DNA from: Lachnospiraceae bacterium
GTDB lineage: Bacteria > Bacillota > Clostridia > Lachnospirales > Lachnospiraceae
Reading direction: 5' to 3'
Assembly: GCA_017625255.1 (NCBI GenBank)
Contig: JAGALK010000145.1
Coordinates: 2,463 to 66,462, forward strand
Length of the DNA: 64,000 bases
In this document: positions 1 through 64,000 of the stretch, in pieces
How the letters are laid out: each line of letters begins with the position of its first letter
Position numbering within the stretch: position 1 is the first letter of the stretch
Position numbers and translations under genes: made by a program
The notes under the pieces: generated by a model
What the model was told of the DNA's origin: nothing
The model's database searches: none
Seen by the model: the letters and a program-made list of their open reading frames with translations, nothing else

Positions 1-165
1 ACTTTTGCCGAAAGCTACAATATTGATGAAGTCAGTATTGTTTTCATCATTATTGCTTCTAAGGCGACGGTCAACGGCAAGAGTGTATCTTGCAATCGCT
101 GTTGTCTGTGTGTAGCGTACATCGGGATCTCTTGTCAAACGACCCATAAGAATTACTTTATTCAT
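1..165 (-). CDS. ssb: single-stranded DNA-binding protein, N-terminal 55 codons only (gene runs out of the window)
   Basis: My translation of the reverse strand from ATG 165-163 (SD aggaaggag upstream): MNKVILMGRLTRDPDVRYTQTTAIARYTLAVDRRLRSNNDENNTDFINIVAFGKS. This is the canonical SSB OB-fold N-terminus. It is missing from the ORF track because it is truncated. Confidence 0.8.
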   Translation of the reverse strand, partial: MNKVILMGRLTRDPDVRYTQTTAIARYTLAVDRRLRSNNDENNTDFINIVAFGKS

Positions 166-236
166 ATTTTCTCCTTCCTGCACCAACTTTTCTTCTTTGG
201 TGCGACCACCTCCGGTTTCTCCGGACTGGGTGGCTG

Positions 237-346
237 TGACGACAAAAAAAGGAAGTACCCCTATGGAGTTCTTCCCTACTGTTAATCTTTTTTGTCGCAA
301 ATATATGATACAAGTATATAATACATTTATTTTGGGAAAATTGCAA
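237..346 (-). promoter_or_regulatory. promoter-leader cassette A (drives ssb)
   Basis: -35 TTGCAA 346-341, 17-bp spacer, -10 TATTAT 323-318. Leader hairpin 275-251 (GGAAGAACUCCAUAGGGGUACUUCC) followed by U7 (250-244). Two further hairpins lie before the RBS. Confidence 0.6.
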
Positions 347-481
347 GAAAAATTTAAAAAAATAGTGCGATGTAGGCTGAAATTATCTATTTTTATGCGT
401 TTTAAACAAAGAATGTTCATCACAAGAACATTTTTATACTGTTTTTGTGCAAGTTGCACAATAGAAGCGTAGTGATATTCC

Positions 482-510
482 AAAAAAAAAAGCCCCGAAT
501 ATTCGAGGCT
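482..510 (-). terminator. intrinsic terminator after the AAA+ ATPase gene
   Basis: AGCCUCGAAUAUUCGGGGCU followed by U9. Confidence 0.7.
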
Positions 511-547
511 TTTCTGTAATTTCTTGTATCTACTGCACAAATGCGGA

Positions 548-2389
548 TTAAACCTTGCCTGCTTCGTACAGTTCTTTTGCTTCCTGTACCTTGTGTGCTT
601 CATAATAGGTATAGAAAGCACCAGTCAGTATATCTTCGAGGTCTTCATACACCTGCGTCGCTTTTGAAAGCATCGTAGGAAACGCAGAAGCGATAACACA
701 TTCTTCTGTGACTTCGAGTTCTTCCCAACGCATTGATAACAGCATCGCTTTTTTCGCCCAGTTGTCTAACTCACGGGGACCGCAAATACCGTCGGTAATG
801 TCGTGGTCGCCACAATACTGTGCTACTTTGTGACAGCAGTTTACCATTGTGGTAAGCATCTGCTCGTTGGGGAAGCCCGTGTTAGAAATACATCTCTTTA
901 CTAACTCCTTTGTTGTGGGAAGTTGCAAATCGTATCTTTCGTCCACACGGGATAATACTGCCTGCTGTAAACTCTTACAGCCAGCATATCCAAGATTAGT
1001 TGTAAAAATCACAACTGCGTCCGGGTGCCGTCTGATTACTTCGCCCGTAGGGAGAGTAATAACAGCAGTATCTCCATATTCAAGAAGTGCATTTAATTCC
1101 TCTAATACGGTTTCGCGTTTGATAATGGTGGGTTCCTGTATTTCAATTACCCAGCCATTTTCCAAAGCCTCAATAATAGGGCTTTTTACGAAAACGAAAT
1201 CAGAAGAGAGAGAAGAGTTTTCTTCCATACATCTTCTTGAAATTTCATTATAGCAGTCAGAAGGGGAATTATAAACCGTCGGCTTTTTACCAAACAGCTT
1301 TTCATAAGCACCCTCAAAGTCATTTTCCACATCTTCAAAAGTAGGAAGACCTATCTTCTTGCAGATGTTACTTACTTTCTCCACTGCCTTCCTTGTGTTC
1401 GGTAAAAGCTGACCGATAAGCCCAAAACCGTCGGTGTCGGGACCACAAGTAAAAATCTTATGCGGTAATCCGATTTTTTCGGCTATTGACATAGCCAATG
1501 TTGTTTTACCGCTACCCGCAATACCCGTGAACAGAATATTTCTTATGGGTTTTTTAAACATTGTAGAGTGGAAGAGGTCTAACAAAATTGTTTTTACCAG
1601 TTCCGTATCTACATAAGTATCGGGCATTGTCGGCACCAGCATTTCCTCATACGCCGTTAATTTACGGTTGGGATTGAAGAAATACTGTCCTTTTTTAATT
1701 TTTTCCTGCTTCGGTGCCGTTTTTGCGGTCTGTCCCAAGAACTTAACGGGATTAAACCACGGTTTTAACGCCGTATTTTCCGTTACTTTCTTTAAGGTGG
1801 ACTGACGGAAATCTTCCGTCTTCGCCTGCATCGTTCCCGTTGCTGATTTGTAATGGTAATAAAGATTATTTGTCAAAAGACACAACTTCTTACCTAACAC
1901 TTCCAGCATCAACGGATCGTCCCAATCGTCTGCATCGGGTTCTAACTGAACCAACGGCTTTAAGTCATTGACTACCGCTATCAGTTCACTATCTCCCTGT
2001 GCAAGATAATGTCCCAAAAGGCAGGCTTTAAGGACTGTACCTTTGCGGTTTGCACCGTAGGGGAGTAACGCCCCTTTTTCATTCATTTCTCTAACCTTAA
2101 ACAATCCGTCGGATTTACGGTCAGAGAGTGCAATCTGTTCGGTGCGGTTCTCAACAAGGTTATAAACTTCTGTCACAACCAAGTTAGGTTCCGTAGCGAT
2201 ATTGATTGCTTTTTCCGTGTCAAAACCGAACATCTGACGCAAAATCTTATAAAAAGAAGTATCAGTGTTCAGTCCTGTGCTGTTTGATGTACTCCAAGTG
2301 GTCTGCACATCTTTCTGCGACCAACGCAGTTTTAATTTTTTTAATTTTCCGGGAAGTTCCTCCCCGAATGTAAATAACTGGTATGCCAT
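548..2389 (-). CDS. AAA+ ATPase (AAA_5 / MoxR-dynein-like core) with unknown ~280-aa N-terminal region
   Basis: 613-aa ORF with Walker A GIAGSGKTT. The downstream VIEIQEP and VVIFTTNLG...LSRV segments are typical of AAA_5. ATG 2389 sits behind the hairpin-SD element T1, and a terminator follows the stop. Confidence 0.7.
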   Translation of the reverse strand: MAYQLFTFGEELPGKLKKLKLRWSQKDVQTTWSTSNSTGLNTDTSFYKILRQMFGFDTEKAINIATEPNLVVTEVYNLVENRTEQIALSDRKSDGLFKVREMNEKGALLPYGANRKGTVLKACLLGHYLAQGDSELIAVVNDLKPLVQLEPDADDWDDPLMLEVLGKKLCLLTNNLYYHYKSATGTMQAKTEDFRQSTLKKVTENTALKPWFNPVKFLGQTAKTAPKQEKIKKGQYFFNPNRKLTAYEEMLVPTMPDTYVDTELVKTILLDLFHSTMFKKPIRNILFTGIAGSGKTTLAMSIAEKIGLPHKIFTCGPDTDGFGLIGQLLPNTRKAVEKVSNICKKIGLPTFEDVENDFEGAYEKLFGKKPTVYNSPSDCYNEISRRCMEENSSLSSDFVFVKSPIIEALENGWVIEIQEPTIIKRETVLEELNALLEYGDTAVITLPTGEVIRRHPDAVVIFTTNLGYAGCKSLQQAVLSRVDERYDLQLPTTKELVKRCISNTGFPNEQMLTTMVNCCHKVAQYCGDHDITDGICGPRELDNWAKKAMLLSMRWEELEVTEECVIASAFPTMLSKATQVYEDLEDILTGAFYTYYEAHKVQEAKELYEAGKV

Positions 2390-2440
2390 TTCTCTTTACC
2401 TCTCCCGCACCACGCTGGGTACGGTTCCTTTCTTTTTTTC
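2390..2440 (-). promoter_or_regulatory. hairpin-SD translation-initiation element T1 (AAA+ ATPase gene)
   Basis: RNA sense: GAAAAAAAGAAAGGAA-CCGUACC CAGCGU GGUGCGG-GAGAGGUAAAGAGAA-AUG; hairpin at 2424-2405. Confidence 0.5.
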
Positions 2441-2454
2441 TATTTCTGTTTGTG

Positions 2455-2853
2455 TTACGAAAACGGATTAGTCGCCAGCATTTGTGCCGTTTTACGCAGG
2501 TTGTCTTCCTGCTTTTTCGGTTCCTGCTGTTTACCTCCGTTATTTTCCTTACTCTCAAAAGGTATAAACCCTTCGGAGTAAGAGATGTCGATTACTCTAT
2601 AACCGATTGCGTCCCTGCCGTCTTTTGCGTAGGGTAGCATTTCGGCTATAACATCGACTAGGCTTCCTTTTTTGGCTTTTAACTTACTAATGCGTGTTGC
2701 CTGCTCGTCAAAAGCTGAAAGCCAGATTTTCAGATATTGTCCGTTGTAGTGCTTGTTAGCCGAACAAATCGGAAAATCTACTCGTTTTCCTTCATTAGAA
2801 AACTTCAAATCCCCGCTGATGCGGAAATTTGTCAATATAGCTTTTCCTGCCAT
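2455..2853 (-). CDS. possible OB-fold ssDNA-binding-like protein (132 aa)
   Basis: Start trimmed to ATG 2853 (SD aaggag). It is SSB-sized, has a KKGSLVDV...RVIDISY beta-rich core and a flexible Q/E/K-rich tail ending NPFS. The resemblance to SSB is weak. Confidence 0.4.
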   Translation of the reverse strand: MAGKAILTNFRISGDLKFSNEGKRVDFPICSANKHYNGQYLKIWLSAFDEQATRISKLKAKKGSLVDVIAEMLPYAKDGRDAIGYRVIDISYSEGFIPFESKENNGGKQQEPKKQEDNLRKTAQMLATNPFS

Positions 2854-2880
2854 TTTTTCTCCTTTCTTATTTCTTATTTT

Positions 2881-3024
2881 TGACAACAAAAAAAGGAAGT
2901 TACCCCGTAGGAGTATCTTCCTCTTGTTAGTCTTATTTTGTTAAAATTTGTTACAAGTATATAATACAATAATATAGGAAACTTTGCAAGCATAAAAAAA
3001 AGAGAGTAGCAATAGCCACTCTCT
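2881..3024 (-). promoter_or_regulatory. terminator-promoter-leader cassette B
   Basis: Family terminator 3024-3001 plus U-run. -35 TTGCAA 2989-2984, 17-bp spacer, -10 TATTAT 2966-2961. TTGTAACAA start region; leader hairpin 2921-2895 plus U7 (2894-2888); outer arms GACUAACAA/UUGUUGUC. Confidence 0.65.
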
Positions 3025-3033
3025 AATTTTATT

Positions 3034-3417
3034 TTAGGGTAATGATATATGTTCCGGAGTAATAAGCAGTACGAGTTTTTCGTCTACCTTTCCGATGTGC
3101 ATTTCACACACTTCCGACGGAATACACTCATTATCTGATTTCCAAATCGTATTTACCATAATAGGTAAATCAATTCCTTGCAGATACTTCGTGTGTCCTT
3201 CGCATATATCGTCGGTCACAAGCGAGAATGATTTACTTCCGGTACAAGTCTGTAAATTTCTCATTCCTTCTACTGTCTGATAGAATTTATCTATCTTATT
3301 CCACGCTTCCGTCATAGAATTTGCATCTTTGACATCTTCGCAGAGAGAAACCGCAACCTGCCTTATTTCTTCTGCATAATTTACGGCTAATTTCAAGCCA
3401 ATTTTTGCATCACGCAT
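3034..3417 (-). CDS. hypothetical protein (127 aa)
   Basis: ATG 3417 with SD aaggagg; 2-nt gap to the upstream gene; no motif recognised. Confidence 0.6.
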   Translation of the reverse strand: MRDAKIGLKLAVNYAEEIRQVAVSLCEDVKDANSMTEAWNKIDKFYQTVEGMRNLQTCTGSKSFSLVTDDICEGHTKYLQGIDLPIMVNTIWKSDNECIPSEVCEMHIGKVDEKLVLLITPEHISLP

Positions 3418-3419
3418 AC

Positions 3420-3959
3420 TTACGCCTCCTTTCCGATGAAAAATGAAATATGATTAGCGTCTTTATCTAACGCTTCCATAATTTCTTTTTCTTCGTACAG
3501 GTAGGAACGGTGTGTTGTAGTAGTTCCAGTTTTACGACCATACATATAGTCATAACACACCTTTTCCCATTCCGCAGGAGAGTAGAAGATTTCTTCCGGT
3601 GTGCCTTTATTTACGGTTACACCAGTAAATACTTCTGCATAACATCTTCTGTTTTCTGTCAATTCGCCCCAAGTGATAGAACGCTTTAACATGCGCAGAA
3701 GATGCTCTGCGTAATCATAATAAGTGCAATAACGGCTTCCAATTTTTAAGTCAAATCCGTCTGCTTCCTTCATAGGAAGGCGGTCTTTCTTATAATTTTC
3801 AGCCATTTCCTTAAATTCTTCCTCGGTGTAAATTTTACCCCGGAAATCATCACGGCTTCTTCCAGCGTTATCGTTATTGCACCCCGACAAAGAGAGATGT
3901 AAAAGCCTGCCGTCTGACAATCGGACAATTTTGGTTTCAAAAATGATACTATAACTCAT
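3420..3959 (-). CDS. hypothetical protein (179 aa)
   Basis: ATG 3959 with SD ggaggtg; tightly packed; no motif recognised. Confidence 0.6.
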   Translation of the reverse strand: MSYSIIFETKIVRLSDGRLLHLSLSGCNNDNAGRSRDDFRGKIYTEEEFKEMAENYKKDRLPMKEADGFDLKIGSRYCTYYDYAEHLLRMLKRSITWGELTENRRCYAEVFTGVTVNKGTPEEIFYSPAEWEKVCYDYMYGRKTGTTTTHRSYLYEEKEIMEALDKDANHISFFIGKEA

Positions 3960-4329
3960 TATTTGTCACCTCCATATTGTCAATTATTTTATAGGTGCCA
4001 ATCAAAGCCTCTTTTTCTTTCTGTAATTCCTCGATTTTTTTTGTAATTCCGGGGATTTCCGTATAGCAAATATAATTAAAAAATTTAAGTTTTGTATCCA
4101 TTTCATTATCGCTTAATGTAATAAGAAACAAATACTTTGAAACGCAGGAATACGGCATTACATTATCAAGAATATTCTTCGGTACTCTTGTATATGAGTT
4201 GTAATATATATAACCTTTTTTTCCTTCTTCTCTTTGCACTGTATATACTTTTTCTGTTTCCTTCACTGTATATTCGTACTTTGTTATCTTCTGGTTTTTA
4301 ATATCTAAAATAAATTCGTATAACTTCAT
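3949..4329 (-). CDS. hypothetical protein (126 aa)
   Basis: ATG 4329 with SD tggagga; 11-nt overlap with the downstream gene. Confidence 0.6.
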   Translation of the reverse strand: MKLYEFILDIKNQKITKYEYTVKETEKVYTVQREEGKKGYIYYNSYTRVPKNILDNVMPYSCVSKYLFLITLSDNEMDTKLKFFNYICYTEIPGITKKIEELQKEKEALIGTYKIIDNMEVTNNEL

Positions 4330-4357
4330 TTGATTTCCTCCATTTTCTTCTAATCTT

Positions 4358-4558
4358 CTAAACCATAATTCCTATTTCTATTGATCCGTCTGCCATAGGT
4401 AGTGCGTCCCAACTTTTCACAGTTGCACAAAGTAAATCCTTACGGATTGTCTTTAATTCCGCATAAGTTCCTTCAAAAACCACATTTTCATTTGTATCTT
4501 CTGATATGTTGATAATATGGTTATCTCGGGTGCCTTTTAAAAACTCTCTTATTTTCAT
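4358..4558 (-). CDS. hypothetical protein (66 aa)
   Basis: ATG 4558 with SD taggagg. Confidence 0.55.
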   Translation of the reverse strand: MKIREFLKGTRDNHIINISEDTNENVVFEGTYAELKTIRKDLLCATVKSWDALPMADGSIEIGIMV

Positions 4559-4612
4559 AAGTTCCTCCTAAAATAGAAGAGGGCGGTTGTGAAACCACCC
4601 TCTCGTTAATAG

Positions 4613-4906
4613 TTACTGCAACACGGTCAACCAAGCGTCCGTGTCGATAAAATCCTGCCAGTTCATATCTATCAGTCCCAGCCCGTCGGCTATCTGATAG
4701 AGCCATTCCTTACATTCAACGCTTCCGTCTTCTGCAAGGTTTTTGGCGAGATTTTTCACTGTTTCTGTCAAGGTATCATTCTCTTTGGAATAACAATAGT
4801 CTGCATAATATAAATACGCATTTGTCGCTACTTCCTTCGGAGTGAAAGAACCTCGCCAGTTGACATTGCCATATTCGGCAATGTCATAAAAGTCTTCATA
4901 ACCCAT
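4613..4906 (-). CDS. hypothetical protein (97 aa)
   Basis: Track ORF 4613..5056 trimmed to ATG 4906, which has SD taaggagg. The longer form would overlap the upstream gene. Confidence 0.55.
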   Translation of the reverse strand: MGYEDFYDIAEYGNVNWRGSFTPKEVATNAYLYYADYCYSKENDTLTETVKNLAKNLAEDGSVECKEWLYQIADGLGLIDMNWQDFIDTDAWLTVLQ

Positions 4907-4916
4907 ACGAACCTCC

Positions 4917-5108
4917 TTACTGTGCCTGCTTTTCGCACCACCCATCGGATAAGTCGTATAAGTGGAAGTGTGAAGCTGTGCTGTATTCTGCAACTGCCTC
5001 TTCTTCCATTTCTTCTGCACAGTACCACATATTGATTGCGTCCTGTGCCAAGACACCGATAACTACCGCAAAAACAGTTGTTACGAGCATAAATCCCACA
5101 AATTCCAT
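4917..5108 (-). CDS. small membrane protein (63 aa)
   Basis: ATG 5108 with SD aaggagg; N-terminal hydrophobic helix FVGFMLVTTVFAVVIGVLA; first gene after cassette C. Confidence 0.55.
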   Translation of the reverse strand: MEFVGFMLVTTVFAVVIGVLAQDAINMWYCAEEMEEEAVAEYSTASHFHLYDLSDGWCEKQAQ

Positions 5109-5140
5109 GTGAGCCTCCTTTCTTCGCTTTTTAGCGATTT

Positions 5141-5287
5141 GTGACAACAAAAAAAGGAAGTACCCCCTACGGAGTTCTTCCTTAATTGTCAGCCTTATTT
5201 TGTTGTTGATTGTTACAAGGACATTGTAGCAAATTATAGAACACTTTGCAAGTATAAAAAAGAGGGTAGCAGTGTACCCTCTTTTTT
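5141..5287 (-). promoter_or_regulatory. terminator-promoter-leader cassette C
   Basis: Terminator 5287-5256. -35 TTGCAA 5251-5246, 17 bp, -10 TACAAT 5228-5223. Leader hairpin 5181-5156 plus U7. Mini-hairpin CGCUAAAAAGCG 5136-5125 before the SD. Confidence 0.65.
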
Positions 5288-5306
5288 AATCAAATATGTA
5301 TTTTAA

Positions 5307-5480
5307 TTACTTTTCCTCTCCTGTAAGAAGTACAACTTTGTCACTGTGTCCGACATCACAGAGTTCTAAATTATCAAAACTTCTTACATTCGGGAAATTA
5401 CTATATCCATCGGTAAAAACAAACTCAAATTCAAAATCTGCGTATTGTTCGCATAATTTAGCCAAATCTTTTCCTGACAT
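5307..5480 (-). CDS. hypothetical protein (57 aa)
   Basis: Trimmed to ATG 5480 (SD aaaggag). The upstream part of the track ORF crosses a terminator-like hairpin. Confidence 0.5.
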   Translation of the reverse strand: MSGKDLAKLCEQYADFEFEFVFTDGYSNFPNVRSFDNLELCDVGHSDKVVLLTGEEK

Positions 5481-5587
5481 ATTATTTCTCCTTTCACGAT
5501 AAAATGTGGATTTGGTTTCAAACCTAATTATTCTTACTCTTAAAATAATAGGAGAGTAGAATACTCCACTCTCCATAATCTTGTTTC

Positions 5588-6859
5588 TTATACGGCTTCT
5601 TCTACTGCACATTCCTTGATTTCAATTTTCTTCAAGGAAACGGGTTCATCAAGTTTCTTCTTCGGTGCGATTTTGTAATTACGCACTTCCTTGATTACCC
5701 CGCCGGCTTTTTGTGCCTTCTTATTCTCTTTGACAATTTCTTTTGTAATCTTGTCATACAAGGCTTTGTCAAATTTCTCTACAAGACACTGTTTATAAAG
5801 GTCCGGCTGTTCGGCTTTAAGCCGTTCTTCATCGAAACCTGTGCGGGTTTCTTTGTATTTCAATGAAATAGCCACATACTTTTCATCATCAAGACGGTAA
5901 GTAGCGTATTCCGTTCCCGCTTCGGCAAAAGAGAGAATAGCGTTTACCAAAGCATATTCCTCGGCTTCGATTGTTTCCAATGCCTTTTCTGCCTTTTCCT
6001 TCCTTGCGGTCAACTCTGTTGCCTTCTCAATCAGTTCGTAAATTTCGTAACTGTCGGGAAGTTCCACCGCAGGGGCGTTTTCAGCAGGTTCGCCGTAAAG
6101 TCTTGTGTAATATTCCGCAAGCATCTTCTCGCTTTTTACACAAGGTTCGGGTTCCTTGCCTTCGTAGCAACATTCAATGAAATCTGCTACCGAAGACATC
6201 ATCTGCTGTTCAATATCCATATCTCTGCGGATAAGGATAATTGCGTTTTCTGCCTTTGTAAAGCCCCAGCTACAAGTGAGATATACGAACTCCACATTGG
6301 CAATCGCCATATAGTACCGACACTGGTACTCGTAGGATTTCGGCGGTATGCCTAATTTCCAATTTTTAATGTCGCTGTAAGAACTTGTAGTTTTACATTC
6401 CACCAAGCCTTCAACGCCGTTTACTTTAACTCTGCGGTCAAAGTTACCGAGGGCGAAAGGGTAGTGAGGGTGCTGATACATTGTGGTATCGTTCCATATT
6501 TCAATATCCTTCACGCCCTCGTCCTCTTTCATTTTACGGACGAACATATTTGCCACAAATTCTTCCAATTCGTGACCTGCTCTTAAAGCCTCTTCGTTCA
6601 TCGGCTTTTCTACCGCAGTTTTTAATCCGGTCTTCTGGTGGAAGAGTTCAAGGTTGGTCTTAAATTTCGACACTCCAAGAATTACTCCCACATCGGAACC
6701 GCCTGCGGTGTACTCAATGTACTCCGGGTGCGTCGGATCGTCGTAATGAGGACCGTGCTTTCTGCACCCTAACCATTCGGGGCTTCCGTCCACATATTTG
6801 CCTAATGCGATAGGCTTGTAGTTGGTGTTGATAGTTCCTGCGTTTGATACTTTACTCAT
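5588..6859 (-). CDS. YqaJ/lambda-exonuclease-like PD-(D/E)XK recombination exonuclease with ~150-aa C-terminal coiled-coil extension
   Basis: Trimmed to ATG 6859 (SD aaaggagg). Contains GGSDVGVILG and FDRRV...GLVECKTT (D...ExK), as in YqaJ viral recombinase family nucleases. First gene after cassette D. Confidence 0.7.
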   Translation of the reverse strand: MSKVSNAGTINTNYKPIALGKYVDGSPEWLGCRKHGPHYDDPTHPEYIEYTAGGSDVGVILGVSKFKTNLELFHQKTGLKTAVEKPMNEEALRAGHELEEFVANMFVRKMKEDEGVKDIEIWNDTTMYQHPHYPFALGNFDRRVKVNGVEGLVECKTTSSYSDIKNWKLGIPPKSYEYQCRYYMAIANVEFVYLTCSWGFTKAENAIILIRRDMDIEQQMMSSVADFIECCYEGKEPEPCVKSEKMLAEYYTRLYGEPAENAPAVELPDSYEIYELIEKATELTARKEKAEKALETIEAEEYALVNAILSFAEAGTEYATYRLDDEKYVAISLKYKETRTGFDEERLKAEQPDLYKQCLVEKFDKALYDKITKEIVKENKKAQKAGGVIKEVRNYKIAPKKKLDEPVSLKKIEIKECAVEEAV

Positions 6860-6889
6860 AAAGTACCTCCTTTCTTGAATTTGTTTTTT

Positions 6890-7040
6890 TGACAACAAAA
6901 AAGGAAGCACCCCTACGGAGTATCTTCCTTATTGTTAGTCTTTTTTGTTAAGTTGTAGTTACAAGTATATATTACAATAATATGGGAAACTTTGCAAGCA
7001 TAAAAAAAAGAGAGTAGCAGTAGCCACTCTCTCCTTTTTT
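6890..7040 (-). promoter_or_regulatory. terminator-promoter-leader cassette D
   Basis: Terminator 7040-7003. -35 TTGCAA 6997-6992, 17 bp, -10 TAATAT 6974-6969. Leader hairpin 6928-6903 plus U6. Confidence 0.65.
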
Positions 7041-7045
7041 TTTCT

Positions 7046-7516
7046 TTACGCAACTACCATATAACCATTATAACGGTCATTGAGCTTAATTTTATGAGTT
7101 TCATAATCGAAATCTTCTGTTTCTTCTATGAAAATCTGTGAACTCAAAGTTGCATCAGTGACTTCTCCGTTTTTCCATTTTAGAACGAAAATTTTGTAAT
7201 TTCCCTGCGACTGATCGGAAAATTCGTGGTAGAGTTCTTCTTCTCCCAGCATTTCGGACAGCTTTTTTGCGACAAACATCGGAGTTGCGTTTGCTGTCTG
7301 CAAGAAAATAGTATCTTCTTTTGTGTCAGAAAAGTAAAGTCTTCCGTCGCAACCCCAGTTAGCATATCGCCAACCAAAAATACCCGTCGGATCATATTCT
7401 TCCGCATACTGGGCGTATTCTTCCGGTCTTGACGGAATTACGGCATTAAAATCTTCGCCGTCCCATAATTCTGTCAAGCCTTTCGCATTAAAAATGTTTC
7501 TGTAAATGTTACTCAT
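7046..7516 (-). CDS. hypothetical protein (156 aa)
   Basis: Trimmed to ATG 7516 (SD aaggag); first gene after cassette E. Confidence 0.6.
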   Translation of the reverse strand: MSNIYRNIFNAKGLTELWDGEDFNAVIPSRPEEYAQYAEEYDPTGIFGWRYANWGCDGRLYFSDTKEDTIFLQTANATPMFVAKKLSEMLGEEELYHEFSDQSQGNYKIFVLKWKNGEVTDATLSSQIFIEETEDFDYETHKIKLNDRYNGYMVVA

Positions 7517-7546
7517 AGGTTCTCCTTCCTGCCTTTTTAGGCATAG

Positions 7547-7700
7547 TGACAACAAAAATAGGAAGTACCCCTTGCGGAGTTCTTCCTATTGTTAGTCTTT
7601 TTTTGTCGTCAAGATTTTTGTTACAGTGTCATTGTACTATATTTTGCAGTAAATTTCAAGCATAAAAAAGAGAGTAGCAGTAGCCCACTCCCTTTTTTTA
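7547..7700 (-). promoter_or_regulatory. terminator-promoter-leader cassette E
   Basis: Terminator 7700-7665. -35 TTGAAA 7659-7654, 17 bp, -10 TACAAT 7636-7631. Leader hairpin 7586-7561 (GCAA loop) then UAUUUUUG. Mini-hairpin 7542-7531. Confidence 0.65.
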
Positions 7701-7703
7701 TTT

Positions 7704-7964
7704 TTATGTTCTTAATAAATCTCTCACGATGCGTCCACTAAAACCAAAGCTGTTGTCACTTTTTGCGTATTGCATTTGCAAATACTTACGGTCTACATAT
7801 TTTGCCAATATTAGATTTTCGCCGTTATGTAGGATAGTTCCGTCTTTATTCGGGATTACTTTGCCTAATTGTATCTCTTGCAATACCACAGCTTTCATTG
7901 CATCATAATTCGGGTAAATTACTCTCAAAAAACTTTCAAATTTTACTTCGTCAATTTGTATCAT
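7704..7964 (-). CDS. hypothetical protein (86 aa)
   Basis: ATG 7964 with SD gggagga; 1-nt gap to nrdG. Confidence 0.55.
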   Translation of the reverse strand: MIQIDEVKFESFLRVIYPNYDAMKAVVLQEIQLGKVIPNKDGTILHNGENLILAKYVDRKYLQMQYAKSDNSFGFSGRIVRDLLRT

Positions 7965-7965
7965 A

Positions 7966-8427
7966 CTATTTTTCCTCCCGTAATCTGATTACTTTCTGAT
8001 TTGTACTTCCCGCCCATTCATAATTTTCGTCCCTTAAATCAGACATATACTTCCCGGTCACAATAACATCTAATCCTTGCAGAAGTGGAAGCGTACTTAT
8101 TTCTTCGTATTCATATCCGGTATAGAGCCAAATTGTTTTTTCGGGATATGTTTCTCTGATTTCGTCAATCAGCATTGCAATCACATCACGGTTTGCAGTG
8201 TGAAGCGGATCGCCACCACTAAATGTAACACCGTCTATATGCGGTTTATCCAATTCCTTAAATAGTTCAGCCTTTGTTTCTTCGGTAAAGTCTAAACCGC
8301 AATTTATATCCCAAGTGATAGGATTGTGGCAACCGGGGCAGTGATGTTCACAGCCCGAAACCCACAACACTACACGCAAACCGTCACCATTACGCATATC
8401 GTCTTTGGTTATGTTATGATACTTCAT
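7966..8427 (-). CDS. nrdG: anaerobic ribonucleotide reductase activating protein (radical SAM)
   Basis: Trimmed to ATG 8427 (SD taggagg). GLRVVLWVSGCEHHCPGCHNP is the NrdG-type CxxxCxxC cluster motif. Lies directly downstream of nrdD. Confidence 0.85.
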   Translation of the reverse strand: MKYHNITKDDMRNGDGLRVVLWVSGCEHHCPGCHNPITWDINCGLDFTEETKAELFKELDKPHIDGVTFSGGDPLHTANRDVIAMLIDEIRETYPEKTIWLYTGYEYEEISTLPLLQGLDVIVTGKYMSDLRDENYEWAGSTNQKVIRLREEK

Positions 8428-8440
8428 ATTATAGTACCTC

Positions 8441-10582
8441 CTACATAGATTTTCTGTCGGCAATTTCTGCCATTTTAGCCGGATTAAGCCTTGTATCTCC
8501 GTGTACCCTTGAAAACGATAAGTACCCGTTCATTCGGTCTATTTTTGTAAGGTTACGGCTACCGCATTTCGGACAGAAATCCATTTCCAATTCTTGATGT
8601 CCGCAATCGTCACAATATGCCAACGACATATTCAAGCCTTCATAAAAACCTAATTTCATAGCCCTGCGTACCAGTACAATCATTGCTTTTTTATTGTAAT
8701 TGATAGGATAGCGTACATACTGGATTTTACCGCCGTTAAAATAATTCCAAAATCTTCCTTCCAAATCCTGCTTTTCAATAGGAGATATGTCCTCTGTAAC
8801 ATGACAATGGAAGCTGTTAGATACATACTCACGGTCTGATACACCCTTAATAATACCAAATTCCTGCCTAAACTGCTTAATCTGCTTACCGCAAAGGCTT
8901 TCTGCGGGTGTGCCGTATACAGCGTATAATCTGCCGTCTTCTTTCTTAAATTCAGCAATCTTATCATTGATATACTGCATTACTTCTAGCGCAAAAGCAC
9001 CGTCTTCTGTAATAGATTTTCCATTATATAGCTGTTGCAATTCGTTTAACGCTGTTACGCCAAAGGAAGCAGTTGCGGATTTTAATACTGGTTCAATCTT
9101 ATCGGATAATTGCAAGTGACCGCCATAAAATCCACCTTCACAAAAGCCTAACGGGTTCATACTTGCACGCATCTGCGATAAATAGTCATAGGTTCGGAGA
9201 TGTAATTTTCTTATCATCTCCATATAGTAGTCTAATTCATCATAAAAGTTGGTGTTTGCCCTTAATGATTTTGCGTAAATCATCGGCAAATGAAGAGATA
9301 CGGCACCGATATTAAATCTTCCAATAAATACGGGTGTATCGTTTTCGTCAGCTGGTTCCATACCGCCTCTTTCATACCACGGCGATAAAAATGCCCTGCA
9401 ACCCATAGGAGAAATTGCTTTTTTGTATTTCTTATAAATACTTGCCACATATCCTTCTCCGGTCAGTGATAACCAGTCCGGGTACATCGTTTTTGCGGAA
9501 CATTCAATGCCTGCATTGAAGACATCTTCCATTTCCCCGCCTTCGCCGTGTAATTCTTCATCATAAAGAAATACTAACTTGGGGAAAAGTACGGGTTTCT
9601 TATTTTCTTTCTTTCCTTGTCCGTTCTTTCGTACTTCTAAAATAGCTTTGCAAAGTTCTTTGCCCCATTTGGTATTAGAAAGACCGAAAGTAGCAGTAAT
9701 AAAAGGATAATCGCCCCGGCTACTTGCTACGGTATTAAATTTATACTCCCAGCCTTGAAAACCTTGTCGCATATCTTCGCATACATCTTCATACGCTAAT
9801 TGTTCTGCATCTGCAAGGTTCATATTGCATTTTTGAGTGTATTTTTTTAAGTATTTCTGGTAGCTTTTTTCTGCATATTTTTCTAATATATCGTCTACTT
9901 CGGGAATAGTAAAGCCACCATATTGTTGTGAAGCACTCATAAGGACCAAATCGCCAATTACATCGAAAGCAGTGTCTAATGTCTTGGGTTCGTTGTACCA
10001 CATATTACTCATATTAAAACCGCCTTCCAGCACTTTTTTAATATTGAATAAACAGCAGTTCATTGTATCTTGCCTTGCAGATTTATCGTGAATATAGATA
10101 TATCCAATACTTTCTGCAATTTTTTCGTTCTGATTAAGGAAATATTCAAGATACTGGGCGGTTTCTAATGTTTCCAGCTTCTTTACTCTCTTTGTACTTA
10201 CGAGTGTAAGGTCAGAATTTGCGTTATCCTTTCCACCGTTACTTTGTTCCCCTAAAAACTGAATAGACTGACAATCTCTCCATACCTTTGCGTTCATTTC
10301 CGCTTCCTTCTTAATCCAGTTTCGGTATGAACGATAGCTTTCCGCTACATCGGGACGGACTTCCTGTAATGCCAATTCCACGAAAGAGTGTAAGCGAGAT
10401 ACTTCAATAACATTATCAGAACGGGAAAATACATTTTTTTCAACCAATCCTACGATTTTGCCGATTTCTTCTTCTGAAAACTCTGTTGCAATTCGTTCTG
10501 CGGATTTTTCTATCGCCTTTATAATCTTCCCGGCGTTCCAGTTTTCTAAATTTCCAGCTTTTTTTCGCACATAATATTTCAT
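8441..10582 (-). CDS. nrdD: anaerobic (class III) ribonucleoside-triphosphate reductase
   Basis: Trimmed to ATG 10582 (SD aggggg). Has an N-terminal ATP-cone-like segment, a C-terminal Zn ribbon CDDCGH...CPKCGS and a glycyl-radical region RMNGYLS. 713 aa with no interruption. Confidence 0.9.
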   Translation of the reverse strand: MKYYVRKKAGNLENWNAGKIIKAIEKSAERIATEFSEEEIGKIVGLVEKNVFSRSDNVIEVSRLHSFVELALQEVRPDVAESYRSYRNWIKKEAEMNAKVWRDCQSIQFLGEQSNGGKDNANSDLTLVSTKRVKKLETLETAQYLEYFLNQNEKIAESIGYIYIHDKSARQDTMNCCLFNIKKVLEGGFNMSNMWYNEPKTLDTAFDVIGDLVLMSASQQYGGFTIPEVDDILEKYAEKSYQKYLKKYTQKCNMNLADAEQLAYEDVCEDMRQGFQGWEYKFNTVASSRGDYPFITATFGLSNTKWGKELCKAILEVRKNGQGKKENKKPVLFPKLVFLYDEELHGEGGEMEDVFNAGIECSAKTMYPDWLSLTGEGYVASIYKKYKKAISPMGCRAFLSPWYERGGMEPADENDTPVFIGRFNIGAVSLHLPMIYAKSLRANTNFYDELDYYMEMIRKLHLRTYDYLSQMRASMNPLGFCEGGFYGGHLQLSDKIEPVLKSATASFGVTALNELQQLYNGKSITEDGAFALEVMQYINDKIAEFKKEDGRLYAVYGTPAESLCGKQIKQFRQEFGIIKGVSDREYVSNSFHCHVTEDISPIEKQDLEGRFWNYFNGGKIQYVRYPINYNKKAMIVLVRRAMKLGFYEGLNMSLAYCDDCGHQELEMDFCPKCGSRNLTKIDRMNGYLSFSRVHGDTRLNPAKMAEIADRKSM

Positions 10583-10601
10583 ATTTATACCCCCTAAAAA
10601 G

Positions 10602-10642
10602 AAAAAAAAGACAGCTTTCACAAATTTTTTGTAAAAACTGCC
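10602..10642 (-). terminator. terminator-like hairpin inside the nrdD leader
   Basis: GGCAGUUUUUACAAA-AAA-UUUGUGAAAGCUGUC followed by U8. Located between the nrdD promoter and RBS. Confidence 0.5.
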
Positions 10643-10680
10643 TTTTCATTGAAAAAGTTTTGTTGTTATAAAGTAAACTT

Positions 10681-10732
10681 ATAATATCATAAGCGGTAAA
10701 AATTTGCAAGAACTATTTTGTTAATGTATACT
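10681..10732. promoter_or_regulatory. back-to-back divergent promoters sharing one palindromic -35 hexamer
   Basis: TTGCAA at 10704-10709 is its own reverse complement. Plus strand: 17 bp then TATACT 10727-10732 (toward 10768). Minus strand: 17 bp then TATTAT 10686-10681 (toward nrdD). Confidence 0.55.
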
Positions 10733-10767
10733 ATACAGTAATAAATAATATAGAATGGAGTGGTTTT

Positions 10768-11427
10768 ATGCTTTTTTTTGAAGAAGAGAAGATTTCGACA
10801 GCTGACAAGCCTAAAAATACTCAAAAAAAGGCTGATTTGTCTGTTTTTTATAAGAAATTCTCCGATATGGAAGTATTGATCCGTGAAATTCAGCAAGCAT
10901 CTGACAGTAAGAGTGCTGTTGCTTTATCTAACCGTCTATTATCATCTGTTAATCTGCTATATCGGGACATGAAAGAAGTGCTTTCAAGGTACCTTTTTTC
11001 GACTTATCAAGAACCTCCTGCTGTATTACAGCGTCCGGTAAAAGCTACGGTAGATTATTCAGATAAGGTACTCTATATTTCTTTTGATTGCCTTCCTGCT
11101 AAAAGAATAAAGAACATTTATGATATAAACCACACTTTTTCTTATTGTTTCGGCAATGCCCTTGATGATGCAAATTCTTGGTACCGTCAAATCAATGGTA
11201 TTATTCCACGGTACCGAGAAAAAGTAGTGATATGGTATATCGTTCATTATAAAAAAGAAACGAATGTATGCGATTATGATAATTATGATTTTAAGCCCAT
11301 AACCGATAGTATTTCTTCTCTTTTTTTGCAGGACGATGCACCGCAGTTTGTTTCACAGTTTTTTGATGCGTGTGAAGATACCAATGATTATTTAGAAATC
11401 CGGGTACTTCCCCAAACGCAGTTTTAA
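10768..11427 (+). CDS. protein with C-terminal RusA-like Holliday-junction resolvase motif (219 aa)
   Basis: ATG 10768 with SD aatggag. CDYDNYDFKPITDSISSLFLQDDAPQFV matches the RusA DxDNxxKxxxDxL...DD signature. The N-terminal ~90 aa are unassigned. Confidence 0.45.
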   Translation: MLFFEEEKISTADKPKNTQKKADLSVFYKKFSDMEVLIREIQQASDSKSAVALSNRLLSSVNLLYRDMKEVLSRYLFSTYQEPPAVLQRPVKATVDYSDKVLYISFDCLPAKRIKNIYDINHTFSYCFGNALDDANSWYRQINGIIPRYREKVVIWYIVHYKKETNVCDYDNYDFKPITDSISSLFLQDDAPQFVSQFFDACEDTNDYLEIRVLPQTQF

Positions 11428-11439
11428 GGAGATTTTAAT

Positions 11440-11772
11440 ATGTCAGAAGATAGTATCATTGAAAAATTACATAGCATATCTGAAATGTATTCCGATAATT
11501 CTTCCAGCAATGAAGCTATTACGCAAGCTATTTCTTATATAGAAGAATTGAAAGAATATCATTCTGTCGGCACCGTCAATTATGTCCGTGAATTGAATGA
11601 TTTATATGTAGGCAAAGAACCGCTGTTTGTGAAGCGTTCTTTTACCAATTTTTATATTTGCCCCCATTGTTCAACGAATGAAACTTATAATCCCGTTTAT
11701 TCCCAAGCAGAGCATTGTAGTAAATGCGGTGGCAGGCTTTTATGGAAACACAAGGAAAGAAAGGAGAACTAA
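11440..11772 (+). CDS. small zinc-ribbon protein (110 aa)
   Basis: ATG 11440 with SD aaggag; CPHC...CSKCGG pair at the C-terminus. Confidence 0.55.
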   Translation: MSEDSIIEKLHSISEMYSDNSSSNEAITQAISYIEELKEYHSVGTVNYVRELNDLYVGKEPLFVKRSFTNFYICPHCSTNETYNPVYSQAEHCSKCGGRLLWKHKERKEN

Positions 11773-11774
11773 CG

Positions 11775-13979
11775 ATGTCAAAAATGATTATTATTACAGA
11801 AAAACCGTCTGTCGCACAAGATTACCGCAAATATTTGCAGGTTAATTCCACAGAAAAAAACGACGGTTATATTGAAGGTTATTCTACTGTTTTTAATAAG
11901 GAAGTAATTATTACATGGGCGAGGGGACACCTTGTTACGATGTCATATCCGCAGGCTTACGACGAAAGCCTTAAACAGTGGTCCCTTGATAGTCTTCCTT
12001 TTCTTCCTGCGGAATATAAGTATGAAGTTATTGCAGATGTAAAAAAACAATTCTATACCATAAAAAAGTTATACCACCGGGACGATATTGATGCCATTTA
12101 TTACGCAGGTGATAGTGCCCGTGAAGGTCTTTATATTCAAATGCTTATTCGCCAAATTGCAGGCGTAAAGCGTGGAATAACAGAAAAAGTAGTATGGATT
12201 GACAGCACTACGGAGAAGGAAATACTACGAGGGATCCGTGAGGCGAAAGATATTAGTGCTTATCAATTAAAGAAAGAAAGTGCCTATATGCGTGCAATCG
12301 AAGATTACGCTGTCGGCATCAATTTTTCAAGAGCCTTAACCTGTAAATTCGGTGCTGATTTCAATAAAACATTAGGTACAAGCAGTTGGACTTCCATATC
12401 AGCCGGGCGTGTAATGAGTTGCGTTTTAGGTATGATTGTTTCAAGGGAAAGAGAAATTAAAAATTTCGTTGTTACTCCCTTTTATCGTGTCGTAGCTGAT
12501 GTAGCAGGCGTTACGGCTAACTGGAAGGCTGTAAGCACTTCTGCGTGGTTTGAAAGCCCGCTTTTATATAACGAAACGGGATTTATTAAGGAAAGCGATG
12601 CAAGCCTCCTTGTTAATACTATGCAGAAGACACCTACACTTACTGTTGATAAGGTAAAAACAACCGAAGAGAAAAAGGGTGCGTCCCTTTTATTCAATCT
12701 TGCGGAATTACAGTATTTTTGTTCCAAGAAGTATAAGATTTCGCCCGATGATACTCTTGCCGTAGCACAGAAACTATACGAGGCAAAAATGATAACTTAT
12801 CCGAGAACTGATGCAAGAGTATTATCAACTGCGATTGCATCTGATTTACGAGATAATTTGAATGGGCTTGCAAAGTTTGGATATAAAAGCCATTTTATTA
12901 AAATTATTGCACAGAACGGTTGGCATCATAATATCGTAAAATCTCCTTATGTTGATGATGCGAAAATTTCAGACCACTATGCGATTATTCCTACGGGTAA
13001 TACTGCCAGCGTGAATGAATTATCAGACCTTGAATTGAATATCTTTTATGATATTATTGAAAGGTTTTTATGTATATTCTTCCCTCCTTGCGTTTACGAA
13101 AAAACAGAAGTGGTTTTCGCCCATGTTCTCGGAGAACGCTTCTTTGCATCTGCAAAAACTATTAAAAGCGTAGGGTTTATGGCTATCCTTGACGAAACCA
13201 CGGAAACGGAAGAAAATCCATTAAGCCTTTTAAAAGAGGGCGATGAATTTAATGATATTCCTTTTTCTATAAAGGAAGGTACCACTACACCTCCGAAACG
13301 ATATACTTCGGGTAGTATGGTGATCGCAATGGAAAATGCAGGAAAAATGATAGAAGATGAAGAATTGCGTGCCAATATTATCGGTTCCGGTATCGGCACC
13401 TCTGCGACAAGGGCTTCCATTATTAAAAAGCTGGTTGATATTTCCTATATACAGCTGAACAAAAAGACACAGATACTTACCCCTACCGTGATAGGAGAGA
13501 GTGTTTATGATATTCTTCTTGCTAATATGCCTGCGTTGCTGTCCCCGGAAATGACTGCATCTTGGGAAAAGGGTTTGACTGAAATCGAAGACGGTAAAGT
13601 AACTGCGGAAGAATACCGCAGGAAGTTGGAAAAATATGTGACTGATGAAGTCAATAAAATCAAACAGTCGCAAAGTTCTTTTGAACTGCCCGAAGGCGTG
13701 GAAATTCAGAAACTTATGTGTCCGGTCTGCGGAAAGGGAGAAGTAAGAGAGAACTCAAAAGGCTTTGGCTGTTCTGATTACCGCAACGGCTGTAAATTCT
13801 TCATTCAGAAGGAAATTGCCGGGAAGAAGATAACGGTAAATCAAGTTGCTAAATTAGTCGCAGGAGAGCGTACTGGTGTCCTCAAAGGCTTTAAGAATAA
13901 AGAGGGTAAGGAGTTTAGTGCATCGTTAGAGTTGCAGAATGGAAAAGTAGCTTTTGTATTTCCAAGAAAAAAGTCATAA
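11775..13979 (+). CDS. type IA DNA topoisomerase (topoisomerase III-like) with C-terminal zinc ribbons
   Basis: Trimmed to ATG 11775 (SD aaaggag). TOPRIM start MIIITEKPSVA, acidic motif GDSAREG, active-site region ITYPRTDA, and C-terminal CPVCGKG...CSDYRNGCKF. Confidence 0.85.
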   Translation: MSKMIIITEKPSVAQDYRKYLQVNSTEKNDGYIEGYSTVFNKEVIITWARGHLVTMSYPQAYDESLKQWSLDSLPFLPAEYKYEVIADVKKQFYTIKKLYHRDDIDAIYYAGDSAREGLYIQMLIRQIAGVKRGITEKVVWIDSTTEKEILRGIREAKDISAYQLKKESAYMRAIEDYAVGINFSRALTCKFGADFNKTLGTSSWTSISAGRVMSCVLGMIVSREREIKNFVVTPFYRVVADVAGVTANWKAVSTSAWFESPLLYNETGFIKESDASLLVNTMQKTPTLTVDKVKTTEEKKGASLLFNLAELQYFCSKKYKISPDDTLAVAQKLYEAKMITYPRTDARVLSTAIASDLRDNLNGLAKFGYKSHFIKIIAQNGWHHNIVKSPYVDDAKISDHYAIIPTGNTASVNELSDLELNIFYDIIERFLCIFFPPCVYEKTEVVFAHVLGERFFASAKTIKSVGFMAILDETTETEENPLSLLKEGDEFNDIPFSIKEGTTTPPKRYTSGSMVIAMENAGKMIEDEELRANIIGSGIGTSATRASIIKKLVDISYIQLNKKTQILTPTVIGESVYDILLANMPALLSPEMTASWEKGLTEIEDGKVTAEEYRRKLEKYVTDEVNKIKQSQSSFELPEGVEIQKLMCPVCGKGEVRENSKGFGCSDYRNGCKFFIQKEIAGKKITVNQVAKLVAGERTGVLKGFKNKEGKEFSASLELQNGKVAFVFPRKKS

Positions 13980-14007
13980 AAATTGTAAATAAAGGAGATG
14001 CAAGATA

Positions 14008-14535
14008 ATGTTTCGTAAAAAGGCACTTCAAGAAGAACTTAATTATAAGGAAGAAATTATAAAGGAACAAGGGGAACTGTTGTCGCATATTCAACAGCAA
14101 GCAATGTTAAATGACGGATATTATATCTTAACAGGACAGATTACGAACTATGAATTGTTACACTGTTTTGATAAGTATGTTCATTGGGACGATACCTACA
14201 CAAACGAGGAATTACTCAATATGCTTATTTCCGCAAAAGAATTTTTAGATCGAGTGGAAGTAAGTTGTGTAAGTTTTTATAATATTAGAGAAGATATAAT
14301 TAAACAGAACAGACCATTATCATTTCGACAGGCAAGTCGAAGTCTTGCTGTAACGGAACTTATTATTGAAGGTAATTATAATGAAGCGATGCACGAATTA
14401 CAGGATTGCATTGTAAATTATCGAAATGATGAAAGATTAAAAATCAGTGTTATTTCTGTTAATGAATACACAATTTATATGTGCCTCATTGAGTTTTTTA
14501 TACATCAAATTTCTGCTTCCTGTAAAGAATTATAG
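14008..14535 (+). CDS. hypothetical protein (175 aa)
   Basis: ATG 14008 with SD aaaggag; followed by a bidirectional terminator. Confidence 0.55.
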   Translation: MFRKKALQEELNYKEEIIKEQGELLSHIQQQAMLNDGYYILTGQITNYELLHCFDKYVHWDDTYTNEELLNMLISAKEFLDRVEVSCVSFYNIREDIIKQNRPLSFRQASRSLAVTELIIEGNYNEAMHELQDCIVNYRNDERLKISVISVNEYTIYMCLIEFFIHQISASCKEL

Positions 14536-14545
14536 TAAAATAAAG

Positions 14546-14578
14546 AAAACCGCCAACTTCATTGTTAGCGGTTTTTTC
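14546..14578. terminator. bidirectional terminator between convergent genes
   Basis: AAACCGC...GCGGTTT hairpin flanked by an A-run and a T-run. Confidence 0.7.
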
Positions 14579-14579
14579 T

Positions 14580-15623
14580 TTACTTTCTCTCTCTTATTTG
14601 TTTTAATTTTTCCTCCGGGAATTTTGCGTAGTGGCGTTGCGTAGTGCTTACCGATGCGTGTCCGAGAGCCTTTTGGACCAAATATAAGTCCCCAGTTTCT
14701 CCGTATAATTCGGTACCGAAGGTTTTACGCAGGGTATGTGGAGTAGCTTTTGTGCCAACCATTACACCGCTTGTATAATTCTTTATGATAATTTCAACCA
14801 TTCTTACGGATATACGCTTTTTTTGACGGGAAACGAAGAGTGGTTCGTTTCTTATTTCCTGCTGATCCGCACTGCGTCCTAACAGCTGGTTTCTTTCTAT
14901 ATCCATATAATCCAGCAAAGCGAAGAGTGCTTCTTTATTGAAATATACAGCTTCGTATTTACCGCCTTTTCGGGTAACAAATACTCTTTGTTCTGCAAAG
15001 TCCACATCTGCATCATCAAGATTAACCAATTCCGACACACGAATACCCGTTGATAAAAACAGCTTATAGATAGCCATATCCCTATATTTCGTTTTTTCAT
15101 GGTATTTCTGTGCCTGTTCGGTTTTTCTGCGTCCGGTTTCAATATCGTCTTCGATGCGGTCTTTTTCCTTCTGCGAAATTACAACAATGTCTTTTTCCTT
15201 AATTTTGGGAATATAAACAAATTCCGCAGGAGAACGGTCTATTTTTCCAATATGTCCGAAGTGCTTATACAGTGCCTTTAAACACATCAATTTCCGCTTT
15301 TTCCCTTGTTCACTGTTTTTATATATTTTGCCGTCCATTTCGTATTCTGTCAGATAGAGCAGATAATCGTCTATATCCGTAGATTGCAGTGATGCTATAT
15401 CCTGCAATGTAATATCTTCAATTTTCTCATAAGGAAATTTATCGGGAAAAGCATTGAGAAGATAACTCAAAAACACTCTTAAATCCCCAGCATACGCTAA
15501 TTTCGTTCCTATCTGGTACCTTGCATCGTGAGCATTAAAAAACTCATTACAAAACAGCGGAAGAGTACGCTTAATCTCTATAAATTCATCAAATTTATCT
15601 TTTTTTTTCTTTTCTTCTGCCAT
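14580..15623 (-). CDS. tyrosine site-specific recombinase (XerC/XerD / phage integrase family)
   Basis: STGIRVSELVNL (Arg box), HTLRKTFGT (HxxR) and LGHASVSTTQRHY (His...Tyr), in the canonical order. Confidence 0.85.
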   Translation of the reverse strand: MAEEKKKKDKFDEFIEIKRTLPLFCNEFFNAHDARYQIGTKLAYAGDLRVFLSYLLNAFPDKFPYEKIEDITLQDIASLQSTDIDDYLLYLTEYEMDGKIYKNSEQGKKRKLMCLKALYKHFGHIGKIDRSPAEFVYIPKIKEKDIVVISQKEKDRIEDDIETGRRKTEQAQKYHEKTKYRDMAIYKLFLSTGIRVSELVNLDDADVDFAEQRVFVTRKGGKYEAVYFNKEALFALLDYMDIERNQLLGRSADQQEIRNEPLFVSRQKKRISVRMVEIIIKNYTSGVMVGTKATPHTLRKTFGTELYGETGDLYLVQKALGHASVSTTQRHYAKFPEEKLKQIRERK

Positions 15624-15627
15624 AGTA

Positions 15628-15972
15628 TCAGCCCTCTATGCAATGATAATTTGTCATAAGTGAAATTAAATGAAGTAATTGCTGTTTTGTAATCAACTTA
15701 TCATCATAAGCCTTTTGGAGCCTTTCGTTCATTTTTTTCCATTCCGAAATCGTTAGCTTTTCTTCTTGGCTCTTGTAGTCCATAGCATCGACTTCAAATA
15801 ATAATAATTTATAGGCTTCAAATTCTAAATTATAAGATTTGTCCTGCGTATTTCCCAGTGCAAATATGGCATATCTTAATGCACCTACACTTTCAGTATC
15901 TTCATTCTTTTCTGCAACTTCCAATAATTCATACATCAATTCATACAATTTTTCAATCTTTTCTTTTTCCAT
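15628..15972 (-). CDS. hypothetical protein (114 aa)
   Basis: ATG 15972 with SD ggaggg; 4-nt gap to the recombinase gene. Confidence 0.55.
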   Translation of the reverse strand: MEKEKIEKLYELMYELLEVAEKNEDTESVGALRYAIFALGNTQDKSYNLEFEAYKLLLFEVDAMDYKSQEEKLTISEWKKMNERLQKAYDDKLITKQQLLHLISLMTNYHCIEG

Positions 15973-16066
15973 TTTTACCCTCCAAAAAAACCGTAATTTA
16001 TATACTTTTTCGCTAAACTATTGTTTATCGAAATAATTTTACTACTATTTTAGTGGCTTGTAAAGT

Positions 16067-16102
16067 AAAAAAAGAGAAGAAAATTTATATGTTTTCCTCT
16101 CT
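16067..16102 (-). terminator. intrinsic terminator
   Basis: GAGAGGAAAAC AUAUAAA UUUUCUUCUC followed by U7. Confidence 0.65.
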
Positions 16103-16166
16103 CCTTATATCCTTTCTAATACCGGACGGTTCTTTCAGTATACCGTTACACATATAATACTCTTTA

Positions 16167-16859
16167 TTATTTATTGAACCTCTCTTTTAATCTGTCAATA
16201 TGATTTTTACTTTTTTCAGCACAATGGTCTATAATTTCATCATAAACCGAAAAATCAATTTTATTACCTGCAAAAACTTCTCTTGCTTTTGGTAAATGAA
16301 ACGATGCAATGTCACTTTTTCCAAACATATCTTCATATAGAATATATACTATGCTTTTTTTAACATATATTTGAGAAATAACCTTTGCTTCATTAAATAC
16401 GCCATTTATTAAATCAATTTTTTCGTATAATTTGCAAAATTCTGCAAACTGCTCTTTTGATAATAGCCTGCCACTCATAAGACCTTTACCAATTAGATAT
16501 TCGTCATACTTTCTTGATATGAATTTCGATATTCTATTCGGTAAATATGCCACCATAAATATAGTTAAAATAATAGAATAAATACCGCCGAAAACTCCTA
16601 CTATTGTCTGCATAAGCACAGTCCCGGGCATTAACCCATAATATTCTACTGCGTCTCTAAAACAGTATGCTATTACAGAGAGAATATCAAATCTTCCATA
16701 CGCTACGCATATCAATACCCAACCAAGCAAGATGTCAATTCTTAATAATATTCGTAGCCTTATGGTGTGTTTTGATTGTTTTATCTGATTTCCGTAATAC
16801 AGTCCCATTATGTCGTTTACCGTATATTTGGATTTAATAATTTCGTACTTTTCTTCCAT
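16167..16859 (-). CDS. membrane protein (230 aa, 2-3 predicted TM segments)
   Basis: ATG 16859. Hydrophobic stretches ILLGWVLICVAYG, VGVFGGIYSIILTIFMVAYL. Terminator downstream. Confidence 0.55.
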   Translation of the reverse strand: MEEKYEIIKSKYTVNDIMGLYYGNQIKQSKHTIRLRILLRIDILLGWVLICVAYGRFDILSVIAYCFRDAVEYYGLMPGTVLMQTIVGVFGGIYSIILTIFMVAYLPNRISKFISRKYDEYLIGKGLMSGRLLSKEQFAEFCKLYEKIDLINGVFNEAKVISQIYVKKSIVYILYEDMFGKSDIASFHLPKAREVFAGNKIDFSVYDEIIDHCAEKSKNHIDRLKERFNK

Positions 16860-16894
16860 TTAATTTCCTACTGTACCTTATACTTTAATATATG

Positions 16895-17110
16895 CTAATA
16901 ATTTACTTCTCCAAGAGCATATTTGCTTTCCCTAAAAGAAAATTCCGATCTGTTTAATCCGGCTTCTTCCTTTTTTTTCAAATACAAATCTTTTGCAACG
17001 ATAATATCTTCTTCACTACCAAAAATACCAACAACTTCGTAATGTTCATCGTAGGTATGTTTTACCTCTATAAGCCACAAATCCATTGCATTTTTATAAT
17101 CACCTATCAT
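16895..17110 (-). CDS. hypothetical protein (71 aa)
   Basis: ATG 17110; weak SD gggg. Confidence 0.5.
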   Translation of the reverse strand: MIGDYKNAMDLWLIEVKHTYDEHYEVVGIFGSEEDIIVAKDLYLKKKEEAGLNRSEFSFRESKYALGEVNY

Positions 17111-17128
17111 ACACCATTCCCCACCATT

Positions 17129-17314
17129 CTATTTATTGAAAATAATATTATACGCCTTATCTCTTTGTTCTGAATTATCGAAAAACACTACAAACAACGG
17201 GCTTCCGTCTATAATGGATTTCTTATCGTCGTCCACTATGGTATTGTTGTCTATATAACCTGCTTTTCGTAATTTTGCAATGTCTTTTTCCTTTAAACCA
17301 TATAATTCCTTCAC
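17129..17314 (-). CDS. hypothetical protein (61 aa)
   Basis: GTG start only and a distant SD; kept because it fills the gap in the co-directional train. Confidence 0.35.
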   Translation of the reverse strand: MKELYGLKEKDIAKLRKAGYIDNNTIVDDDKKSIIDGSPLFVVFFDNSEQRDKAYNIIFNK

Positions 17315-17320
17315 TATACT

Positions 17321-17608
17321 TTATTTCCCTTCTCTTTCTACAATCGTTTCTATCAAAAAACTTGCATCAGCCAATGTAGCGGAGTGTAAATCACAGCTGA
17401 TAGCCTGCTCGTCCTCTGCAACTTCGCTGAAATGCTTATAAATCTCTTTCATTAGCCCGGCATCTACTGATCCGTTTCTAAATTCCTTCGTAATCGGCAT
17501 ATTAAGAAGTTCCTCGCAACTGCCAATAAGGTTCCACATTTCCGTATTTATTCTCGCACACTCTGTTGCAAATTTCTTGATTTCTTCCTCGCTATATGTC
17601 TTCCCCAT
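17321..17608 (-). CDS. hypothetical protein (95 aa)
   Basis: ATG 17608 with SD aaaggag. Confidence 0.55.
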   Translation of the reverse strand: MGKTYSEEEIKKFATECARINTEMWNLIGSCEELLNMPITKEFRNGSVDAGLMKEIYKHFSEVAEDEQAISCDLHSATLADASFLIETIVEREGK

Positions 17609-17613
17609 TACTT

Positions 17614-17880
17614 TTACTCCTTTTCACTGTAATAATCAAATACAGCCCTTGCTTTTTCAGATATTTCCTTTCCAATATCCTCTAATTGTGTACCTTTTGT
17701 AAGATTTTCCAAAATCATCAGTATCGCGTCTTCTGTATTATACCTATGGTCTGCAAATTTGCCAGTCAATAAGTCATTAGACCACATAGCATTTTTAATA
17801 GTATCAATACTTGGAATATCCCCCATTTTATCTATTAAATATTCATGTTTCTTTGATAACTTATATTTATCCTTTGGCAT
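17614..17880 (-). CDS. hypothetical protein (88 aa)
   Basis: ATG 17880 with SD ggaggtg. Confidence 0.55.
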   Translation of the reverse strand: MPKDKYKLSKKHEYLIDKMGDIPSIDTIKNAMWSNDLLTGKFADHRYNTEDAILMILENLTKGTQLEDIGKEISEKARAVFDYYSEKE

Positions 17881-17912
17881 CTGAACACCTCCAAAAATCT
17901 TAATTTACCTGC

Positions 17913-18161
17913 TTAATAATCCTTTCTCCGCATCTGCTCTGCCAATTCTTCAAATAATTCCTGCTTTGCAGTTATTTCCAAAGCATCTTTATTTACTTCA
18001 TAACATTTACATTTGTTGCGATAACTATGTTGTCTATAACAAGTGACTTGCAATCCTTTTTTACACTCCCCAATAACACCGATGCAGGGCGTACCTATAA
18101 AATTCATACAATCATTACATTCTTTTTTACGCTTCAAAATCGCTTTTCGTGTTCGCCCCAT
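17913..18161 (-). CDS. Cys-rich small protein (82 aa)
   Basis: Trimmed to ATG 18161 (SD gggagag), 5 nt after the upstream stop; contains 8 Cys. Confidence 0.5.
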   Translation of the reverse strand: MGRTRKAILKRKKECNDCMNFIGTPCIGVIGECKKGLQVTCYRQHSYRNKCKCYEVNKDALEITAKQELFEELAEQMRRKDY

Positions 18162-18165
18162 ACCT

Positions 18166-18375
18166 TTACTCTCCCTCTGTGTATATCTTTTTGCATCTAT
18201 CACAGGTCACAGCATCTAACACACGCCATATTATGTTATGTTTTTCTTCATACCTATCTTTATTATTATGAGCATATCTCCACTTTTTCCCACACATACA
18301 TTCCGTGGCACTTGTAGTTATATGTATAATTCCGTCCAATTTTGTACAAGGTATATCTCCATAATATTTAGCCAT
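18166..18375 (-). CDS. Cys-rich small protein (69 aa)
   Basis: ATG 18375 with SD aaggag; CMCGKK...CDRCKK. Confidence 0.5.
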   Translation of the reverse strand: MAKYYGDIPCTKLDGIIHITTSATECMCGKKWRYAHNNKDRYEEKHNIIWRVLDAVTCDRCKKIYTEGE

Positions 18376-18390
18376 TGGCTTTTTACTCCT

Positions 18391-18582
18391 TTAATAAATA
18401 AGTTCCTTATCCGTTCCTTGCCAATCACACTTATCACAACCGCAATCCCCGCCGAAATAATTATCCGTGTTCCACGGTTCATAATCATATATTCTTTTCC
18501 CGTTGATTTTTTTCTTGGCGACAATACTTATATGTACCCATACTGATGTACTTCCACATTTTGGACACTTTGCTTTTTCCAT
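18391..18582 (-). CDS. zinc-ribbon small protein (63 aa)
   Basis: Trimmed to ATG 18582 (SD gggag); CPKCGS...CGCDKC. Confidence 0.5.
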   Translation of the reverse strand: MEKAKCPKCGSTSVWVHISIVAKKKINGKRIYDYEPWNTDNYFGGDCGCDKCDWQGTDKELIY

Positions 18583-18587
18583 ATTAC

Positions 18588-18884
18588 CTACTCCCACCCC
18601 ATAATCCGTTCAAATTCTAATAATGGTATTTCAATAACTCTATCTCCAAAATCGTCGTCTTCGTCCATTAAATCCATTACTGGTTGAATTTTGATAAAAT
18701 AACGAATTTGCAATACTGGTTCGTCGTTCTTTCTGCCTTTTAAAAACGCAAAATAAATCGGTCTGATGTCTAACTCTTCCCCCTCTTTAAGAACATAATT
18801 TACCAAATATTCTTTAATTGTCTGCATAAATCGTATTCTTAAATTAAAAAAAGTGTAATACTGTTTTTTTGTCATTTTTCTCAT
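18588..18884 (-). CDS. hypothetical protein (98 aa)
   Basis: ATG 18884 with SD agaggg. Confidence 0.55.
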   Translation of the reverse strand: MRKMTKKQYYTFFNLRIRFMQTIKEYLVNYVLKEGEELDIRPIYFAFLKGRKNDEPVLQIRYFIKIQPVMDLMDEDDDFGDRVIEIPLLEFERIMGWE

Positions 18885-18888
18885 ACGC

Positions 18889-19212
18889 TTAACCCTCTAC
18901 CAACACTTCTTTTTTCTTAATGGTGTACCAGTTACCTTCCTCGCTTAATACCGCCACATCATCGTTATCATTGAGTTCTTCCAAATCCTCTGCAATCGAG
19001 ATGATTTTGGTCTTTCTCGGAGGCTGTTCTTCATTGCCGGACCATATACCCGTTTCCATAAAGTACATATTTTTATATTTACTTTTATCATTTTCTATGT
19101 AGCAACAACAGTAATCATCGCAAATTCCGTCTTCCTTATCAGTAAGGCATCTACCTAATGAATAGCAATAACCACTATCATACGCACCGCAATTATATTT
19201 ATTTTCTTCCAT
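18889..19212 (-). CDS. Cys-rich protein (107 aa; start uncertain)
   Basis: Track ORF reaches 19317 but would overlap the upstream gene by 86 nt. ATG 19212 has SD ggaagga; ATG 19254 is an alternative. Confidence 0.45.
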   Translation of the reverse strand: MEENKYNCGAYDSGYCYSLGRCLTDKEDGICDDYCCCYIENDKSKYKNMYFMETGIWSGNEEQPPRKTKIISIAEDLEELNDNDDVAVLSEEGNWYTIKKKEVLVEG

Positions 19213-19231
19213 AACTTCTATTTTCCTTCCA

Positions 19232-19525
19232 CTATGCAACAATTTCTTCCTCATAATCAGTAATTCTTCCCCGGTACACATTTTTGATATGGTATCTATG
19301 GATTTCTCCTTCTGCATCAGTATAATCGAAAAAGCCTTTTCGCAGTTCTTTATCTCCCACTCTTTCGATTGCCTGCGTATTTAAGAAGTTTTGTACCACA
19401 AGTTCATCGTCAAAATGAAATGTATCTCCAACATCTTCCAAATGTATGCTGATAACATCTTCATTTTCTCCGATTAAACAGCCTTTAATGTACTTTTTTA
19501 TTCTTGTGTCTATAACAATAGCCAT
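19232..19525 (-). CDS. hypothetical protein (97 aa)
   Basis: ATG 19525 with SD aaggag. Confidence 0.55.
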   Translation of the reverse strand: MAIVIDTRIKKYIKGCLIGENEDVISIHLEDVGDTFHFDDELVVQNFLNTQAIERVGDKELRKGFFDYTDAEGEIHRYHIKNVYRGRITDYEEEIVA

Positions 19526-19549
19526 ATTATAATCTCCTTAAATTTCAAT

Positions 19550-19786
19550 TTACCGTGCTAACTTATAATACTTATCAATAACTCTTTCCGCTTGTTCCCA
19601 TACAAGCCAACTCACATCTTTATACGACTTGGCATTTGCTATAATTTGCCAAATACTCCTATCGGTATCAAACATCTTTTCACACGCATAATCAAAATTA
19701 TCTCTTCTTACCGCTTTTAACTGCTTTTCCTGCCACTTCTTTAATTGCTTATTCAATTCATTTTCTTCTTGCTTTGTATATTTCAT
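19550..19786 (-). CDS. hypothetical protein (78 aa)
   Basis: ATG 19786 with SD gggagag. Confidence 0.55.
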   Translation of the reverse strand: MKYTKQEENELNKQLKKWQEKQLKAVRRDNFDYACEKMFDTDRSIWQIIANAKSYKDVSWLVWEQAERVIDKYYKLAR

Positions 19787-19839
19787 ACTTACTCTCCCAA
19801 GTCTTAATTCATTTATTTGCTATAAATGGTACTAAAATA

Positions 19840-20223
19840 TTAAAAGCCTAATTCTGCCAAGGTTTTATTTACATCTCTTTGGCTTTGTCGAAAATACTCT
19901 TTACTTATTTTCTCGATCACTAAAATTCTTCTATTATTTTTTAAGAAGATAATATAATCATCAGTTTCCTCTTCTACAATATCCTCGGCAACCAATAACC
20001 CAAATACCTTACCCTTTAAGAAAGATAATTCCGGATTTCCAAAAGCCGTAGCCGTATGGTTCGCATAATAGTTTTCCCTTTCTTTTACCGCAACATAAAG
20101 ATTAAATAGGTATCTTCGGTTTTTTGTTTCCTTTTCCTCCAAATCTTCCCATATTTTAGTATCGTATTCTTCGGGTAAGTATTCGTACTCTTCGCCGTCA
20201 CATGATTTTTTTATAATATACAT
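19840..20223 (-). CDS. hypothetical protein (127 aa)
   Basis: Trimmed to ATG 20223 (SD aagggggg). Confidence 0.55.
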   Translation of the reverse strand: MYIIKKSCDGEEYEYLPEEYDTKIWEDLEEKETKNRRYLFNLYVAVKERENYYANHTATAFGNPELSFLKGKVFGLLVAEDIVEEETDDYIIFLKNNRRILVIEKISKEYFRQSQRDVNKTLAELGF

Positions 20224-20248
20224 AGGTTTACCCCCCTTTAATATTTCT

Positions 20249-21241
20249 TTATGTAATGTTCCAATCAATGCTTGAAAAATTATACTTTTTAGCTTTGGCA
20301 CCCAAACCACAAGATACATAGTTTTTAGGGTGGTGTTTTTTACTTCTATCCAATGTTAAGTACATATTATCCTTGCCAAAATAATGTAATCCCAAATCCT
20401 TAATTCTATCCATATTGTTTAATGGATATTCCTTACCTTGCTTTCCGGTACCGTAATCATATCCATACGCTTTTAAATAATCTACCAACTTCTCTAATTG
20501 TGCTGTGTTTGCAAAATGGATAGCAATTTCGCTTTCCTCAATATTGCAAAATTTGATTTTTTCCATATTACTTCTTCCTTTTTCCTCTTTCTTAAACTTC
20601 AAATCAGCAATCACACTCTCAATAATCCTTGCAGATGTTTCTCCGCAATTCCTCATAAGTCTTATGCGTTCTGCATCTCCGTCCAGTTCCAAAAGGTCTT
20701 CTACGGTGCAATAACCGTTTCGGTGTAAGATATTATAAATTTTTACCGCCAAACTTTCGTTGTTAGTATATTTATCAATACAATTATACAATTTGTCGTT
20801 CTGACAGTCAATTTCTTTCCCTGCTACACTGTTCAACCCAACTCTTTCGGATTTACACGGCGAACAATCAATTTTTCCGTCTACAATATCCTTTATCATT
20901 CGCAACTGTTCTACGGATAACTGGTTTGCATTGTAGAAAGATAAATTACTCAACCACTTTACCAATTCCTGCTTCTGTAAATACGCTTCTGCATCTTCCT
21001 TCGTTTTAAAAAGCAAGGTTGCATCACCCGTCATTCTGCTTTCTCTTAAATATTTTTGTCCGGTTTCCATATATTTACATTCACAAGCACCTGCTTTTAT
21101 TGTGACATACTTTTTGCCTACAAAAACAACCATAAAATTCTTGATTTCCGGCTCTATGGGTTTCCCTTCCCGAACAACTCCCTTATATTCTTTTACTCTA
21201 TATACGGTATTTCCTACCTTGAAATCTTTTAAACTTACCAT
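20249..21241 (-). CDS. 330-aa protein with an internal RNA polymerase alpha-CTD-like helix-hairpin-helix segment
   Basis: ATG 21241 with SD aggaagga. LAVKIYNILHRNGYCTVEDLLELDGDAERIRLMRNCGETSARIIESV follows the RpoA C-terminal domain pattern (LxVRxxNxLxxxGIxTVxDL...IxNFGxKSxxEI). Confidence 0.5.
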   Translation of the reverse strand: MVSLKDFKVGNTVYRVKEYKGVVREGKPIEPEIKNFMVVFVGKKYVTIKAGACECKYMETGQKYLRESRMTGDATLLFKTKEDAEAYLQKQELVKWLSNLSFYNANQLSVEQLRMIKDIVDGKIDCSPCKSERVGLNSVAGKEIDCQNDKLYNCIDKYTNNESLAVKIYNILHRNGYCTVEDLLELDGDAERIRLMRNCGETSARIIESVIADLKFKKEEKGRSNMEKIKFCNIEESEIAIHFANTAQLEKLVDYLKAYGYDYGTGKQGKEYPLNNMDRIKDLGLHYFGKDNMYLTLDRSKKHHPKNYVSCGLGAKAKKYNFSSIDWNIT

Positions 21242-21254
21242 TTTATATTCCTTC

Positions 21255-21452
21255 CTATATGTATATTGTTACAGCGTCCGGGCTTTCCTTTTCATCAATA
21301 TGATGCACCCTGCTGTCTGCTATTCTGCTTCCAAACGCCAAATGAAAATCTTTATCTTTATGAACTACAACAAAAGTGCCGTCCTTGACACACTGTAAGA
21401 AAAGTTCCTTATCCGTTTTCTTATATTTATTTACTGCTGTTATTACCTTCAT
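21255..21452 (-). CDS. hypothetical protein (65 aa)
   Basis: Trimmed to ATG 21452 (SD ggaggga). Confidence 0.5.
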   Translation of the reverse strand: MKVITAVNKYKKTDKELFLQCVKDGTFVVVHKDKDFHLAFGSRIADSRVHHIDEKESPDAVTIYI

Positions 21453-21466
21453 ATAACTCCCTCCAC

Positions 21467-21766
21467 TTAATATGCTTCTGCACAATATACTCCTTTATCG
21501 CCGTCTTTTGCCATTTTTTCAAAGCATTTGCAGTTCATCGCAATAAATTCTGCGTCCATGAATTTACTATCCATTTCAATCCGTGGGATAGGTTCCTGCG
21601 GATCAAGATGCGTCATTACATATTCTATCAACCCTGCATCGAACTCCGGGATTACATACCGAGGGTTTATTGCAAAACAAATTGCGTTTGTCTTCGGGCA
21701 TCGAACCGGAAGCGATTTTTTATTATGTTTATTTATCTGACAGCAGGTAATACATAAATATTCCAT
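21467..21766 (-). CDS. Cys-rich hypothetical protein (99 aa)
   Basis: ATG 21766 with SD aaggag; a consensus promoter lies just upstream. Confidence 0.55.
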   Translation of the reverse strand: MEYLCITCCQINKHNKKSLPVRCPKTNAICFAINPRYVIPEFDAGLIEYVMTHLDPQEPIPRIEMDSKFMDAEFIAMNCKCFEKMAKDGDKGVYCAEAY

Positions 21767-21789
21767 AATTTTCTCCTTCTGTTAAGTGT

Positions 21790-21818
21790 ATTATATCATA
21801 TTGCTGTGCCATATACAA
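21790..21818 (-). promoter_or_regulatory. sigma-A-type promoter
   Basis: TTGTAT 21818-21813, 17 bp, TGaTATAAT (-10 at 21795-21790), directly after terminator 21831-21859. Confidence 0.55.
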
Positions 21819-21830
21819 AAATCTACCAAT

Positions 21831-21859
21831 AAAAAAAGACACCAACCGAAGCTGATGCC
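21831..21859 (-). terminator. intrinsic terminator (UUCG loop)
   Basis: GGCAUCAGC UUCG GUUGGUGUC plus U7. The G-U pairs form only in minus-strand RNA. Confidence 0.65.
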
Positions 21860-21875
21860 TAATAGTTTACTGTCG

Positions 21876-22109
21876 TTATTCTTCAAGAATTTTCGTGCTT
21901 ATTCCCAATTCGTTGCAGATGTCAGAAAATTCATTTTTGGAAAGAATATTATCCTTCTTTATTTTATTGTTATAGTAGTAAAGCAAGTCCGACGGAAAGT
22001 GATATGTTTTATCTGTCTTTGCTAAATCCAGCATACTTTCTAATGTAAATTTTACGATATTTATGTATTGTTCCTTTGGAATGGGTTTATTATCTTTCAT
22101 ATTATTCAT
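21876..22109 (-). CDS. hypothetical protein (77 aa)
   Basis: ATG 22109 with SD gggag. Confidence 0.55.
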   Translation of the reverse strand: MNNMKDNKPIPKEQYINIVKFTLESMLDLAKTDKTYHFPSDLLYYYNNKIKKDNILSKNEFSDICNELGISTKILEE

Positions 22110-22119
22110 ACTCTTCTCC

Positions 22120-22299
22120 CTATCTCTTATTGATGCAATTTTTTAATTTTTCAATAATTTCCTCGGTTTCTTGGATTGTAAAGCCTCTTTCTTCCATTGT
22201 TCCTACGGAAATCCATACCTTGTCTTCTTCCATATAGAATGATAAAAAATTGTCCGTTGTTTCTTCGCTGGTTTTTGCGTCTATTCTGTATTTTTTCAT
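22120..22299 (-). CDS. acidic hypothetical protein (59 aa)
   Basis: Not in the track (<60 aa). ATG 22299 with SD aggag: MKKYRIDAKTSEETTDNFLSFYMEEDKVWISVGTMEERGFTIQETEEIIEKLKNCINKR. Replaces the compositionally odd track ORF 22151..22342 in another frame. Confidence 0.5.
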   Translation of the reverse strand: MKKYRIDAKTSEETTDNFLSFYMEEDKVWISVGTMEERGFTIQETEEIIEKLKNCINKR

Positions 22300-22356
22300 G
22301 TTTACTCCTAATGCTCTTTTTTTTATTATACAATAATTTCATAAGTTTTGTAAAAC

Positions 22357-22386
22357 AAAAAACAGCACCAGCCGAAGCTGATGCCG
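22357..22386 (-). terminator. intrinsic terminator (UUCG loop), sequence-related to 21831-21859
   Basis: CGGCAUCAGC UUCG GCUGGUGCUG plus U6. Confidence 0.65.
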
Positions 22387-22395
22387 TTTATGTAA

Positions 22396-22725
22396 TTATA
22401 CTAACTTCCGCAATTCAGAAATAAGATTACTGATATGTGCGGTATGGATATGGTCCAACCCTGCGTGTATCATAGGATTTTCTCTATTCCACTCTGAAAT
22501 TGCCGGATCGGTGGGAATACTATCCATAAACTCACGGTTTTTTCCATAAATTCTGCCGTCGTTCTTCTTAATTTTTGAAACAACAGCAAAGACTTCCTGT
22601 GTCTTCTCAATCCCCAGTTCCTTAATAATCGCTTCCATTGTTACCGCCGGACGATTTGTTTCTCTTGTAGCATCATAGATTTTACACACATTCTGCCACG
22701 CTTCTCTACATTCTACTGCGTTCAT
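22396..22725 (-). CDS. hypothetical protein (109 aa)
   Basis: ATG 22725 with SD agagg; terminator after the stop. Confidence 0.55.
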   Translation of the reverse strand: MNAVECREAWQNVCKIYDATRETNRPAVTMEAIIKELGIEKTQEVFAVVSKIKKNDGRIYGKNREFMDSIPTDPAISEWNRENPMIHAGLDHIHTAHISNLISELRKLV

Positions 22726-22729
22726 TTTT

Positions 22730-23257
22730 TTACCTCTTTTCTTTTTTCATTTTACTACCGCATGAAGGGCAGTAATTTTCCTGTATAACTGTTTTTCGTC
22801 CACAGCGCGAACAGTGATATATGGCTACATCTTTACAAATCGGATTACCATATTCATCTAAACCGTGAAATGCACTATACATAAAGCCCTTCCACCACGC
22901 TTTTTTCTCTACCCTAGCAGGAGTTACATCAATCCATTTTCCTTCTTCAAAATTCTTCTTGAAATAACTCATATTAGTTTCTTCGCAAGTACGGTATTCA
23001 TAATCTTCGTCGTCATAAATACTACCGCCTACGCCAAGATACGCACCCCAGTATTCCTTTCCTTCTGATGCTTTTTCTAATTCTTCTGCTTCTTCCCTTG
23101 AAAGATTATATACGGCAATGGAACCGCCCTCATTATACTTAAATATGTAATCTTCGGTTTCCAAATTATATAAATCTCTTTCGCCGGAAACAACATATTG
23201 ACACATTTCCTGCGGTGACGCAAATGTTACAGTTTCTTTGTTTTTCAAATTTCCCAT
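22730..23257 (-). CDS. protein with C-terminal zinc ribbon (175 aa)
   Basis: Trimmed to ATG 23257 (SD aaggaggg); CSRCGR...CPSCGS. Confidence 0.55.
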   Translation of the reverse strand: MGNLKNKETVTFASPQEMCQYVVSGERDLYNLETEDYIFKYNEGGSIAVYNLSREEAEELEKASEGKEYWGAYLGVGGSIYDDEDYEYRTCEETNMSYFKKNFEEGKWIDVTPARVEKKAWWKGFMYSAFHGLDEYGNPICKDVAIYHCSRCGRKTVIQENYCPSCGSKMKKEKR

Positions 23258-23270
23258 AGCTGTTCCCTCC

Positions 23271-23570
23271 TTATAAACAAAAGCCGATGCCATACATCTC
23301 TGCAATCGCTTTTATCTGTTCTGCTGTTAGTTCCTCTTTTTTGCAAACATTTCTTACAATCGAAAATGAATTGTTATCAGAGTGATAAATCACATCTAAC
23401 ATATCCGTTTCTTCATTGCGTACAATATCTACATTTTCTTCCCGGTAATGCAGTAATGCCATATAAAGAGCCTGCTTCATACGATTTTCTGCTCTGGGTA
23501 ATCTTGTATTTACTTCTACTGTATGTATTTTTTTACACACAGGACAACCGTAACTTTCTTTTTTTACCAT
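23271..23570 (-). CDS. hypothetical protein (99 aa)
   Basis: Trimmed to ATG 23570 (SD ggagg); N-terminal CPVCKK. Confidence 0.5.
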   Translation of the reverse strand: MVKKESYGCPVCKKIHTVEVNTRLPRAENRMKQALYMALLHYREENVDIVRNEETDMLDVIYHSDNNSFSIVRNVCKKEELTAEQIKAIAEMYGIGFCL

Positions 23571-23665
23571 TTTGTTTTCCTCCAATTTTAATTATAGAAG
23601 GGAGTATTTCTACTCCCCTCTGCCTCTTTGCTACCTAAAATGCACCATTACTATCTTGCCTTCAT

Positions 23666-23776
23666 TCAAGGCTCTTTCAAGTCTTCATGCTTGCCAAATT
23701 CAAGATACGGGTGACTTTCTACCAGATTGATGATTGTGGTACGGTTCCAGTGTTTGTCGAAAATAATCTGTATCAT
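23666..23776 (-). CDS. possible 36-aa peptide, translationally coupled
   Basis: ATGA overlap with the upstream stop (23776-23773), SD ggaggtgg; MIQIIFDKHWNRTTIINLVESHPYLEFGKHEDLKEP. Below the track cut-off. Confidence 0.3.
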   Translation of the reverse strand: MIQIIFDKHWNRTTIINLVESHPYLEFGKHEDLKEP

Positions 23777-24321
23777 TCAACCACCTCCGTATCAAGCACT
23801 ACCGTATCGCCCAGTACATTTACAATGCAGGAACTCCCACAGCAGGATAATTTCTTGCCCCGGTGTGCTTCCAGTACCGAAATCAAGGCATCTACGGTAT
23901 CGGCTTCTGCGGTAGGCTTAATGTTTAAAGACAAGTCTTCTGCACTACCACGCAAATCCTTTACCTCGATACTTCCGTTGTGACGGAGATTACGAATTAC
24001 CATTAACCACTCCGGCGATAATTCTATTACTTTCGGCTCTCCATAATCATAAGCGATATGGAGTTTGCCTTCCGTAATAATGATTTTTACATCACATCTC
24101 TTTGAAGTGTCGGGCTTTTCAAAGCCTACTCCCTCGTAATTGTAGTTCCCAGCCTTTACCTCTCCGAACTCAACGGCTCTTGCCTGCTCATAGATAGGTA
24201 ACTGCTGTTCCACTTTTTTGCACGATAAACAGATAGTGTCTTCGTTTATCATACTTGTTACTCTTGCAATGAGTTTACCACCGCATCTGTCACAGTGGGT
24301 TTTTGTCAAGAAATCTTCCAT
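23773..24321 (-). CDS. hypothetical protein with N-terminal zinc ribbon (182 aa)
   Basis: Trimmed to ATG 24321 (SD acggagg); CDRCGG...CLSCKK. Confidence 0.55.
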   Translation of the reverse strand: MEDFLTKTHCDRCGGKLIARVTSMINEDTICLSCKKVEQQLPIYEQARAVEFGEVKAGNYNYEGVGFEKPDTSKRCDVKIIITEGKLHIAYDYGEPKVIELSPEWLMVIRNLRHNGSIEVKDLRGSAEDLSLNIKPTAEADTVDALISVLEAHRGKKLSCCGSSCIVNVLGDTVVLDTEVVE

Positions 24322-24341
24322 TTCGTCTTTTCCTCCGTTTC

Positions 24342-24557
24342 TTAATTGTGCCACCAAGCATTTTTTAACCGTTTTTCTTCTTCGGCTTCTTTTACCTGCT
24401 TGATGTGTTCTTTGACTTCTGCTTCCGTCTTGAATGAGTGCATAATACTGCACCCACTTCCGTCGTTCCTCTGCTCAAACCACATAAACTTCTGTAATCC
24501 TGCACAGTAGTTTATCTTTTCGCCGAGGAAAGTTTCCTTATATACGATTGCACTCAT
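24342..24557 (-). CDS. hypothetical protein (71 aa)
   Basis: ATG 24557 with SD aaggagg; first gene after cassette F. Confidence 0.5.
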   Translation of the reverse strand: MSAIVYKETFLGEKINYCAGLQKFMWFEQRNDGSGCSIMHSFKTEAEVKEHIKQVKEAEEEKRLKNAWWHN

Positions 24558-24589
24558 AGGCAACCTCCTTTCTGCCTTTTTAGGCTTTG

Positions 24590-24701
24590 CGACAACAAAA
24601 AAAGGAAGTTACCCCGTTGGAGTATCTTCCTTTTGTTAGTCTATTTTGTTGTGAACTATTTGTTACAAGTATACTTTACAATATTTTTAGGAAAATTACA
24701 A
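24590..24701 (-). promoter_or_regulatory. promoter-leader cassette F (abuts 3' end of the XRE gene)
   Basis: -35 TTGTAA 24701-24696, 17 bp, -10 TAAAGT 24678-24673. Leader hairpin 24630-24604 plus U7. Mini-hairpin 24585-24574. Confidence 0.55.
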
Positions 24702-24704
24702 GTG

Positions 24705-24974
24705 CTATTTCCTGCATAACTGTCGCATTTTTTCTGTGCTTTCTTGATTATAAAAAACACATATATCTGCCGGGGCAACATCTAATATACTGCACAATGC
24801 AAAGAAATTATCAATTCGGGGCATTGCCGTTCCCCTTTCCCATTTATACACTGCCCCACCGCAAATGCCTAATGCCTTTGCAAGCTGATCCACGCCGATA
24901 TTCTTTCTTCTTCGTGCCTCTGTAATATTCTTTCCGGTTTTTACTGTATCTACATCGTATCTTTGTGTTTCCAT
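24705..24974 (-). CDS. XRE-family (Cro/CI-type) helix-turn-helix transcriptional regulator
   Basis: ITEARRRKNIGVDQLAKALGICGGAVYKWERG is a classic HTH_3 motif; ATG 24974 with SD aaggagag. Confidence 0.75.
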   Translation of the reverse strand: METQRYDVDTVKTGKNITEARRRKNIGVDQLAKALGICGGAVYKWERGTAMPRIDNFFALCSILDVAPADICVFYNQESTEKMRQLCRK

Positions 24975-24987
24975 ATTCTCTCTCCTT

Positions 24988-25677
24988 TTATATCAATCCT
25001 GCATTTAAAAGTGCCTGCTGTGTCCGATTGCGTCCGGTAATACTGTTTACATTCCGCTGTGCTTCGTGGTTCGGGTATCTTGCAATCAATGATTGATAAA
25101 TTTTACTTGCTTCATACGGCTCACATTCACAACCAATGTAATATATTCCTTTGGAACACTTCCCTATATGCTGTAAGCGTTCCGTATTCTTCATATTTAT
25201 TACGCTTTTTCGGTATTCTACCATTTTATTGATTACTTCTTCTCCATTCAGATTATTTCTGATTTTTTCGATTTCCAAGATAGCATCAACTTCATCTGCA
25301 AGGTCAAGAACGCTGGTGCCATTAACTACCAGCCATGCGTGATGCACTGGTAACTGGGTGTTTGTGATACACGCCCACCCTGCATAAGTCTTGATGTCCT
25401 CAATTCCAGCTTCTTGCAGAAGTTTTAATAATTCAAAAGTATTCTGATAACAACCACCAATACGGTAAGTTGCCCTATTTATTACTTCTTTTACTTTTTC
25501 ATCAGCAATTTCTACCGTGTTTTCGTGATGAAATGTCCGAAGCGGATTAGCTTTATTGCAGTTAATCGGATATAATTCCGAAGGGAATACACAGGACTTT
25601 AAAAAGTGACCGTCTTCTGCATCATACTGCTTATAAATAACGGCGTTTTCTCTTAATTTAATACTTTTATCCCACAT
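24988..25677 (-). CDS. possible transglutaminase-like / papain-fold cysteine peptidase superfamily protein (229 aa)
   Basis: GGCYQNTFELLKLLQEAGI...YAGW followed by HHAWLVVNGTSVLD fits the Cys...His...Asp core pattern of transglutaminase-like enzymes. Judged by eye only. Confidence 0.4.
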   Translation of the reverse strand: MWDKSIKLRENAVIYKQYDAEDGHFLKSCVFPSELYPINCNKANPLRTFHHENTVEIADEKVKEVINRATYRIGGCYQNTFELLKLLQEAGIEDIKTYAGWACITNTQLPVHHAWLVVNGTSVLDLADEVDAILEIEKIRNNLNGEEVINKMVEYRKSVINMKNTERLQHIGKCSKGIYYIGCECEPYEASKIYQSLIARYPNHEAQRNVNSITGRNRTQQALLNAGLI

Positions 25678-25678
25678 A

Positions 25679-26371
25679 TTACTTCTCCTTCAATAAATCC
25701 ATATACAACTGTTTATATACATCTCTTTCTGCTTCCAGCTTAATGTACTCCGGCATTGCCTTAATATCAACAATCGGTTCTGATACTTCCTTAATTTCCA
25801 CAGTTGCTTCTACATCGTTTTCTTCTTTAACTTCATCAATTCCCTTGATTGTTTCGTTTGCTTCCATTTTCTTCTGCACAAAATCCTGCCATTTTTTATA
25901 GGTAGCAACCGCCTCCTTCGTTGTAACCTTATCAACCGTCGGTGTAAGAGCAATGGTTAGTGCTTTTTCGATTTCAGCCATTTCTTCTTCCGTACACTGA
26001 TTGATGAATTTACCCAGCTTTTCCTTTTTTATCGTAAACGGTTTGTGACATAATGCGTAGGAAGGTTCTCTTGATGAAGAAATCTTCACATCTGTCGGAA
26101 GATGTCTTGTGAACCCTTCGCATCGTGATAAATAAACAATAACTACTTCATCATTCATTTCGTTAATCATATCATTACTTATAATAATTGCAGGTCTTCC
26201 CCCTGCGTTTAATCCGTAATAATTTCCTGCTTCTTCTTTCGGAATGATGTAGTAAATCTCTCCTCTTACGATATGTTCTCTCGAAACGGTATAACTTGCA
26301 CTACTCATAAATTTTTTATTCTCCTTTTCTCTTGCAAATTTTCCTTGTATAAGTATTTTCATTATTTCCAT
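25679..26371 (-). CDS. MazF/PemK-like toxin-fold domain with ~85-aa acidic C-terminal extension
   Basis: GEIYYI...GGRPAIIISND...VVIVYLS...LPTDVKI...ALCHKPFTIKKEKLGKFINQCTEEEMAEIEKAL is colinear with MazF/PemK. No separate antitoxin ORF is adjacent. ATG 26371 with SD aaggaa. Confidence 0.55.
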   Translation of the reverse strand: MEIMKILIQGKFAREKENKKFMSSASYTVSREHIVRGEIYYIIPKEEAGNYYGLNAGGRPAIIISNDMINEMNDEVVIVYLSRCEGFTRHLPTDVKISSSREPSYALCHKPFTIKKEKLGKFINQCTEEEMAEIEKALTIALTPTVDKVTTKEAVATYKKWQDFVQKKMEANETIKGIDEVKEENDVEATVEIKEVSEPIVDIKAMPEYIKLEAERDVYKQLYMDLLKEK

Positions 26372-26381
26372 TTTGGGTTCC

Positions 26382-26951
26382 TTATTTTTCTGTTAAAATA
26401 ATGGATTTATTATCATAATCTACCATAACGCTGTATTCTGAAAAAATCTCTTCTGTGAAAGTAAAATCATCTTCTGCGTCCAGTATTCCTTCGCCCACGC
26501 TGATAACAACGGTAAAACCCTGCTCTTTTTTCTCATTCATCTCTTTAATCATGTCAGTATTATCCGAAGCATTTTTTGCATCTTCTACCAGTGTGTAACC
26601 GATGATATTTTCATATAGTCCAAGGAACTGACTTCTTATACCGATAGTGGTAAATTCATAGGTGCTTCCTACCTCTAAATCTCCATATATTTCTGCGCTG
26701 TCGAATTTCAGCCGAAAAGGAGCATTTCTGTTATCCAGTACCAATTCATCGCCGTCTTCGGTTGTAATATAGATAAATTTGTGATTGCTTGTCATTTCTT
26801 TAACCGTTATGGTAGCTGTAATACTACTTTCCCAAAAATTCATAACAATAATATTTACTACAAATACAATCAAAAACAAAATTGCGATTAACCTTATCCA
26901 AAATACTCTTTCACTCTTTGCTTTTTCATCATACAAACTTACTCTTCCCAT
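26382..26951 (-). CDS. membrane-anchored protein (189 aa)
   Basis: N-terminal TM VFWIRLIAILFLIVFVVNIIVMNFW; ATG 26951 with SD aggag. Confidence 0.55.
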   Translation of the reverse strand: MGRVSLYDEKAKSERVFWIRLIAILFLIVFVVNIIVMNFWESSITATITVKEMTSNHKFIYITTEDGDELVLDNRNAPFRLKFDSAEIYGDLEVGSTYEFTTIGIRSQFLGLYENIIGYTLVEDAKNASDNTDMIKEMNEKKEQGFTVVISVGEGILDAEDDFTFTEEIFSEYSVMVDYDNKSIILTEK

Positions 26952-26970
26952 ACTTAATTTTCTCCTATTC

Positions 26971-27990
26971 CTATAATTTGTAATGTTTCTTTATTCTCTT
27001 ACCTGCATCTTTTCCTTTTTCATAAGGTTCAATATAAACCACCTTTCCGGTCTTTTTATAGTGCCTAAAATGTCCCCTTACGCCCCAGCAGGTAGCCACA
27101 CGATGAATTTGTCTGCTTCTCATAGTATTTGCAACCTTTTGGTTACTTGTACGCATTAAAATTCCATTCAGTGATATTTCACGCATTTTCGCCTTTTCTT
27201 CGGATTTCTTCTGCGTTGGTTCTGATGTCTTTTTGTTACCGCTTGTCCGGCTACGCTTTTTTTGTTCTCCCAGTTCTTTCAACTCCGGGTGTTCCATTAT
27301 AAAATTCAGATAACCCATAATTTTTAAAAATGTTTCCATAGGGTATAAATCTAATTCTTCCTGCCCGATTAGCTTCTGCATATATCTTTCGATTTCATCT
27401 TTATTTCGCTTTTGCTTTTCATAAATAACGCAAGTAGCATCTGCAAATTCTTTTACTTCTACTTGATACTCCCCGTTTGTTACCCGCATCGGTAGCATTA
27501 TTTTCATTGTGAAATCCCAAAAGTGTTGATATTCTTGTAATCCGGAAGATACTACTATTTCTTTGTATACGGGCATACTGGATATTTGCGTCATTTCAAA
27601 AATTACATTTTCGTCTTCCATTTCTGCGTCAAAGAACAATCGAATAATGCGATGCTTGTAACTTTGGTCCACTACTCTCTTCATTAAGTCGCGTCCCTTT
27701 AATTTCATTCCTTTATCCAGCATTGCTAAAAAGGCACCTCTGTCCGTATTATACAAATACTCATAATCGCTTAATACTTCGTCTTCTTCTACATCTGAAT
27801 TATATAATTCCAATACTCCGCTTTTTATAATAGGAACTACCAAAACCGACTTTTCATTAAAAAACTCCACCGGGACTTTTTCTTCCAGTGTTACAACATC
27901 GACGCTGATCCTATCGAAGTCTTCATACTCCTGCATCTGTTCCGTTCCTTTTTTATTTCTCTCTAATTCTATCTGTTTACCCGTTTTCAC
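26971..27990 (-). CDS. hypothetical protein (339 aa; start uncertain)
   Basis: GTG 27990 (SD gagggg, 14-nt overlap) or ATG 27936 (SD aaggaa). Basic C-terminal region; no motif recognised. Confidence 0.55.
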   Translation of the reverse strand: MKTGKQIELERNKKGTEQMQEYEDFDRISVDVVTLEEKVPVEFFNEKSVLVVPIIKSGVLELYNSDVEEDEVLSDYEYLYNTDRGAFLAMLDKGMKLKGRDLMKRVVDQSYKHRIIRLFFDAEMEDENVIFEMTQISSMPVYKEIVVSSGLQEYQHFWDFTMKIMLPMRVTNGEYQVEVKEFADATCVIYEKQKRNKDEIERYMQKLIGQEELDLYPMETFLKIMGYLNFIMEHPELKELGEQKKRSRTSGNKKTSEPTQKKSEEKAKMREISLNGILMRTSNQKVANTMRSRQIHRVATCWGVRGHFRHYKKTGKVVYIEPYEKGKDAGKRIKKHYKL

Positions 27991-28327
27991 TTCTTTGCCC
28001 CTCTATTGTTTTAATGCCTACTTTTTCTATGTATTTTTCAAACATTTCGTCATTTTTGTTTTCGGAAATAATTAAGCAATCACTTGATTTTAAGGATAAC
28101 TCTCCGTTTCTCGTATAAGGAAAAAACCTAACTTCATACGGACGGATATTAGAGTAACGGTCTTCTATAACTCTAAATATCCCTACCCTTCCGTTATACT
28201 CACAATCTTTATGCAGGTTGTATTTTTCTAGCAATTCGTATAATAATTCTCTATAATTTTTCTTATACTCTTCCATTTCGCTGATAAAATTTGCTTTGGC
28301 TGTTGCCAATTCTTTTAATTTATCCAA
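27977..28327 (-). CDS. hypothetical protein (116 aa)
   Basis: TTG start at 28327, 7 nt after SD taggag. Confidence 0.5.
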   Translation of the reverse strand: MDKLKELATAKANFISEMEEYKKNYRELLYELLEKYNLHKDCEYNGRVGIFRVIEDRYSNIRPYEVRFFPYTRNGELSLKSSDCLIISENKNDEMFEKYIEKVGIKTIEGQRSENG

Positions 28328-28337
28328 GTTTTTTCTC

Positions 28338-28670
28338 CTACATATATCTTAAAAATTGACTGGGTTCCTTACTTATATCCAAACCGTCTTTCCACCTTCT
28401 GACAAGTTGGGTTGTGTAGGTCTGCATAATGTCTTCCATTGCTTTTTCTGTTTCATCAATAATACCCTGCGTATCTCTTGCTTCGATGAACCGTGAAAAG
28501 CCATTTTTTTTACCGTCATTGATGCAAAGCATTTCCAATTCCAAATATTCTCCCGTCCGTCCTAATATGTCAGTTTCTGGCGTAAAGATGTAATGATGCA
28601 ATGCAAACGCTTCATTGATTTGTAAGTACGCATTTTCTTCTTTTAATAATGCTTGTAATTCGTTTTTCAT
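28338..28670 (-). CDS. hypothetical protein (110 aa)
   Basis: ATG 28670 with SD aaagga; consensus promoter 28703-28731 upstream. Confidence 0.55.
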   Translation of the reverse strand: MKNELQALLKEENAYLQINEAFALHHYIFTPETDILGRTGEYLELEMLCINDGKKNGFSRFIEARDTQGIIDETEKAMEDIMQTYTTQLVRRWKDGLDISKEPSQFLRYM

Positions 28671-28702
28671 AAGCTGTTTCCTTTCTTTAATGTTATAAGT
28701 AT

Positions 28703-28731
28703 ATTATACTTTAATTCGTTATAAATAGCAA
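28703..28731 (-). promoter_or_regulatory. sigma-A-type promoter
   Basis: TTGCTA 28731-28726, 17 bp, TATAAT 28708-28703. Confidence 0.55.
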
Positions 28732-28767
28732 AAAACTAGCAGTTCATTTTTATTCATTGTTTTTCCA

Positions 28768-28802
28768 TAAAAAATATTCCCCTACTTTCCGTAAGGGAAT
28801 AT
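28768..28802 (-). terminator. intrinsic terminator
   Basis: AUAUUCCCUUAC GGAAA GUAGGGGAAUAU plus U6. Confidence 0.65.
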
Positions 28803-28811
28803 CATTTCATA

Positions 28812-29723
28812 TTATATATTATTTCGACACCAGTTAATGAAGTTTTCTACTTCGTCCTCTGATGTTTTATTTTCTTTTTTTCTAATGTATCTAGCAAGAT
28901 ATACTGCTTCCAGTTCGTCCAAAGATAATTTTTTCTCCCGGTTACGCCATTCAGCTGTTGCCAATTCGATTATATCATCGTCAGAAGTTTCAATCGGCAC
29001 TTCTTTTTTCTCGCTTGTCCTACCGCATATCATACAATACGCCCAAATTTTTCTAGTTTTTTGCAGATGTTGAATATATTTTAAATAATCTTCTGCACGA
29101 TTTCTCAAATCTACATCGGTTTCGTTTTTCATTGCTTCTCTTATATTTTGGATATAAGGAGTAATAGCGGTATCATTTAAGACATCTTTTACGCCTACCT
29201 TTTCACTTTTGCAATACGGGCAAGTGCATATCACTTCTCTTTTGTCTTTCATCGGCACGATGCGGTCTTTTTCACTATCAAAAAGAAAATAGGTTGCAAT
29301 AATTATAAAACTTATAAAAAAACAGCAAAAAAATACGATAGGTGCTATTATGGGATCAGAAGCATTTACAACTAAATCATTTGGATTTTCCGCGTTTATA
29401 TGGCATATAGCTTTTGTGCCTTCCTCAAAATAGTTTAAAAATAATCCAAGTCCCCTTTCTACTTCGGTCTGATAGGTTTTACCCTGCCATTCATACTCAT
29501 ATATAACTTTATATGTAATTTTAGTATTTATGGTGTCGAAGAAAGAAATATAATTTTCGCTTATTTTTTCTACTTCTATTATCTCTCCAATTACCTTTTC
29601 GCTGTGATTAGCGGTAGCCTTTTTATAATTTGCATAGCTTGTTGCCACCAGTATAGCGGAAACGATTGTTGCAAAAAGCAAGCATAAAACCTGTGGTTTT
29701 AATAAATTTTTAACTCTCTTCAT
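28812..29723 (-). CDS. two-TM membrane protein, DUF3592-like beta domain plus cytoplasmic zinc ribbon (303 aa)
   Basis: TM1 LCLLFATIVSAILVA, then EKVIGEIIEVE...YKVIYEYEWQGKTYQ, TM2 IAPIVFFCCFFISFIIIATYFLF, then CPYCKS...CMICGR. Paralog of the upstream gene. Confidence 0.55.
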   Translation of the reverse strand: MKRVKNLLKPQVLCLLFATIVSAILVATSYANYKKATANHSEKVIGEIIEVEKISENYISFFDTINTKITYKVIYEYEWQGKTYQTEVERGLGLFLNYFEEGTKAICHINAENPNDLVVNASDPIIAPIVFFCCFFISFIIIATYFLFDSEKDRIVPMKDKREVICTCPYCKSEKVGVKDVLNDTAITPYIQNIREAMKNETDVDLRNRAEDYLKYIQHLQKTRKIWAYCMICGRTSEKKEVPIETSDDDIIELATAEWRNREKKLSLDELEAVYLARYIRKKENKTSEDEVENFINWCRNNI

Positions 29724-30411
29724 TTTTATTCTCCTTTAAATCAGACGCATCATAAGTTTCTTCTGTTTCAAGCCTTACTTCTTGATAATCGCAATCACGG
29801 CAATACAACCACCTTTTTTGATTTATAACACGGGACGATTTGTTTATGTGCTTTACTTCTCTTGCTCCAACATTTTCACTTTTACAGCAGGGGCAAGTCC
29901 ATATCATTTTCTTGATATAATCTTCTCCCTCTTTGATTTTTGTGTTCTCTTCAATTACACAGATAGTTGTATACGCAGTACACATCAGCGTAATAATGAA
30001 ACAAACAGAATATATAGCAACCTCGTTTGTTGTTTCCAATGTAGCTTCATAAGGTGTTTTTGGGTTTAAGTGACATACCAATTTTTCGCCATTTCCGGTG
30101 CCTGTAAATATGGTTTTTAATATATTCCATAAGTTTTTTGTTTCTGATTTTTCTAATTCAATTTTATATGTTTCCCCGTTCCACTCATATTCGTAAACAT
30201 AGTTGTAGTGAGTTTCTGTCTTTATTATATTCAGCCAACCAACATAATCATAGCTTTCTTCTACTTCGCCAACTTTTACTGCAACTACTTTTTCCGAATA
30301 ATAATTCGTTATTTTATTGTACTTAATTACGGAAAGAATTAACCCAATCCCTGCTGTAATAAGTGCCATAAACAATATAATTACCTTAATATTCTTAAAA
30401 ACCTTTTTCAT
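29710..30411 (-). CDS. two-TM membrane protein, DUF3592-like beta domain plus zinc ribbon (233 aa), paralog of 28812..29723
   Basis: Same architecture: EKVVAVKVGEVE...YNYVYEYEWNGETYK, TM, CPCCKS...CRDCDY. 14-nt overlap with the paralog. Confidence 0.55.
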   Translation of the reverse strand: MKKVFKNIKVIILFMALITAGIGLILSVIKYNKITNYYSEKVVAVKVGEVEESYDYVGWLNIIKTETHYNYVYEYEWNGETYKIELEKSETKNLWNILKTIFTGTGNGEKLVCHLNPKTPYEATLETTNEVAIYSVCFIITLMCTAYTTICVIEENTKIKEGEDYIKKMIWTCPCCKSENVGAREVKHINKSSRVINQKRWLYCRDCDYQEVRLETEETYDASDLKENKNEES

Positions 30412-30712
30412 TTGCTGATTTCTCCTTTTCTTCTTTTAATATTTCCGTGATGCAGGCATTATACCCAGTCTTCGCACCACGCTGAAATTCATTGTCCGTA
30501 CAGTAATGAACCTGCGGTATCGGTACAGGCTTTAACGGACACCAGTAAGGTTTTACTTCTGCTTCTTCTTTGGTAATCATCAGTGTAGGTTCTTTTACAC
30601 ACTTCAAACAAAATTGTCCTGTATGTTTTTCCTTGGCGGGAATACTTAAATAGCAGTGCATACAGTCGATAGGCATATCTACTACCAACATTGCTTTCTC
30701 TGTGTTTTTCAT
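30395..30712 (-). CDS. Cys-rich hypothetical protein (105 aa)
   Basis: ATG 30712 with SD aaggag; CMHC...CLKC...WCPL. Confidence 0.5.
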   Translation of the reverse strand: MKNTEKAMLVVDMPIDCMHCYLSIPAKEKHTGQFCLKCVKEPTLMITKEEAEVKPYWCPLKPVPIPQVHYCTDNEFQRGAKTGYNACITEILKEEKEKSANEKGF

Positions 30713-30713
30713 A

Positions 30714-31022
30714 TCATTCTCCTTCCTGCCTCTGAACTATGTATTCTACCGTGTTAAAACACCCACCAATACCTTTTATGCGTGATATATTGGCAAGAAA
30801 ATTGTATTCCGAATAAGCAAATGCTGGGAGATTTTTTTCCTTAATGTAATACTGCCATTTTTCCTGCACCTTACTATACGATTTTCCGATAATTACTTCT
30901 CTTTTTTCTGTATCTCCGAATATAATTTTAAATTGAAGTATCTTTTTCTTTACTTTATGAGCATACAGTTCTGATACCGCCTGCAACAGAGAAACTTCTG
31001 CGTTTAAATTTACTTCTGTCAA
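30714..31022 (-). CDS. hypothetical protein (102 aa)
   Basis: TTG start in a TTGA overlap with the HNH gene stop. Confidence 0.45.
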   Translation of the reverse strand: MTEVNLNAEVSLLQAVSELYAHKVKKKILQFKIIFGDTEKREVIIGKSYSKVQEKWQYYIKEKNLPAFAYSEYNFLANISRIKGIGGCFNTVEYIVQRQEGE

Positions 31023-31414
31023 AATTTAGCATCTCCTTTCCATTCATTATATTGCTCAAAATAGAACTTTACTGGGCTTATATGTTCTGAAACCAGCCCA
31101 TACTTTATAGCCAATCGGTAATTAAAGTTCTTTTGTAGATTTTTTATCATCACCGTCGTTAATCTTTCTCTAAAATCTTCTACTGAAAAAGTGGATTTAT
31201 AAAAATTACACTGTCTACAAGCGGGCATATAGTTTTCCATAGCATCAGTATTGATTTCTCTTATTTCTTCTTGATACTTTGGTATTATATGGTCCACCTG
31301 CATTTCCTTGCAGGTGATCTCACAGCCACAATACGCACAATGTCCTGCGTATTTATTATGTATCTGCTCTCTTACTTTGTTCGACAATGATTTATGCTTT
31401 GCTTTTAAACTCAT
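31019..31414 (-). CDS. HNH endonuclease
   Basis: CAYCGCE...VDHIIPK...NYMPACRQCNFYK (HNH/His-Me finger with flanking Cys pairs). ATG 31414 preferred over GTG 31420. Confidence 0.75.
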   Translation of the reverse strand: MSLKAKHKSLSNKVREQIHNKYAGHCAYCGCEITCKEMQVDHIIPKYQEEIREINTDAMENYMPACRQCNFYKSTFSVEDFRERLTTVMIKNLQKNFNYRLAIKYGLVSEHISPVKFYFEQYNEWKGDAKF

Positions 31415-31416
31415 AA

Positions 31417-31704
31417 TCACACCGACTTTCCAAATAATTCCCTGCTCTTTTCGTACAGAAATGTAATATCTTCTATACCCAGTGTGGGAGATATTTGTTG
31501 CCAGTGACCGTATTTAGCCGAATGCTTAACCCATTCATTTTCCATAGGTTCAAACATCGGTTCGTCATTGCGTATAAATATAGATGCCGAAATATCTACA
31601 GTCTTTATATCTTTATTGAACATCATAGTCATTTCTGCACTGTTATCCTTCTGTTTATAACATACGCATCTGTCACTTTCGCTACATTTATGGTTTTCGT
31701 TCAT
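31417..31704 (-). CDS. hypothetical protein (95 aa)
   Basis: ATG 31704 with SD aagggga. Confidence 0.5.
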   Translation of the reverse strand: MNENHKCSESDRCVCYKQKDNSAEMTMMFNKDIKTVDISASIFIRNDEPMFEPMENEWVKHSAKYGHWQQISPTLGIEDITFLYEKSRELFGKSV

Positions 31705-32023
31705 CGTTCTTATCCCCTTCTTTTAATATAAAACATCTTGTAGGTCTATTGATGATACCCGGATAGTTTATATAACACTTTTTAAAAATAGCGTCTTTTT
31801 CCTTACTTTCTCTATCCAATCTATCCATAACATATTTAAAGCGGGCGTGATGCCCTATACACTTGGTCCGTTCATAGACTTTCTTCCGGTCACCGCCAAA
31901 AAGAATAAAAAGGTCTTCCATATCCTGTGTATTTCCCCAATATATTCCACGATGCACAATATACGGCTCTTTTTTGTCTTTATCATGCAGAAAGTTTCGT
32001 GCAATTTCTGAATATTTTTGCAT
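31688..32023 (-). CDS. hypothetical protein (111 aa)
   Basis: Trimmed to ATG 32023 (SD gaggtg). Confidence 0.5.
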   Translation of the reverse strand: MQKYSEIARNFLHDKDKKEPYIVHRGIYWGNTQDMEDLFILFGGDRKKVYERTKCIGHHARFKYVMDRLDRESKEKDAIFKKCYINYPGIINRPTRCFILKEGDKNDERKP

Positions 32024-32034
32024 ATCCACCTCGC

Positions 32035-32331
32035 TTATTTCATATCAAACGGGTTAATGCAGTCATTGCTTCCTGCGGTAAGTGTAATAAGTTTACCTTC
32101 CGTATTTCTATGAAAATACTTACTTTTTTTACTCCGTGTTCCTGCAACTACAATATCTTCGGCGTTTTTCCGCACTCTTCCTTTTACTGTGCCTCTTAAT
32201 GTCGGTAACTTGTGGTATTTTCTGTAATTATTGCTGATTTTTCTTTGTTTTGATGTGATTTCCCCAATAACATCGAATGTTACCACTTTTAAACCTGCCT
32301 CTCTTGCTACTCTTTCTACTGCATTTACCAT
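32035..32331 (-). CDS. hypothetical basic protein (98 aa)
   Basis: ATG 32331 with SD aagggag. Confidence 0.5.
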   Translation of the reverse strand: MVNAVERVAREAGLKVVTFDVIGEITSKQRKISNNYRKYHKLPTLRGTVKGRVRKNAEDIVVAGTRSKKSKYFHRNTEGKLITLTAGSNDCINPFDMK

Positions 32332-32335
32332 TGTA

Positions 32336-32764
32336 TTATTCTCCCTTCTGATATTTTTCTCTTTTCTGCATCAATCTCAATGCCTGCTCTGCTTCTTCTT
32401 TGGTAAGGAATACCCTATAATAATCTAAATATGGTTTATCAGTGATGATATTCTCTAAATTGCAAATAACTCCGTCATAAGCATCATACTTGAATAAAAC
32501 ATCTCCTTTTTCGCAGATAACAATATACTCTATGAAAAAGGGTTCTATTTCGACATTTTCTATTTTTTCATCTGTATCAATGCGATATAGTGTGTCCCCT
32601 ACTTTGCAAGGCAACTTTAAAAGCAACCCTTGTTCCTCGGCATCTTCATATTCTCCTAATGCTTGCTTTAATTTATCTACGGCACCAATTTTTCGCATAT
32701 CAATTTTGGCTCTATAAATAGGCTTATTATTATGATAGCCAACACATTCTGTTAATCTATCCAT
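32336..32764 (-). CDS. hypothetical protein (142 aa)
   Basis: ATG 32764 with SD gaggag. Confidence 0.55.
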   Translation of the reverse strand: MDRLTECVGYHNNKPIYRAKIDMRKIGAVDKLKQALGEYEDAEEQGLLLKLPCKVGDTLYRIDTDEKIENVEIEPFFIEYIVICEKGDVLFKYDAYDGVICNLENIITDKPYLDYYRVFLTKEEAEQALRLMQKREKYQKGE

Positions 32765-32769
32765 AGAAG

Positions 32770-34758
32770 TTACTCCTCTCCTTCCTTATAGGTTTTCTCA
32801 TACTCTTTTACAAATTTATTCCAACCGCTTTTTGAAAATCCCCACGCGAAGCAGAAAGAGTATTCAGCCACTACTCTGCTATTGTTTTCATAAAGGTTAC
32901 AATATTGTTCTCTTCTGCTTTCATATCTTTCAAACGGCGTTCCAACATCATCTGCTGCGTCGGTGCAATCGAGCAAATGATTGCCGGAAGAAGAGTGACC
33001 GTTCCTTAACCAGCCTTTCACACATTTAGGAACTTCTTTTCCGGTCAATTCTTCAAGGTTTTTCCAATTCTGCGGTATAAATACAAACCACATATTACAT
33101 TTCTTTCCATTACTTTCATCAAGAAGACTATCAAAATAATAACCTTTTAAGCTGGGTGTCTTTATGCAACCAAGATAACCGTCCTTACGGCTTACTTCCC
33201 ACATATCCGGTTCTTCGCCATACCTAATGCCGATAACACATTTTTCTGTATGATAAATTGTGGAGGCTGAACCATAATTTATCAGCGTGTGTGTCTTGAC
33301 TTCCTCGTTGTTAATTCCTGCATAAGTTTCATACATTAAACGAAGCAGATAATCTTTGTTTTCTACAAGGGCTTCTGTATACCACTTTCTTACTGCATCC
33401 GTTCTTCCAAAACGGTTCCATTCTTCAAAAATTTTGCCCCGCATATAATCGGCTAACTGCTTTCGTGCATCGGTATATACCTGCATACGCATCTTTTTTT
33501 CGGTACCCACAAATTCCGGTATGTAGGAAAGTTCTTTGTTTTCTTCCTTTTCTTTATCAATTAAATAGGTAACATTACTTTTTTGAAACAAATTGCTGGG
33601 ATCATAGACAAACCCTTCTCCCCATAAATCAATCATATACTGGTTTTTATTCTCAAAAACTCCTTGCTCGTCCCAGTGATTATCTTTATTCGTAAATTCT
33701 TCGGCAGGAGTACCGTTTATAATTTCTTCATTGCTGTATGAAATGTTGATTTCTGCCTGCTTTACTGCCAGTTCACTTTTTTCAATAGGCATAAGTGCAT
33801 GATTTTCTATCTTTTCGATATTTGCAGGAAGAAAACTGTCTAAATGCTTCATAGGCAGGTCTACTTCCTTATCAGTAAACTTAAACACCAGCAATAGCAT
33901 CGCAATAATAATAGGCATAAATACTTCAATACCAAGATTATACATATCTACTGCGTTTTCATTTATCTCGTATTTGGTCGCATAGCCCTTATAATCGTAA
34001 CCGGAATAATTAAAAATATAGTCATACGGGAAAATGCCGTCGGCTTTCTTTTCCGTCCACCTTGCGTTTCTTGATACTGCGTGTTGTCCGATAAATTGTT
34101 CGTTTGCTCTGTCATTTATGGAAATGATATTGCCATTATTCTTAATAAAGAATGAAAAATAACAATCTGCGGTCTTTTCTGCCGAAATAAAGCAATAATA
34201 CATACCGTCTGCTGATTTTTCAATCGTAAGTAGGCACTCTGCAAGGTTGTTGAAAATATGCAGTTTGGTGCTGATATGTTTAATTTCTTCGACTTTTTCA
34301 CCCTTTAAATAAAGGTCAACATTGCATTTGGCAATATCCGTCATTACATTATCCAGCGAGTTCATAATTTCCTTTCGGTTATCTTCGCCCTCGCCAATGA
34401 GTTTCCCCTGCGTCACTTGTGCATACAGGCTGTTTAATTTACTGATAAATTTTTTCTCTGCATCGGTAGCCACCGTAGAGTTTAGGCACTCATACATTTC
34501 TCTCTCTTTTCTGATGCAGTCGGGATTTTCCAATATATCCAAAACGGATATTTTCCCCTCACTCATTACTCTTTCAAAGTGTAATCTTGCATAAATAACC
34601 GCAAGCATACCCGTACCGTCATATTCCTGCAAAATTCTTTCAATGGTTTCTCCAATCTTATGAAAACGGTAATCATTATTCATTAGATTAAATGTTTTCT
34701 GCTCCCGGTTATAATTTATGTATTCGCCCCATTTGTTTAAAATTTCCGTATAATTCAT
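32770..34758 (-). CDS. large orphan protein (662 aa)
   Basis: Uninterrupted ORF, ATG 34758 with SD agaggag. One central hydrophobic stretch VFMPIIIAMLLLVFKF; no catalytic motif recognised. Confidence 0.65.
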   Translation of the reverse strand: MNYTEILNKWGEYINYNREQKTFNLMNNDYRFHKIGETIERILQEYDGTGMLAVIYARLHFERVMSEGKISVLDILENPDCIRKEREMYECLNSTVATDAEKKFISKLNSLYAQVTQGKLIGEGEDNRKEIMNSLDNVMTDIAKCNVDLYLKGEKVEEIKHISTKLHIFNNLAECLLTIEKSADGMYYCFISAEKTADCYFSFFIKNNGNIISINDRANEQFIGQHAVSRNARWTEKKADGIFPYDYIFNYSGYDYKGYATKYEINENAVDMYNLGIEVFMPIIIAMLLLVFKFTDKEVDLPMKHLDSFLPANIEKIENHALMPIEKSELAVKQAEINISYSNEEIINGTPAEEFTNKDNHWDEQGVFENKNQYMIDLWGEGFVYDPSNLFQKSNVTYLIDKEKEENKELSYIPEFVGTEKKMRMQVYTDARKQLADYMRGKIFEEWNRFGRTDAVRKWYTEALVENKDYLLRLMYETYAGINNEEVKTHTLINYGSASTIYHTEKCVIGIRYGEEPDMWEVSRKDGYLGCIKTPSLKGYYFDSLLDESNGKKCNMWFVFIPQNWKNLEELTGKEVPKCVKGWLRNGHSSSGNHLLDCTDAADDVGTPFERYESRREQYCNLYENNSRVVAEYSFCFAWGFSKSGWNKFVKEYEKTYKEGEE

Positions 34759-34759
34759 A

Positions 34760-35017
34760 TCAATTCTCCTCTTCTACTTCGCTTATAAAAAGAAACAATT
34801 TGTTATTATTTAGAACATCTTTGCCGATTACTTCTCTCTCCAAAAGTTCATTCCTATACACAACCATACTTATATCGCAATTACTGAAAAAATTATCAAT
34901 TACGCCACTATACAAGGCTTTATATCCGCAGATAATTGTAAGATGCGTAATATCGTATTTTTTCTTGGCTTCTTCGACTGCTTTTTTTACTTTATAAATA
35001 CTTTTTTGTTTCTTCAT
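34760..35017 (-). CDS. hypothetical protein (85 aa; start uncertain)
   Basis: ATG 35017 is the only start with an SD (aaagga, 10-nt spacing). The track ORF extends to 35062 without one. Confidence 0.45.
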   Translation of the reverse strand: MKKQKSIYKVKKAVEEAKKKYDITHLTIICGYKALYSGVIDNFFSNCDISMVVYRNELLEREVIGKDVLNNNKLFLFISEVEEEN

Positions 35018-35068
35018 AAGCACCATTTCCTTTCTATGTATATTATACTTTTCCATATACACAAAGTC

Positions 35069-35105
35069 AAAAAAATACCGTAAGCCTTTGCCTACGGTAT
35101 TTTTT
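35069..35105 (-). terminator. intrinsic terminator (symmetrical A/T flanks)
   Basis: ATACCGTAAGC...GCCTACGGTAT hairpin between an A7 and a T6 run. Confidence 0.65.
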
Positions 35106-35108
35106 ATA

Positions 35109-35552
35109 TTAACAAATCTGATTTTTTATAAAGGTTACATCTTCAATGATTTTTCCGGTTTTAAGATCTAAAATAGCATCGTTAGTATCTTCCTTATACC
35201 TTACATATCTAATTCCGTTTCTGCCCTCGTTTATTGTTAAATATCCCATTTTTCGATACAATTTGATTTGACTAATGCAATCTGCAAGTGGAACATCGAA
35301 ATATTCCAGCAACTTCGTCGAGGCAGTATTTTCAATCATTTCTTGCATATATTCTCTAAATTTCTTTATTGCCTCTTTCTGATCGTCGTATTTTCCAAAG
35401 AAATTTACATTGCGTCTGCCCTCTTCGTTATCAACATAATATTGATTTTTATTATCCTTATATAAGCTGAAAATGGTTCCCCAAAATGTAAGAGTTCCGT
35501 CCACTGCTTCTACCATAATTGTACTTACTCCGTGGAATACTTTTATCTTCAT
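35109..35552 (-). CDS. hypothetical protein (147 aa)
   Basis: ATG 35552 with SD aggag; terminators on both sides. Confidence 0.55.
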   Translation of the reverse strand: MKIKVFHGVSTIMVEAVDGTLTFWGTIFSLYKDNKNQYYVDNEEGRRNVNFFGKYDDQKEAIKKFREYMQEMIENTASTKLLEYFDVPLADCISQIKLYRKMGYLTINEGRNGIRYVRYKEDTNDAILDLKTGKIIEDVTFIKNQIC

Positions 35553-35610
35553 TTTTTTCTCCTATAATATGTATTTTTTACATATTATATCCTATTTTTT
35601 ATATTTTTAA

Positions 35611-35648
35611 AAGACAAAAGAGTTCTCCTACCATTAGGAAAACTCTTT
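35611..35648 (-). terminator. intrinsic terminator
   Basis: AAGAGUUUUCCUA AUGG UAGGAGAACUCUU followed by UUUGUCUUUU. Confidence 0.55.
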
Positions 35649-35671
35649 TTAATTTTAGTTTAACTCTTTTC

Positions 35672-37096
35672 CTATCTTGTATTTACATAAAACCAAGCAG
35701 GTCTTGTTTCATCGTTATTGATAATGCCCGAACATCTTAACGCATATTCCGTACAGCCGTCCGGAATAATATAAAATGCCGTATATCCCTGCACCCAGTC
35801 GTTGTTTTCTTTCAATGGTTTGCATATATCGTATGTTTTTGAAGAATACGGCATACCACGATACCTTAATTCTTCGCCACTTAAACTACATAGCTTTATA
35901 TCGACATAGGACCAATTTTCACTTGTATAGCGAACTTCGTAAGTGACAGCTTCAATGTGGCACCCGTCTGGAATTTCCATAGTGGAATATATTTTATTGC
36001 CAGTTTGTGCCTCATATTCTGCAATCAGCTTATTTGTTTCTGCTTCATCGTGGATTTCCAGTACCTTAATATATGCAGGCTCCGTTTTTCCGATTTCTTC
36101 GTTTAATATATCCATATATCCGATACTGCCTACGGGAAGCATTGAATATACAGTGGAAGAATACGCTGTGTTGACATTATCTTCTACTTCTCTTTGTGTA
36201 GATGATGCCGTAAGGGTTTCATTTTCTTTTGCCTCTATCTCTTCTTTTTCTTCCGGGGGATCCGACGGTTTCTCACTCTCCTCTTCTGATGCCGAAACTT
36301 CTTCTGATACATCTTCCGATATGTCTTCCGTTGTGGTTTCTGAAATCTCTTCTGATACTGTTTCGGACGCTTCTTCGCTAATAGGTTCTGAAATTTCCTC
36401 GGAAACATCTTCATTTGCAGAAGGTTCTTCTGTTTTTGTTCCTTCTTCGATATTTACCTCAAAATCTGCTTGTGCAACCTGTGTGACTTCTGATGCCTTA
36501 AATGTACTGCTTATATAGTCAACCATTGCAATACTTTCTTCGTCGTCTGCATGAACAAATCCGGCAAACATCGTCCATTCTTCGCCGTCTTTCTCTATGG
36601 TAATCAGCTTTCCCGTAAAGTCATTATAAAGCGTATTTGTAATAACAACCTGTGCTGTTACTTCAATCGTCGAGGTGTTCCCTTTTTTCTTTAACTTTGC
36701 GTCTTCTGCAACTTCAAACCATATTCCCGACAAGGAATTATTTTGAAATGCCACGGCAGGTTCCGTTTCGGATAAATTGAATGATGTGCCTTTCTTTACA
36801 GCAATTATATAGCGGTTCATATTGAACAATAAATACAAATCCTCACCGTTACAAAAACGATAGGTTTCATAATCCAAGAAGTTAATGGTTTTAGAAATTT
36901 CCATTACCGTCGTTGCAGTATCGCTACTATTTCGGTTTACAGCAAATTCACAGCCGGGAATATCTGTTACCTCTTTAAATAGGTTACTATCAACTTTGGG
37001 TTCTTTTTCGATTTTTCCCAATACAGTCACTATCATTATAACTGCAAGAAGGACTGCACCAGCAATTAGAATTGTTTTTTTTTGCTTTTTATTCAT
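35672..37096 (-). CDS. signal-anchored/secreted protein with acidic Ser/Glu repeat linker (474 aa)
   Basis: Trimmed to ATG 37096. N-terminal KKTILIAGAVLLAVIMIVTVLG; central SEEISEPISEEASETVSEEISETTTEDISEDVSEEVSASEEESE low-complexity tract. Confidence 0.6.
   Translation of the reverse strand: MNKKQKKTILIAGAVLLAVIMIVTVLGKIEKEPKVDSNLFKEVTDIPGCEFAVNRNSSDTATTVMEISKTINFLDYETYRFCNGEDLYLLFNMNRYIIAVKKGTSFNLSETEPAVAFQNNSLSGIWFEVAEDAKLKKKGNTSTIEVTAQVVITNTLYNDFTGKLITIEKDGEEWTMFAGFVHADDEESIAMVDYISSTFKASEVTQVAQADFEVNIEEGTKTEEPSANEDVSEEISEPISEEASETVSEEISETTTEDISEDVSEEVSASEEESEKPSDPPEEKEEIEAKENETLTASSTQREVEDNVNTAYSSTVYSMLPVGSIGYMDILNEEIGKTEPAYIKVLEIHDEAETNKLIAEYEAQTGNKIYSTMEIPDGCHIEAVTYEVRYTSENWSYVDIKLCSLSGEELRYRGMPYSSKTYDICKPLKENNDWVQGYTAFYIIPDGCTEYALRCSGIINNDETRPAWFYVNTR
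36280..36415 (-). repeat. imperfect in-frame tandem repeat encoding an acidic (S/T)-E-E-(I/V)-S-E tract
   Basis: Reiterated ttctgatac / ttctgaaat units on the plus strand. They translate to SEEISEPISEEASETVSEEISETTTEDISEDVSEEVS on the minus strand. Confidence 0.6.
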
Positions 37097-37098
37097 TT

Positions 37099-37509
37099 CT
37101 AACATTTCCCTTCTTTATTCGCTGTTTCCGGTATTATATAAGAAAGTACCTTTTCTTTTCCTCTTTCGCCTTCCTCTATGAAGGCTTCCATTTTCCTTTG
37201 GTTTCGGCTTCTTGCTTTTTTTATATAACGAATAGATGCGTATATCAATAAACATAGCAAACAAAAGCATATAGGTATTATTGCTATAAAACCATTTTTT
37301 TCGTCATAATATAAAATCCACAAAAAGGACAAAAAAATTGCCGGGGAATAAATCAAAGACAAAACAATATTTTTTACCGTAATTTTATCATCGACTAAAC
37401 GAAAGAAAATCATCATAAATAATGAGAATAATAACAGCATTGATATTATCGCTATAATATCAGACATTCTTGCTTCCCGTATAGTATATAATTCTTTTAA
37501 AAATTCCAC
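37099..37509 (-). CDS. polytopic small membrane protein (136 aa)
   Basis: GTG 37509 behind SD aaaggagagagg; 3-4 hydrophobic segments. Confidence 0.5.
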   Translation of the reverse strand: MEFLKELYTIREARMSDIIAIISMLLLFSLFMMIFFRLVDDKITVKNIVLSLIYSPAIFLSFLWILYYDEKNGFIAIIPICFCLLCLLIYASIRYIKKARSRNQRKMEAFIEEGERGKEKVLSYIIPETANKEGKC

Positions 37510-37560
37510 TGATTACCTCTCTCCTTTCATTCTACCTTACATTTTGACTTCTTTAATTAC

Positions 37561-37743
37561 TTATTCTTTTTCCGTATCTTCATGTATTTCTTCATATATT
37601 TTTTCGATACTTCCAAAGTCTGATTTATCAATGTTTTTCAGTTTTTCGGTTAGCGTTAAACCCGTAGAGGTTCCCTTGTTTTTCACAAGGAAACCCTCTA
37701 TTTCTTCAATCATTGCTTCTTTTATGATTTCGCTTTTACTCAC
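37561..37743 (-). CDS. hypothetical acidic protein (60 aa)
   Basis: GTG start only and a weak SD; low support. Confidence 0.3.
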   Translation of the reverse strand: MSKSEIIKEAMIEEIEGFLVKNKGTSTGLTLTEKLKNIDKSDFGSIEKIYEEIHEDTEKE

Positions 37744-39220
37744 TTAACAATTCCAACCTTTCTTCTTCTTCCAAAAAGAAAATATCACTGCTGTTTGCGT
37801 CGTACTGTATCAGCTGACAATTTTCAATGCCCGTTGTAGATTTGTAATAATATATCTTAACCGTATAAGTGCCTGCTTTAAGGTATGGTACTTTTACATA
37901 GATATAATTACGCTTAAATCCGTCTGCATCTTTATAGGTTCCGATAAGGAAGTTATAAGTAACGCCGTCTTCACCGATAACAGATGCTTGTATCTTGGCA
38001 TCTAAATCTCCTGTAATATCTGCATAAAACATCTGATATTGTGCATCTTCTGCAACTACAAATTCCTGCTCGTACAATGTGGTATCTTCAAAGGTTTCAT
38101 CGCCGATAACATTGATTTCAATTACTTCCAGTGATTTCGGGCTGATATTAAGCGTCCATTCGCCAGCTTGTGCCATTGCCAGCGTAATCGTCATTGTATG
38201 TTTACTTTCATTTACTTCCATATCGTACCCGGTGCCGTCCGGTGCTTGCAAATAACCGCCCACCTCAATATTTTGGTCTATGGGATCGGTAATATTTCCA
38301 TATACTACTTCAATTATCATATCTTTGGTAGCCTGCGGAACATTTACACTGTATTGCTGTGAGTAGGAAGCGATTACCTCGCCAATATTTGCATAATAGC
38401 CTTCATTCATATCCTCATTTTCTACTACTTCGCCCTTTTCGTAAGCGTGGTATGCCATAAGTCCCGTTCCATTCACATTGTAATATCCGCTTTTCAGACT
38501 TTCGGGAGTATTGAAACACATATATCCATGCGTAGTGTCGCTTATGTAGTCGCTGTCAAAGTTATATACTTCAAAAGCCCTCATAAAATGCGTATCTGCA
38601 ACAAACGATGCTCTATAAAAATAGGTTCCTGCATAAAACTCAATAATGTAGGGCTGGTCCTGCTCTAATTTCAAGATAATTCCGCTTCCTTCATCTATAA
38701 GTTTTGCTACATCAATACCGCCGACAGTTACAATTCTGATTTCATCGCTTGCTGTTTTTGAAAACAATTCTCTTGCTTCGGAACCTTCGATTGTATCATT
38801 TTTTACGGAAAAGTGATAATATCCGTCGCTTTGTATACTTCCACCATAAATTCCAAAGCTGTAACCAATATCCTCAAATCGTTCCAGCGTGACCGATGTA
38901 AGATTTGCTTCCGCTGATGCGTATGCAATCAATTCTCCCTTGTAATGATCGGGCATCATAAATTCATCATCATAAAAATAAACAATGCGTCCGGTATTGA
39001 TTTTGGTGGTTCGGCTTGTAGCATTACCTTGCGGTAAGTATACTTGCGTAAAACGGGTACCTTCCTTGACATAGTAGACATTCTGCATAATTTCATCTTC
39101 CGTCAGCTGAACCTTTTGCAACTCTTCTACTTTTTCAAAAATCTGTATATCCTTACACCCGGTCAATACCATAGCCAGTGTCATAGTCAATACAGCAAGT
39201 AATATCAGTTTTTTCTTCAT
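37736..39220 (-). CDS. lipoprotein (494 aa)
   Basis: MKKKLILLAVLTMTLAMVLTGCKD is a signal peptide with lipobox LTGC; ATG 39220 with SD aaggaagga. Confidence 0.65.
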   Translation of the reverse strand: MKKKLILLAVLTMTLAMVLTGCKDIQIFEKVEELQKVQLTEDEIMQNVYYVKEGTRFTQVYLPQGNATSRTTKINTGRIVYFYDDEFMMPDHYKGELIAYASAEANLTSVTLERFEDIGYSFGIYGGSIQSDGYYHFSVKNDTIEGSEARELFSKTASDEIRIVTVGGIDVAKLIDEGSGIILKLEQDQPYIIEFYAGTYFYRASFVADTHFMRAFEVYNFDSDYISDTTHGYMCFNTPESLKSGYYNVNGTGLMAYHAYEKGEVVENEDMNEGYYANIGEVIASYSQQYSVNVPQATKDMIIEVVYGNITDPIDQNIEVGGYLQAPDGTGYDMEVNESKHTMTITLAMAQAGEWTLNISPKSLEVIEINVIGDETFEDTTLYEQEFVVAEDAQYQMFYADITGDLDAKIQASVIGEDGVTYNFLIGTYKDADGFKRNYIYVKVPYLKAGTYTVKIYYYKSTTGIENCQLIQYDANSSDIFFLEEEERLELLSE

Positions 39221-39239
39221 TACCTTTTTCCTTCCTTTC

Positions 39240-39413
39240 TTAACTATTATCTCGTGCCTGCTTTAATTCTTCCAGCAATCTTTCCAGTTTCTTTTTTCTT
39301 CGTAATGTCAGAATGATGCGAATTACGAAAAATACAAAAAGTACACCACCTATAACTGCTATCATAGCGGGTACCATATTCGGATTGTTGTCGGGTATAA
39401 TAATCGTCTGCAT
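39240..39413 (-). CDS. small single-TM protein (57 aa)
   Basis: Own translation: MQTIIIPDNNPNMVPAMIAVIGGVLFVFFVIRIILTLRRKKKLERLLEELKQARDNS. SD agaggagaa. Below the track cut-off. Confidence 0.45.
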   Translation of the reverse strand: MQTIIIPDNNPNMVPAMIAVIGGVLFVFFVIRIILTLRRKKKLERLLEELKQARDNS

Positions 39414-39429
39414 AATCTGTTCTCCTCTC

Positions 39430-39606
39430 TTAAATGCCGGGAATTTTTATTCCGAGCCATATTCCAAAGAATAGCCCGACAATAACGGCACCTATACTTA
39501 TTGCTATCATAATTTTTACATTTCTTACAAATTTACCTATGATTTTAAGAAACAGCAATACAATCATTATGATAGGAACTTCAAAGCCTAATATTTCAAA
39601 ATCCAT
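39430..39606 (-). CDS. small two-TM protein (58 aa)
   Basis: Own translation: MDFEILGFEVPIIMIVLLFLKIIGKFVRNVKIMIAISIGAVIVGLFFGIWLGIKIPGI. SD agaggagaa. Confidence 0.45.
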   Translation of the reverse strand: MDFEILGFEVPIIMIVLLFLKIIGKFVRNVKIMIAISIGAVIVGLFFGIWLGIKIPGI

Positions 39607-39619
39607 TGTTTCTCCTCTC

Positions 39620-39781
39620 TTATATGTTTGTAATATCTATACCAAGCCATATCATAAATCCTATGCCAATAATGAATGTTGCAATATTTACTCCTTTTAT
39701 AACTTTTTCATTTTTTATAAAAGGACCAACGACAATCAAGAAGAAAAACCAAACTATTAAAAAAATAATTCGCCCCCACAT
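39620..39781 (-). CDS. small two-TM protein (53 aa)
   Basis: Own translation: MWGRIIFLIVWFFFLIVVGPFIKNEKVIKGVNIATFIIGIGFMIWLGIDITNI. SD aaaggagag. Confidence 0.45.
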   Translation of the reverse strand: MWGRIIFLIVWFFFLIVVGPFIKNEKVIKGVNIATFIIGIGFMIWLGIDITNI

Positions 39782-39798
39782 TCTATATTCTCTCCTTT

Positions 39799-40023
39799 TT
39801 AGGGTTTTACTTGTATTTTTTCGCTTTCTTCTGAACAGGTTGTTTGACTGAACTGATTTAGAAATTCCTCCCGGTCATATATCTTGTCAAACAACATAAT
39901 TCTAAATACTTTTTCATTACTTCTTACAAAATTGATGATTTCTTCTGTTACAATTTCTGTATCAAAAAATTCAATTCTGTATTTATTTATGCAACGCTTA
40001 TCGTGTATTTTTACGACAATCAT
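39799..40023 (-). CDS. hypothetical protein (74 aa)
   Basis: ATG 40023 with SD aaaggag. Confidence 0.5.
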   Translation of the reverse strand: MIVVKIHDKRCINKYRIEFFDTEIVTEEIINFVRSNEKVFRIMLFDKIYDREEFLNQFSQTTCSEESEKIQVKP

Positions 40024-40039
40024 AGTTACTCCTTTAATT

Positions 40040-42244
40040 TCAATTTACTGTAATCCAACAGCTACATTCCTGCTTTAACATCTGTTTCAGTCCGGTATTA
40101 CGCTTTGATTTATCGGCAGTCTGAATTGCTTTTTCTACGGCTCTCTTCTGTCCGAATACAATTACTTCCTGCTTTGCTCTTGTAACCGCAGTATAAAAGA
40201 TATTACGCTTCCTCATTACAGAGTGCATATCGTGCATACAAGTAATTACGCACTTTGCTTCACTACCCTGTGCTTTATGTACGGTATAAGCGTATGCCAA
40301 GTTTAATTCTTCCCCGGCTTCTTCATCGAAGTAATCCCTGCGGTCATTTTCAAACTTTACGCATACAATCTGTTCACCGTCCCTTTTATGAATTGCAGTT
40401 ACTACACCAATATCGCCATTTGCCTGCGTTTCATTGTTCTTTAATTGCATTACCAAATCTCCAGTGCGGAATGTTTTACCGTTTCCTTGATACTCTGTCT
40501 TTGCATCGGGATTAAGGATTTTCTGAATACGGGAGTTTAAGTTATAAACACCTGCGTCATGTTCCTTAAAAGGCGATAACAGCATTACATTTTCCTTGCC
40601 GTGTTCCTTGATTTTTTCCAAGTACATAGCAATCATTTGTTCTTCCATGTCTGCTGTTTCATCGGTTTCATATATCATAAAATCTTCGCCATATTCTAAT
40701 TCATATTTTCCCTCACGAATATTGTGGGAATTACGATACACCAAACTCTGTGCATCTTGGCGATAGATGTTTTTTAATGTAGTTACGGGTAATGCTTCCG
40801 AAGTAATCATATCTCGAAGAACGGCACCTGCGCCAACACTTTGAAGCTGGTCGTCGTCGCCACACAATATGATTTTACACTTCTTTCTGATGCTTGCAAA
40901 CAGCTGGTAAGCTACCCTTGCATCAAGCATACTCATTTCGTCTACTACGACAAGTCCTTCTTCGATTTTATATTCTTCTTCTTCATTTACATCGTTAATC
41001 TGTTCCGTATGAAGTCCTAAACAGCTATGGATTGTAAAAGCGTCCATATTTGTTGTTTCGGTAATCCGTCGGCTTGCCCGTCCGGTGGGTGCTAACAAAG
41101 TGATCTGCGAATTTTTGTTTAATTCCTTAAAAATGTAAACGATAACCTGTATTACGGTTGTCTTTCCGGTTCCCGGCGGTCCAATAATCAAAGAAAGATT
41201 GTTCTGATACGCATTAAGAACTGCTTGCCTTTGTTCTTCCGATAAGGTTATTCTTAATTCATTCTCTGCCTTTTTTATATAGGCATCAATGTCTTCTACG
41301 GTTTTTGACACCTCTTTCCTTGTCAGTCTTGCAATATTTTCAGCAAGTCTTCTTTCGATGCGATAAACTCCGGGACGGTAAATGTACTGTACTCCGTTGT
41401 CAACAAGCATCTTTAAGTGTCCGTCCTTGATAGCCCTTATGGTATATTCGCAAATCTTCTCTCCGGTCATGCTCTTCATTCGCAGAAGAGATAACATTGC
41501 ATTGCCAAAATCCTGCACCGTCATTGATAAACTTCCTGCGGTACGATTTCCGATATAATCTTTCATTCCATTATTTTCATTTTCTGCCAATACATAGTTG
41601 GCACAAATAAAAAAACGGTCATAACTTAACTCATAGGCTTCGGTCTGCGGTCCCAAGCTGTCTGCTACGGGAAAAGTAATTCCCTGCACCATACATAAAC
41701 GGTAAGGCTGTTCCTCAATAATCTTAATTGCCTTATCTTTAAACTTCTGATAGACCTTACTTGCAATCTTCGGAGAGATGCCTTTTTTCCCTAATAACAC
41801 AATGGTTTCTCTGCCAGCGAAATTTTCATCAAACGAAGTCTTGATTTTTTCAATCTTATTCTTTGTAAGCCCTTTTACTTTCAAAAGACAGAAAATATCC
41901 TTTTTCATAACATCTAATGTTTCATCGCCGAACATTTCAACAATGCGCTCTGCGGTCTTCTGTCCGATACCCCTTATAGTACCGCTTGCCAAGTATTCCT
42001 TTATACTCTCTTTTGTCGAAGGCTTTGCAGTGTCATATCCTTCCGTCATTTTAAACTGCTTGCCGTATTTCGGGTGATTTACCCATTCTCCGTAAAATAC
42101 ATATTTTACTTTCTTTGCAATCGGTAACATCGAACCTGTTACGATTACGCTTTTCCCTGTTGCGTGATAAAGGGCGATTGTAACATCGTTTGGCTCACGC
42201 TGGTATATGGTTTTCTCGAATACGCACTCTAACGCTTCTGCCAT
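40040..42244 (-). CDS. RecD2-like SF1 ATP-dependent DNA helicase (RecD/TraA family) with N-terminal HhH region
   Basis: Trimmed to ATG 42244 (SD aagggag). GPPGTGKTT, VVVDEMSML, CGDDDQLQSVGAGAVL, YAYTVHKAQGSE. Consensus promoter plus palindromic box upstream. Confidence 0.85.
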   Translation of the reverse strand: MAEALECVFEKTIYQREPNDVTIALYHATGKSVIVTGSMLPIAKKVKYVFYGEWVNHPKYGKQFKMTEGYDTAKPSTKESIKEYLASGTIRGIGQKTAERIVEMFGDETLDVMKKDIFCLLKVKGLTKNKIEKIKTSFDENFAGRETIVLLGKKGISPKIASKVYQKFKDKAIKIIEEQPYRLCMVQGITFPVADSLGPQTEAYELSYDRFFICANYVLAENENNGMKDYIGNRTAGSLSMTVQDFGNAMLSLLRMKSMTGEKICEYTIRAIKDGHLKMLVDNGVQYIYRPGVYRIERRLAENIARLTRKEVSKTVEDIDAYIKKAENELRITLSEEQRQAVLNAYQNNLSLIIGPPGTGKTTVIQVIVYIFKELNKNSQITLLAPTGRASRRITETTNMDAFTIHSCLGLHTEQINDVNEEEEYKIEEGLVVVDEMSMLDARVAYQLFASIRKKCKIILCGDDDQLQSVGAGAVLRDMITSEALPVTTLKNIYRQDAQSLVYRNSHNIREGKYELEYGEDFMIYETDETADMEEQMIAMYLEKIKEHGKENVMLLSPFKEHDAGVYNLNSRIQKILNPDAKTEYQGNGKTFRTGDLVMQLKNNETQANGDIGVVTAIHKRDGEQIVCVKFENDRRDYFDEEAGEELNLAYAYTVHKAQGSEAKCVITCMHDMHSVMRKRNIFYTAVTRAKQEVIVFGQKRAVEKAIQTADKSKRNTGLKQMLKQECSCWITVN

Positions 42245-42268
42245 ATTTTTCTCCCTTCTTAAATTGCA

Positions 42269-42292
42269 CAGAGTATCATAATGATACCTTGT
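42269..42292 (-). promoter_or_regulatory. 7-1-7 palindromic box 1 (GTATCAT-A-ATGATAC) in the recD2-like 5' UTR
   Basis: Plus strand reads cagaGTATCATaATGATACcttgt. Lies between promoter 42318-42346 and the RBS. Confidence 0.5.
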
Positions 42293-42317
42293 AAAGTCGT
42301 TGTTATTTGTTGGTTCT

Positions 42318-42346
42318 ATTATAGTATAGTACGCTTTTTTATGCAA
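42318..42346 (-). promoter_or_regulatory. consensus promoter of the recD2-like gene
   Basis: TTGCAT 42346-42341, 17 bp, TATAAT 42323-42318. Confidence 0.6.
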
Positions 42347-42379
42347 ATTTTTAGTATTATATACTTATTCTGTAAAAAT

Positions 42380-42408
42380 TTGATTTTCTGCAATCGTCAA
42401 AGTATAAT
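42380..42408 (+). promoter_or_regulatory. promoter of the plus-strand island 42438-43928
   Basis: TTGATT 42380-42385, 17 bp, TATAAT 42403-42408. Confidence 0.6.
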
Positions 42409-42437
42409 ATACATAAATAAAACAAAGGAGAACGGCT

Positions 42438-42842
42438 ATGCGAATACTTTTAAAAGAGCCGGGCAAGCCCGTTGAAATAAAAGAAACTTCTGAACGATAT
42501 ATATCTGATGCTGGACGCTTGTATATCCCCAACGGAGATATAAGGCATTTTATATTATATGGTTCTGTTTGTTTTCTTTTTGACGACGAAGCCTGCTTTA
42601 AAGATTTAGAAAGAAACTTCATTTTGTTCAACCCCCGCCTTATTATTCCCGTACAGGAAATCAGAGGTACCGTTGTGGGTTGCAAATTAAAGCCCATAAA
42701 TCCGTTTGAAGAAATATGGGATTATGAAGTAGATGAATTATCTGATGAAGATATAGAAAATGTTTCGGAAATCTTTTCGATTGAAGATGAAGAAAAGCTG
42801 GAAGAATACATTAAAAAGATTATGAAGGAGATGAATAAATGA
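42438..42842 (+). CDS. hypothetical protein (134 aa)
   Basis: ATG 42438 with SD aaaggag; consensus promoter 42380-42408. Confidence 0.55.
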   Translation: MRILLKEPGKPVEIKETSERYISDAGRLYIPNGDIRHFILYGSVCFLFDDEACFKDLERNFILFNPRLIIPVQEIRGTVVGCKLKPINPFEEIWDYEVDELSDEDIENVSEIFSIEDEEKLEEYIKKIMKEMNK

Positions 42843-43159
42843 AATATGCCCGTATCAATGTGAAGTGCAATTACGAGTTGATTAAGGAAATCAACAGTAT
42901 TTTGCCGTCCTATACCGGACGCATCTATATTAAAGACTTTTTTTCCGAATTAGTTGCTAATGCAAACAAGGTAATGAATTATGCGGAAAGCAAAAACGAT
43001 GAAGATAAGGAAATCGGTACCGAGTTTTACATCATGTGTCCTTTGTCCGTTTATAAGGAAGCAAGAAGTATTATGTGTAAGGTTCCCAAAGATTATTCCG
43101 AACTGTATTTGTTGTTAGAACATATCGCAAAGCTGGACGAAAACAGTTTTGTTTCGTAG
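42839..43159 (+). CDS. hypothetical protein (106 aa)
   Basis: ATGA start/stop overlap with the previous gene. Confidence 0.55.
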   Translation: MKYARINVKCNYELIKEINSILPSYTGRIYIKDFFSELVANANKVMNYAESKNDEDKEIGTEFYIMCPLSVYKEARSIMCKVPKDYSELYLLLEHIAKLDENSFVS

Positions 43160-43171
43160 AAAGGATTATTT

Positions 43172-43564
43172 ATGCGTTTTGTTGATGAAGAAGCTAAACG
43201 GTATTTGGCGAATGTCCGGTCAGCACGGTTAGAGGAACTGATCGAGGAAACCGATGAACTGGATAAAGAAGACCGTAGTGATTTAGAAGTGCTGTATGAT
43301 GAAGTAAATTATCTTGTTGGGCTTTATCTGGAAGACGGCACAGTGCCAAGAGATGAATACTTGGAAGCAAAGAAAATTGTCCGTAAAACGGAAAACGGTA
43401 AAGTAATGCCCCTAAATCCAATTTCCCTAAAACCTCGCTATTCCGAACAGCAGGTTGAAGACGCAAAAGAATTAGTAAACGAAGTGCGTCGATTAAAAAG
43501 ATTAAGTGATACTTTATGTATTAAAATATATTGTGATTGTGAGGAAGATACCGATGAAGGATAA
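43172..43564 (+). CDS. hypothetical protein (130 aa)
   Basis: ATG 43172 with SD aaagga. Confidence 0.55.
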   Translation: MRFVDEEAKRYLANVRSARLEELIEETDELDKEDRSDLEVLYDEVNYLVGLYLEDGTVPRDEYLEAKKIVRKTENGKVMPLNPISLKPRYSEQQVEDAKELVNEVRRLKRLSDTLCIKIYCDCEEDTDEG

Positions 43565-43928
43565 ATATAAATTAGTGAAAGACCTTGAATTTCCTATGGT
43601 AGACTGGGATATGTACGCTTACAACCGTTTGGATTATTGTAGCGGGAAATGGTTTAATAAATGGTTCGTAGTAGCTGGCACCAATGGAAATCAAGAAATT
43701 TCCGGGGAAATGCAGGCATTTAGTGATTTTATGACCGATGTGGTTCTCCCCGGCGGGCATCACGATATTCCCAAGCTGGTAGAAAAATTGTCTTTGGAAG
43801 ATAAAGATATAGACGGAAATCACGATTATATTGTATTTTGTGAAGGCGAAAATGTTAATATTAAGATTTTGCTTACGGATCGTGAGAAAGATTACCACCT
43901 GCGGATATTCTTTTATCCGAAAAGATAA
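43554..43928 (+). CDS. hypothetical protein (124 aa)
   Basis: Trimmed to ATG 43554 (SD gaggaag); 11-nt overlap with the previous gene; bidirectional terminator follows. Confidence 0.5.
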   Translation: MKDKYKLVKDLEFPMVDWDMYAYNRLDYCSGKWFNKWFVVAGTNGNQEISGEMQAFSDFMTDVVLPGGHHDIPKLVEKLSLEDKDIDGNHDYIVFCEGENVNIKILLTDREKDYHLRIFFYPKR

Positions 43929-43947
43929 GAAATGTTTTTGTTTTAAA

Positions 43948-43994
43948 TAAAAAAACCTTCTGCATTGCCCGTCGGCTTTGCAAAAGGTTTTTTC
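43948..43994. terminator. bidirectional terminator between convergent genes
   Basis: AACCTTCTGCA...TGCAAAAGGTT stem with A-run and T-run flanks. Confidence 0.6.
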
Positions 43995-44395
43995 TAATTT
44001 ATGTATTTTATCTCTACTTTGGAGTGGTCGCCGTTTACAGCTTCGAGAGCCTTTTTGTAACTGCGATATAATTCTCCTTCTGCGAGATATATCACTTCTG
44101 CTTTCACACAAGGAGTTCCCCAGAGGTAGTTCCCGTCTTTTTCTATCTTTAATTCAAGCCCATAGGCTTTATAGTCAGACGGTGTGGTTTCCTCTTTTAC
44201 ATTCCACTCCCAACTCATTTTTCCTTCCTCTGCTCTGGCATATTTGCCGTCTTCGGATACTACATATTCAAGACCGACGGCTTCTTCTACCTGTACTTTC
44301 AATTCGGCAATCGCCTCTTCGATTGTGTCGCAGATTTTTTCGTAAATTTCACGAACTGTTCCTTTTATTGTTAATTTTAATTCAACTTTTGCCAT
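43994..44395 (-). CDS. hypothetical protein (133 aa)
   Basis: ATG 44395 behind hairpin-SD element T2. Confidence 0.55.
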   Translation of the reverse strand: MAKVELKLTIKGTVREIYEKICDTIEEAIAELKVQVEEAVGLEYVVSEDGKYARAEEGKMSWEWNVKEETTPSDYKAYGLELKIEKDGNYLWGTPCVKAEVIYLAEGELYRSYKKALEAVNGDHSKVEIKYIN

Positions 44396-44446
44396 TTTAT
44401 TTTACCTTTGCCGTACCACGACGGGTACGGCTTCCTTTCTTTTTTT
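44396..44446 (-). promoter_or_regulatory. hairpin-SD element T2
   Basis: GAAAAAAAGAAAGGAAG-CCGUACC CGUCGU GGUACGG-CAAAGGUAAAAUAAA-AUG; hairpin 44430-44411. Operon-internal (no promoter nearby). Confidence 0.5.
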
Positions 44447-44453
44447 CTTTTTT

Positions 44454-45125
44454 TTACTCACCTAACATTTCCGAAAGAAGTCTTGCTTTTTCTTTCGCTT
44501 CTTCAATATCCGCTTTGGCACGGTTTTTAAGGAGATTTTCGACTTCGGAACGGTTATCGTTGTAGGTGTAGACTTTGTAGTAATATTCCTTATCGTGGTT
44601 GGAATAATACAGGTTTACGACATCAATTTCGTCTATACGACAGACGATTTCTTCTTTACTACCGTATTCCCATTCCCACTCTGCGTCAACTTCTTCAACG
44701 ACACTTTCCCATTCAATGATTTTTCTGCCGTCGCAGATTACAGGGTAAGACCACGCAGAAATATGTCCTTTTGTTAAAGTGTAGGTATAGAGGGTTTTTA
44801 CTTCCCGCATTATCTCGCAGTCAGAGATGTACCAGTGGTACTCTACACCGTTTTTTCCTTTTTTGTCCCAGTCCACCCACTTAACTTCTGCGTAATCTTC
44901 GTCAATTTTGCAGGAATAGGTAGAACCATAGGTTTTGTAATCTTCGACATCTTCTCCGATTGCGATCTTAATATCTTCGGGACCGTCAAGACCTAACAGG
45001 TCCATAATGGATTTCTCCATATCCCTTTTCGCATCTTCCATTGTAGGGTATACTCTCACATAATCCTTTATAGACGCTTTCCCCTTGCCGAGTTCTGTGG
45101 TTTTTAAAATAGTTGCATATCTCAT
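44454..45125 (-). CDS. hypothetical protein (223 aa)
   Basis: ATG 45125 behind hairpin-SD element T3 and a ~390-nt structured leader. Confidence 0.55.
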   Translation of the reverse strand: MRYATILKTTELGKGKASIKDYVRVYPTMEDAKRDMEKSIMDLLGLDGPEDIKIAIGEDVEDYKTYGSTYSCKIDEDYAEVKWVDWDKKGKNGVEYHWYISDCEIMREVKTLYTYTLTKGHISAWSYPVICDGRKIIEWESVVEEVDAEWEWEYGSKEEIVCRIDEIDVVNLYYSNHDKEYYYKVYTYNDNRSEVENLLKNRAKADIEEAKEKARLLSEMLGE

Positions 45126-45175
45126 AGTTTTTTACCTTACCGTCCTATTGTCGGGACGGTTCCTTTCTTTTTTTT
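45126..45175 (-). promoter_or_regulatory. hairpin-SD element T3
   Basis: AAAAAAAAGAAAGGAA-CCGUCC CGACAAUA GGACGG-UAAGGUAAAAAACU-AUG; hairpin 45159-45140. Confidence 0.5.
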
Positions 45176-45183
45176 GTATTCTT

Positions 45184-45236
45184 ACAAGCCTCCCCTACAC
45201 CTACTTACTAGGTTCGGTGCTTGCTATTTAATTGTA
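45184..45236 (-). other. conserved leader RNA motif, copy 1 (UAGCAAGCACCGAACC-variable hairpin-GGUGUAGGGGAGGCUUGU)
   Basis: The 16-nt and 18-nt arms are identical to copy 2. The variable centre can form ACCUA/UAGGU here. Confidence 0.4.
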
Positions 45237-45404
45237 GAAGGAACCGCTTGATACTACCCGTCGGCGTTTACCAATGGTTCCTTCTTTATAATAATCTATG
45301 TTCTATTTAGGTTACACAAAGGCACTTGAAGGAGGCACTTTGCCTCAACTTCGTCTGTGCGGTGTAACCGTCCCTGCATCTCTAATGTGTAGAAATGCAG
45401 GGCA

Positions 45405-45532
45405 ACAACAAAACCAAAAAAGAGAAGTCACTTTTACGGAATATCCCCGTAAAGTTCTTCTCTCTATTGTTAGCATATTTTGTTGTTTTTATTTAATAAG
45501 TATAATATACACTATTATTTTTATGATTGCAA
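45405..45532 (-). promoter_or_regulatory. promoter-leader cassette G (diverged stem)
   Basis: -35 TTGCAA 45532-45527, 17 bp, -10 TATATT 45509-45504. The longer leader hairpin 45463-45421 has a different sequence but the same position, followed by U6. Confidence 0.55.
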
Positions 45533-45645
45533 GAGATGTGGATAAAAAAGTATAATTTTATATTATAAAATAATTTTCAAAGTAAATGCACAAATCTTTG
45601 CATTTACTCTGAAAAATACTACAAGCACAGTTTTTTGGTGCCAAT

Positions 45646-45674
45646 AAAAAAGGGCGTACATAATGTACGCCCTT
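45646..45674 (-). terminator. intrinsic terminator after the GNAT gene
   Basis: AGGGCGUACA UUA UGUACGCCCU plus U6. Confidence 0.7.
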
Positions 45675-45681
45675 TGACATC

Positions 45682-46242
45682 TTACAATTTCTGCCACATA
45701 AATACGCAACCTTTATCATAGGCAGGTTTTATATGACTATATACAAATCTTCTCATTTTTTCAGAGGTATGAACAAACCCCATTGTTTCATAATGAGCCA
45801 TAAGTTTATCTTTCGGTAGAGAGAAAATGTATAAATATGATGCACCTACATATTCCGCAATTTCCAATGTTAACGGTAAAATAAATTGATAAAAAACATA
45901 CGAGCCTAAATGGGCTACCATATTATTTACTTTTCTGTAATTATCATTTACCGCAAAATTTGCCAATTCAATACCGGTATAAGCATCAAATCCTTTCAAT
46001 AATCCTCTACTAACGGTTATCAAACCAGACCTCAAAGTAAAGTATGCAACAATCTGTTTTGTTCTTATATCTTTTATCAGATATGTCCTTGACATTTTAA
46101 TTTCTTCGTCAAGTAAAGCATACTTCTTTAAATATACTTCTAAACCGTACCCTTTTTCAGCTGAAAAATCAGACAAATCTTCATTTTTAGTTAAATGGAC
46201 AATTTCAAAAAATTCATCGTTTAAATCACTTAAATTTATCAT
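45682..46242 (-). CDS. GNAT-family acetyltransferase, TacT/KacT-like toxin candidate
   Basis: 186 aa; IVAYFTL...IELANFAVNDNYR...GSYVFYQFI...ASYLYIFSL...HYETMGF is colinear with the GNAT acetyl-CoA fold. ATGA overlap with a small upstream ORF, as in type II TA pairs. Confidence 0.6.
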   Translation of the reverse strand: MINLSDLNDEFFEIVHLTKNEDLSDFSAEKGYGLEVYLKKYALLDEEIKMSRTYLIKDIRTKQIVAYFTLRSGLITVSRGLLKGFDAYTGIELANFAVNDNYRKVNNMVAHLGSYVFYQFILPLTLEIAEYVGASYLYIFSLPKDKLMAHYETMGFVHTSEKMRRFVYSHIKPAYDKGCVFMWQKL

Positions 46243-46403
46243 ACTTTTTCTTTTGAGTACATCATTCTTATATACTCAATAAATTCTTCTGCTTCTTTTT
46301 TTAAAGCTGTACGATCCGGTCTTTGTGTTGAAAGCAACATATCATTTATGCGATTTGCTTTTTTTCTACTAGCATATCTTCCTTTAAAGGGCTTTATTTT
46401 CAT
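46239..46403 (-). CDS. small protein (54 aa), candidate antitoxin partner of the GNAT gene
   Basis: Trimmed to ATG 46403 (SD ggaggtg). 4-nt overlap with the GNAT ORF. No DUF1778/RHH motif could be verified by eye. Confidence 0.45.
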   Translation of the reverse strand: MKIKPFKGRYASRKKANRINDMLLSTQRPDRTALKKEAEEFIEYIRMMYSKEKV

Positions 46404-46463
46404 ATAAATACTCACCTCCAATGTACTCTTCCTCCTTTCCTCGTTAATATTATCTATATTAAA

Positions 46464-46515
46464 CGGGGAAAATTATATAGAATATCCCCGATTGTTTTCT
46501 TTTCGGGAATATCCC
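46464..46515 (-). promoter_or_regulatory. operator-like repeats in the GNAT operon leader
   Basis: Direct repeat GAATATCCC at 46480 and 46507 (plus strand), and imperfect inverted repeat CGGGGAAAAT...GAATATCCCCG at 46464-46490. Confidence 0.35.
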
Positions 46516-46542
46516 ATATTTAGTTTCTCTTTCTTTAATATT

Positions 46543-46570
46543 ATTATATCACTTTATTTATTGTTTACAA
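46543..46570 (-). promoter_or_regulatory. promoter of the small-ORF/GNAT operon
   Basis: TTGTAA 46570-46565, 16 bp, TGaTATAAT (-10 at 46548-46543). Confidence 0.5.
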
Positions 46571-46661
46571 GTTTTTGACAAAAAATATATCTTACCAGTT
46601 CTTCAAACTCCATTTCCTCGACAGTAGCAATGTCTTGCTTTTGAGTATCGGTACCGCACAT
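46554..46661 (-). CDS. possible 35-aa peptide
   Basis: ATG 46661 directly behind a double-hairpin variant of the hairpin-SD element (T7); MCGTDTQKQDIATVEEMEFEELVRYIFCQKLVNNK. Confidence 0.25.
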   Translation of the reverse strand: MCGTDTQKQDIATVEEMEFEELVRYIFCQKLVNNK

Positions 46662-46726
46662 AATTTTACCTCTGCACCAAATAAGTGCAGTCCCCGCCTC
46701 GCCGGACGGGGAACCTTTCTTTTTTT
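46662..46726 (-). promoter_or_regulatory. hairpin-SD element T7 (double-hairpin variant)
   Basis: AAAAAAAGAAAGGUU-CCCCG...CGGGG-A-CUGCAC...GUGCAG-AGGUAAAAUU-AUG; hairpins 46712-46691 and 46690-46672. Confidence 0.4.
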
Positions 46727-46740
46727 AGTTATGTTGTGAT

Positions 46741-46773
46741 AAAGAAAGAGCATCTATTGATGCCCTTTCTTTT
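46741..46773 (-). terminator. possible terminator
   Basis: 14-bp stem AAAGAAAGGGCAUC/GAUGCUCUUUCUUU. The U-rich tail is part of the stem. Confidence 0.35.
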
Positions 46774-46774
46774 G

Positions 46775-47353
46775 TTACAGCCGGGAACCCAATAAAAGGT
46801 TCACCATTTCCCTATTTTCTTCCATTTTTTCTTCAATATGAAGAAGTCTGGAAGACTTTACCCCTTCCTCCACAAAAGGATTTTCGCCCAGCGTTTCCGC
46901 TATTTCATGGGCGATTAACGAAAGCCCTACTTTCTTTATAAATTCCACGGGGCTTTCGTTAAGGAGTTCTTCTTCGTTGCAGAAGTACACAATGTCGCCG
47001 TACACATCTGCACAAATTTCGGAATATTCATCAGTTACTACTCTGATATATCCCGTAAGTAAAGCATTGTATACTTCTACTTCATAACGATATTTTTCTG
47101 CCAGTTCTTTTGTGATTTCGCAATCTACACCACTAATTTCGCATAACTCCTTTTCTACGGCTAAATCAACTGCAATCTTTCTGATCGAAATTTCCTGCAA
47201 ATTATCTTCACCGTAAAGTCCGTCCTCGAAGTGAACAAAATATTTACCATTTTCCTTATTGCGATAATAGTAAATGTTATCGTTCCACTCCTCTCCTCTT
47301 TTTTTGTAAGTGCGTTTGCAAGACGCAATTATTTCATAGTTTTCTTTGCTCAT
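46775..47353 (-). CDS. hypothetical protein (192 aa)
   Basis: Trimmed to ATG 47353 (SD aagggagg); first gene after cassette H. Confidence 0.55.
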   Translation of the reverse strand: MSKENYEIIASCKRTYKKRGEEWNDNIYYYRNKENGKYFVHFEDGLYGEDNLQEISIRKIAVDLAVEKELCEISGVDCEITKELAEKYRYEVEVYNALLTGYIRVVTDEYSEICADVYGDIVYFCNEEELLNESPVEFIKKVGLSLIAHEIAETLGENPFVEEGVKSSRLLHIEEKMEENREMVNLLLGSRL

Positions 47354-47383
47354 GTGAGCCTCCCTTCTGCCATTTTTGGCTTG

Positions 47384-47535
47384 CGACAATAAAAAAAGGA
47401 AGTACCCCTTGCGGAGTTCTTCCTATTGTTAGTCTTTTTTTGTCGTCAAGATTTTGTTACAAGGTTATTGTAATACACTTTGCAGGAAATTTCAAGATAA
47501 AAAAAGAGAGTGACCGTAGCCACTCCCTTTCTTAA
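47384..47535 (-). promoter_or_regulatory. terminator-promoter-leader cassette H
   Basis: Terminator 47535-47500. -35 TTGAAA 47495-47490, 17 bp, -10 TACAAT 47472-47467. Leader hairpin 47423-47398 plus U7. Mini-hairpin 47380-47369. Nearly identical to cassette E. Confidence 0.65.
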
Positions 47536-47540
47536 TATAA

Positions 47541-47684
47541 TTAGCCTTCCTCACGGGTGTAGTGCTTTTTATAATCATCTTTACTCCACCAATACTCATT
47601 TCCATTTTCATCATAGAAATATTTGGTTTTGTCAGACTTCAAAGCCTCTTCTCTCTCCCGCTGTTCTTGCGTATCTATCTGCAT
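47541..47684 (-). CDS. possible 47-aa protein
   Basis: ATG 47684 with SD taggaggtg; MQIDTQEQREREEALKSDKTKYFYDENGNEYWWSKDDYKKHYTREEG. Below the track cut-off. Confidence 0.35.
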   Translation of the reverse strand: MQIDTQEQREREEALKSDKTKYFYDENGNEYWWSKDDYKKHYTREEG

Positions 47685-47693
47685 ACGCACCTC

Positions 47694-48101
47694 CTACTCT
47701 GGAATTTCTACGAAACGGTAGCCTTCGTTAAATTTCACGATTACCACCTTATGTTCGTTTTCCTTGATTTCATCGTAGCTTTCCAACAGATAATTCCATA
47801 AACCCCTGCTGTCTGCTACTCTTTCATCAAATTCTGCCATTGTAATATCGTCCTCAATCTTCGGACGAAGACCGGGAGTGAAACGACTTGCGTAAATACT
47901 GGGACTAAAAATCTGTTCCGACGCAATAACATCTCCCTTTTTTACTTCAATTAAATTTCCACTTTCTACGCCTTGATAAATGTATTCATCAAATGCGTCA
48001 CAGTAATCTGATTTGATTTCCCACGGGAAATTATTAAAACCGTTTCTTAATTCGTCTTCTGATGCCACGGTATTTTCCTTCGTTACAACATAGTTTGCCA
48101 T
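47694..48101 (-). CDS. hypothetical protein (135 aa)
   Basis: ATG 48101 behind hairpin-SD element T4. Confidence 0.55.
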   Translation of the reverse strand: MANYVVTKENTVASEDELRNGFNNFPWEIKSDYCDAFDEYIYQGVESGNLIEVKKGDVIASEQIFSPSIYASRFTPGLRPKIEDDITMAEFDERVADSRGLWNYLLESYDEIKENEHKVVIVKFNEGYRFVEIPE

Positions 48102-48154
48102 ATTTCTTTACCTTTGCCGTACCAGTTACGGTACGGCTTCCTTTCCTTATTTTT
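48102..48154 (-). promoter_or_regulatory. hairpin-SD element T4
   Basis: AAUAAGGAAAGGAAG-CCGUACC GUAACU GGUACGG-CAAAGGUAAAGAAAU-AUG; hairpin 48136-48117; operon-internal. Confidence 0.5.
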
Positions 48155-48400
48155 TTATGCTGATTTTTTGGAAGTTTTATAATCTACAAAGTATTCATCA
48201 CTGTCTACATACTCTCCATTAAGAGTAACAACGCAAAATACTACCGCATCACTACTTCCGGTATTAAGTTCGGATCCTGCTTTTTTCACAAGTTCCGAGA
48301 TATTCATTGATTTCGCTTCATCAAGGGTGTGAGCATATACCTTAAAGGTTCTGCTTTTTTCCACTTCCAAGAAGTATACTTCTGCTTCCAGTAAATACAT
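48155..48400 (-). CDS. hypothetical protein (81 aa)
   Basis: Trimmed to ATG 48400 (SD aaggggg). Confidence 0.5.
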   Translation of the reverse strand: MYLLEAEVYFLEVEKSRTFKVYAHTLDEAKSMNISELVKKAGSELNTGSSDAVVFCVVTLNGEYVDSDEYFVDYKTSKKSA

Positions 48401-48413
48401 CTCTTGCACCCCC

Positions 48414-48791
48414 TTATTCCACTTTGATTTTAATACTCTCGCCACCAAGTTCTTCGATACGGGTTCCAAGCAATTCCCGGATTACCCAAAGCTGTGAAAC
48501 GGTACCTGCAATAAAACCTACGCATTTTGCCGTTTCCTTCTGCATCTGTTGAAGCATACTGATAACCTCGCTTTTTGTCTTGGCACCTGCTTTTTCTTCA
48601 AAGTGGCTGATGTACGACTGCATACTTTCATCAGTCGTCATTTCCTTCAAATTCTTTGCGTCCATAGGCGTAAAAGCATAGACTGCAATCGTGTGGTCTT
48701 TCTTTGAAAGCCAATACGATGTCTTCTCATTGAACGCATTTTTGCAGGGAGTAAGTACATACTCCCCGTAAACAATCTGTTTGTGTTCCAT
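48414..48791 (-). CDS. hypothetical protein (125 aa)
   Basis: ATG 48791 with SD aaggaggg. Confidence 0.55.
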   Translation of the reverse strand: MEHKQIVYGEYVLTPCKNAFNEKTSYWLSKKDHTIAVYAFTPMDAKNLKEMTTDESMQSYISHFEEKAGAKTKSEVISMLQQMQKETAKCVGFIAGTVSQLWVIRELLGTRIEELGGESIKIKVE

Positions 48792-48793
48792 AA

Positions 48794-49198
48794 TTACTGT
48801 CCCTCCTTCATCAGTTCCGGGTTATCAATGATATTGCCAATTACTTCCATATCAAGTGTATTTTCATCAAGATAAAGGTCTGTTCCTACATAAGCATAAA
48901 TTGCATTTGCACATGCTCTGTGTAAAAATTCAAAAGCACCAAATCTATACCTTACAACGCATTTTTCTGCATTATTATTAAAGCAAACAATATCATTTTC
49001 CCAAATCTTGTTGCCGTTCTTATCGGTCAAGCCTGTGTATTGGCAGTTGGTGTTGACATCAACTTCATAAGATGTGCCAAGACTACTTTTCACCATAATA
49101 AACGGATTATGTTTTTTAGATTCAGATATTCGATATAAATACCCTTCCACCCATTTGCCATTATCAATCCGCTTTGCCTTGAATAATATTTCTTTCAC
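48794..49198 (-). CDS. YopX-family protein (134 aa)
   Basis: GTG 49198, 8 nt after SD aaggagg. ILFKAKRIDNGKWVEGYLYR...NGNKIWENDIV is the YopX N-terminal pattern. Confidence 0.6.
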   Translation of the reverse strand: MKEILFKAKRIDNGKWVEGYLYRISESKKHNPFIMVKSSLGTSYEVDVNTNCQYTGLTDKNGNKIWENDIVCFNNNAEKCVVRYRFGAFEFLHRACANAIYAYVGTDLYLDENTLDMEVIGNIIDNPELMKEGQ

Positions 49199-49201
49199 AC
49201 A

Positions 49202-49900
49202 TTATTCCTCCTTTTCTTTAAAATAGCTTTCTAATTCTTTTAATTTCATCGTAAGCGTTCCACCTACACAATTCCCCTTTTTCATTTGTACTGTTATTTT
49301 GGGAGAATAACTTGACGGCTTGTTAATGCTTTCGTTTCTTTCAAAATATTTATTTGCATCAACAATAACCTCTTTCATTGATTTATGCGGACCGGACCAA
49401 GCCCAGTCTGCACCGCACACATTTTCTTCTTCTAAATCTTCGGGAAGCCAGTAAAATTCCAAATCATCAAGGAAATTTCCTAACACTGTAACTTTAAGAT
49501 TTTCTACCATACCTTCGTTTATAACATCTTCAACTAAATTAAAGCACTCTTTCCAATACCTTGCCTTAATATCACAAAGCACGAAGGTGCCATTAAGCCA
49601 ACGAACAATATAGTCATCTTCTGTTACGCCATAAAGTCTGATAATATCATTCTCAAAGATTTCATTTCCTTCGTGATCGTTATGTTCTGTATACCGACAT
49701 ACACTATCAATATCGACCTTGTAAAATGTGTCAAATTTTACATAATCTTCGATTGAACTGGATATACAGTTACTTCCTTCTCTCGGAATAATAATTGCAC
49801 GGAAATCTTCCACTGCATCGTCCAAAAGAATAAGATTACCTTTTACCCATTCTCCGTTATCAATTCTTCGTGCTTTATAAAGTGTTTTATGAACTCCCAT
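49202..49900 (-). CDS. YopX-domain protein with C-terminal extension (232 aa)
   Basis: LYKARRIDNGEWVKGNLI...EGNEIFENDII; paralog of the downstream gene. Confidence 0.6.
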   Translation of the reverse strand: MGVHKTLYKARRIDNGEWVKGNLILLDDAVEDFRAIIIPREGSNCISSSIEDYVKFDTFYKVDIDSVCRYTEHNDHEGNEIFENDIIRLYGVTEDDYIVRWLNGTFVLCDIKARYWKECFNLVEDVINEGMVENLKVTVLGNFLDDLEFYWLPEDLEEENVCGADWAWSGPHKSMKEVIVDANKYFERNESINKPSSYSPKITVQMKKGNCVGGTLTMKLKELESYFKEKEE

Positions 49901-49903
49901 ATC

Positions 49904-50416
49904 TTATTTACCTCCTAATGTTTCTTCTACGGCACGGTCAATAATATCCCATTCCGCATCGGTGCAATCGAGCAGAACTGACATATAACCTTTCGCCTGC
50001 ATCGTATCAAGCACTTCGTTGATATTTTCTTCGGTAGCCTCATATCTGGCACCTATGATTTCAGATGCAATATCGTCCTTCCTCCAACACTTTTCCGCAA
50101 AATAGGCTTCTGAAAAATCGACTTCCGCTTCCTCAATTTCAAAAGTAAAGGAATAATACCCTCTTTCTTCCAATCGGATAAGGAAGTCTTCCATTTCCTC
50201 AATATTTTCATAAAAAGCTTCGGGTAAACCACCGTTTTCTTCCACGACAGTCTTGTTTTCTTCTACCCATTTCTTTGCAAGTGTGTTAAGAACGAAATCA
50301 TTAGCTTCGCCTCTTGTCCCAAAGACCTTTACATGAACTGCCTCTAATATGGACTGTTCCAATGTTTCTGTATCGTCTTTATAACGATACTTTAAAATAA
50401 TCACTGATCTGTTCAT
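49904..50416 (-). CDS. acidic hypothetical protein (170 aa)
   Basis: ATG 50416 with SD taggagg. Confidence 0.55.
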   Translation of the reverse strand: MNRSVIILKYRYKDDTETLEQSILEAVHVKVFGTRGEANDFVLNTLAKKWVEENKTVVEENGGLPEAFYENIEEMEDFLIRLEERGYYSFTFEIEEAEVDFSEAYFAEKCWRKDDIASEIIGARYEATEENINEVLDTMQAKGYMSVLLDCTDAEWDIIDRAVEETLGGK

Positions 50417-50427
50417 TTTTATTCCTC

Positions 50428-50772
50428 CTAATCATATAAAGCGATTGCCATAAAGTCCTTAATTCCGACTTCTGCAACCGCCCTCTCTACTGCACTGCAT
50501 AAATCTTCGGACAAATCACATTCCTCTGATTTATACATAATTATTCCTCCGTCTTTTTCCGTAAATCCCGGACAATCATACTCCCACACTTCAATATTTA
50601 AGTATGCGTCGTACCCAGCCTCGTAATCTTCGGGTAAAAGATTATCTCCGTAACCTTTGGATATTTCAATCATATCTTTGGTTACTATATCAAGCAGTAA
50701 GATACTGCTTGATTTACTCCATTCTGAAAAACGCTTATCTTTTAAGCGTTCCTCAATTTCTGTTTTCTTCAT
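50428..50772 (-). CDS. acidic hypothetical protein (114 aa)
   Basis: ATG 50772 with SD aaggaggg. Confidence 0.55.
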   Translation of the reverse strand: MKKTEIEERLKDKRFSEWSKSSSILLLDIVTKDMIEISKGYGDNLLPEDYEAGYDAYLNIEVWEYDCPGFTEKDGGIIMYKSEECDLSEDLCSAVERAVAEVGIKDFMAIALYD

Positions 50773-50790
50773 CAGCTTCGCCCTCCTTCC

Positions 50791-51759
50791 TTACGCTACC
50801 TTTGCCAACGCCCATACACCGTATGATACATTGACGAACTTATCGCTCTGTTGAAGGATTTGTCGTACCTTTGCTTTCCATTCAGAATTTGTTTCACATT
50901 TTTTGTGACCTTCTATTTCTGAATATATTTCTTCCAGTGGTGCATCGTGACCTATCTTCTGCATTACTGCATAAACCACATCTCTCCAAGTTGCACTCTT
51001 ACTATCTCTGATGTCAATTTCGTGCTTTGTAGGCAGTGAAAAATCAATCAGATAGGGTGCAATCTTTTTGAGTACCATAAGGTATTCGTGTTCGATAGGT
51101 ACGAAATTCCTACTTCCGTATGAGATATTCTCTCTGCCGGACACAGTATTGTGCTGTAATTTAATAATTACCTGCTCTAACTGTCCGGGTTTGACAATAT
51201 CAGCAAACATACTCTTAAAGCCAATGGGTTTTCTTCGCACATCGCCCATTAAAATACTCATTTTACCGCCATTCATCATAGCGGAATAGTATTTCATTAC
51301 GATAGCGTTTAAGGTAGACATGAACTGGTCCCAGTCCATATTCCCTAAATCTGCTTTGCGAAGTTCTCCCGTAGGATCAGAGTAATTTTTCCCAGCCCAA
51401 CTAATATTACAAATATTGCTGTAAGGCGGGTGCATAAAGAGCATATCTGCGTCCATAAACGCTTCGGGAACCTCGTCTGTAATTGCATTTACATTCAAGA
51501 TGCCCGGACGCACGGGATTAGGATTTAAGTCGGCACCGACATAGGATATACCCATATCTTTGCAGACATCATATCCGGTACCACTTCCGCTGAATAATTC
51601 TGCCATTTTCTCAACACGGTATTTCCATATCAAGAACGCATGAACCCAGCCGGAACAGTTCCCACGATACTGTGAGTTTCCCCACTCTCCTCGGTTTGGA
51701 AATGATAAAACCGTACTATCGTGTTTCATCAACTCCATTTCAATTTCTTTACGGTTCAT
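50791..51759 (-). CDS. DNA (N6-adenine or N4-cytosine) methyltransferase-like protein with C-terminal winged-helix (HARE-HTH/Mrr_N-like) tail
   Basis: Motif I ELFSGSGTG precedes an atypical motif IV FMHPPY. C-terminal ...IYSEIEGH...KAKVRQILQQSDKFVNVSYGVWAL. First gene after cassette I. Confidence 0.55.
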   Translation of the reverse strand: MNRKEIEMELMKHDSTVLSFPNRGEWGNSQYRGNCSGWVHAFLIWKYRVEKMAELFSGSGTGYDVCKDMGISYVGADLNPNPVRPGILNVNAITDEVPEAFMDADMLFMHPPYSNICNISWAGKNYSDPTGELRKADLGNMDWDQFMSTLNAIVMKYYSAMMNGGKMSILMGDVRRKPIGFKSMFADIVKPGQLEQVIIKLQHNTVSGRENISYGSRNFVPIEHEYLMVLKKIAPYLIDFSLPTKHEIDIRDSKSATWRDVVYAVMQKIGHDAPLEEIYSEIEGHKKCETNSEWKAKVRQILQQSDKFVNVSYGVWALAKVA

Positions 51760-51782
51760 AAGTGAACCTCCTTTCTTTTTTT

Positions 51783-51925
51783 TGACAACAAAAAAAGGAA
51801 GTACCCCTACGGAGTTCTTCCTTTTTGTTAGTCGATATTTTGTTAAAATTTGTTACAAGATTATTGTAATATATCTTTTATAGAATTGCAAGCATAAAAA
51901 AGAGAGTAGCAATGCCACCCTCTTT
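51783..51925 (-). promoter_or_regulatory. terminator-promoter-leader cassette I (drives methyltransferase gene)
   Basis: Terminator 51925-51895. -35 TTGCAA 51891-51886, 17 bp, -10 TACAAT 51868-51863. Leader hairpin 51821-51797 plus U7, then AAAAAAAAGAAAGGAGG RBS directly. Confidence 0.65.
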
Positions 51926-51943
51926 ATATCTCTTTAATGTAAA

Positions 51944-52240
51944 TCAATTTTGCTGACTAATTTTTTCTACAACTATGCAATAATTTTCTTCACAATTAAA
52001 GTTCCACAATAATTCCCAAAACGATATAAAATTATTATTGTAACAAAAACTAGGATTGTTATTACACCCTGTAATTTCATATATGTTACCTTCAATAAGT
52101 TCCCAATCTATTTGATTGAAACCTATTCCATAAGCACCGCACTCAAAACAAACAGTGCCAACCATTCCAAACAAAACAACGGTATCACCTACACAAATAC
52201 TATTTCCGTTACAATCACTTATATTTGTTATTTCACTCAT
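51944..52240 (-). CDS. hypothetical Cys-rich protein (98 aa)
   Basis: ATG 52240 with SD aaagga. Confidence 0.5.
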   Translation of the reverse strand: MSEITNISDCNGNSICVGDTVVLFGMVGTVCFECGAYGIGFNQIDWELIEGNIYEITGCNNNPSFCYNNNFISFWELLWNFNCEENYCIVVEKISQQN

Positions 52241-52269
52241 ATTTATTTTTTCCTTTACTTCGCAAAATT

Positions 52270-52968
52270 TTATTTTTCTAACATTGTTACATCGTACAAT
52301 TTTCTGTAATCTACGATGTATTCCTGCTCATTTCTGCCATATTCTGTAAAGAAAATGTCTTCCCTCTTGATTTTGGCTTCATAAACAGTTCCTTCATCGC
52401 CCCAGCGGGTAGCAAAAAATTCTGCCGTGGATTTACTTGCCGTCCACGAAAATCCGTAGATTGCTTCTTTGCTGTCAGACCCGACACCACGATACAGTGT
52501 TACTTCGTCAGAAAGATAACAGTATCTTTTGTATTCGTTCTCTTCCAGCATCTCTTCTCTGTCAATCTGCAACAGCCATTTGCGTATTCTTTTTTTTGAA
52601 ACATTGACATCAGTACCGATATTTTCGATACGGCACCAATTTTCTATCAAATATTTGCAGGCTTCTTGGGTTGTGATTGCACCTTCGTCCTCTGCAAACT
52701 TCAAAAAAGTAAGAATATAGGCTTTCCGGATAAGCCACGAAAGAAATTCTGAAAAATCAGTGACCTTATCTATCTGCTTTTCATAGTTCTTTCGATGCTC
52801 TCTGAATTTTTCTTCATCTTCAAACGCATCGAAACATTCCTTTTTATTATTCATCATATAAGAACTTTCAAAGACCGGGTGTGTTACCACAAACGGAAAT
52901 TCCGGGTGTCGTTCCATATCCAGCCATAAGAAACTTTTTGCTACTACCCTTGCTTTTTCAATATTCAT
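52270..52968 (-). CDS. hypothetical protein (232 aa) with possible C-terminal R-S-ExE ADP-ribosyltransferase-like motif
   Basis: LYRG (R160), FSWTASKST (S174-S178) and NEQEYIV (E214/E216) are in the order of R-S-E class ARTs. The R-to-S spacing (about 16 aa) is shorter than in classical members. Confidence 0.35.
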   Translation of the reverse strand: MNIEKARVVAKSFLWLDMERHPEFPFVVTHPVFESSYMMNNKKECFDAFEDEEKFREHRKNYEKQIDKVTDFSEFLSWLIRKAYILTFLKFAEDEGAITTQEACKYLIENWCRIENIGTDVNVSKKRIRKWLLQIDREEMLEENEYKRYCYLSDEVTLYRGVGSDSKEAIYGFSWTASKSTAEFFATRWGDEGTVYEAKIKREDIFFTEYGRNEQEYIVDYRKLYDVTMLEK

Positions 52969-53044
52969 TTGACAATATCTCCTCTCTTAAATAAAAAGGA
53001 AAGAGAACTTTCATTCTCCTTCCCCATTATACTACATATCTTCA

Positions 53045-53719
53045 TCAGTGCAAATCAAAACCTGCACTGATTTCTCTTACCCCTTCATAATCGTCAGGAC
53101 ATTCAGTTACGCGGGCAGTCAACCGATACGGTAAATACAGATTGTTTTCTGCCATTTCCTCAGCAGTCAGCTTCCGCACTTCTTCGATTACCCAAGTACA
53201 TTGATTAGTAACGGTTTCTTTTACTACATAATATCCGTTATCAATAGGTATTAGAAGTCCCGTATGTACCGCGCTCTCCAAAGGAAGTAAGTAAATTTTT
53301 TCTACCCATTTCTTTGCTTCCTGCGTGTTAAGGATTATAAAAATCTTACCCTCTCCTCTTCTTCGCAAGATTTCCCTTATCATAACAGCTTTGAGTTCTT
53401 CTACTGTTCCTAACTTATGATACTCTTCCAATTCTTTATTGATTTCTTCGCATTTTTTTGCAATCCACTTTCCTCTTTCAAGCCATTTGCCAAATTCCTC
53501 TTTATCGCTCAATAATTCAAGTGCTTCTTTGGAAAAATGAGCTTCAAATATTTTTTTGTACTGTTGGATTTCTTCAAGGGCTTTTAACGCAATAGCCTTA
53601 ACGCAAGTACATTCATAAGCATACTCTTTTTTGACAAAATTCTTACAAGTACCTTCATTGTCACTCGAACAAATTTCTATATCTGCCTTCAATTCCCTAA
53701 TTACTTCATATTCTGTCAT
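53045..53719 (-). CDS. hypothetical protein (224 aa)
   Basis: ATG 53719 with SD aagggag. Confidence 0.55.
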   Translation of the reverse strand: MTEYEVIRELKADIEICSSDNEGTCKNFVKKEYAYECTCVKAIALKALEEIQQYKKIFEAHFSKEALELLSDKEEFGKWLERGKWIAKKCEEINKELEEYHKLGTVEELKAVMIREILRRRGEGKIFIILNTQEAKKWVEKIYLLPLESAVHTGLLIPIDNGYYVVKETVTNQCTWVIEEVRKLTAEEMAENNLYLPYRLTARVTECPDDYEGVREISAGFDLH

Positions 53720-53746
53720 ATCTTTTCTCCCTTCTTTGCAGAAGAA

Positions 53747-53944
53747 TTAACGGAAATAAATCCATAATCCTTCTGCTATCTTCTCTACATTTACTACTTC
53801 ATCGACATTTATTAAAATATCGACAACTTCATCAGCGTACTCCTGCGGTACCGAAGCAAAATATTTCTTCTCTCCGGTAATAATCGCTGATGCGATTTCT
53901 TCCATAAAGGAATTATTCTGTAATAACCATTCCTTTCCGGTCAT
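53747..53944 (-). CDS. hypothetical protein (65 aa)
   Basis: ATG 53944 with SD aaggagg. Confidence 0.5.
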   Translation of the reverse strand: MTGKEWLLQNNSFMEEIASAIITGEKKYFASVPQEYADEVVDILINVDEVVNVEKIAEGLWIYFR

Positions 53945-53946
53945 AC

Positions 53947-54282
53947 TTATAATCCTCCTTCCTTATCACAGTCCCAGTAAGTGACATTTGCAAACGCATT
54001 TGTCAATTCTTCTGCTGTGAGTTCCACTGTTGGTTCTTCATTAGTTTCGACAAAATCATTGTCTACATCTAATTCAAAATAACAGTGATCGCTTTCTGTG
54101 ACTGTTTCAAACTTTTTTTCGGGTAACCCCACCTGCGAAGGAATAAAATACTCTCCACAATCAAGAGCATTTTTTATAGTTTCCTTCATTTTGGGCGTGA
54201 ACTGCCCTTCCACTACCACTTCGTTGTGCATCTTATAATTATCTGCATCACGATAGAGGTAGTTAATCTTGGTATTTTTCAT
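53947..54282 (-). CDS. hypothetical protein (111 aa)
   Basis: Trimmed to ATG 54282 (SD gaggagggg). Confidence 0.5.
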   Translation of the reverse strand: MKNTKINYLYRDADNYKMHNEVVVEGQFTPKMKETIKNALDCGEYFIPSQVGLPEKKFETVTESDHCYFELDVDNDFVETNEEPTVELTAEELTNAFANVTYWDCDKEGGL

Positions 54283-54323
54283 AAATACCCCTCCTCTCTT
54301 TTTTTTACAATAAAAGGAAGACG

Positions 54324-54668
54324 CTATACTGCATCTTCCCACTGTGTTCCAAACAAAGCATACCGCACGATAGTATCAGCGGTTTCTCTGTTGATTTTTC
54401 CTGTGTCAACGGTCAACCCTTCTTCACTTGCCGAAAGAATATTCTGCGTGATAAATGGGTTTCCTAAATATATTCTTAATCCCTGCATCAGATTGTTACG
54501 GGCAAGCAAATATTCAATACTGGCTTCCGTACTTAAACTGATGTCGGGTGTTCCGAATACCGATGCCAATATATTTTCCATATCCGCATCTTTCACTTTT
54601 ACTTCCTCTCTTCCAAGAAGAAGTGTTTTGGTGCTTTCTGCACCTTTCATTATTTTTTTTACTGCCAT
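54324..54668 (-). CDS. hypothetical protein (114 aa)
   Basis: Trimmed to ATG 54668 (SD acggagga). Confidence 0.5.
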   Translation of the reverse strand: MAVKKIMKGAESTKTLLLGREEVKVKDADMENILASVFGTPDISLSTEASIEYLLARNNLMQGLRIYLGNPFITQNILSASEEGLTVDTGKINRETADTIVRYALFGTQWEDAV

Positions 54669-54812
54669 GTTTCTTTCCTCCGTTGTTGTTATTTGGCTTT
54701 GCAAAAACAATCAACTGCAAGGGTAGCCACTCCCAACAGTTAAACTTTGAGGGAGTAGCCCCAAAATCAAGAAAGGGACAGACATTCGCCCGCCCCATTC
54801 TCGTTGTTATTT

Positions 54813-55130
54813 TTACAGTCCGGCAACCGCAGGTTCAAGCGGTGTTGTCAGCTGACAAAACTGTAAAGGCACATAGCCTTCGGTTCCGTCGCTGGTCCGG
54901 ACGATTGCATATTTATCTTCTACTGTTTCCAGTAAAAGGAATGTGGTATTGATACCACTAATTTCCCCTATGGGTTCTGCGGAAAAATCGGTACTGTCCC
55001 ACACGGGACAATAACCCGGAGAGTATCTTATATCCGCTTCTTCTGCGAAGGTCGCCGAAATACTACCCAGCATCGGCACTACTGCGAGTGCTAATACTAA
55101 TGTCAATACCAACATTTTAATTTTACCCAT
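54813..55130 (-). CDS. secreted small protein with SH3b-like C-terminal half (105 aa)
   Basis: Signal peptide KMLVLTLVLALAVVPMLGSISATFA; KYAIVRTSDGTEGYVPL resembles bacterial SH3_3 domains. Lies behind element T5. Confidence 0.5.
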   Translation of the reverse strand: MGKIKMLVLTLVLALAVVPMLGSISATFAEEADIRYSPGYCPVWDSTDFSAEPIGEISGINTTFLLLETVEDKYAIVRTSDGTEGYVPLQFCQLTTPLEPAVAGL

Positions 55131-55180
55131 TGTTCCTTACCTTTGCCGTACTCTTCTTTTGTGGCACGGCTCCTTTCTTA
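55131..55180 (-). promoter_or_regulatory. hairpin-SD element T5
   Basis: UUAAGAAAGGAG-CCGUGC...GUACGG-CAAAGGUAAGGAACA-AUG; hairpin 55169-55146. Confidence 0.45.
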
Positions 55181-55204
55181 ATTTGGTAGTTAGTTGTTAC
55201 TTAC

Positions 55205-55251
55205 ACAAGCCTCCCCTACACCATCGTTTTTTACGGGTTCGGTGCTTGCTA
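55205..55251 (-). other. conserved leader RNA motif, copy 2
   Basis: Same arms as copy 1, with a different central hairpin (CGU...ACG). Lies between the cassette J hairpin and element T5. Confidence 0.4.
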
Positions 55252-55259
55252 TGCAGTTT

Positions 55260-55420
55260 TGACAACAAAAAAAGGGAAGATACCCCTACGGAGTTTCTTC
55301 CTTCTGTTAGTCTTTTTTTGTTGTTATAATTATTACAAGTATACTTTACAATATTTCGGAGAAAATTGCAAGCGTTATTTTTGCAATAAAAAAGGCACAC
55401 CGTTTGGTATGCCCTTTTCT
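55260..55420 (-). promoter_or_regulatory. terminator-promoter-leader cassette J
   Basis: Terminator 55420-55389 (different sequence). -35 TTGCAA 55371-55366, 17 bp, -10 TAAAGT 55348-55343. Leader hairpin 55301-55275 plus U7. Confidence 0.6.
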
Positions 55421-55665
55421 TAATTTACTTTTATTTTCGTCTGCAAATCACTTTCTACAAACGAAATCCCTTCTTTTGTTAAAGAGTAACCCGAAGGATT
55501 TTTTACTGCATAACCTATCTCTACCAAATGCTTAAAATCCGCATCGGTACCAAGGCTATGGTTTTTTGGGGCGTAACGCACTTTTCTATTATGCGTCCAC
55601 GCCATAAGTCCAAGGGTTTCACGCATCAGCAGGCGTTCTTTCTTGGATATAATTACATAATCCAT
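55420..55665 (-). CDS. hypothetical protein (81 aa)
   Basis: ATG 55665 with SD taggaggtg; terminator after the stop. Confidence 0.5.
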   Translation of the reverse strand: MDYVIISKKERLLMRETLGLMAWTHNRKVRYAPKNHSLGTDADFKHLVEIGYAVKNPSGYSLTKEGISFVESDLQTKIKVN

Positions 55666-55675
55666 AAAACACCTC

Positions 55676-56248
55676 CTAGCGTATGAACTGAAAAATATTC
55701 ATTTGTTTCCATTCAGCCCATTCCTCTTCTTTAATTTCTTTTGCAGGTTCAATTTCTCTTACCCACTGACCTTCTTCGTCAGCCTGTAATCTGAAACCCA
55801 CAATATTAAATGGTAGTCCCGTGATACCGTTTAGTTTTCCCCACGGTCTTACCTTTATTGTTACTTCCAATATGGAAGTCTGTGTTACGGTGTTGTTTCG
55901 GGTGTCGTAAAATTCCCCCAGTATCACACCGCAATCAATGCTCTCCGAAAACTTATCGCCTTCATCGAGCATCACTGATTGCTTCGCAATTCGCTTTAAG
56001 TTATAAGCATCGCCAAAAAACTCCTGCAAAGCAATTTTCACTTCCGTAAAAGAATAAAACGAATACCGTTCTTTCGGTTTTCTTTCATTCAGTTCTTTTA
56101 CGGTGTACTCACAGCCGATATGCTTCTTACTTAACGCAAAACTCATTTGCTTATCAAGCAGTCCCGGAGTGAGTTTTTTTGTTGCATCGGATATTTGTTG
56201 ATATGCCACATCAATTAAATCCGATACATCTGCTAATCTCCTTTCCAT
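55676..56248 (-). CDS. hypothetical protein (190 aa)
   Basis: ATG 56248 behind element T6 and cassette K. Confidence 0.55.
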   Translation of the reverse strand: MERRLADVSDLIDVAYQQISDATKKLTPGLLDKQMSFALSKKHIGCEYTVKELNERKPKERYSFYSFTEVKIALQEFFGDAYNLKRIAKQSVMLDEGDKFSESIDCGVILGEFYDTRNNTVTQTSILEVTIKVRPWGKLNGITGLPFNIVGFRLQADEEGQWVREIEPAKEIKEEEWAEWKQMNIFQFIR

Positions 56249-56297
56249 AGTAATTACCTTTGCCGGACCACGACGGGTACGGCTCCTTTCTTTTTTT
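56249..56297 (-). promoter_or_regulatory. hairpin-SD element T6
   Basis: AAAAAAAGAAAGGAG-CCGUACC CGUCGU GGUCCGG-CAAAGGUAAUUACU-AUG; hairpin 56282-56263. Confidence 0.5.
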
Positions 56298-56302
56298 ATT
56301 TA

Positions 56303-56421
56303 CGACAAAAAAAGAGAGAAACCTAAAATTAGATTTCTCTCTTTGTCAGCCAATTTTGTTGATACCCTTTTTAAAAGGAATAATATACATTTATATTAAA
56401 GCATTACTATTCCTTTTTCAA
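56303..56421 (-). promoter_or_regulatory. promoter-leader cassette K (diverged stem)
   Basis: -35 TTGAAA 56421-56416, 17 bp, -10 TAATAT 56398-56393. Leader hairpin 56342-56313 (AGAGAGAAA.../...UUUCUCUCU) plus U7, followed by element T6. Confidence 0.55.
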
Positions 56422-56438
56422 GTATTTTTTTTAATTTT

Positions 56439-57647
56439 TTAATTTGCCAAAATATCCTTTTCGATTGCCTCTATATCATAATCCTGCTTCATTATATTAT
56501 CGTTTGCACTCTTTTTACTTCCTTGACTTCCACCAGCACTTGAATAATTATTGCGGATCGCAGAAATCATAAACCCGACCACATTATCAACCTGCGTAGT
56601 TGATTTCAGAATAGCATAGGCTTTTTCGGTTTTTTCCCTTGAATATCCGGCTTCTTCTGCAATAGAGCGCAAGTCTTTTAATTTTAGCGGTGTATCAATA
56701 AGGTCTGATAACCAGTCTATGTATTCATCTTTTTCTTCTTCGGTTATCGTTATTATTTCTTCTTCCTCTGGTAAATCAGTTCTTATTGTTGGTAAAACCT
56801 CTACGGTAAAGAATATTGCTGTTACTTTACCGCCTCTACCACGCTTTATAGGTACATATTCTACACGAATATCCGTCTTTTCATTGATTTCTTTTATTGC
56901 CGGACGCAGGGCTGATCGTTCAAACTCGCCCCACTTTTCATATTTTTTTTCTTTCGCAACTGCTACTGCTTTTTCGTAGTCCGGTTTTTTAGATTTATTC
57001 AGTACGCTTTTTACTTCCTCTGCTCCGGAATTAACCAAGCCTAAATCCAGCAACAATTCCGCAAGGTTATATTCAAACTCATAAGTTCTTAATTCATTAC
57101 TAATTTCGTTGATTTTCTCTCCGGGTTCAAAAGCCTTCTGCTTTAATACTTGATATAATAGTGAAGAATGTAGGCTTTTAAACGACATCGTTATCTGTTC
57201 CAAGAATTTTGTATAGTTCGACTTAATATCTACAATATAATCTTTCAGATAAGGATTGTAGTATATTTTAAACTTACCATTCTCGCACTGTGCCCTTATA
57301 ATAAGTGCCATATAATCAAATTCTTTTTTTTCGGGATTTGAAAAACCGATATTTCGTCCGGTCATATTGTCAGCTACTTCTTCCAGTTCATTATATAAGG
57401 AGTTTCCTTTTCTCCCCATACACTCCTTTATATCTGTAACATCAAGAGTAGATACCAATGCACCTGTTTCTTTTTCGATTGTGTAATTATGTATTCGGGC
57501 AAGGCTCATGTGTAATACTTTCTGCTCTAATAATGTGGTTTTATATTTTGCTCTCAATATTACATTACTTATTTTGGCAACTACATCTTCTTTTTTTGTG
57601 TAAACCGCTAACCCGGTACCCGTATCGTCTTTGCTCTTTATCTCCAT
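56439..57647 (-). CDS. replication initiator protein (Rep_3/RepB-like, iteron-binding type)
   Basis: N-terminal SNVILRAKYKTTLLEQKVLHMSLARI is the typical Rep_3 opening. 402 aa. Lies immediately downstream of a consensus promoter and a ~700-bp iteron array. Confidence 0.7.
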   Translation of the reverse strand: MEIKSKDDTGTGLAVYTKKEDVVAKISNVILRAKYKTTLLEQKVLHMSLARIHNYTIEKETGALVSTLDVTDIKECMGRKGNSLYNELEEVADNMTGRNIGFSNPEKKEFDYMALIIRAQCENGKFKIYYNPYLKDYIVDIKSNYTKFLEQITMSFKSLHSSLLYQVLKQKAFEPGEKINEISNELRTYEFEYNLAELLLDLGLVNSGAEEVKSVLNKSKKPDYEKAVAVAKEKKYEKWGEFERSALRPAIKEINEKTDIRVEYVPIKRGRGGKVTAIFFTVEVLPTIRTDLPEEEEIITITEEEKDEYIDWLSDLIDTPLKLKDLRSIAEEAGYSREKTEKAYAILKSTTQVDNVVGFMISAIRNNYSSAGGSQGSKKSANDNIMKQDYDIEAIEKDILAN

Positions 57648-57702
57648 TTCTATTAGTTTCCCCCTTTTGTATTTTACCGAAATTTTACATTAAATTATAC
57701 TC

Positions 57703-57732
57703 ATTATATTCCTCTTAAATTATACTTGTCAA
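57703..57732 (-). promoter_or_regulatory. rep promoter
   Basis: TTGACA 57732-57727, 18 bp, TATAAT 57708-57703. The first iteron starts 7 bp upstream of the -35. Confidence 0.6.
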
Positions 57733-57738
57733 TGATTA

Positions 57739-58454
57739 TTTTACTGTTTTTCTACATCAAATAAACCTTTAATTTTTGATATTTTGTGGATTTATATTTT
57801 TGCTGAACACAAGATATTGTTTTCTTCAAAAACTTACGCTTTTTAGTGTTGATTTTCGGTAAATAGGTTTTCTTTACTGCCTTTTTTCCTTCTTTTTTGC
57901 AATAAAAAGCAGTATTATGTTTACCGTTTTTATACATCAAAAACCTATTTTAAGGTTGTTTTTACTGTTTTTCTACACAACTTTTACTGTTTTTCTACAC
58001 AAGTTCAGTCTTTTTACTCAATTTTTCTTTCTGTTTGCACCTTATATTACCGGATTTCTCCGTGCTTTTTACTGTTTTTTTACATAAGTAAGCTTAATCT
58101 TACCGATTTTCTACATAACTTTTACTGTTTTTTTACATACATATTACTGTTTTTCTACATACCTTATTCTCTTTTTTCGGCATTTTTCAAAAACTTTCGA
58201 TTTTAGGCATTATATTAAAAAGTTACTTTTACATTTGTTATTACCGAAAAAATACATCAAAAAGACTTTTTTACCGTCATTCTACATAAGTTTTCCCGCC
58301 GTACTACATAAGTTTTACCGCTATACTACATAAGTAACACCGAAAAAGTACACACCTAAAACGCCCAAAATTTCCCGCCATACTACATAACTTTTCCCGT
58401 TTTTCTACATAACTTTTCCCGCCATACTACATAACTTTTACTGTTTTTCTACAT
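57739..58454 (+). repeat. iteron array of the Rep_3-type origin (about 16 direct repeats of 19-22 bp)
   Basis: Type A TTTTACTGTTTTTCTACAT at 57739, 57960, 57982, 58076, 58120, 58142, 58436. Type B TTTTCCCGCCATACTACAT at 58291, 58370, 58414. Hybrids at 58097, 58267, 58313, 58392. Degenerate copies at 57918, 58238, 58335. Exact 22-bp phasing at 58392/58414/58436. Confidence 0.8.
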
Positions 58455-58500
58455 TTAAAAAACCCGCAATCCCTTGAAAATACTGGGTTTGTGGGTTTCC

Positions 58501-58563
58501 TAATTATAATATGAATTATAATATTGTTGTTTATATATGTATAAATATAAATAACAACAACAA
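58501..58563. other. AT-rich candidate DNA-unwinding element next to the iterons
   Basis: Tandem AATTATAATAT x2, followed by the inverted repeat TTGTTGTTTATAT...ATATAAATAACAACAA. Confidence 0.45.
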
Positions 58564-58656
58564 TGCAAGCGTCGGCGTTTACCCTTCTGCATAGAACTCT
58601 TTATTTTATCTGTACCATTAAGATATACCTAAATCCGTCAGACTATGTTGATATTA

Positions 58657-58688
58657 TAATAAAAGGATTGCCCAAAAGCAACCCCTTT
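58657..58688 (-). terminator. possible terminator after recG
   Basis: AAAGGGGUUGC UUUUGG GCAAUCCUUU followed by UAUUAU. Confidence 0.45.
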
Positions 58689-58691
58689 ATA

Positions 58692-60674
58692 TTAGTTTAG
58701 AAAACCAAGTCCTTTTTTATTGTTAAGAATTTCTACCGCCATTTTACAGCAAGTTTCATACAATTTAGGTTCTTCTTGGATTAAGTCAATGTACTCTGAT
58801 ACGCCGGACTGTTTAACGCCAATAATATCTCCCGCACCACGCAATTTTAAATCTTCCTGTGCAATGGTAAAACCGTCCCGGCAATTTACCATTGTCTGTA
58901 ATCTTTCGTTTTCTTTATCGGAAGACTGTAAGATGCAGTAAGATTTATGGGAACCACGCCCTACTCTTCCTCGAAGCTGGTGCATGGTTGCCAATCCAAA
59001 GCGTTCTGCATTAGAGATTACAATTACGGAAGCGTTAGTATTATTTACTCCTACTTCGATTACGGTAGTTGAAATCAGAATGGAAGTTTTATTTTCCTTA
59101 AAGCTTTTTATAATTTCATCAACTTCCGCTTCCTTCATTTTACCGTTTAACACTGCCACCGGGTAGAACGGTTCAAAGCGATCCTTGTAAAGTTCTACCG
59201 TTTCCTGCACACTTCTTACATTTTCCATTCCCTGCTTTTCTTCCTCATGTTCGATTAAGGGACATACCACATATGCCTGCCTTCCGGCTATCAGTTGTTC
59301 TTCAATAAAATTCATTATTACGGCATCGCTGTTATTGATTGCCGTCTGCACCGGTATTCTCTCCGCAGGCATTGTTTTAATATCATAAATTTCGGTGTTA
59401 TTTCCGTGGACTGCGCCCGCAAGGGTACGAGGCATCGGTGTCGCACTCATTACCAGAGTATTTACACCTTCCTGCGCATGAGATAATAATACATCTCTCT
59501 GCTCTACGCCGAAACGGTGTTCTTCATCAATGATAACCATACCTAAATGCCCGTAGGTTATTTTCGTGGAAGCCAAAGACTGGGTACCTACAACAATCTT
59601 TATCGTTGCAGAAGATAATCCTTGCGCAATTCGTTTCTTTTCCTTTGTTGATACGGTACCGTTAAGATATGCCACCTCCACTCCGTATTTATCAGCATAT
59701 TTCTTAATTTCCTCATAATGCTGTTCCGCTAAAATGGAAGTAGGTGCCATAAGTACTCCTTGGTAGCCGTTTTCAGCCATTGCAAAAAGCATTAGTATTG
59801 CAACCATTGTTTTACCACAGCTTACATCTCCCTGTAAAAGTGCTGATACTCTCTTCCCTGCGTTTATATTATTTATCATTTCCTTCAAGTATTTATTCTG
59901 ATCGACAGTCAGCTTGTAGGGTAAATTCTTGATAATGTCTGCCACAATCGTTAAATTGTTCAGAATGATATGGGTGCCTTTCGCTTCTTTCCTTGTATTC
60001 TCTTCCAAGGTCAGAGCAAAATGCAGGAGTTTATTTATCTTTAATCGGTATTTGGCATCTGCAATATTCATAGAAGCAGGCTTATGTAACATTCTATATG
60101 CCTCTTTTGTAGCCGGGACCTTAAAAAGTCCGTACCTTTCCAACATTTCTTTATCAGCTATATCTTTTTCATCATATTCTGCCAGTGCTGTATCAATCAG
60201 TTCTTTCATTCCGTCTTCTGATATTCCGCTAAATTTCGTATAAACGGGTTTAATACCTAAATGTTTTTTATGGGTACCGTAATAAGTAACCAGTTCCGGT
60301 TGCATAATGGAAAAACCATAGTCCTCGGAATGAGTAATGGTGCCAAAAACGGCAATCTCTTTATGGTTCATCATATTATCCAGCACATTATACATAAAGT
60401 CCTGCCCGATAATTGTACAGTGAATGTAATAATTATTTGCAGAACGCAATTTAAAAGAGATTACGGAACGCTTATTATTATACTTTCTTCGCAGGTCTGA
60501 CGGCTCGCCAAGAAAACACCCGGTTGAACCGGACAAATGGATTGATATTTCCGTAAATTCCCTGCTGTAATCTTTATATGCTCTTGGAAGGAAGTTCAAT
60601 AAATCTTCGTTGGTATAAATTCCTTTTTTCTCCAATATGCTCTTTTTTTTCGGTGTAGTAATAATCTCTCCCAT
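58692..60674 (-). CDS. recG: RecG-like SF2 ATP-dependent DNA helicase
   Basis: LLQGDVSCGKT, VIIDEEHRFGV, MSATPMPRTL, QLRGRVGRG; N-terminal wedge-sized region; 660 aa. Confidence 0.85.
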   Translation of the reverse strand: MGEIITTPKKKSILEKKGIYTNEDLLNFLPRAYKDYSREFTEISIHLSGSTGCFLGEPSDLRRKYNNKRSVISFKLRSANNYYIHCTIIGQDFMYNVLDNMMNHKEIAVFGTITHSEDYGFSIMQPELVTYYGTHKKHLGIKPVYTKFSGISEDGMKELIDTALAEYDEKDIADKEMLERYGLFKVPATKEAYRMLHKPASMNIADAKYRLKINKLLHFALTLEENTRKEAKGTHIILNNLTIVADIIKNLPYKLTVDQNKYLKEMINNINAGKRVSALLQGDVSCGKTMVAILMLFAMAENGYQGVLMAPTSILAEQHYEEIKKYADKYGVEVAYLNGTVSTKEKKRIAQGLSSATIKIVVGTQSLASTKITYGHLGMVIIDEEHRFGVEQRDVLLSHAQEGVNTLVMSATPMPRTLAGAVHGNNTEIYDIKTMPAERIPVQTAINNSDAVIMNFIEEQLIAGRQAYVVCPLIEHEEEKQGMENVRSVQETVELYKDRFEPFYPVAVLNGKMKEAEVDEIIKSFKENKTSILISTTVIEVGVNNTNASVIVISNAERFGLATMHQLRGRVGRGSHKSYCILQSSDKENERLQTMVNCRDGFTIAQEDLKLRGAGDIIGVKQSGVSEYIDLIQEEPKLYETCCKMAVEILNNKKGLGFLN

Positions 60675-60723
60675 AATATTTTTCCTTTTTGTGTGACTAC
60701 ATTGTTATAATTGTTCTATTATA

Positions 60724-60752
60724 ATTATACCAAAAATAAGGGAAAATAGCAA
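60724..60752 (-). promoter_or_regulatory. recG promoter
   Basis: TTGCTA 60752-60747, 17 bp, TGgTATAAT (-10 at 60729-60724). Confidence 0.6.
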
Positions 60753-60782
60753 AAAAACAGAAGAGATTTTTCTCTCTTCTGT
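60751..60782 (-). terminator. intrinsic terminator upstream of the recG promoter
   Basis: ACAGAAGAGA GAAAAA UCUCUUCUGU plus U7. Confidence 0.7.
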
Positions 60783-60787
60783 TCTCT

Positions 60788-60813
60788 CACAGAGTATCAT
60801 AATGATACCTTGT
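60788..60813 (-). promoter_or_regulatory. 7-1-7 palindromic box 2
   Basis: cacagaGTATCATaATGATACcttgt, 5 nt from terminator 60751-60782 and ~40 nt upstream of the recG promoter -35. Confidence 0.5.
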
Positions 60814-60951
60814 CGTATTGCGACGCTGTATTTTCGATTTTTAGCCGTTTTTGCCGGTTTAGGGTAGTCTTATATATCTTTTGTATTTTTGGGTGGCTAA
60901 ATAAGGCTAAAACAAAGCGTGGGGACCTTTTTTATTTTGGCGTATTGTTAC

Positions 60952-61569
60952 TCACGAAACCGTTGGTATAAATGATGATAATGGAAGCGGTGATGGCGTG
61001 ATAATATCTTCGTATAAAAGTGTGAAGCTGTCTTCTATCCTTTTCGGATATTTTAAAACTTGTGAAAATTCTTCACCCCAATTACATTCTTGTCTGTATT
61101 CCTCATTACTATACCATAATTTAGGTATTAACCCTACACCTAAATCATCATCTTCGTAAGTCTTTAAATAAAATCTATCATTATCAAAATCGTACTGCAT
61201 AACTAATTTACATACCGGGCGGTCTTTTGTTAATGAAGTTTGTATCGGGAAAACAAGAGTTACGCAGTTATCCAATAATCCAACATTGACACAAAGAAGC
61301 ATAGGCTGTTCTTGGTCGTTTAGCTTCACAACATACGGATAACCTACTTTGCTTAATTTCCTACCATACTTTCTTGTAATAGTTTGGTAGTTATGATTTG
61401 GGTAGCGATGATTTATTTTTTTATCTTCCAGCTTTTCTTCTCCAAGAGTAAAGTTAAAAGATAATACTTCCCAATTTGAATAAGGGAAATAACAGCTGAA
61501 ATCAAAAACAATTAAGCCTTCGTCGTCCTTAATAGATATTTCATTTTTTAATAAATCGTTAATTTCCAT
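60952..61569 (-). CDS. hypothetical protein (205 aa)
   Basis: Trimmed to ATG 61569 (SD ggag, 9-nt spacing). The longer track form has no SD. Confidence 0.5.
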   Translation of the reverse strand: MEINDLLKNEISIKDDEGLIVFDFSCYFPYSNWEVLSFNFTLGEEKLEDKKINHRYPNHNYQTITRKYGRKLSKVGYPYVVKLNDQEQPMLLCVNVGLLDNCVTLVFPIQTSLTKDRPVCKLVMQYDFDNDRFYLKTYEDDDLGVGLIPKLWYSNEEYRQECNWGEEFSQVLKYPKRIEDSFTLLYEDIITPSPLPLSSFIPTVS

Positions 61570-61768
61570 TTTTTTCATCTCCTTTTTCATTATCAGTCCA
61601 TACACATACAATGGGTTCGCTGTCGCATGAACAGTTATTATACTCAATGTCTTCCATTGCCTTATCTTTTGCTATTTGTTCCGCTTCTTCTTCTGTTTCC
61701 GCTTCGATTTCGCCGTCGTAGTAATCAATCGAAATCATTACTGATACGCTTGCGTTCCATTTTGCCAT
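61559..61768 (-). CDS. acidic hypothetical protein (69 aa)
   Basis: Trimmed to ATG 61768, which shares one base with the upstream TAA (TAATG) and has SD gagaggggg. Confidence 0.45.
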   Translation of the reverse strand: MAKWNASVSVMISIDYYDGEIEAETEEEAEQIAKDKAMEDIEYNNCSCDSEPIVCVWTDNEKGDEKNGN

Positions 61769-62805
61769 TAGTTTGCCCCCTCTCCTGCCTGCCAGCTGGT
61801 ACTTGGCATACAATTCCATTTAATTTCTTCGCCATTACTGGTACAAACGACGGATCCTTGTTCATCAGTTCTGAATACATTTATTCCGTAATTCCGCAAT
61901 AAATTAAGCACCGTTGCGTGAGGTTGGAAATATTCATTGTTTTCGCCTACGCTAATAACTGCATATTCGGGAGATACTTCCGCAAGGAATGTGGGTGTGG
62001 TGGAAGTCTTGGAACCGTGATGCGATATTTTTAATACATCACAGTCTATATTATAAATTCCTTCTACCATATCTGCTTCTGCCAACTCTTCTGCATCTCC
62101 ACAAAACAGATATTTCGTAGAACCATATTCTAACAGTATGCAGATTGAATTATCATTACACTCTTCATACATCTGCACCGGACCGATAATTGTGAATGTT
62201 GCATCGCCTAAATTATAAGTATCACCTACGCTGGGAACTTCTGATACATACCCTTTTTCTTTCATTGCTTCTTCCACATAATACATCGTCCCGGTATCTC
62301 TATCGTAACCGGAGAAGAATATTTTATCGCAGGTCAATATTTCGCTACCAAAGATTTCAGATAAACCTCCTATATGGTCTGCGTCCGGGTGCGTTGCAAT
62401 CACATAATCTAAATGGTTATCTTCCAGCTGGTAATCAACATACGCTTCTACGCCTTCTCCATAATCCCAATATCCAGCATCTATCAGCATTGCATCATCG
62501 CCACACATAATTAAGGTTGCATCTCCCTGCCCTACATCTATGAAATGAATTTCAAGGTCGCCTTCGGTTCCGATGATTACTTCTGCTGGTTCGTTTTCTT
62601 CGGCATTATTCTCCTCGCTATTACCTTCTTTTATAGCTTCAATCAATCCTTCGGTCTTCTCCACTACAAAGTTTGATAATTTATCTTCCCAGTCTTTTAC
62701 TGCAATGGGTATTTTTATGCTTCCAATATCTATCGCCGAAATCAACAAAATAAATATAACTGCTATAAGTATTCCAATGGTTATTTTAAGAAAAAACTGC
62801 TTCAT
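61768..62805 (-). CDS. membrane-anchored metallo-beta-lactamase-fold hydrolase (ComEC C-terminal-domain-like nuclease)
   Basis: N-terminal TM ITIGILIAVIFILLISAI; HFIDVGQGDATLI, ATHPDADHIGG, KISHHGS as in the ComEC/Rec2 lactamase_B domain. Confidence 0.7.
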   Translation of the reverse strand: MKQFFLKITIGILIAVIFILLISAIDIGSIKIPIAVKDWEDKLSNFVVEKTEGLIEAIKEGNSEENNAEENEPAEVIIGTEGDLEIHFIDVGQGDATLIMCGDDAMLIDAGYWDYGEGVEAYVDYQLEDNHLDYVIATHPDADHIGGLSEIFGSEILTCDKIFFSGYDRDTGTMYYVEEAMKEKGYVSEVPSVGDTYNLGDATFTIIGPVQMYEECNDNSICILLEYGSTKYLFCGDAEELAEADMVEGIYNIDCDVLKISHHGSKTSTTPTFLAEVSPEYAVISVGENNEYFQPHATVLNLLRNYGINVFRTDEQGSVVCTSNGEEIKWNCMPSTSWQAGEGAN

Positions 62806-62834
62806 ACTTCATCTCCCTTCGCTTATTTATGTAT

Positions 62835-62863
62835 ATTATACCATAACAAAACAAGAAAAACAA
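62835..62863 (-). promoter_or_regulatory. promoter of the MBL-hydrolase operon
   Basis: TTGTTT 62863-62858, 17 bp, TGgTATAAT (-10 at 62840-62835). Confidence 0.55.
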
Positions 62864-62966
62864 AAAAAGCACCAAGACTACGGGACTGTCTTGATGCTTT
62901 TCTCTATTTTTAAGATCGTAACAAAATTTTTTGTTGTCACAGAAAGGATAGCCCTCCCGTTAGGCT
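62862..62966 (-). ncRNA. candidate small RNA 2 (~105 nt), antisense to a second inverted cassette relic
   Basis: Promoter TTGCTT 63001-62996, 17 bp, TATACT 62978-62973. Terminator hairpin 62898-62868 plus U-run. Contains UCCUUUCU-GUGACAACAAAAAA-UUUUGUUAC. Confidence 0.4.
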
Positions 62967-63012
62967 GATTTAAGTATAGCACTTTGTAATGCGAAAAGCA
63001 AATTTTTACCGA

Positions 63013-63036
63013 CAGAGTATCATTATGATACCTTGT
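63013..63036 (-). promoter_or_regulatory. 7-1-7 palindromic box 3
   Basis: cagaGTATCATtATGATACcttgt, ending 12 bp upstream of the -35 of the sRNA-2 promoter. Confidence 0.5.
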
Positions 63037-63057
63037 GGGTGATATTATCTTTTTATT

Positions 63058-63081
63058 GACAGAGTATCATTATGATACTTT
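63058..63081 (-). promoter_or_regulatory. 7-1-7 palindromic box 4
   Basis: gacagaGTATCATtATGATACttt; its centre is 47 bp from box 3. Confidence 0.5.
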
Positions 63082-63088
63082 ATTGAAT

Positions 63089-63237
63089 AAAAAAATAGAC
63101 CGTACCTGCGGGAAGGTATCGGTCTGATTGTAACAAACAACTTGACTTTTTGTTGTCATATAAAGTTTTTCAACTTTAAGAAAGGAGGCACATTAGCATA
63201 AACCAATATACCAATCCGGGAGTTCCCGCCTACTCTT
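63089..63237 (-). ncRNA. candidate small RNA 1 (~150 nt), antisense to an inverted, hairpin-less relic of the leader cassette
   Basis: Promoter TTGCAT 63272-63267, 17 bp, TGgTATTAT (-10 at 63249-63244). Terminator hairpin 63125-63097 plus U7 (63095-63089). No ORF with an SD. Carries CCUCCUUUCUU (anti-SD), UGACAACAAAAA and UUUGUUACAA, in the antiparallel order of the cassette leader segments. Confidence 0.45.
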
Positions 63238-63280
63238 GATATTATAATACCACTGTTATTTTTAAAATGCAAATATCATA

Positions 63281-63371
63281 AAAAAGAAAAAGCAGACAAG
63301 TTTTTCCTGCCTGCTTTTCTTATTTATCTATAACACAAAAAAAGAAAGGATAAAGTAATGATGTACTTTAT
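63281..63371 (-). ncRNA. candidate small RNA 0 (~90 nt)
   Basis: Promoter TTGAGT 63406-63401, 17 bp, TGaTATAAT (-10 at 63383-63378). Terminator hairpin 63315-63291 plus U-run. Contains UCCUUUCUUUUUUUG, complementary to the AAAAAAAGAAAGGA flank of the hairpin-SD elements. Could alternatively be just the 3' UTR of the S1-domain gene. Confidence 0.3.
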
Positions 63372-63416
63372 ATTTGTATTATATCATCTTTTACACAAAA
63401 ACTCAAATTTTTACCA

Positions 63417-64000
63417 TTACTGAACGAAGGTTCCAAAAATCTTTTTTCTTCCGGTCTTTTCATCAATATCTTTTTCAGTAATTTTTACAACTCGTTCCTG
63501 CCCCGGCATCGGCATTTCGCCAAACTTTGGATATGCAACCAAACAGTCCATACCGTCAATATCCGGTAAGCGAACAAAAACACCGCTTGATGCAAGTGAA
63601 GTAACCACGCAGGTATAATGTCCGTTTTCGATAAAATCATCAAAGTATTTATCGGTAGGATTAACCGTAGTCTGCTTTAAGCTGAATTTAGGCTTTACGA
63701 GAGTGTAATTATTATTGTACTTTGTTACCTCTTTTGTTTTTACCTCTAAAATCTTAACATTGACAATCTGATCTACTTTGAACATTTCTCTGAAATCATC
63801 ACAGTAATTCCAGCAAATTTCATTTTCATCAGCATTTGCTCTTAATGTTCTTTCTGCACCTAATGCACAGATAGTTACGGATTTCTTATTTCTTCTTACT
63901 ACTCTACCCTGTGCAATCATTCCCGGTGTAATACGGGGCTTGCCGTCTTTGGTGGGTTTTACATAGTTAAAAAATCCGTCAGTATCTAACGCCTGCAATC
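63417..64000 (-). CDS. S1/OB-fold RNA-binding domain protein, C-terminal part (5' end outside the window)
   Basis: GRVVRRNKKSVTICALG... and GHYTCVVTSLASSGVFVRLPDIDGMDCLV resemble two S1-type motifs. The ORF is open to the window edge. Confidence 0.55.
   Translation of the reverse strand, partial: LQALDTDGFFNYVKPTKDGKPRITPGMIAQGRVVRRNKKSVTICALGAERTLRANADENEICWNYCDDFREMFKVDQIVNVKILEVKTKEVTKYNNNYTLVKPKFSLKQTTVNPTDKYFDDFIENGHYTCVVTSLASSGVFVRLPDIDGMDCLVAYPKFGEMPMPGQERVVKITEKDIDEKTGRKKIFGTFVQ

Follow-up and report, generated by a model that had tools for sequence, protein, structure and literature searches.

The window analysed here, a 64,000-nt stretch of DNA, comes from a conjugative plasmid of ~105-110 kb whose host is an uncultured Clostridia bacterium from the gut. 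The window carries the plasmid replication origin (56439-58691), consisting of a Rep3-family initiator gene (57647-56439, minus strand) and a preceding iteron array (58690-57650), and the proteins homologous to this Rep initiate the replication of megaplasmids in Butyrivibrio and Clostridium. A TraG/VirD4 type IV coupling protein was encoded 3.5 kb past the window, in this plasmid as well as in its relatives; an oriT and a relaxase were not located. The gene order of the related 105,178-bp contig JAZQHB010000008.1 was consistent with a circle. Directly downstream of the Rep3 gene begins a long one-directional gene train punctuated by a repeated cassette of ~110-150 bp.

Nine copies were used to build a covariance model (R1). 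With the filters off, a search over both strands of the whole window recovered exactly 11 cassettes (A-K), all on the minus strand and the same 11 that the first-pass annotation had listed. Nine of them scored 100-116 bits (E 1e-18 to 1e-22), the diverged copies K and G scored 44.3 and 41 bits, respectively, and no other match with E < 0.01 was obtained in the window. Two more full copies located just outside the window start (L076:16245-16354 and L076:19901-20010) raised the plasmid total to at least 13. Cassettes also occupied orthologous positions in two to three related plasmid variants, including relatives with a Rep 71-79% identical. The scatter through unrelated genomes expected of a MITE-like repeat, which the first-pass annotation had named as a refuting outcome, was not seen: the hairpin pattern matched 55 JGI metagenome loci and three IMG/VR loci, none of which was a cassette by the covariance model, and the cassette had no match in PLSDB or phage genomes.

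Each cassette contained a predicted host sigma-A-type promoter (TTGCAA, 17 bp, TAnnnT). The −35 hexamer was TTGCAA in seven copies (A, B, C, D, G, I, and J), TTGAAA in three (E, H, and K) and TTGTAA in one (F), with a spacer of exactly 17 bp in all 11 and TATTAT, TACAAT, TAATAT, TAAAGT, or TATATT as the −10 hexamer, in full agreement with the earlier description. The hairpin and U-run ahead of the RBS were as described too. The K promoter register was confirmed by the orthologous promoters TTGAAA-17-TACAAT and TTGAAA-17-TAAAAT of two related plasmids, and TTGTAAC was conserved at the predicted start site of the cassettes. Promoter-like hexamer pairs were not commoner in the window than in shuffles, so it is the conservation of the family that makes these elements significant, and not the hexamers as such. 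An upstream terminator, its U-run located at the UP-element position, was present in 7/11 cassettes and absent from A, F, G, and K. The same terminator had been reported ahead of B, C, D, E, H, and I, and in all six we found a U-run preceded by a variant of GAGAGUGGCUACUGCUACUCUC (dG −15 to −24); that of J was different.

Among the six cassettes sharing this terminator (all coordinates are on the minus strand), B (2881-3024; 114.9 bits) comprised the terminator (3024-3001 plus U8), the −35 (2989-2984) and −10 (2966-2961) elements, three UAACAA motifs, a hairpin (2923-2893), U7 (2894-2888), and a GTTGTCA tail, followed by the gene of a 132-aa protein (2853-2455) with no family or PDB match. In C (5141-5287; 99.9 bits), a −35 at 5251-5246 was combined with an extended −10 (TGC TACAAT, 5228-5223), and the hairpin (5183-5154), U7, and tail were followed by a small hairpin, CGCUAAAAAGCG, an RBS, and the gene of a 63-aa hydrophobic protein (5108-4917). 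D (6890-7040; 108.6 bits; −35 6997-6992, −10 6974-6969, hairpin 6930-6901, U6, and tail) preceded the gene of a 423-aa YqaJ-type exonuclease (6859-5588), and E (7547-7700; 108.8 bits; −35 7659-7654, −10 7636-7631, hairpin 7590-7557, U-run AUUUUU, tail, and small hairpin GCCUAAAAAGGC) that of a 156-aa protein (7516-7046). H (47384-47535; 104 bits; −35 47495-47490, −10 47472-47467, hairpin 47424-47397, U7) ended in an ATTGTCG tail and a small hairpin before a 192-aa gene (47353-46775). I (51783-51925; 108.4 bits) had its terminator at 51925-51899, −35 at 51891-51886, −10 at 51868-51863, and hairpin at 51823-51795 with U7 and tail, upstream of a 322-aa gene (51759-50791).

The upstream terminator of J (55260-55420; 115.2 bits; −35 55371-55366, −10 55348-55343) was of another type, GGGCAUACC...GGUGUGCCC, and its hairpin (55301-55275), U7, and tail were followed by an extra leader module, AGCAAGCACCGAACC...GGGGAGGCUUGU, and the gene of a 105-aa signal-peptide-like protein (55130-54813). 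In A (237-346; 109.9 bits; −35 346-341, −10 323-318), the attenuator hairpin (277-249), U7 (250-244), and a tail ending at 237 were likewise followed by an additional two-hairpin leader module (236-170) and, beyond it, by the RBS of ssb, which starts at ~165. The −35 of F (24590-24701; 116 bits; −35 24701-24696, −10 24678-24673, hairpin 24632-24602, U7, tail, and small hairpin) began 4 nt past the stop codon of an 89-aa Xre/HTH_3 gene (24974-24705), and its first gene encoded 71 aa (24557-24342). The diverged subtype G (45403-45532; −35 45532-45527, −10 45509-45504) contained CAACAA and UAACAA motifs, a longer two-part hairpin (45464-45420), U6, and a GUUGUUG tail, with a structured leader of ~280 nt before the gene at 45125/45005-44454. 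The other diverged subtype, K (56300-56421; −35 56421-56416, −10 56398-56393), opened the first unit after rep with CAACAA and UGACAA motifs 13 nt apart, a hairpin of other stem sequence (56343-56312), U7, and a GUCGUAA tail, followed by genes of 190 aa (56248-55676) and 81 aa (basic; 55665-55420). In 9/11 cassettes the tail was 24-72 nt from the start codon; the distance rose to 130 nt in J and to at least ~280 nt in G.

Besides many ORFans, the cassette units contained ssb and genes for the exonuclease, the methylase, and helicases. Of the first genes named in the first-pass annotation, the gene after A was indeed SSB (Pfam PF00436 match on the gene as called in L005/L076) and the gene after D the YqaJ exonuclease; for the methyltransferase after I there was a weak match to the N6_N4 DNA methylase family, which at E 8e-6 narrowly missed the Pfam cut-off, and the supposed OB-fold protein matched no family or PDB entry.

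The leader between promoter and hairpin was ~40 nt long, A/C-rich, G-poor, and unstructured, with two or three YRACAA motifs. YRAC(A/T)R motifs occurred 2.7 times per ~41-nt leader vs ~0.17 predicted from a background of 0.004 per nt, and the final two YRACAA motifs were 13-14 nt apart, a spacing that persisted in K, G, m_K, and n_K. Next came a canonical intrinsic terminator, a GUUGUCA tail, and the RBS. The hairpin was present in 11/11 window copies (dG −13.6 to −19 kcal/mol, 5-7 U directly after), and all 24 distinct cassettes from four plasmid variants carried a terminator of −14 to −20 kcal/mol followed by U5-8. In the alignment, 92.7% of cells were paired vs 48-71% with slid partners, eight pairs were changed on both sides vs one to three, and 6/6 pairs of the lower stem covaried. 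The hairpin, kept by compensatory changes, is thus a constrained structure; in the K and G subtypes the stem sequences were unrelated and the hairpin position was the same. The earlier remark that conservation extends beyond what a promoter needs fits the evidence. The GUUGUCA tail was conserved though located past the termination point, which a pure attenuator model does not explain; an outer helix between the tail and GACUAACAA was 94% paired, but compensation was seen for a single pair, and several mismatches had none.

Two relatives of the cassette were found in the window. At a 12th site upstream of nrdD (10583-10709, minus strand; R1 17 bits, E about 1), a TTGCAA-17-TATTAT promoter (10709-10681) was followed by AUAACAACAAAAC, a 20-bp hairpin plus U8 (10647-10597), an RBS, and the nrdD ATG at 10582, so that the architecture was shared by a diverged sequence barely matching the covariance model. 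The second (28672-28803, minus strand; 25.4 bits, E 0.017) had a terminator (28803-28773), a TTGCTA-17-TATAAT promoter (28731-28703), and a ATACTTATAAC start region with the RBS directly after. This promoter without an attenuator (28731-28672) shows that the promoter module can exist apart from the attenuator module.

A strong terminator between promoter and RBS suggests attenuation, i.e., conditional read-through, and the same small cassette before at least 13 units points to one shared on/off switch. We favour, with moderate confidence, the reading that the separately promoted units form one plasmid regulon, with an attenuator common to all the leaders as its gate, and that the cassettes serve also as recombination joints; the division of the train by co-oriented terminator-promoter-leader units, as originally described, fits this evidence. 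The upstream terminator (7/11 copies) would stop transcription from the preceding unit, and transcription would restart at the host-type promoter, pass the ~40-nt leader, and meet the hairpin, in most copies 24-72 nt before the start codon. Most transcripts would thus by default end as RNAs of ~65-75 nt, and the downstream genes would be expressed only upon read-through. In MFE folds, the terminator's 5′ arm was never paired to anything upstream, and the leader, with almost no G and no AUG, offered neither an alternative antiterminator pairing nor a leader peptide. Since the YRACAA pair was also kept despite a changed hairpin, the switch is most likely a putative trans-acting factor, which would recognize the motif on nascent RNA or DNA, suppress termination, and act on all 13 or more leaders together, making the train one regulon. 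Scans of ~95 window ORFs with Pfam, PHROGs, and NCBIfam detected no NusG/KOW, ANTAR, CAT/PRD, Q, or N family; the only RNA-binding lead was weak S1-domain similarity in a protein of 447-449 aa encoded at the edge of the window (NCBIfam E 1.7e-6, PDB E 0.0026; no Pfam confirmation). Given the conserved TTGTAAC at the start site and the 89-aa Xre and 81-aa basic proteins, a DNA-binding repressor may exert the control instead. The attenuator-gated regulon would be analogous to plasmid 'establishment' regulons, for which there are precedents in regulatory sequences repeated ahead of several such operons (PMC6294495, PMC8708921, PMC12672017); the two closest known kinds of element are the regulatory sequences of the pLS20/p576 establishment genes and the PeSL cassettes of T4-like phages.

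The first-pass annotation had left open whether the cassettes are homogenized by recombination or constrained as a block, and both seem to apply. Block constraint follows from the compensatory changes in the hairpin and the 13-14-nt motif spacing in the diverged K and G. Recombination is argued for by the identity matrix, in which the promoter and leader halves of one cassette often had different nearest relatives and same-plasmid paralogues were sometimes closer than orthologues, and by the alignment break points against a related plasmid, 7/23 of which fell within 32 nt of a cassette edge (~1 expected). E and H, said to be nearly identical over ~150 bp, proved to be no more than similar: their identity was 88% across the 155 columns aligned and rose to ~94% for the leader half. 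With mosaic sequences and indels clustering at the edges, the best reading is that cassettes probably serve as recombination joints: exchange through ~110-150 bp of homology would homogenize them, and at the cassette edges gene modules would be gained, lost, or exchanged for others, which points to a hot spot for module swapping. The related plasmid L066 lacked the G module, and in the relative the gene after H was replaced and an extra gene was inserted before J.

Extraction of the individual stretches bore out the first-pass annotation's account of 11 minus-strand copies sharing one plan, which lie at 237-346 (A), 2881-3024 (B), 5141-5287 (C), 6890-7040 (D), 7547-7700 (E), 24590-24701 (F), 45403-45532 (G), 47384-47535 (H), 51783-51925 (I), 55260-55420 (J) and 56300-56421 (K), and a regular-expression check confirmed both its −35 hexamer counts and the spacer of exactly 17 bp in 11 of 11 copies. 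Copies E and H, described there as nearly identical, were similar but shared only 88% identity over 155 columns. A covariance model of nine close copies, run without filters on both strands of the window, returned exactly 11 sites, nine of them scoring 100–116 bits and the diverged subtypes K and G scoring 44 and 41 bits, respectively; the best match after these sites had an E-value of 0.012. Sigma-70-like hexamer pairs were not in excess over shuffled sequence in the window, indicating that the significance lay in the conserved family rather than in promoter-like hexamers. We regard the observation of the cassettes as solid.

The cassettes are 110–160 bp long with a GC content of 0.26–0.35, and each carries a single main hairpin and a consensus promoter. 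Their elements follow in a constant order: in some copies a hairpin with a T-run, then the promoter, CTTGTAAC, an A/C-rich stretch, GACTAACAA, a GC-rich hairpin (GGAAGAACTCC-loop-GGGGTACTTCC), T5-7, GTTGTCA and a GGAGG-type RBS. The upstream terminator, present in seven of the 11 copies (B, C, D, E, H, I and J) and absent in A, F, G and K, folded at −15 to −24 kcal/mol; in B, C, D, E, H and I it was a variant of GAGAGUGGCUACUGCUACUCUC followed by U6-8, and J carried a different one. Its U-run stops 4 nt short of the −35 hexamer, in the position of an UP element. The promoter, predicted to be active from its match to TTG[C/A/T]AA, N17 and TAnnnT in 11/11 copies, has a TG before the −10 hexamer in several of them. 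Since CTTGTAAC starts 5 nt past the −10 hexamer, transcription was predicted to start at its G or A. A promoter-only relative at 28731-28672 (minus strand) has the start region ATACTTATAAC followed directly by an RBS and lacks the attenuator; the occurrence of the CTTGTAAC segment in this relative assigned it to the promoter module.

The leader between the start and the hairpin is ~40 nt long, nearly G-free, unstructured and devoid of AUG. It contained on average 2.7 YRAC(A/T)R motifs compared to 0.17 expected from the strand background, and the last two motifs were always 13–14 nt apart with the final one abutting the hairpin, also in K, in G and in the K orthologues. When the cassettes of four plasmid variants were pooled, the leader hairpin folded at −14 to −20 kcal/mol and was followed straight after the stem by 5–8 U in 24/24 distinct cassettes. 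Standard pairs filled 92.7% of the hairpin pair cells in a model-based alignment compared to 48–71% with slid partners, and two-sided changes occurred at eight hairpin pairs (1–3 in the slid controls), including 6/6 pairs of the lower stem, in an alignment that was fitted to the model and is thus biased towards the structure. Independent support for the hairpin came from K and G, whose stems are unrelated in sequence yet occupy the same position.

In the RNAalifold consensus the tail GUUGUCA was complementary to GACUAACAA, and in several copies also to the upstream GACAACAAAA. The outer helix of GACUAACAA with UUGUUGUC was 94% paired, with one compensatory pair and several uncompensated mismatches, the latter in A and H and in the related-plasmid counterparts of C, D and H (m_C, m_D and m_H); whether this helix is real is uncertain. 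Between tail and RBS, B, D and I contain a short A-rich spacer, and C, E, F and H a small hairpin with the loop UAAAAA and a covarying stem. A boxB-like role of this post-tail hairpin (GCCUAAAAAGGC) as a general switch was rejected, since it occurs in only 4/11 copies and downstream of the terminator. In other copies the stretch holds a larger structured module that is itself mobile between cassettes: the A module recurred after the E orthologue of the relative and in a further plasmid variant (L067), and the J module in the long leader of G. Module 1, CCACCCAGUCCGGAGAAACCGGAGGUGG then GCACCAAAGAAGAAAAGUUGGUGC, was found after A and after different cassettes in relatives, and module 2, AGCAAGCACCGAACC...GGUGUAGGGGAGGCUUGU, in the J and G leaders. 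The repeated modules lie at 170-236, 55190-55258 and ~45165-45215 on the minus strand of the window, at L004:5822-5880 in the relative and at L067:14895-14925; the two had no Rfam match.

Further boundaries were found in the long minus-strand gene train. The nrdD leader analogue (10583-10709, minus strand) is laid out like the cassettes, with its own promoter, AACAACAAAAC, a 20-bp hairpin, U8 and an RBS, but its sequence is diverged and scored 17 bits by the model. At 16036-16106, 21790-21860, 22325-22389, 28703-28803, 35584-35649 and 62830-62900, all on the minus strand, a terminator, a sigma-A-type promoter and an RBS follow one another and the leader attenuator is absent. This second boundary class showed that the train mixes attenuated and non-attenuated units. 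The division of the train into separately promoted units, claimed in the first-pass annotation, is very likely.

The gene content of the window (GC 36.5%) includes a Rep3-family initiator at 56439-57647 and, directly upstream of its gene, a minus-strand array at 57650-58690 of at least 12 iterons of ~20 nt, of AAAAGTTATGTAGTATGGCGGG and TGTAGAAAAACAGTAAAAGT types, which is a plasmid vegetative origin. A perfect TTGACA-18-TATAAT promoter lies inside the iteron region at 57732-57703. The other recognizable genes encode RecG-like and RecD2-like helicases, NrdD and NrdG, a type IA topoisomerase, a YqaJ-type exonuclease, an integrase, YopX-domain proteins and a few others; most of the ~95 ORFs of the window were without a family match. 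The window had no close match in phage or plasmid records, and no phage structural families were detected when its large ORFs were scanned with PHROGs. A phage origin was rejected, as megablast and tblastn against phage genomes together with PHROGs brought up neither structural genes nor a close phage; the cassette was absent from three human-gut 'Bacteriophage sp.' contigs that encode a 30–34% identical AAA_5 protein. Rep resembles initiators of Butyrivibrio and Clostridium megaplasmids. Exact-protein look-ups located the same element in gut metagenome assemblies (L005/L076, 99.99% identical to window 1-16859), and an identical Rep is encoded on a 110,639-bp contig of a Lachnospiraceae MAG. 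A gene for a TraG/VirD4-type coupling protein, co-directional with the train, is located 3.5 kb past the window end on the same plasmid. The relative JAZQHB010000008.1 (Acutalibacteraceae MAG; 105,178 bp) has a 79% identical Rep and 83–94% identical DNA, and its gene order wraps round the contig ends, as for a circle. Taken together, rep and the iterons, the coupling protein and the relatives identified the element as a conjugative plasmid of ~105–110 kb from gut Clostridia, over half of which is a single co-directional gene train starting at rep.

Two more full-scoring cassettes were detected in the same plasmid past the window start (L076:16245-16354 and 19901-20010), bringing the number per plasmid to at least 13. 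The Acutalibacteraceae plasmid carries six cassettes in L004 and four in L066, mostly at orthologous positions; a third variant with a 71% identical Rep (L067/L068) has at least two, and a fourth (L077) has three. None were found in seven loci with Rep 28–45% identical (L069-L075), which are unrelated plasmids or chromids. Scans with the patterns CTAACAR...GGAAGA...CTTCCYTTTTT in IMG/VR and GGAAGAW..CTCC..CTTCCYTTTTT in JGI metagenomes returned three and 55 loci, respectively, and 0/3 and 0/55 of these scored as a cassette by the model, all being ordinary terminators. Searches with cassette I by blastn gave one chance-level 42-nt match in PLSDB and none in phage genomes. Rfam had no match at the gathering score over the whole window, and E-value scans of the cassette regions yielded chance-level matches only, far under that score; an identity of the A-rich leader with a preQ1-I tail was dropped, as the P1 hairpin was absent and Rfam gave no match. 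The cassette is thus restricted to a narrow plasmid clade, and every copy runs in the direction of the genes and stands directly before a gene start.

Comparison with the related plasmid showed that orthologous cassettes remain recognizable: A and m_A are 98% identical in the promoter half and 90% in the leader half, and the pairs C/m_C, D/m_D and J/m_J could also be matched. At the same time, the leader of E is 94% identical to its paralogue H and 81% to its own orthologue, the m_B promoter is 87% identical to m_E and 66% to B, and B, D and a copy past the window start group together within one plasmid. Many cassettes are mosaic in this way, as expected from gene conversion among paralogues. 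When the window was compared with the related plasmid, 7/23 BLAST segment ends fell within 32 nt of a cassette edge, compared to ~1 expected. Several module changes distinguish the relative: an unrelated gene has taken the place of the one after H, the G cassette has been lost together with its genes, a 144-aa gene has been inserted immediately ahead of J, a 127-aa gene before B is missing, and an extra leader module follows the E orthologue.

The RBS lies only 10–50 nt past the leader terminator with no other promoter between, and a promoter, a terminator ~40 nt on and an RBS close behind are the signature of transcription attenuation. In the default state such units would produce short RNAs, and the downstream genes would be expressed upon bypass of the terminator. 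No leader segment that could pair with the terminator's 5′ arm was found, nor any leader peptide; the lack of both made an RNA-intrinsic switch unlikely. A zipper-type attenuator was likewise rejected, because here the terminator is the central hairpin and its flanks are the complementary parts, an arrangement that provides no antiterminator conformation before the termination decision. The evenly spaced YRACAA pair beside a freely changing stem could instead be the site of a putative trans-acting antiterminator. Repeated short motifs beside or overlapping a terminator are characteristic of TRAP-, HutP- and PRD-type systems. With the same leader before at least 13 units, one factor could switch the whole train. 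We consider the attenuation-regulon mechanism plausible, and a plasmid regulon of separately promoted units with a common leader attenuator and a putative trans-acting antitermination factor is the explanation that we favor, with modest confidence. Repeated regulatory sequences before several operons are known from the 'establishment regulons' of Bacillus plasmids (PMC6294495, PMC8708921), and six operons in the leading regions of IncI and F plasmids are driven by ssDNA promoters (PMC12672017). We infer that a single factor may switch all leaders together, which would parallel both of these arrangements.

A cognate antiterminator was not recognized in Pfam, PHROGs and NCBIfam scans of the ~95 ORFs, in which an Xre/HTH_3 protein and a weak S1-like signal were the sole findings, and PDB sequence searches for a regulator were weak or empty. 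The S1-like protein of 447–449 aa (63417-63998, minus strand, continuing past the window; full length at L079:2888-4231) was detected by NCBIfam (E 1.7e-6) and matched bS1 in the PDB (E 0.0026); Pfam did not confirm the S1 similarity. Its gene has the T4SS coupling protein gene on one side and the replication region on the other and is next to an MBL-fold gene, and to judge from its sequence the protein may bind RNA or ssDNA. AlphaFold models built from single sequences had pLDDT 33 for the S1-like fragment and 50 for an 81-aa K-operon protein, a quality too low to search for related folds. The 89-aa Xre protein of the Cro/CI-type HTH (24705-24974, minus strand) is the only recognizable one in the window; it is encoded by the last gene of its unit, whose stop codon lies 4 nt before the −35 hexamer of cassette F. 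The S1-like protein, the basic 81-aa K-operon protein and this Xre protein upstream of F are all weak leads to a regulator. In the most far-reaching form of the proposal, a plasmid-wide antitermination regulon, one RNA-binding factor would read the paired YRACAA in at least 13 leaders and switch on the whole ~65 kb train, with its genes for establishment, DNA metabolism and anti-defence, at once, for example in the new host just after conjugative entry, and the ~70-nt leaders might buffer the factor. We hold this form to be doubtful; the S1-like 447-aa protein or small K-operon proteins are possible factors in it.

The closest described behaviour is that of the PeSLs of T4-like phages, composite terminator/promoter cassettes which border ORFans and through which modules are shuffled (Arbiol et al. 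2010, PMC2839356; Comeau et al. 2014, PMC4122927). Both are small repeated intergenic units in which a stem-loop terminator directly precedes a sigma-70-type N17 promoter (here in 7/11 cassettes, the terminator being absent in A, F, G and K) and the SD of the next gene lies at the end; both occur in many co-oriented copies in ORFan-rich regions and at sites where close relatives differ by an insertion, a deletion or a replacement, and PeSLs are thought to shuffle modules by homologous recombination. In contrast to PeSLs, the cassettes have between promoter and SD a ~75-nt leader with conserved motifs and a full second terminator, their carrier is a Clostridia Rep3/iteron conjugative plasmid with a T4SS coupling protein instead of a T4-like phage hyperplastic region, and there is no sequence similarity. 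Like EGeRS2 of p576 and EGeRS1 of pLS20 (Val-Calvo et al. 2018, PMC6294495; 2021, PMC8708921), they are repeated before several operons of a Gram-positive conjugative plasmid, and the regulon comprises variable, mostly uncharacterized genes with anti-restriction or DNA-metabolism genes and a mosaic content between copies. A strong sigma-A promoter, predicted in the cassettes, is contained in EGeRS2, and EGeRS1 blocks read-through from upstream. EGeRS2 is controlled by the RHH repressor Reg576, whose gene follows one of the copies, via promoter-adjacent TTATCCC dual-heptamer operators, TTATCCCnnTTATCCC (PMC6294495). TTATCCC and its complement were absent from 24/24 cassettes with their flanks, and no RHH family was found among the Pfam matches of the window ORFs, most small ORFs having no match of any kind. 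EGeRS1 differs further in being a GC-rich, multi-hairpin element of 420–750 bp with no constitutive promoter, EGeRS are present in 4–5 copies per plasmid compared to at least 13 here, and neither EGeRS1 nor EGeRS2 has a promoter-proximal intrinsic terminator as its conserved core.

Likewise, in the Frpo/ssi elements of F/IncI plasmids (PMC12672017, PMC11541004) several operons (ssb, methylase, anti-defence) each follow a repeated structured element in one orientation; unlike the cassettes, those elements are large ssDNA stem-loops that rebuild −35 and −10 hexamers in the stem and are inactive as double-stranded DNA. In the zipper-type attenuator cATT of pLS20 (PMC13401043) and the processive antitermination system conAn (PMC8191782, PMC8955417), an intrinsic terminator in a 5′ leader also gates plasmid genes, and conjugative elements use terminators as a safeguard against spurious transcription. 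Those systems occur once per element, at the head of a conjugation operon, and have a leader of 456 nt whose antiterminator is intrinsic to the RNA, whereas the cassettes have a ~75-nt leader without an alternative structure that is repeated at least 13 times before accessory-gene units. The cassette thus combines a PeSL-like terminator, promoter and recombination joint with a leader attenuator and is used like an establishment-gene regulatory sequence, and it is a member of none of these families.

Some of the same features could be explained without antitermination. If the promoters were controlled by a repressor, such as the basic 81-aa K-operon protein or the 89-aa Xre protein, the TTGTAAC at +1, the ACAA repeats and an inverted TTGTTGTC would be DNA operators, the genes would be expressed in a burst after transfer as for Reg576/EGeRS2, and the hairpin would only dampen or insulate. 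TTGTAAC indeed spans the predicted start and is a promoter-module feature, since the relative at 28731 has it without an attenuator; TTGTnACAA reads as a 4-1-4 palindrome; at the DNA level GACTAACAA is an inverted copy of TTGTTGTC; and the Xre gene ends 4 nt before cassette F. In addition, the repressor-based establishment regulon of p576 with its repeated promoter regions is experimentally established (PMC6294495), and its regulator's own promoter region differs, just as K, the first unit after rep, is diverged. However, repressor control leaves unexplained why every copy keeps a full-strength terminator with compensatory stem changes; moreover, the 13–14-nt motif spacing is out of helical phase, the p576 operator TTATCCC and the RHH family were not detected, and the model of the 81-aa protein is of low confidence (pLDDT 50). 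We judge repressor control without antitermination rather unlikely, and a DNA-level repressor a serious alternative or additional control, which is compatible with the attenuation regulon, so that both could coexist. Constitutive units appeared improbable as well. There the hairpin would be a fixed element, either a partial terminator scaling down strong promoters, a back-up terminator against read-through from upstream, or a stable 5′ stem-loop or RNase III site by which the mRNA would be protected or processed once the tail pairs with GACUAACAA. In agreement with this, the tail together with GACUAACAA or the upstream GACAACAAAA would give an imperfect ~25-bp stem in read-through RNA that folds at −21 to −28 kcal/mol, with 94% of the outer-helix cells paired, in A, F, G and K upstream transcription meets no stop other than the leader hairpin, and no trans factor was found. 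Yet a fixed dampener would need no evenly spaced YRACAA motifs, which are kept even in the diverged subtypes, the back-up role is redundant in the seven cassettes with a dedicated upstream terminator, and the outer helix has its uncompensated mismatches in A, H, m_C, m_D and m_H.

The short terminated transcripts could themselves be the product, namely at least 13 copies of a ~70-nt trans-acting sRNA that would, for example, titrate an RNA-binding protein such as Hfq or pair with UUGUUG targets. A strong promoter, an unstructured A-rich seed and a Rho-independent terminator are the typical layout of such sRNAs, and the multi-copy arrangement would provide a high dosage. But every copy stands immediately before an RBS and the downstream genes have no other promoter, so a cis role is required in any case; with no Rfam family match and no target identified, we consider the sRNA reading very unlikely. 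Action on ssDNA, as Frpo/ssi-like promoters or sso-like priming sites on the transferred strand for early expression or complementary-strand synthesis, would fit the co-orientation of all copies on a conjugative plasmid, the ~60-nt imperfect palindrome that would also fold in ssDNA, and the presence of ssb and methylase among the first downstream genes, as in the F/IncI leading regions with an ssDNA promoter before several operons (PMC12672017, PMC11541004). Template-strand folds of 200–211 nt nevertheless reached only −22.5 and −25.1 kcal/mol compared to the threshold of < −75 kcal/mol of the screen for ssDNA promoters, and the hexamers were unpaired or not opposite each other, so that −35 and −10 are not rebuilt in a stem and the promoter is a normal double-stranded one with a 17-bp spacer. 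The CS-6 motif of ssoA is TAGCGT, and the hairpin loops do not contain it. The reading as an ssDNA promoter was not supported, and action on ssDNA is highly improbable. A selfish MITE-like repeat spreading within the replicon with no regulatory role might account for the many copies, the exchange of sequence between paralogues within a plasmid and the clustering of indels at cassette edges. All copies, however, are intergenic and in a single orientation, that of the genes, mostly end 24–72 nt before a start codon, occupy orthologous positions in relatives and lack terminal inverted repeats and target-site duplications. The scatter over unrelated genomes by which the first-pass annotation would have recognized a MITE-like repeat was not seen in the JGI pattern loci, IMG/VR, PLSDB or phage genomes. 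Clade-restricted, co-oriented copies linked to gene starts led us to reject this alternative, to which we assign next to no probability.

For the conjugative plasmids of Gram-positive and anaerobic gut bacteria, the timing of establishment and anti-defence genes is known only for a few Bacillus plasmids, with a repressor system and an unexplained structured element, and for the enterobacterial ssDNA promoters. The attenuation regulon of this plasmid clade would be a third design, easily tested, in which an ordinary promoter leads into a terminator and this pair recurs at least 13 times, each time with the same short motif. Should read-through prove to depend on a factor, the design would amount to a compact antitermination system with multiple targets and a handle on the early genes, mostly ORFans, of uncultured Clostridial megaplasmids. 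The concentration at cassette edges of genes gained, lost or replaced extends the 'mobile regulatory cassettes' of T4-like phages to plasmids and helps explain the modularity of accessory gene trains. The design is clean and experimentally tractable in poorly known gut plasmids, and it would be of greater interest if one factor serves all leaders.

Several minor observations concern the ends of the window. The perfect palindrome GAGTATCATTATGATACTC occurs three times, at ~60790-60815, 63013-63033 and 63060-63080; two of the copies occupy the 17-bp spacer of TTGACA promoter-like sites on the plus strand, within the 610-bp gap that separates the S1-like gene from the MBL-fold gene. From their sequence the palindromes look like putative repressor operators. 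Cassette-like fragments are present on both strands of the gap at 62900-63160, with TTGTAACAAACAAC...TTTTTGTTGTCA and the RBS-like AAGAAAGGAGG but no convincing ORF on the plus strand and GACAACAAAAAATTTTGTTAC on the minus strand, and may be cassette relics. At the other end, a 613-aa AAA_5 (MoxR-like) ATPase, ssb and a 749-aa CobT-type VWA protein are encoded together (window 548-2389 and L076:11850-15010), and pairs distantly homologous to this ATPase and VWA protein are encoded on human-gut 'Bacteriophage sp.' contigs and on a conjugative plasmid of Enterococcus faecium. The public ssb call of 267 aa (L005:16320-17123 / L076:11850-12653) reads through cassette A because an in-frame stop is absent; the true ssb start is almost certainly the ATG after the RBS of cassette A (MNKVIL..., window ~165).

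Follow-up and report, generated by a model that had tools for sequence, protein, structure and literature searches.

A terminator-like leader hairpin in the promoter cassettes that head the operons of a plasmid-like replicon from gut Clostridia

Promoter-proximal terminators are known as single switches, as in lambda tR', plasmid leaders and riboswitches. In the DNA analysed here, a stretch of 64,000 nucleotides hereafter called the window, such an arrangement recurs at the head of operon after operon, which raises the question of what a terminator-like hairpin does between a promoter and the gene that follows it. Twelve operon leaders on the minus strand (A-F, the nrdD leader and G-K) are built to one layout, in which a sigma-A-type promoter is followed by an unstructured A-rich leader of about 30 nt, a GC hairpin, a run of six to eight U residues (U6-8) and the ribosome binding site (RBS). 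The central claim of the original prediction, namely that a hairpin plus U-run separates the promoter from the first RBS, is thereby confirmed for 12 leaders in the window and for 22 more in relatives. In cassette B, the RNA (2882-2932, minus strand) reads GACUAACAAGA-GGAAGAUACUCCUACGGGGUAACUUCC-UUUUUUU-GUUGUC; the hairpin element lies 39 nt past the promoter TTGCAA-N17-TATTAT (2989-2961), and the ATG at 2853 is found 41 nt further on. The features are the following, in window coordinates.

238-346, minus strand: cassette A, with -35 at 341-346, -10 at 318-323, hairpin at 251-275 and U7 at 244-250
2882-2989, minus strand: cassette B, with -35 at 2984-2989, -10 at 2961-2966, hairpin at 2895-2921 and U7 at 2888-2894
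2924-2932, 2882-2887 and 2853, minus strand: further parts of cassette B, namely the leader box GACUAACAA, GUUGUC and the ATG of the SSB-like gene
3002-3023, minus strand: end-of-gene terminator (T1) of cassette B, GAGAGUGGCUAUUGCUACUCUC plus U8, adjoining the -35 on its upstream side
5143-5251, minus strand: cassette C, with -35 at 5246-5251, -10 at 5223-5228, hairpin at 5156-5181 and U7 at 5149-5155
6891-6997, minus strand: cassette D, with -10 at 6969-6974, hairpin at 6903-6928 and U6 at 6897-6902, preceding the YqaJ/RecE-like exonuclease gene
7548-7659, minus strand: cassette E, with -35 at 7654-7659, -10 at 7631-7636, hairpin at 7561-7586 and tail UAUUUUU at 7554-7560
10602-10709, minus strand: nrdD leader, with -35 at 10704-10709, -10 at 10681-10686, hairpin at 10610-10642 and U8 at 10602-10609
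24591-24701, minus strand: cassette F, with -10 at 24673-24678, hairpin at 24604-24630 and U7 at 24597-24603, without an upstream T1
45400-45532, minus strand: cassette G, with -35 at 45527-45532, -10 at 45504-45509, 41-nt hairpin at 45422-45462 and U6 at 45416-45421, then a structured leader of about 290 nt
47385-47495, minus strand: cassette H, with -35 at 47490-47495, -10 at 47467-47472, hairpin at 47398-47423 and U7 at 47391-47397
51784-51891, minus strand: cassette I, with -35 at 51886-51891, -10 at 51863-51868, hairpin at 51797-51821 and U7 at 51790-51796
55261-55371, minus strand: cassette J, with -10 at 55343-55348, hairpin at 55275-55301 and C plus U7 at 55267-55274, then a structured leader of about 130 nt
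56301-56421, minus strand: cassette K, with -35 at 56416-56421, -10 at 56393-56398, hairpin at 56314-56341 and U7 at 56307-56313
52998-53054, minus strand: non-member terminator, with hairpin and U-run at 52998-53023 and promoter at 53054-53026
5262-5281, 7010-7031, 7670-7692, 45652-45672, 47506-47527, 51902-51922 and 55394-55413: other T1 terminators, homologous or analogous

Nine of the 12 hairpins in the window are near-identical. Copies homologous to B are found at 238-296 (A), 5143-5194 (C), 6891-6940 (D), 7548-7607 (E), 24591-24641 (F), 47385-47444 (H), 51784-51833 (I) and 55261-55312 (J). Their loops vary (GUA, UAC, AUA, GCAA or AAC), B and F contain an extra U-A pair, and the homologous hairpins show a U.G wobble whose counterpart on the opposite strand would be a C.A mismatch; the original prediction had described all three details correctly. 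It was also right that G (45422-45462) and K (56314-56341) present different stems at the same position. These two stems are unrelated to the other copies, and the flanks are retained as well, with GCUAACAA / GGCUGACAA upstream and UUUUUUGUUGUUG / UUUUUUUGUCGU downstream. The nrdD leader, as had likewise been noted, possesses a sequence-unrelated hairpin (15 bp) plus U8 in the same promoter-proximal position (10642-10602, minus strand). A small hairpin immediately 5' of the Shine-Dalgarno sequence (SD) is present in C, E, F, H, all four L046 copies, L048_a, L050_a, L052_c and L052_d (the L numbers denote relatives described below). The T1 next to the promoter is missing in A, F and K. The hairpin at 53023-52998 begins just 2 nt past the -10 of its promoter and is unable to form in the transcript of that promoter; it is therefore a terminator overlapping a promoter rather than a leader hairpin.

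In eight of the 12 copies, the distance from the hairpin end to the ATG is 37-47 nt, which leaves insufficient space for a promoter downstream of the U-run and ahead of the RBS. The earlier statement that no second promoter fits there holds for these copies and does not extend to all of them. Since the hairpin lies between promoter and RBS, mostly without a second promoter, the downstream genes seem, from the arrangement of the sequence, to depend on terminator read-through. The operons concerned encode an SSB-like protein, a MoxR-type AAA ATPase, a YqaJ/RecE exonuclease, NrdD/NrdG and many small proteins.

Whether these hairpins resemble functional terminators was assessed on 35 of them, comprising the 34 leader hairpins and the non-member at 53 kb. 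Hairpin ∆G values range from -8 to -16 kcal/mol. The U-run is at least six nucleotides long in most copies, and an upstream A-tract is present in many, particularly in the relatives. A d'Aubenton-Carafa-type score above 0 was obtained for 33 of the 35 hairpins (range -13 to 43, mean 21), similar to the T1 end-of-gene terminators, which score 8-50. A U-run adjoining the stem together with a positive score was found in 32 of the 34 leader hairpins, the exceptions being E and J. At least one G.U pair occurs in 29/35 hairpins, and the mean ∆G is -12.2 kcal/mol for the sense strand versus -8.7 for the antisense strand (p = 7e-6), on which the score falls below 0 in 33/35 cases. In all 12 leaders that were folded, the terminator hairpin forms in the minimum free energy (MFE) structure as well as in the centroid, with no pairing in the 5' 30 nt. 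Judged by these predictions, the leader hairpins are sense-strand RNA elements bearing every sequence hallmark of intrinsic terminators. They share with ordinary intrinsic terminators the A-tract, the GC-rich stem, the tetraloop or triloop and the U6-8, with scores equal to those of the element's end-of-gene terminators; in contrast to ordinary terminators, which follow a stop codon, those of the window are situated 31-44 nt behind a promoter. The best reading is that they are real leader terminators gating each operon, and we infer termination itself from these features.

The same layout recurs 22 more times in the syntenic relatives L046, L048, L050, L051 and L052, whose proteins are only 45-54% identical to those of the window and whose hairpin sequences are unrelated. 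These instances, with unrelated stems at such divergence, uphold the proposal that structure rather than sequence is conserved. Across 159 kb of the window and relatives, a terminator hairpin starts 30-59 nt past the -10 at 27 of 76 stringent promoter-like sites, compared with 1.2 expected, and leader folds differ from dinucleotide shuffles by z = -2.9 to -5.5; the layout is thus far beyond chance. In control replicons, a terminator at that position was found at 0/13, 0/2, 0/4 and 1/5 promoter-like sites. The layout was not found in two Butyrivibrio megaplasmids, and the negative controls pCY186, pNP243 and L053 rule out a generic trait of Clostridial plasmids or a scanner artefact. After four mis-picked promoters had been corrected by hand, the distance from the -10 to the hairpin start amounted to 31-44 nt in about 32 of the 34 leaders.

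Uniformity within a genome is also seen in L046, where three of the four hairpins are identical and the fourth carries two compensating changes; L052 contains four differing hairpins, each preceded by UGUGCUUAAAA or UGUGUUGAAAA. The box adjoining the hairpin persists in G and K, where the stem is swapped. This leader box of 7-9 nt is lineage-specific and has neither a structure of its own nor an Rfam match. The 5' start RUAA(C)AAA and a AACAAAAU motif are common to the window, L046 and L048/L050 leaders; between lineages the leaders differ, sharing A-richness and the AACAAAAU motif. When all 34 hairpins were aligned with MAFFT, RNAalifold yielded a weak consensus (5 pairs, -0.9 kcal/mol) because a sequence alignment is not structural across lineages, and this result was not used as evidence. 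A scan of GTDB genomes with the stem pattern retrieved one true relative, the 105-kb contig JAZQHB010000008.1 from an Acutalibacteraceae metagenome-assembled genome (MAG); a match in Ruminococcus sp. UBA4350 was a chance hit to an ordinary end-of-gene terminator. Megablast of positions 1-12000 against the INPHARED phages found no close relatives, and scans of IMG/VR with the stem and flank patterns gave no matches. A JGI metagenome scan with GACTAACAA-N18-44-TTTTTTGTTGTC returned 38 contigs, all of them unrelated and most of them ordinary terminators; one soil family among these has flanks in common with the window by chance.

An alternative antiterminator fold competing with the hairpin was absent from all 12 leaders folded, a search of the remaining sense strand of the window gave no sequence complementary to the hairpin arms, and no leader ORF start codon with an RBS was seen by eye in the leader sequences. 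Rfam gave nothing credible, either for the whole window at gathering thresholds or for 44900-45700 at a relaxed E-value. PHROGs searches of 20 of the larger ORFs found no N, Q, NusG/LoaP or sigma-like protein, and these families are also absent among the Pfam and NCBIfam families listed for 94 ORFs, which were read as family summaries and included 25 of 46 families for one NCBIfam batch. The original prediction had recognised no antiterminator gene either. A TRTAA motif 6-10 positions past the -10 reads TATAAM in several relatives and TGTAAC in the window copies; as TGTAAC lacks the key A, a sigma-dependent pause is unsupported in the window. The window and L052 each encode a protein containing a Phage_ProQ_C-like domain, which is at most a weak lead as a hairpin binder. 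Two candidate promoters were likewise set aside. A second promoter using the conserved CTTGTAAC as its -35 has no conserved spacing to a -10-like element, and E and H carry an insertion there; an antisense plus-strand promoter, TTGTTA-N16-TATAAT (2938-2965), occurs in B and D alone and is unconserved.

On the reading that we tentatively prefer, each cassette would be a self-contained head of a transcription unit that relies on sigma-A of the host, and the -10 of its promoter is often TG-extended. The leader begins with RUAA(C)AAA, comprises about 30 unstructured A-rich nucleotides and continues through the lineage-specific box, the A-tract, the GC-rich hairpin and the U6-8, and the terminator would stop transcription at about +55 to +85. 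A polymerase initiating at a cassette would by default mostly yield a short leader RNA and then stop, so that only read-through polymerases would reach the operon downstream. It may be, though we would not yet call it probable, that one trans-acting factor governs read-through at all cassettes. Such a factor, a product of either the element or the host, would be recruited at the promoter or via the leader box and would render the polymerase terminator-resistant. This control would form a second regulatory tier, ranking below the promoters that are under operator control and have no leader terminator. The leader hairpin would also stop transcription arriving from the upstream operon and, where T1 is absent, would be the sole terminator to do so.

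Speaking for the preferred reading are the anatomy and its statistics, the terminator quality, the sense-strand specificity, the missing alternative fold, the uniformity of hairpins within a genome, the box that outlasts a change of stem, the second promoter class and the precedents described below. Weighed against a common factor are the lack of an antiterminator candidate among the families listed and of an Rfam match. In known processive systems, loading happens a single time, where a long operon starts; a promoter and a terminator for each operon are more reminiscent of a fixed attenuator within each expression module. In addition, the uniformity within a genome can stem from gene conversion rather than selection, and the leader box of the window lineage is one strand of an outer helix, which gives another possible cause of its conservation. 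As to the antitermination logic originally proposed, the promoter-proximal terminator stands, but an alternative fold is absent, as are the N, Q and NusG/LoaP families among those listed. We consider it possible, but on the doubtful side, that large plasmid-like elements of gut Oscillospirales carry an antitermination system of a novel kind, with a factor unlike N, Q, LoaP or ConAn1. Such a system would act via the leader of about 35 nt or its box, open a dozen identical terminators at once, and turn many constitutive promoters into one co-ordinated replication and recombination regulon. An element-induced change of the host polymerase would be an alternative to a dedicated novel factor.

Known systems share parts of this design. 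Late control in phage lambda combines the constitutive promoter PR', a nearby strong intrinsic terminator (tR'), the 6S RNA and the antiterminator Q, and it resembles the window in that a short RNA would be the default and the genes beyond would need read-through. However, lambda has one such site compared with twelve in the window, no Q homologue was detected in the window (20 ORFs against PHROGs; 94 ORFs among the Pfam and NCBIfam families listed), and the TATAAM seen near +1 in relatives reads TGTAAC there. Precedents from Gram-positive conjugative elements comprise conAn1/conAn2 (PMC8191782) and a zipper-type attenuator (PMC13401043) of pLS20 and canT of Tn916 (PMC11658703), to which the LoaP leaders (PMC12691694) add a further case of antitermination. 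These likewise concern Firmicutes mobile elements in which intrinsic terminators in 5' leaders act as insulators to be overcome. They differ in that a single long operon is preceded by one long leader (e.g., 456 nt), which carries either a competing antiterminator fold or a dedicated RNA or protein, whereas the window has unstructured leaders of about 35 nt at every operon; no long structured RNA was found in the window, and the Pfam/NCBIfam families listed for it include none of the antiterminator type.

A close likeness in architecture is to the promoter-early stem-loop (PeSL) cassettes of T4-type phages (Arbiol et al. 2010, PMC2839356; Comeau et al. 2014, PMC4122927). Both are repeated intergenic cassettes of about 100 bp in which a terminator stem-loop accompanies a strong promoter of the sigma-70 type; they are alike within one genome, differ from lineage to lineage and lie at indel or replacement boundaries between close relatives. 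The PeSL stem-loop mostly occupies the spacer from -35 to -10 or overlaps the latter (PMC2839356) and therefore stops upstream transcription only. In contrast, the window hairpins lie about 35 nt past the start site, where the cassette's own transcripts must pass them too, and the host is a Clostridia plasmid-like replicon, not a T4-like phage. In the window, the PeSL arrangement is found only in the copy at 53023-52998.

Almost as good a fit as a switch is a constitutive leaky attenuator and insulator whose terminator is never switched, an explanation that we hold to be possible though somewhat unlikely. Here, a strong promoter followed by a terminator of about 90% efficiency would give low, context-independent expression and would also stop read-in from the upstream operon, and a portable 'promoter plus damper' of this type would let gene modules shuffle between replicons with their neighbours undisturbed. 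Consistent with it, neither a regulator (among the families listed) nor an alternative fold (in the 12 leaders folded) was found, and the leader hairpin is the sole inter-operon terminator in A, F, K, L046_a, L048_b, L050_b, L052_a, L052_b and L052_d. Several synteny breaks or indels coincide with cassettes or lie no more than about 40 nt away, and the cassettes are partly homogenised within a genome. Furthermore, the PeSL cassettes of T4-like phages have been described likewise (PMC2839356, PMC4122927), and phages balance expression with leaky terminators (PMC9163698). However, tuning predicts gene-specific strengths, and most copies in each genome carry the same strong terminator; a weak promoter would be a cheaper route to low expression, and a plain damper needs neither the fixed 31-44-nt spacing nor a conserved box. 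An improbable explanation is that the short terminated transcript itself is the product, an RNA of about 55-85 nt whose A-rich 5' portion is single-stranded and whose terminator hairpin ends in a U-tail. This is an Hfq-/ProQ-type layout, also known from 3'UTR-type small RNAs whose terminator serves the upstream mRNA as well, and a dozen copies would titrate a host RNA-binding protein or hit targets. The terminator at about 65 nt from the promoter, the unstructured 5' half, the RUAA(C)AAA start and AACAAAAU motif shared by the window, L046 and L048/L050 leaders, and the Phage_ProQ_C-like domain protein of the window and L052 would all suit such an RNA. Against it, each copy directly precedes an RBS and gene, the leaders diverge between lineages except in A-richness, and for eight of the 12 genes no other promoter is possible, so that the cassette promoter must serve the gene.

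The original prediction also proposed an outer helix (GAC(U)AACAA/UUGUUGUC) forming after read-through, and this helix exists in the window lineage and in two L046 copies; elsewhere, nothing beyond the A-tract:U-tract extension typical of strong terminators is seen. In the window copies, L046_a and L046_b, extending the fold adds 8-10 kcal/mol of stability. A processing or stabilising element for the read-through mRNA, in which the A-tract/U-tract and outer helix form an imperfect duplex of about 22 bp, would draw on this gain and on the small SD-adjoining hairpin that recurs in window, L046, L048, L050 and L052 copies. RNase III or another nuclease would cut the duplex, or the duplex would stabilise the mRNA, and the small GCC-NNNN-GGC hairpin beside the SD would become a protective 5' end. 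This is quite improbable, as most other lineages lack the outer helix and the one feature that never varies, the U-run, is dispensable for processing. The predicted 5' end, about 30 nt from the main hairpin, is too distant for protection and rules out a 5'-terminal stabiliser hairpin. Very improbable is a site acting at the DNA level, a bulged imperfect palindrome flanked by GACTAAC and GTTGTC that would serve as a signal for recombination or replication, such as an integron attC-like folded site or a single-strand initiation site. Bulged bases are present, structure is kept though sequence is not, the plus-strand GTTAGTC resembles the attC core GTTRRRY when read from the sequence, the window contains a tyrosine recombinase gene (14580-15623), and cassettes coincide with synteny breaks. 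However, the G.U pairs and the U-run exist in the mRNA sense only, a strong asymmetry between the strands that points to RNA, and the position is fixed to the promoter and not to gene 3' ends. The other lineages lack attC-like flanks and keep the A-tract, hairpin and U-tract only; an attC-like or single-strand-origin site was rejected on this and on the strand asymmetry.

The element encodes a Rep3 initiator with iterons, topoisomerase III and toxin-antitoxin genes, and no phage virion genes were seen in the window. It looks like a plasmid-like replicon, which makes the phage framing of the original prediction doubtful. Six partly overlapping 8-kb pieces of the 105-kb relative contig were compared with the window. 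Synteny breaks at 47392 (cassette H), and other breaks or indels lie at 3032 (B), 24705/24710 (F), 55418 (J) and 56430/56448 (K), all at most 40 nt from cassettes, which occupy about 3.5% of the window. The cassettes are also partly homogenised within a genome, a trait shared with the PeSL cassettes of T4, and on the preferred reading the whole cassette of about 110-175 bp behaves as a recombining module.

One device heads essentially every replication, recombination and nucleotide-metabolism operon of the element, without an alternative RNA fold or a recognisable regulator, in a layout that spans at least six diverged lineages of an uncharacterised family of gut-Clostridia mobile elements. 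If read-through is regulated, the cassettes would form a multi-site regulon, with an antitermination factor discoverable by genetics or RNA pull-down. If it is constitutive, they would be a natural portable 'strong promoter plus strong terminator' damper that is also an insulator and a recombination module, and the PeSL idea would reach beyond T4-like phages. In both cases, automated annotation would read these sites as operon ends and mis-call the transcription units.

The window also contains a second promoter class without a leader terminator. At 42.3 kb, an operator palindrome is located between such a promoter and its RBS, and the same palindrome recurs upstream of the promoters at 60.7 kb and 62.85 kb.

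Read across 3024-2853 on the minus strand, cassette B shows its parts in the following order, and the original prediction had described it accurately.

3023-3002, minus strand: T1, the end-of-gene terminator just upstream of the promoter, GAGAGUGGCUAUUGCUACUCUC followed by U8
2989-2961, minus strand: promoter, TTGCAA-N17-TATTAT
Between promoter and A-rich leader, minus strand: conserved CTTGTAAC
A-rich leader, minus strand: 3' end GACUAACAAGA
2921-2895, minus strand: leader hairpin (T2 together with its U-run), 27 nt, 11 pairs with one A.A mismatch and one U.G pair, ∆G -12.5 kcal/mol
Directly after the hairpin, minus strand: U7, then GUUGUC
20 nt beyond GUUGUC, minus strand: AAGGAG and the ATG at 2853

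Nine homologous copies (A-F and H-J) were identified in the window by repeat finding and pattern searches, and six cassettes (B, C, D, E, H and I) also share a homologous T1, which results in a repeat of about 175 bp. G (hairpin 45422-45462) and K (56314-56341) retain the leader and downstream flanks with unrelated stems, and the nrdD leader has the identical layout with a third unrelated hairpin and U8. All 12 leaders in the window are preceded by a promoter with a 17-bp spacer, ending 38-51 nt before the hairpin. The distance from hairpin to start codon is only 37-47 nt in eight of the 12, so that no further promoter fits there; the claim that a second promoter has no room between hairpin and RBS thus holds for these eight copies. 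Promoters with leader terminators head the operons for replication, recombination and nucleotide metabolism, which lie at 0-10.7 kb and 45-56.4 kb; one more operon of this class is at 24.6 kb. A thirteenth hairpin with U-run (53023-52998) starts 2 nt after its own -10 and was therefore ruled out as a leader element, being a terminator that overlaps its promoter.

No close relatives were present in INPHARED or IMG/VR. A GTDB scan yielded the 105-kb contig JAZQHB010000008.1 from an Acutalibacteraceae MAG, with 77-95% identity to the window and at least 11 cassettes. Via homologues of the YqaJ/RecE-like exonuclease encoded after cassette D, five syntenic contigs with 45-54% protein identity were reached (L046, from a 132-kb contig, L048, L050, L051 and L052), sharing the gene order integrase, nrdD, yqaJ, DUF3854, AAA ATPase, ssb and VWA/CobT. 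The identical layout occurs 22 times in their intergenic regions with completely different hairpins, such as GGACAUUUC-UUCG-GAGAUGUCC in L046, GACUUGCC-GAAA-GGCAGGUC and GAGAUUUCUC-AUC-GAGAAAUCUC in L048, and four different stems in L052. Conservation of structure rather than sequence, as originally predicted, is therefore borne out on independent lineages. In window and relatives together, about 32 of 34 leaders have 31-44 nt between -10 and hairpin once four wrongly picked promoters are corrected by hand, 33 have a 17-bp spacer and 20 have a TG-extended -10. In the more distant loci L053 and L054 (~35% identity), the layout is largely absent.

Three further observations were made on these sequences. 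Across the 34 cassettes, a conserved T-R-T-A-A was seen at positions 6-10 past the -10 hexamer, near where transcription is predicted to start; several relatives have TATAAM here, which amounts to a second -10-like hexamer, but the window has TGTAAC. The motif could provide start-site context or a sigma-dependent pause. In a high-GC chromosomal region of Ruminococcus sp. UBA4350 (DGSY01000090.1; L001 979-1005), a near-identical hairpin, GGAAGAAACUCC-GAAU-GGGGUUUCUUCC with U6, is an ordinary terminator at the end of a gene, so the stem sequence itself is not special. The flank-pattern scan also revealed an unrelated conserved family, GAGUAAUUUGAGC-GACUAACAAUUUUGCUUAGCAGGCUGGCUCCGGG..CCGGGGCUUUUUUGUUGUC, in eleven soil metagenome contigs (L009, L010, L012-L014, L021, L032, L034, L035, L040, L045), which resembles the 3' portion of a structured RNA together with a terminator.

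To compare the layout with chance, the coding strand of the window and five relatives (159 kb) was scanned with one fixed promoter rule and one fixed terminator rule. A terminator hairpin starts 30-59 nt past the -10 at 27 of 76 promoter-like sites, compared with 1.2 predicted from terminator density, and 26 of these 27 fall into the single 30-44 nt bin. T1 accounts for a second peak of terminators, at -75 to -46, immediately 5' of the -35. The same scan gave 0/13 in 50 kb of the Butyrivibrio megaplasmid pCY186, 0/2 in the megaplasmid pNP243, 0/4 in L053 and 1/5 in L054. With controls near zero, the promoter-then-terminator layout is specific to the clade and does not arise from the scanner or from AT-rich sequence.

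The strand on which the feature acts was evident from 35 hairpins (the 34 leader hairpins and the 53-kb non-member). At least one G.U pair is present in 29, the sense fold is more stable than the antisense fold (mean ∆G -12.2 vs -8.7 kcal/mol; Wilcoxon p = 7e-6), and the mean d'Aubenton-Carafa-type score is +21 for the sense strand and -33 for the antisense strand, where it is positive in only two. This asymmetry indicates that the leader feature is an RNA element of the mRNA strand. T2 scores range from -13 to 43 (positive in 33/35) and T1 scores from 8 to 50; by sequence criteria, the leader hairpins are indistinguishable from the terminators at the ends of the element's own genes. Compared with dinucleotide shuffles, the leader folds reach z-scores of -2.9 to -5.5, with the hairpin present in both MFE and centroid structures of all 12 leaders tested and the initial ~30 nt unpaired.

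Folding of these 12 leaders gave no competing antiterminator structure, and no sense-strand sequence complementary to either hairpin arm was found elsewhere in the window. No leader ORF was seen in the printed leaders, and no Rfam family matched. The proposed outer helix, GAC(U)AACAA/UUGUUGUC, does form in the window copies with a gain of 8-10 kcal/mol, and a different outer pair gives an equal gain in L046_a and L046_b. As a conserved design it did not stand: in most other lineages, the hairpin is extended only by the A-tract:U-tract pairing that strong terminators usually show, and the outer helix is largely specific to the lineage.

The cassettes also behave as modules. They mark several of the points at which the match between the window and the 105-kb relative is broken: the relative departs from the window precisely at the H hairpin (47392), a gene is absent beside T1 of B (3032), and J and K have breaks as well. 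Immediately 5' of the F cassette, the relative carries an inserted G-type cassette with its leader (L004, a piece of this relative, 5663-6023 vs window 45522-45161), 93% identical while neighbouring genes are ~80% identical, which points to recent movement of cassette and leader together. In the identity matrix, the best match is the positional orthologue for A, C, D and J, whereas B, F, H and I are often best matched by other cassettes of their own genome. Such behaviour has been described for the promoter-early stem-loop (PeSL) cassettes of T4-like phages (PMC2839356, PMC4122927), which likewise lie at breaks between relatives and resemble each other within a genome. However, the PeSL stem-loop is within or abutting the promoter and leaves its own transcripts unobstructed, while the window hairpins lie downstream of the promoter. 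The layout combines known kinds, a promoter-proximal terminator and a mobile promoter-terminator cassette.

The order conserved across lineages is a good promoter, a short leader without structure, a canonical strong terminator and finally the RBS, and the leader attenuation or antitermination switch of the original prediction is partly supported. Polymerase from the cassette promoter would mostly stop at about +55 to +85, and the operon would be expressed via read-through. Where T1 is absent (A, F, K and many relative copies), the leader hairpin is also the sole terminator for the upstream operon. We tentatively favour a gate that a trans-acting factor would open at all cassettes together, because the terminators are uniformly strong and not tuned gene by gene, a short box beside the hairpin is retained where the stem has been replaced, the presence of two promoter classes hints at a cascade, and precedents exist. 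One for a gated promoter-proximal terminator is lambda Q. Gated leader terminators are described for pLS20 (PMC8191782, PMC13401043), Tn916 (PMC11658703) and LoaP (PMC12691694).

In agreement with the original prediction, no antiterminator gene was recognised in the window: neither PHROGs on 20 of the larger ORFs nor the Pfam and NCBIfam family summaries of 94 ORFs (one listing 25 of 46 families) showed an N, Q, NusG/LoaP-type or sigma-type protein. This absence of any regulator, as well as the PeSL-like behaviour, would be explained by a constitutive leaky damper or insulator built into a portable module, a possible reading that is nearly as probable as the gate. Both the gate and the damper are more probable than a functional short RNA, which seems unlikely, a processing or stability element, which is less likely still, or a DNA-level site, which is very improbable. 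If a new antitermination factor underlies the layout, this would be notable.

No capsid or terminase gene was seen in the window, and the element resembles a large plasmid or phage-plasmid more than a lytic phage. The window encodes a Rep3-type initiator (56439-57647) 36% identical to Butyrivibrio megaplasmid initiators. Just upstream of this gene lies an array of at least ten 22-bp direct repeats (iterons, TTACTGTTTTTCTACATAAC-like) in three clusters (57940-58492), probably the replication origin of a plasmid-like replicon. Also encoded are topoisomerase III, NrdD/NrdG, YqaJ exonuclease, an SSB-like protein, a MoxR-type AAA ATPase, helicases, a tyrosine recombinase, PemK toxin, two YopX proteins and an RstR/DicA-like HTH repressor (16-40 kb region). 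ProQ/FinO-type proteins bind terminator hairpins; a weak match to a Phage_ProQ_C-like (Tudor-like) domain was obtained for a window protein (probably at 20249-21241) and in the distant relative L052 (9221-9766), with the FinO domain itself not detected.

A second promoter class in the window is without leader terminator, and plain terminator-then-promoter junctions occur at 35.05, 28.7, 22.3 and 21.8 kb. A 25-bp operator-like palindrome, ACAAGGTATCATTATGATACTCTGT (mRNA sense), lies between promoter and RBS at 42.3 kb and upstream of the 60.7-kb and 62.85-kb promoters, both without leader terminator, and is probably the operator for a repressor.

42257-42297: palindrome
60778-60818: palindrome
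63001-63041: palindrome
63048-63088: palindrome

Three smaller elements were also observed. At least five genes are preceded by a conserved translation-initiation module consisting of a strong SD-like GAAAGGAAG, an 8-bp hairpin GCCGUACC-N6-GGUACGGC, AAAGGUAA and an ATG 7-9 nt on, which could be a translational regulator binding site or an SD-spacing device. A structured element, AGCAAGCACCGAACC-hairpin-GGUGUAGGGGAGGCUUGU (∆G about -15.5 kcal/mol), is common to the long leaders after G and J; its G copy has no Rfam match. In several lineages, a small GCC-NNNN-GGC hairpin lies between leader terminator and RBS, directly 5' of the Shine-Dalgarno (GCCUAAAAAGGC-AGAAAGGAGG); it may keep the U-rich arm of the terminator off the SD, or cap the 5' end once the RNA has been processed. 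Its positions are approximate, estimated from the printed sequence.

44393-44435, 48099-48141, 56246-56287, also 2382-2444, 45139-45160, 55116-55151, minus strand: translation-initiation module
45184-45225 (G), 55205-55250 (J), minus strand: shared structured leader element
5119-5134 (C), 7524-7538 (E), 24566-24580 (F), 47362-47376 (H), approximate: GCC-NNNN-GGC hairpin
L046 9975-9990 and three more, approximate: GCC-NNNN-GGC hairpin
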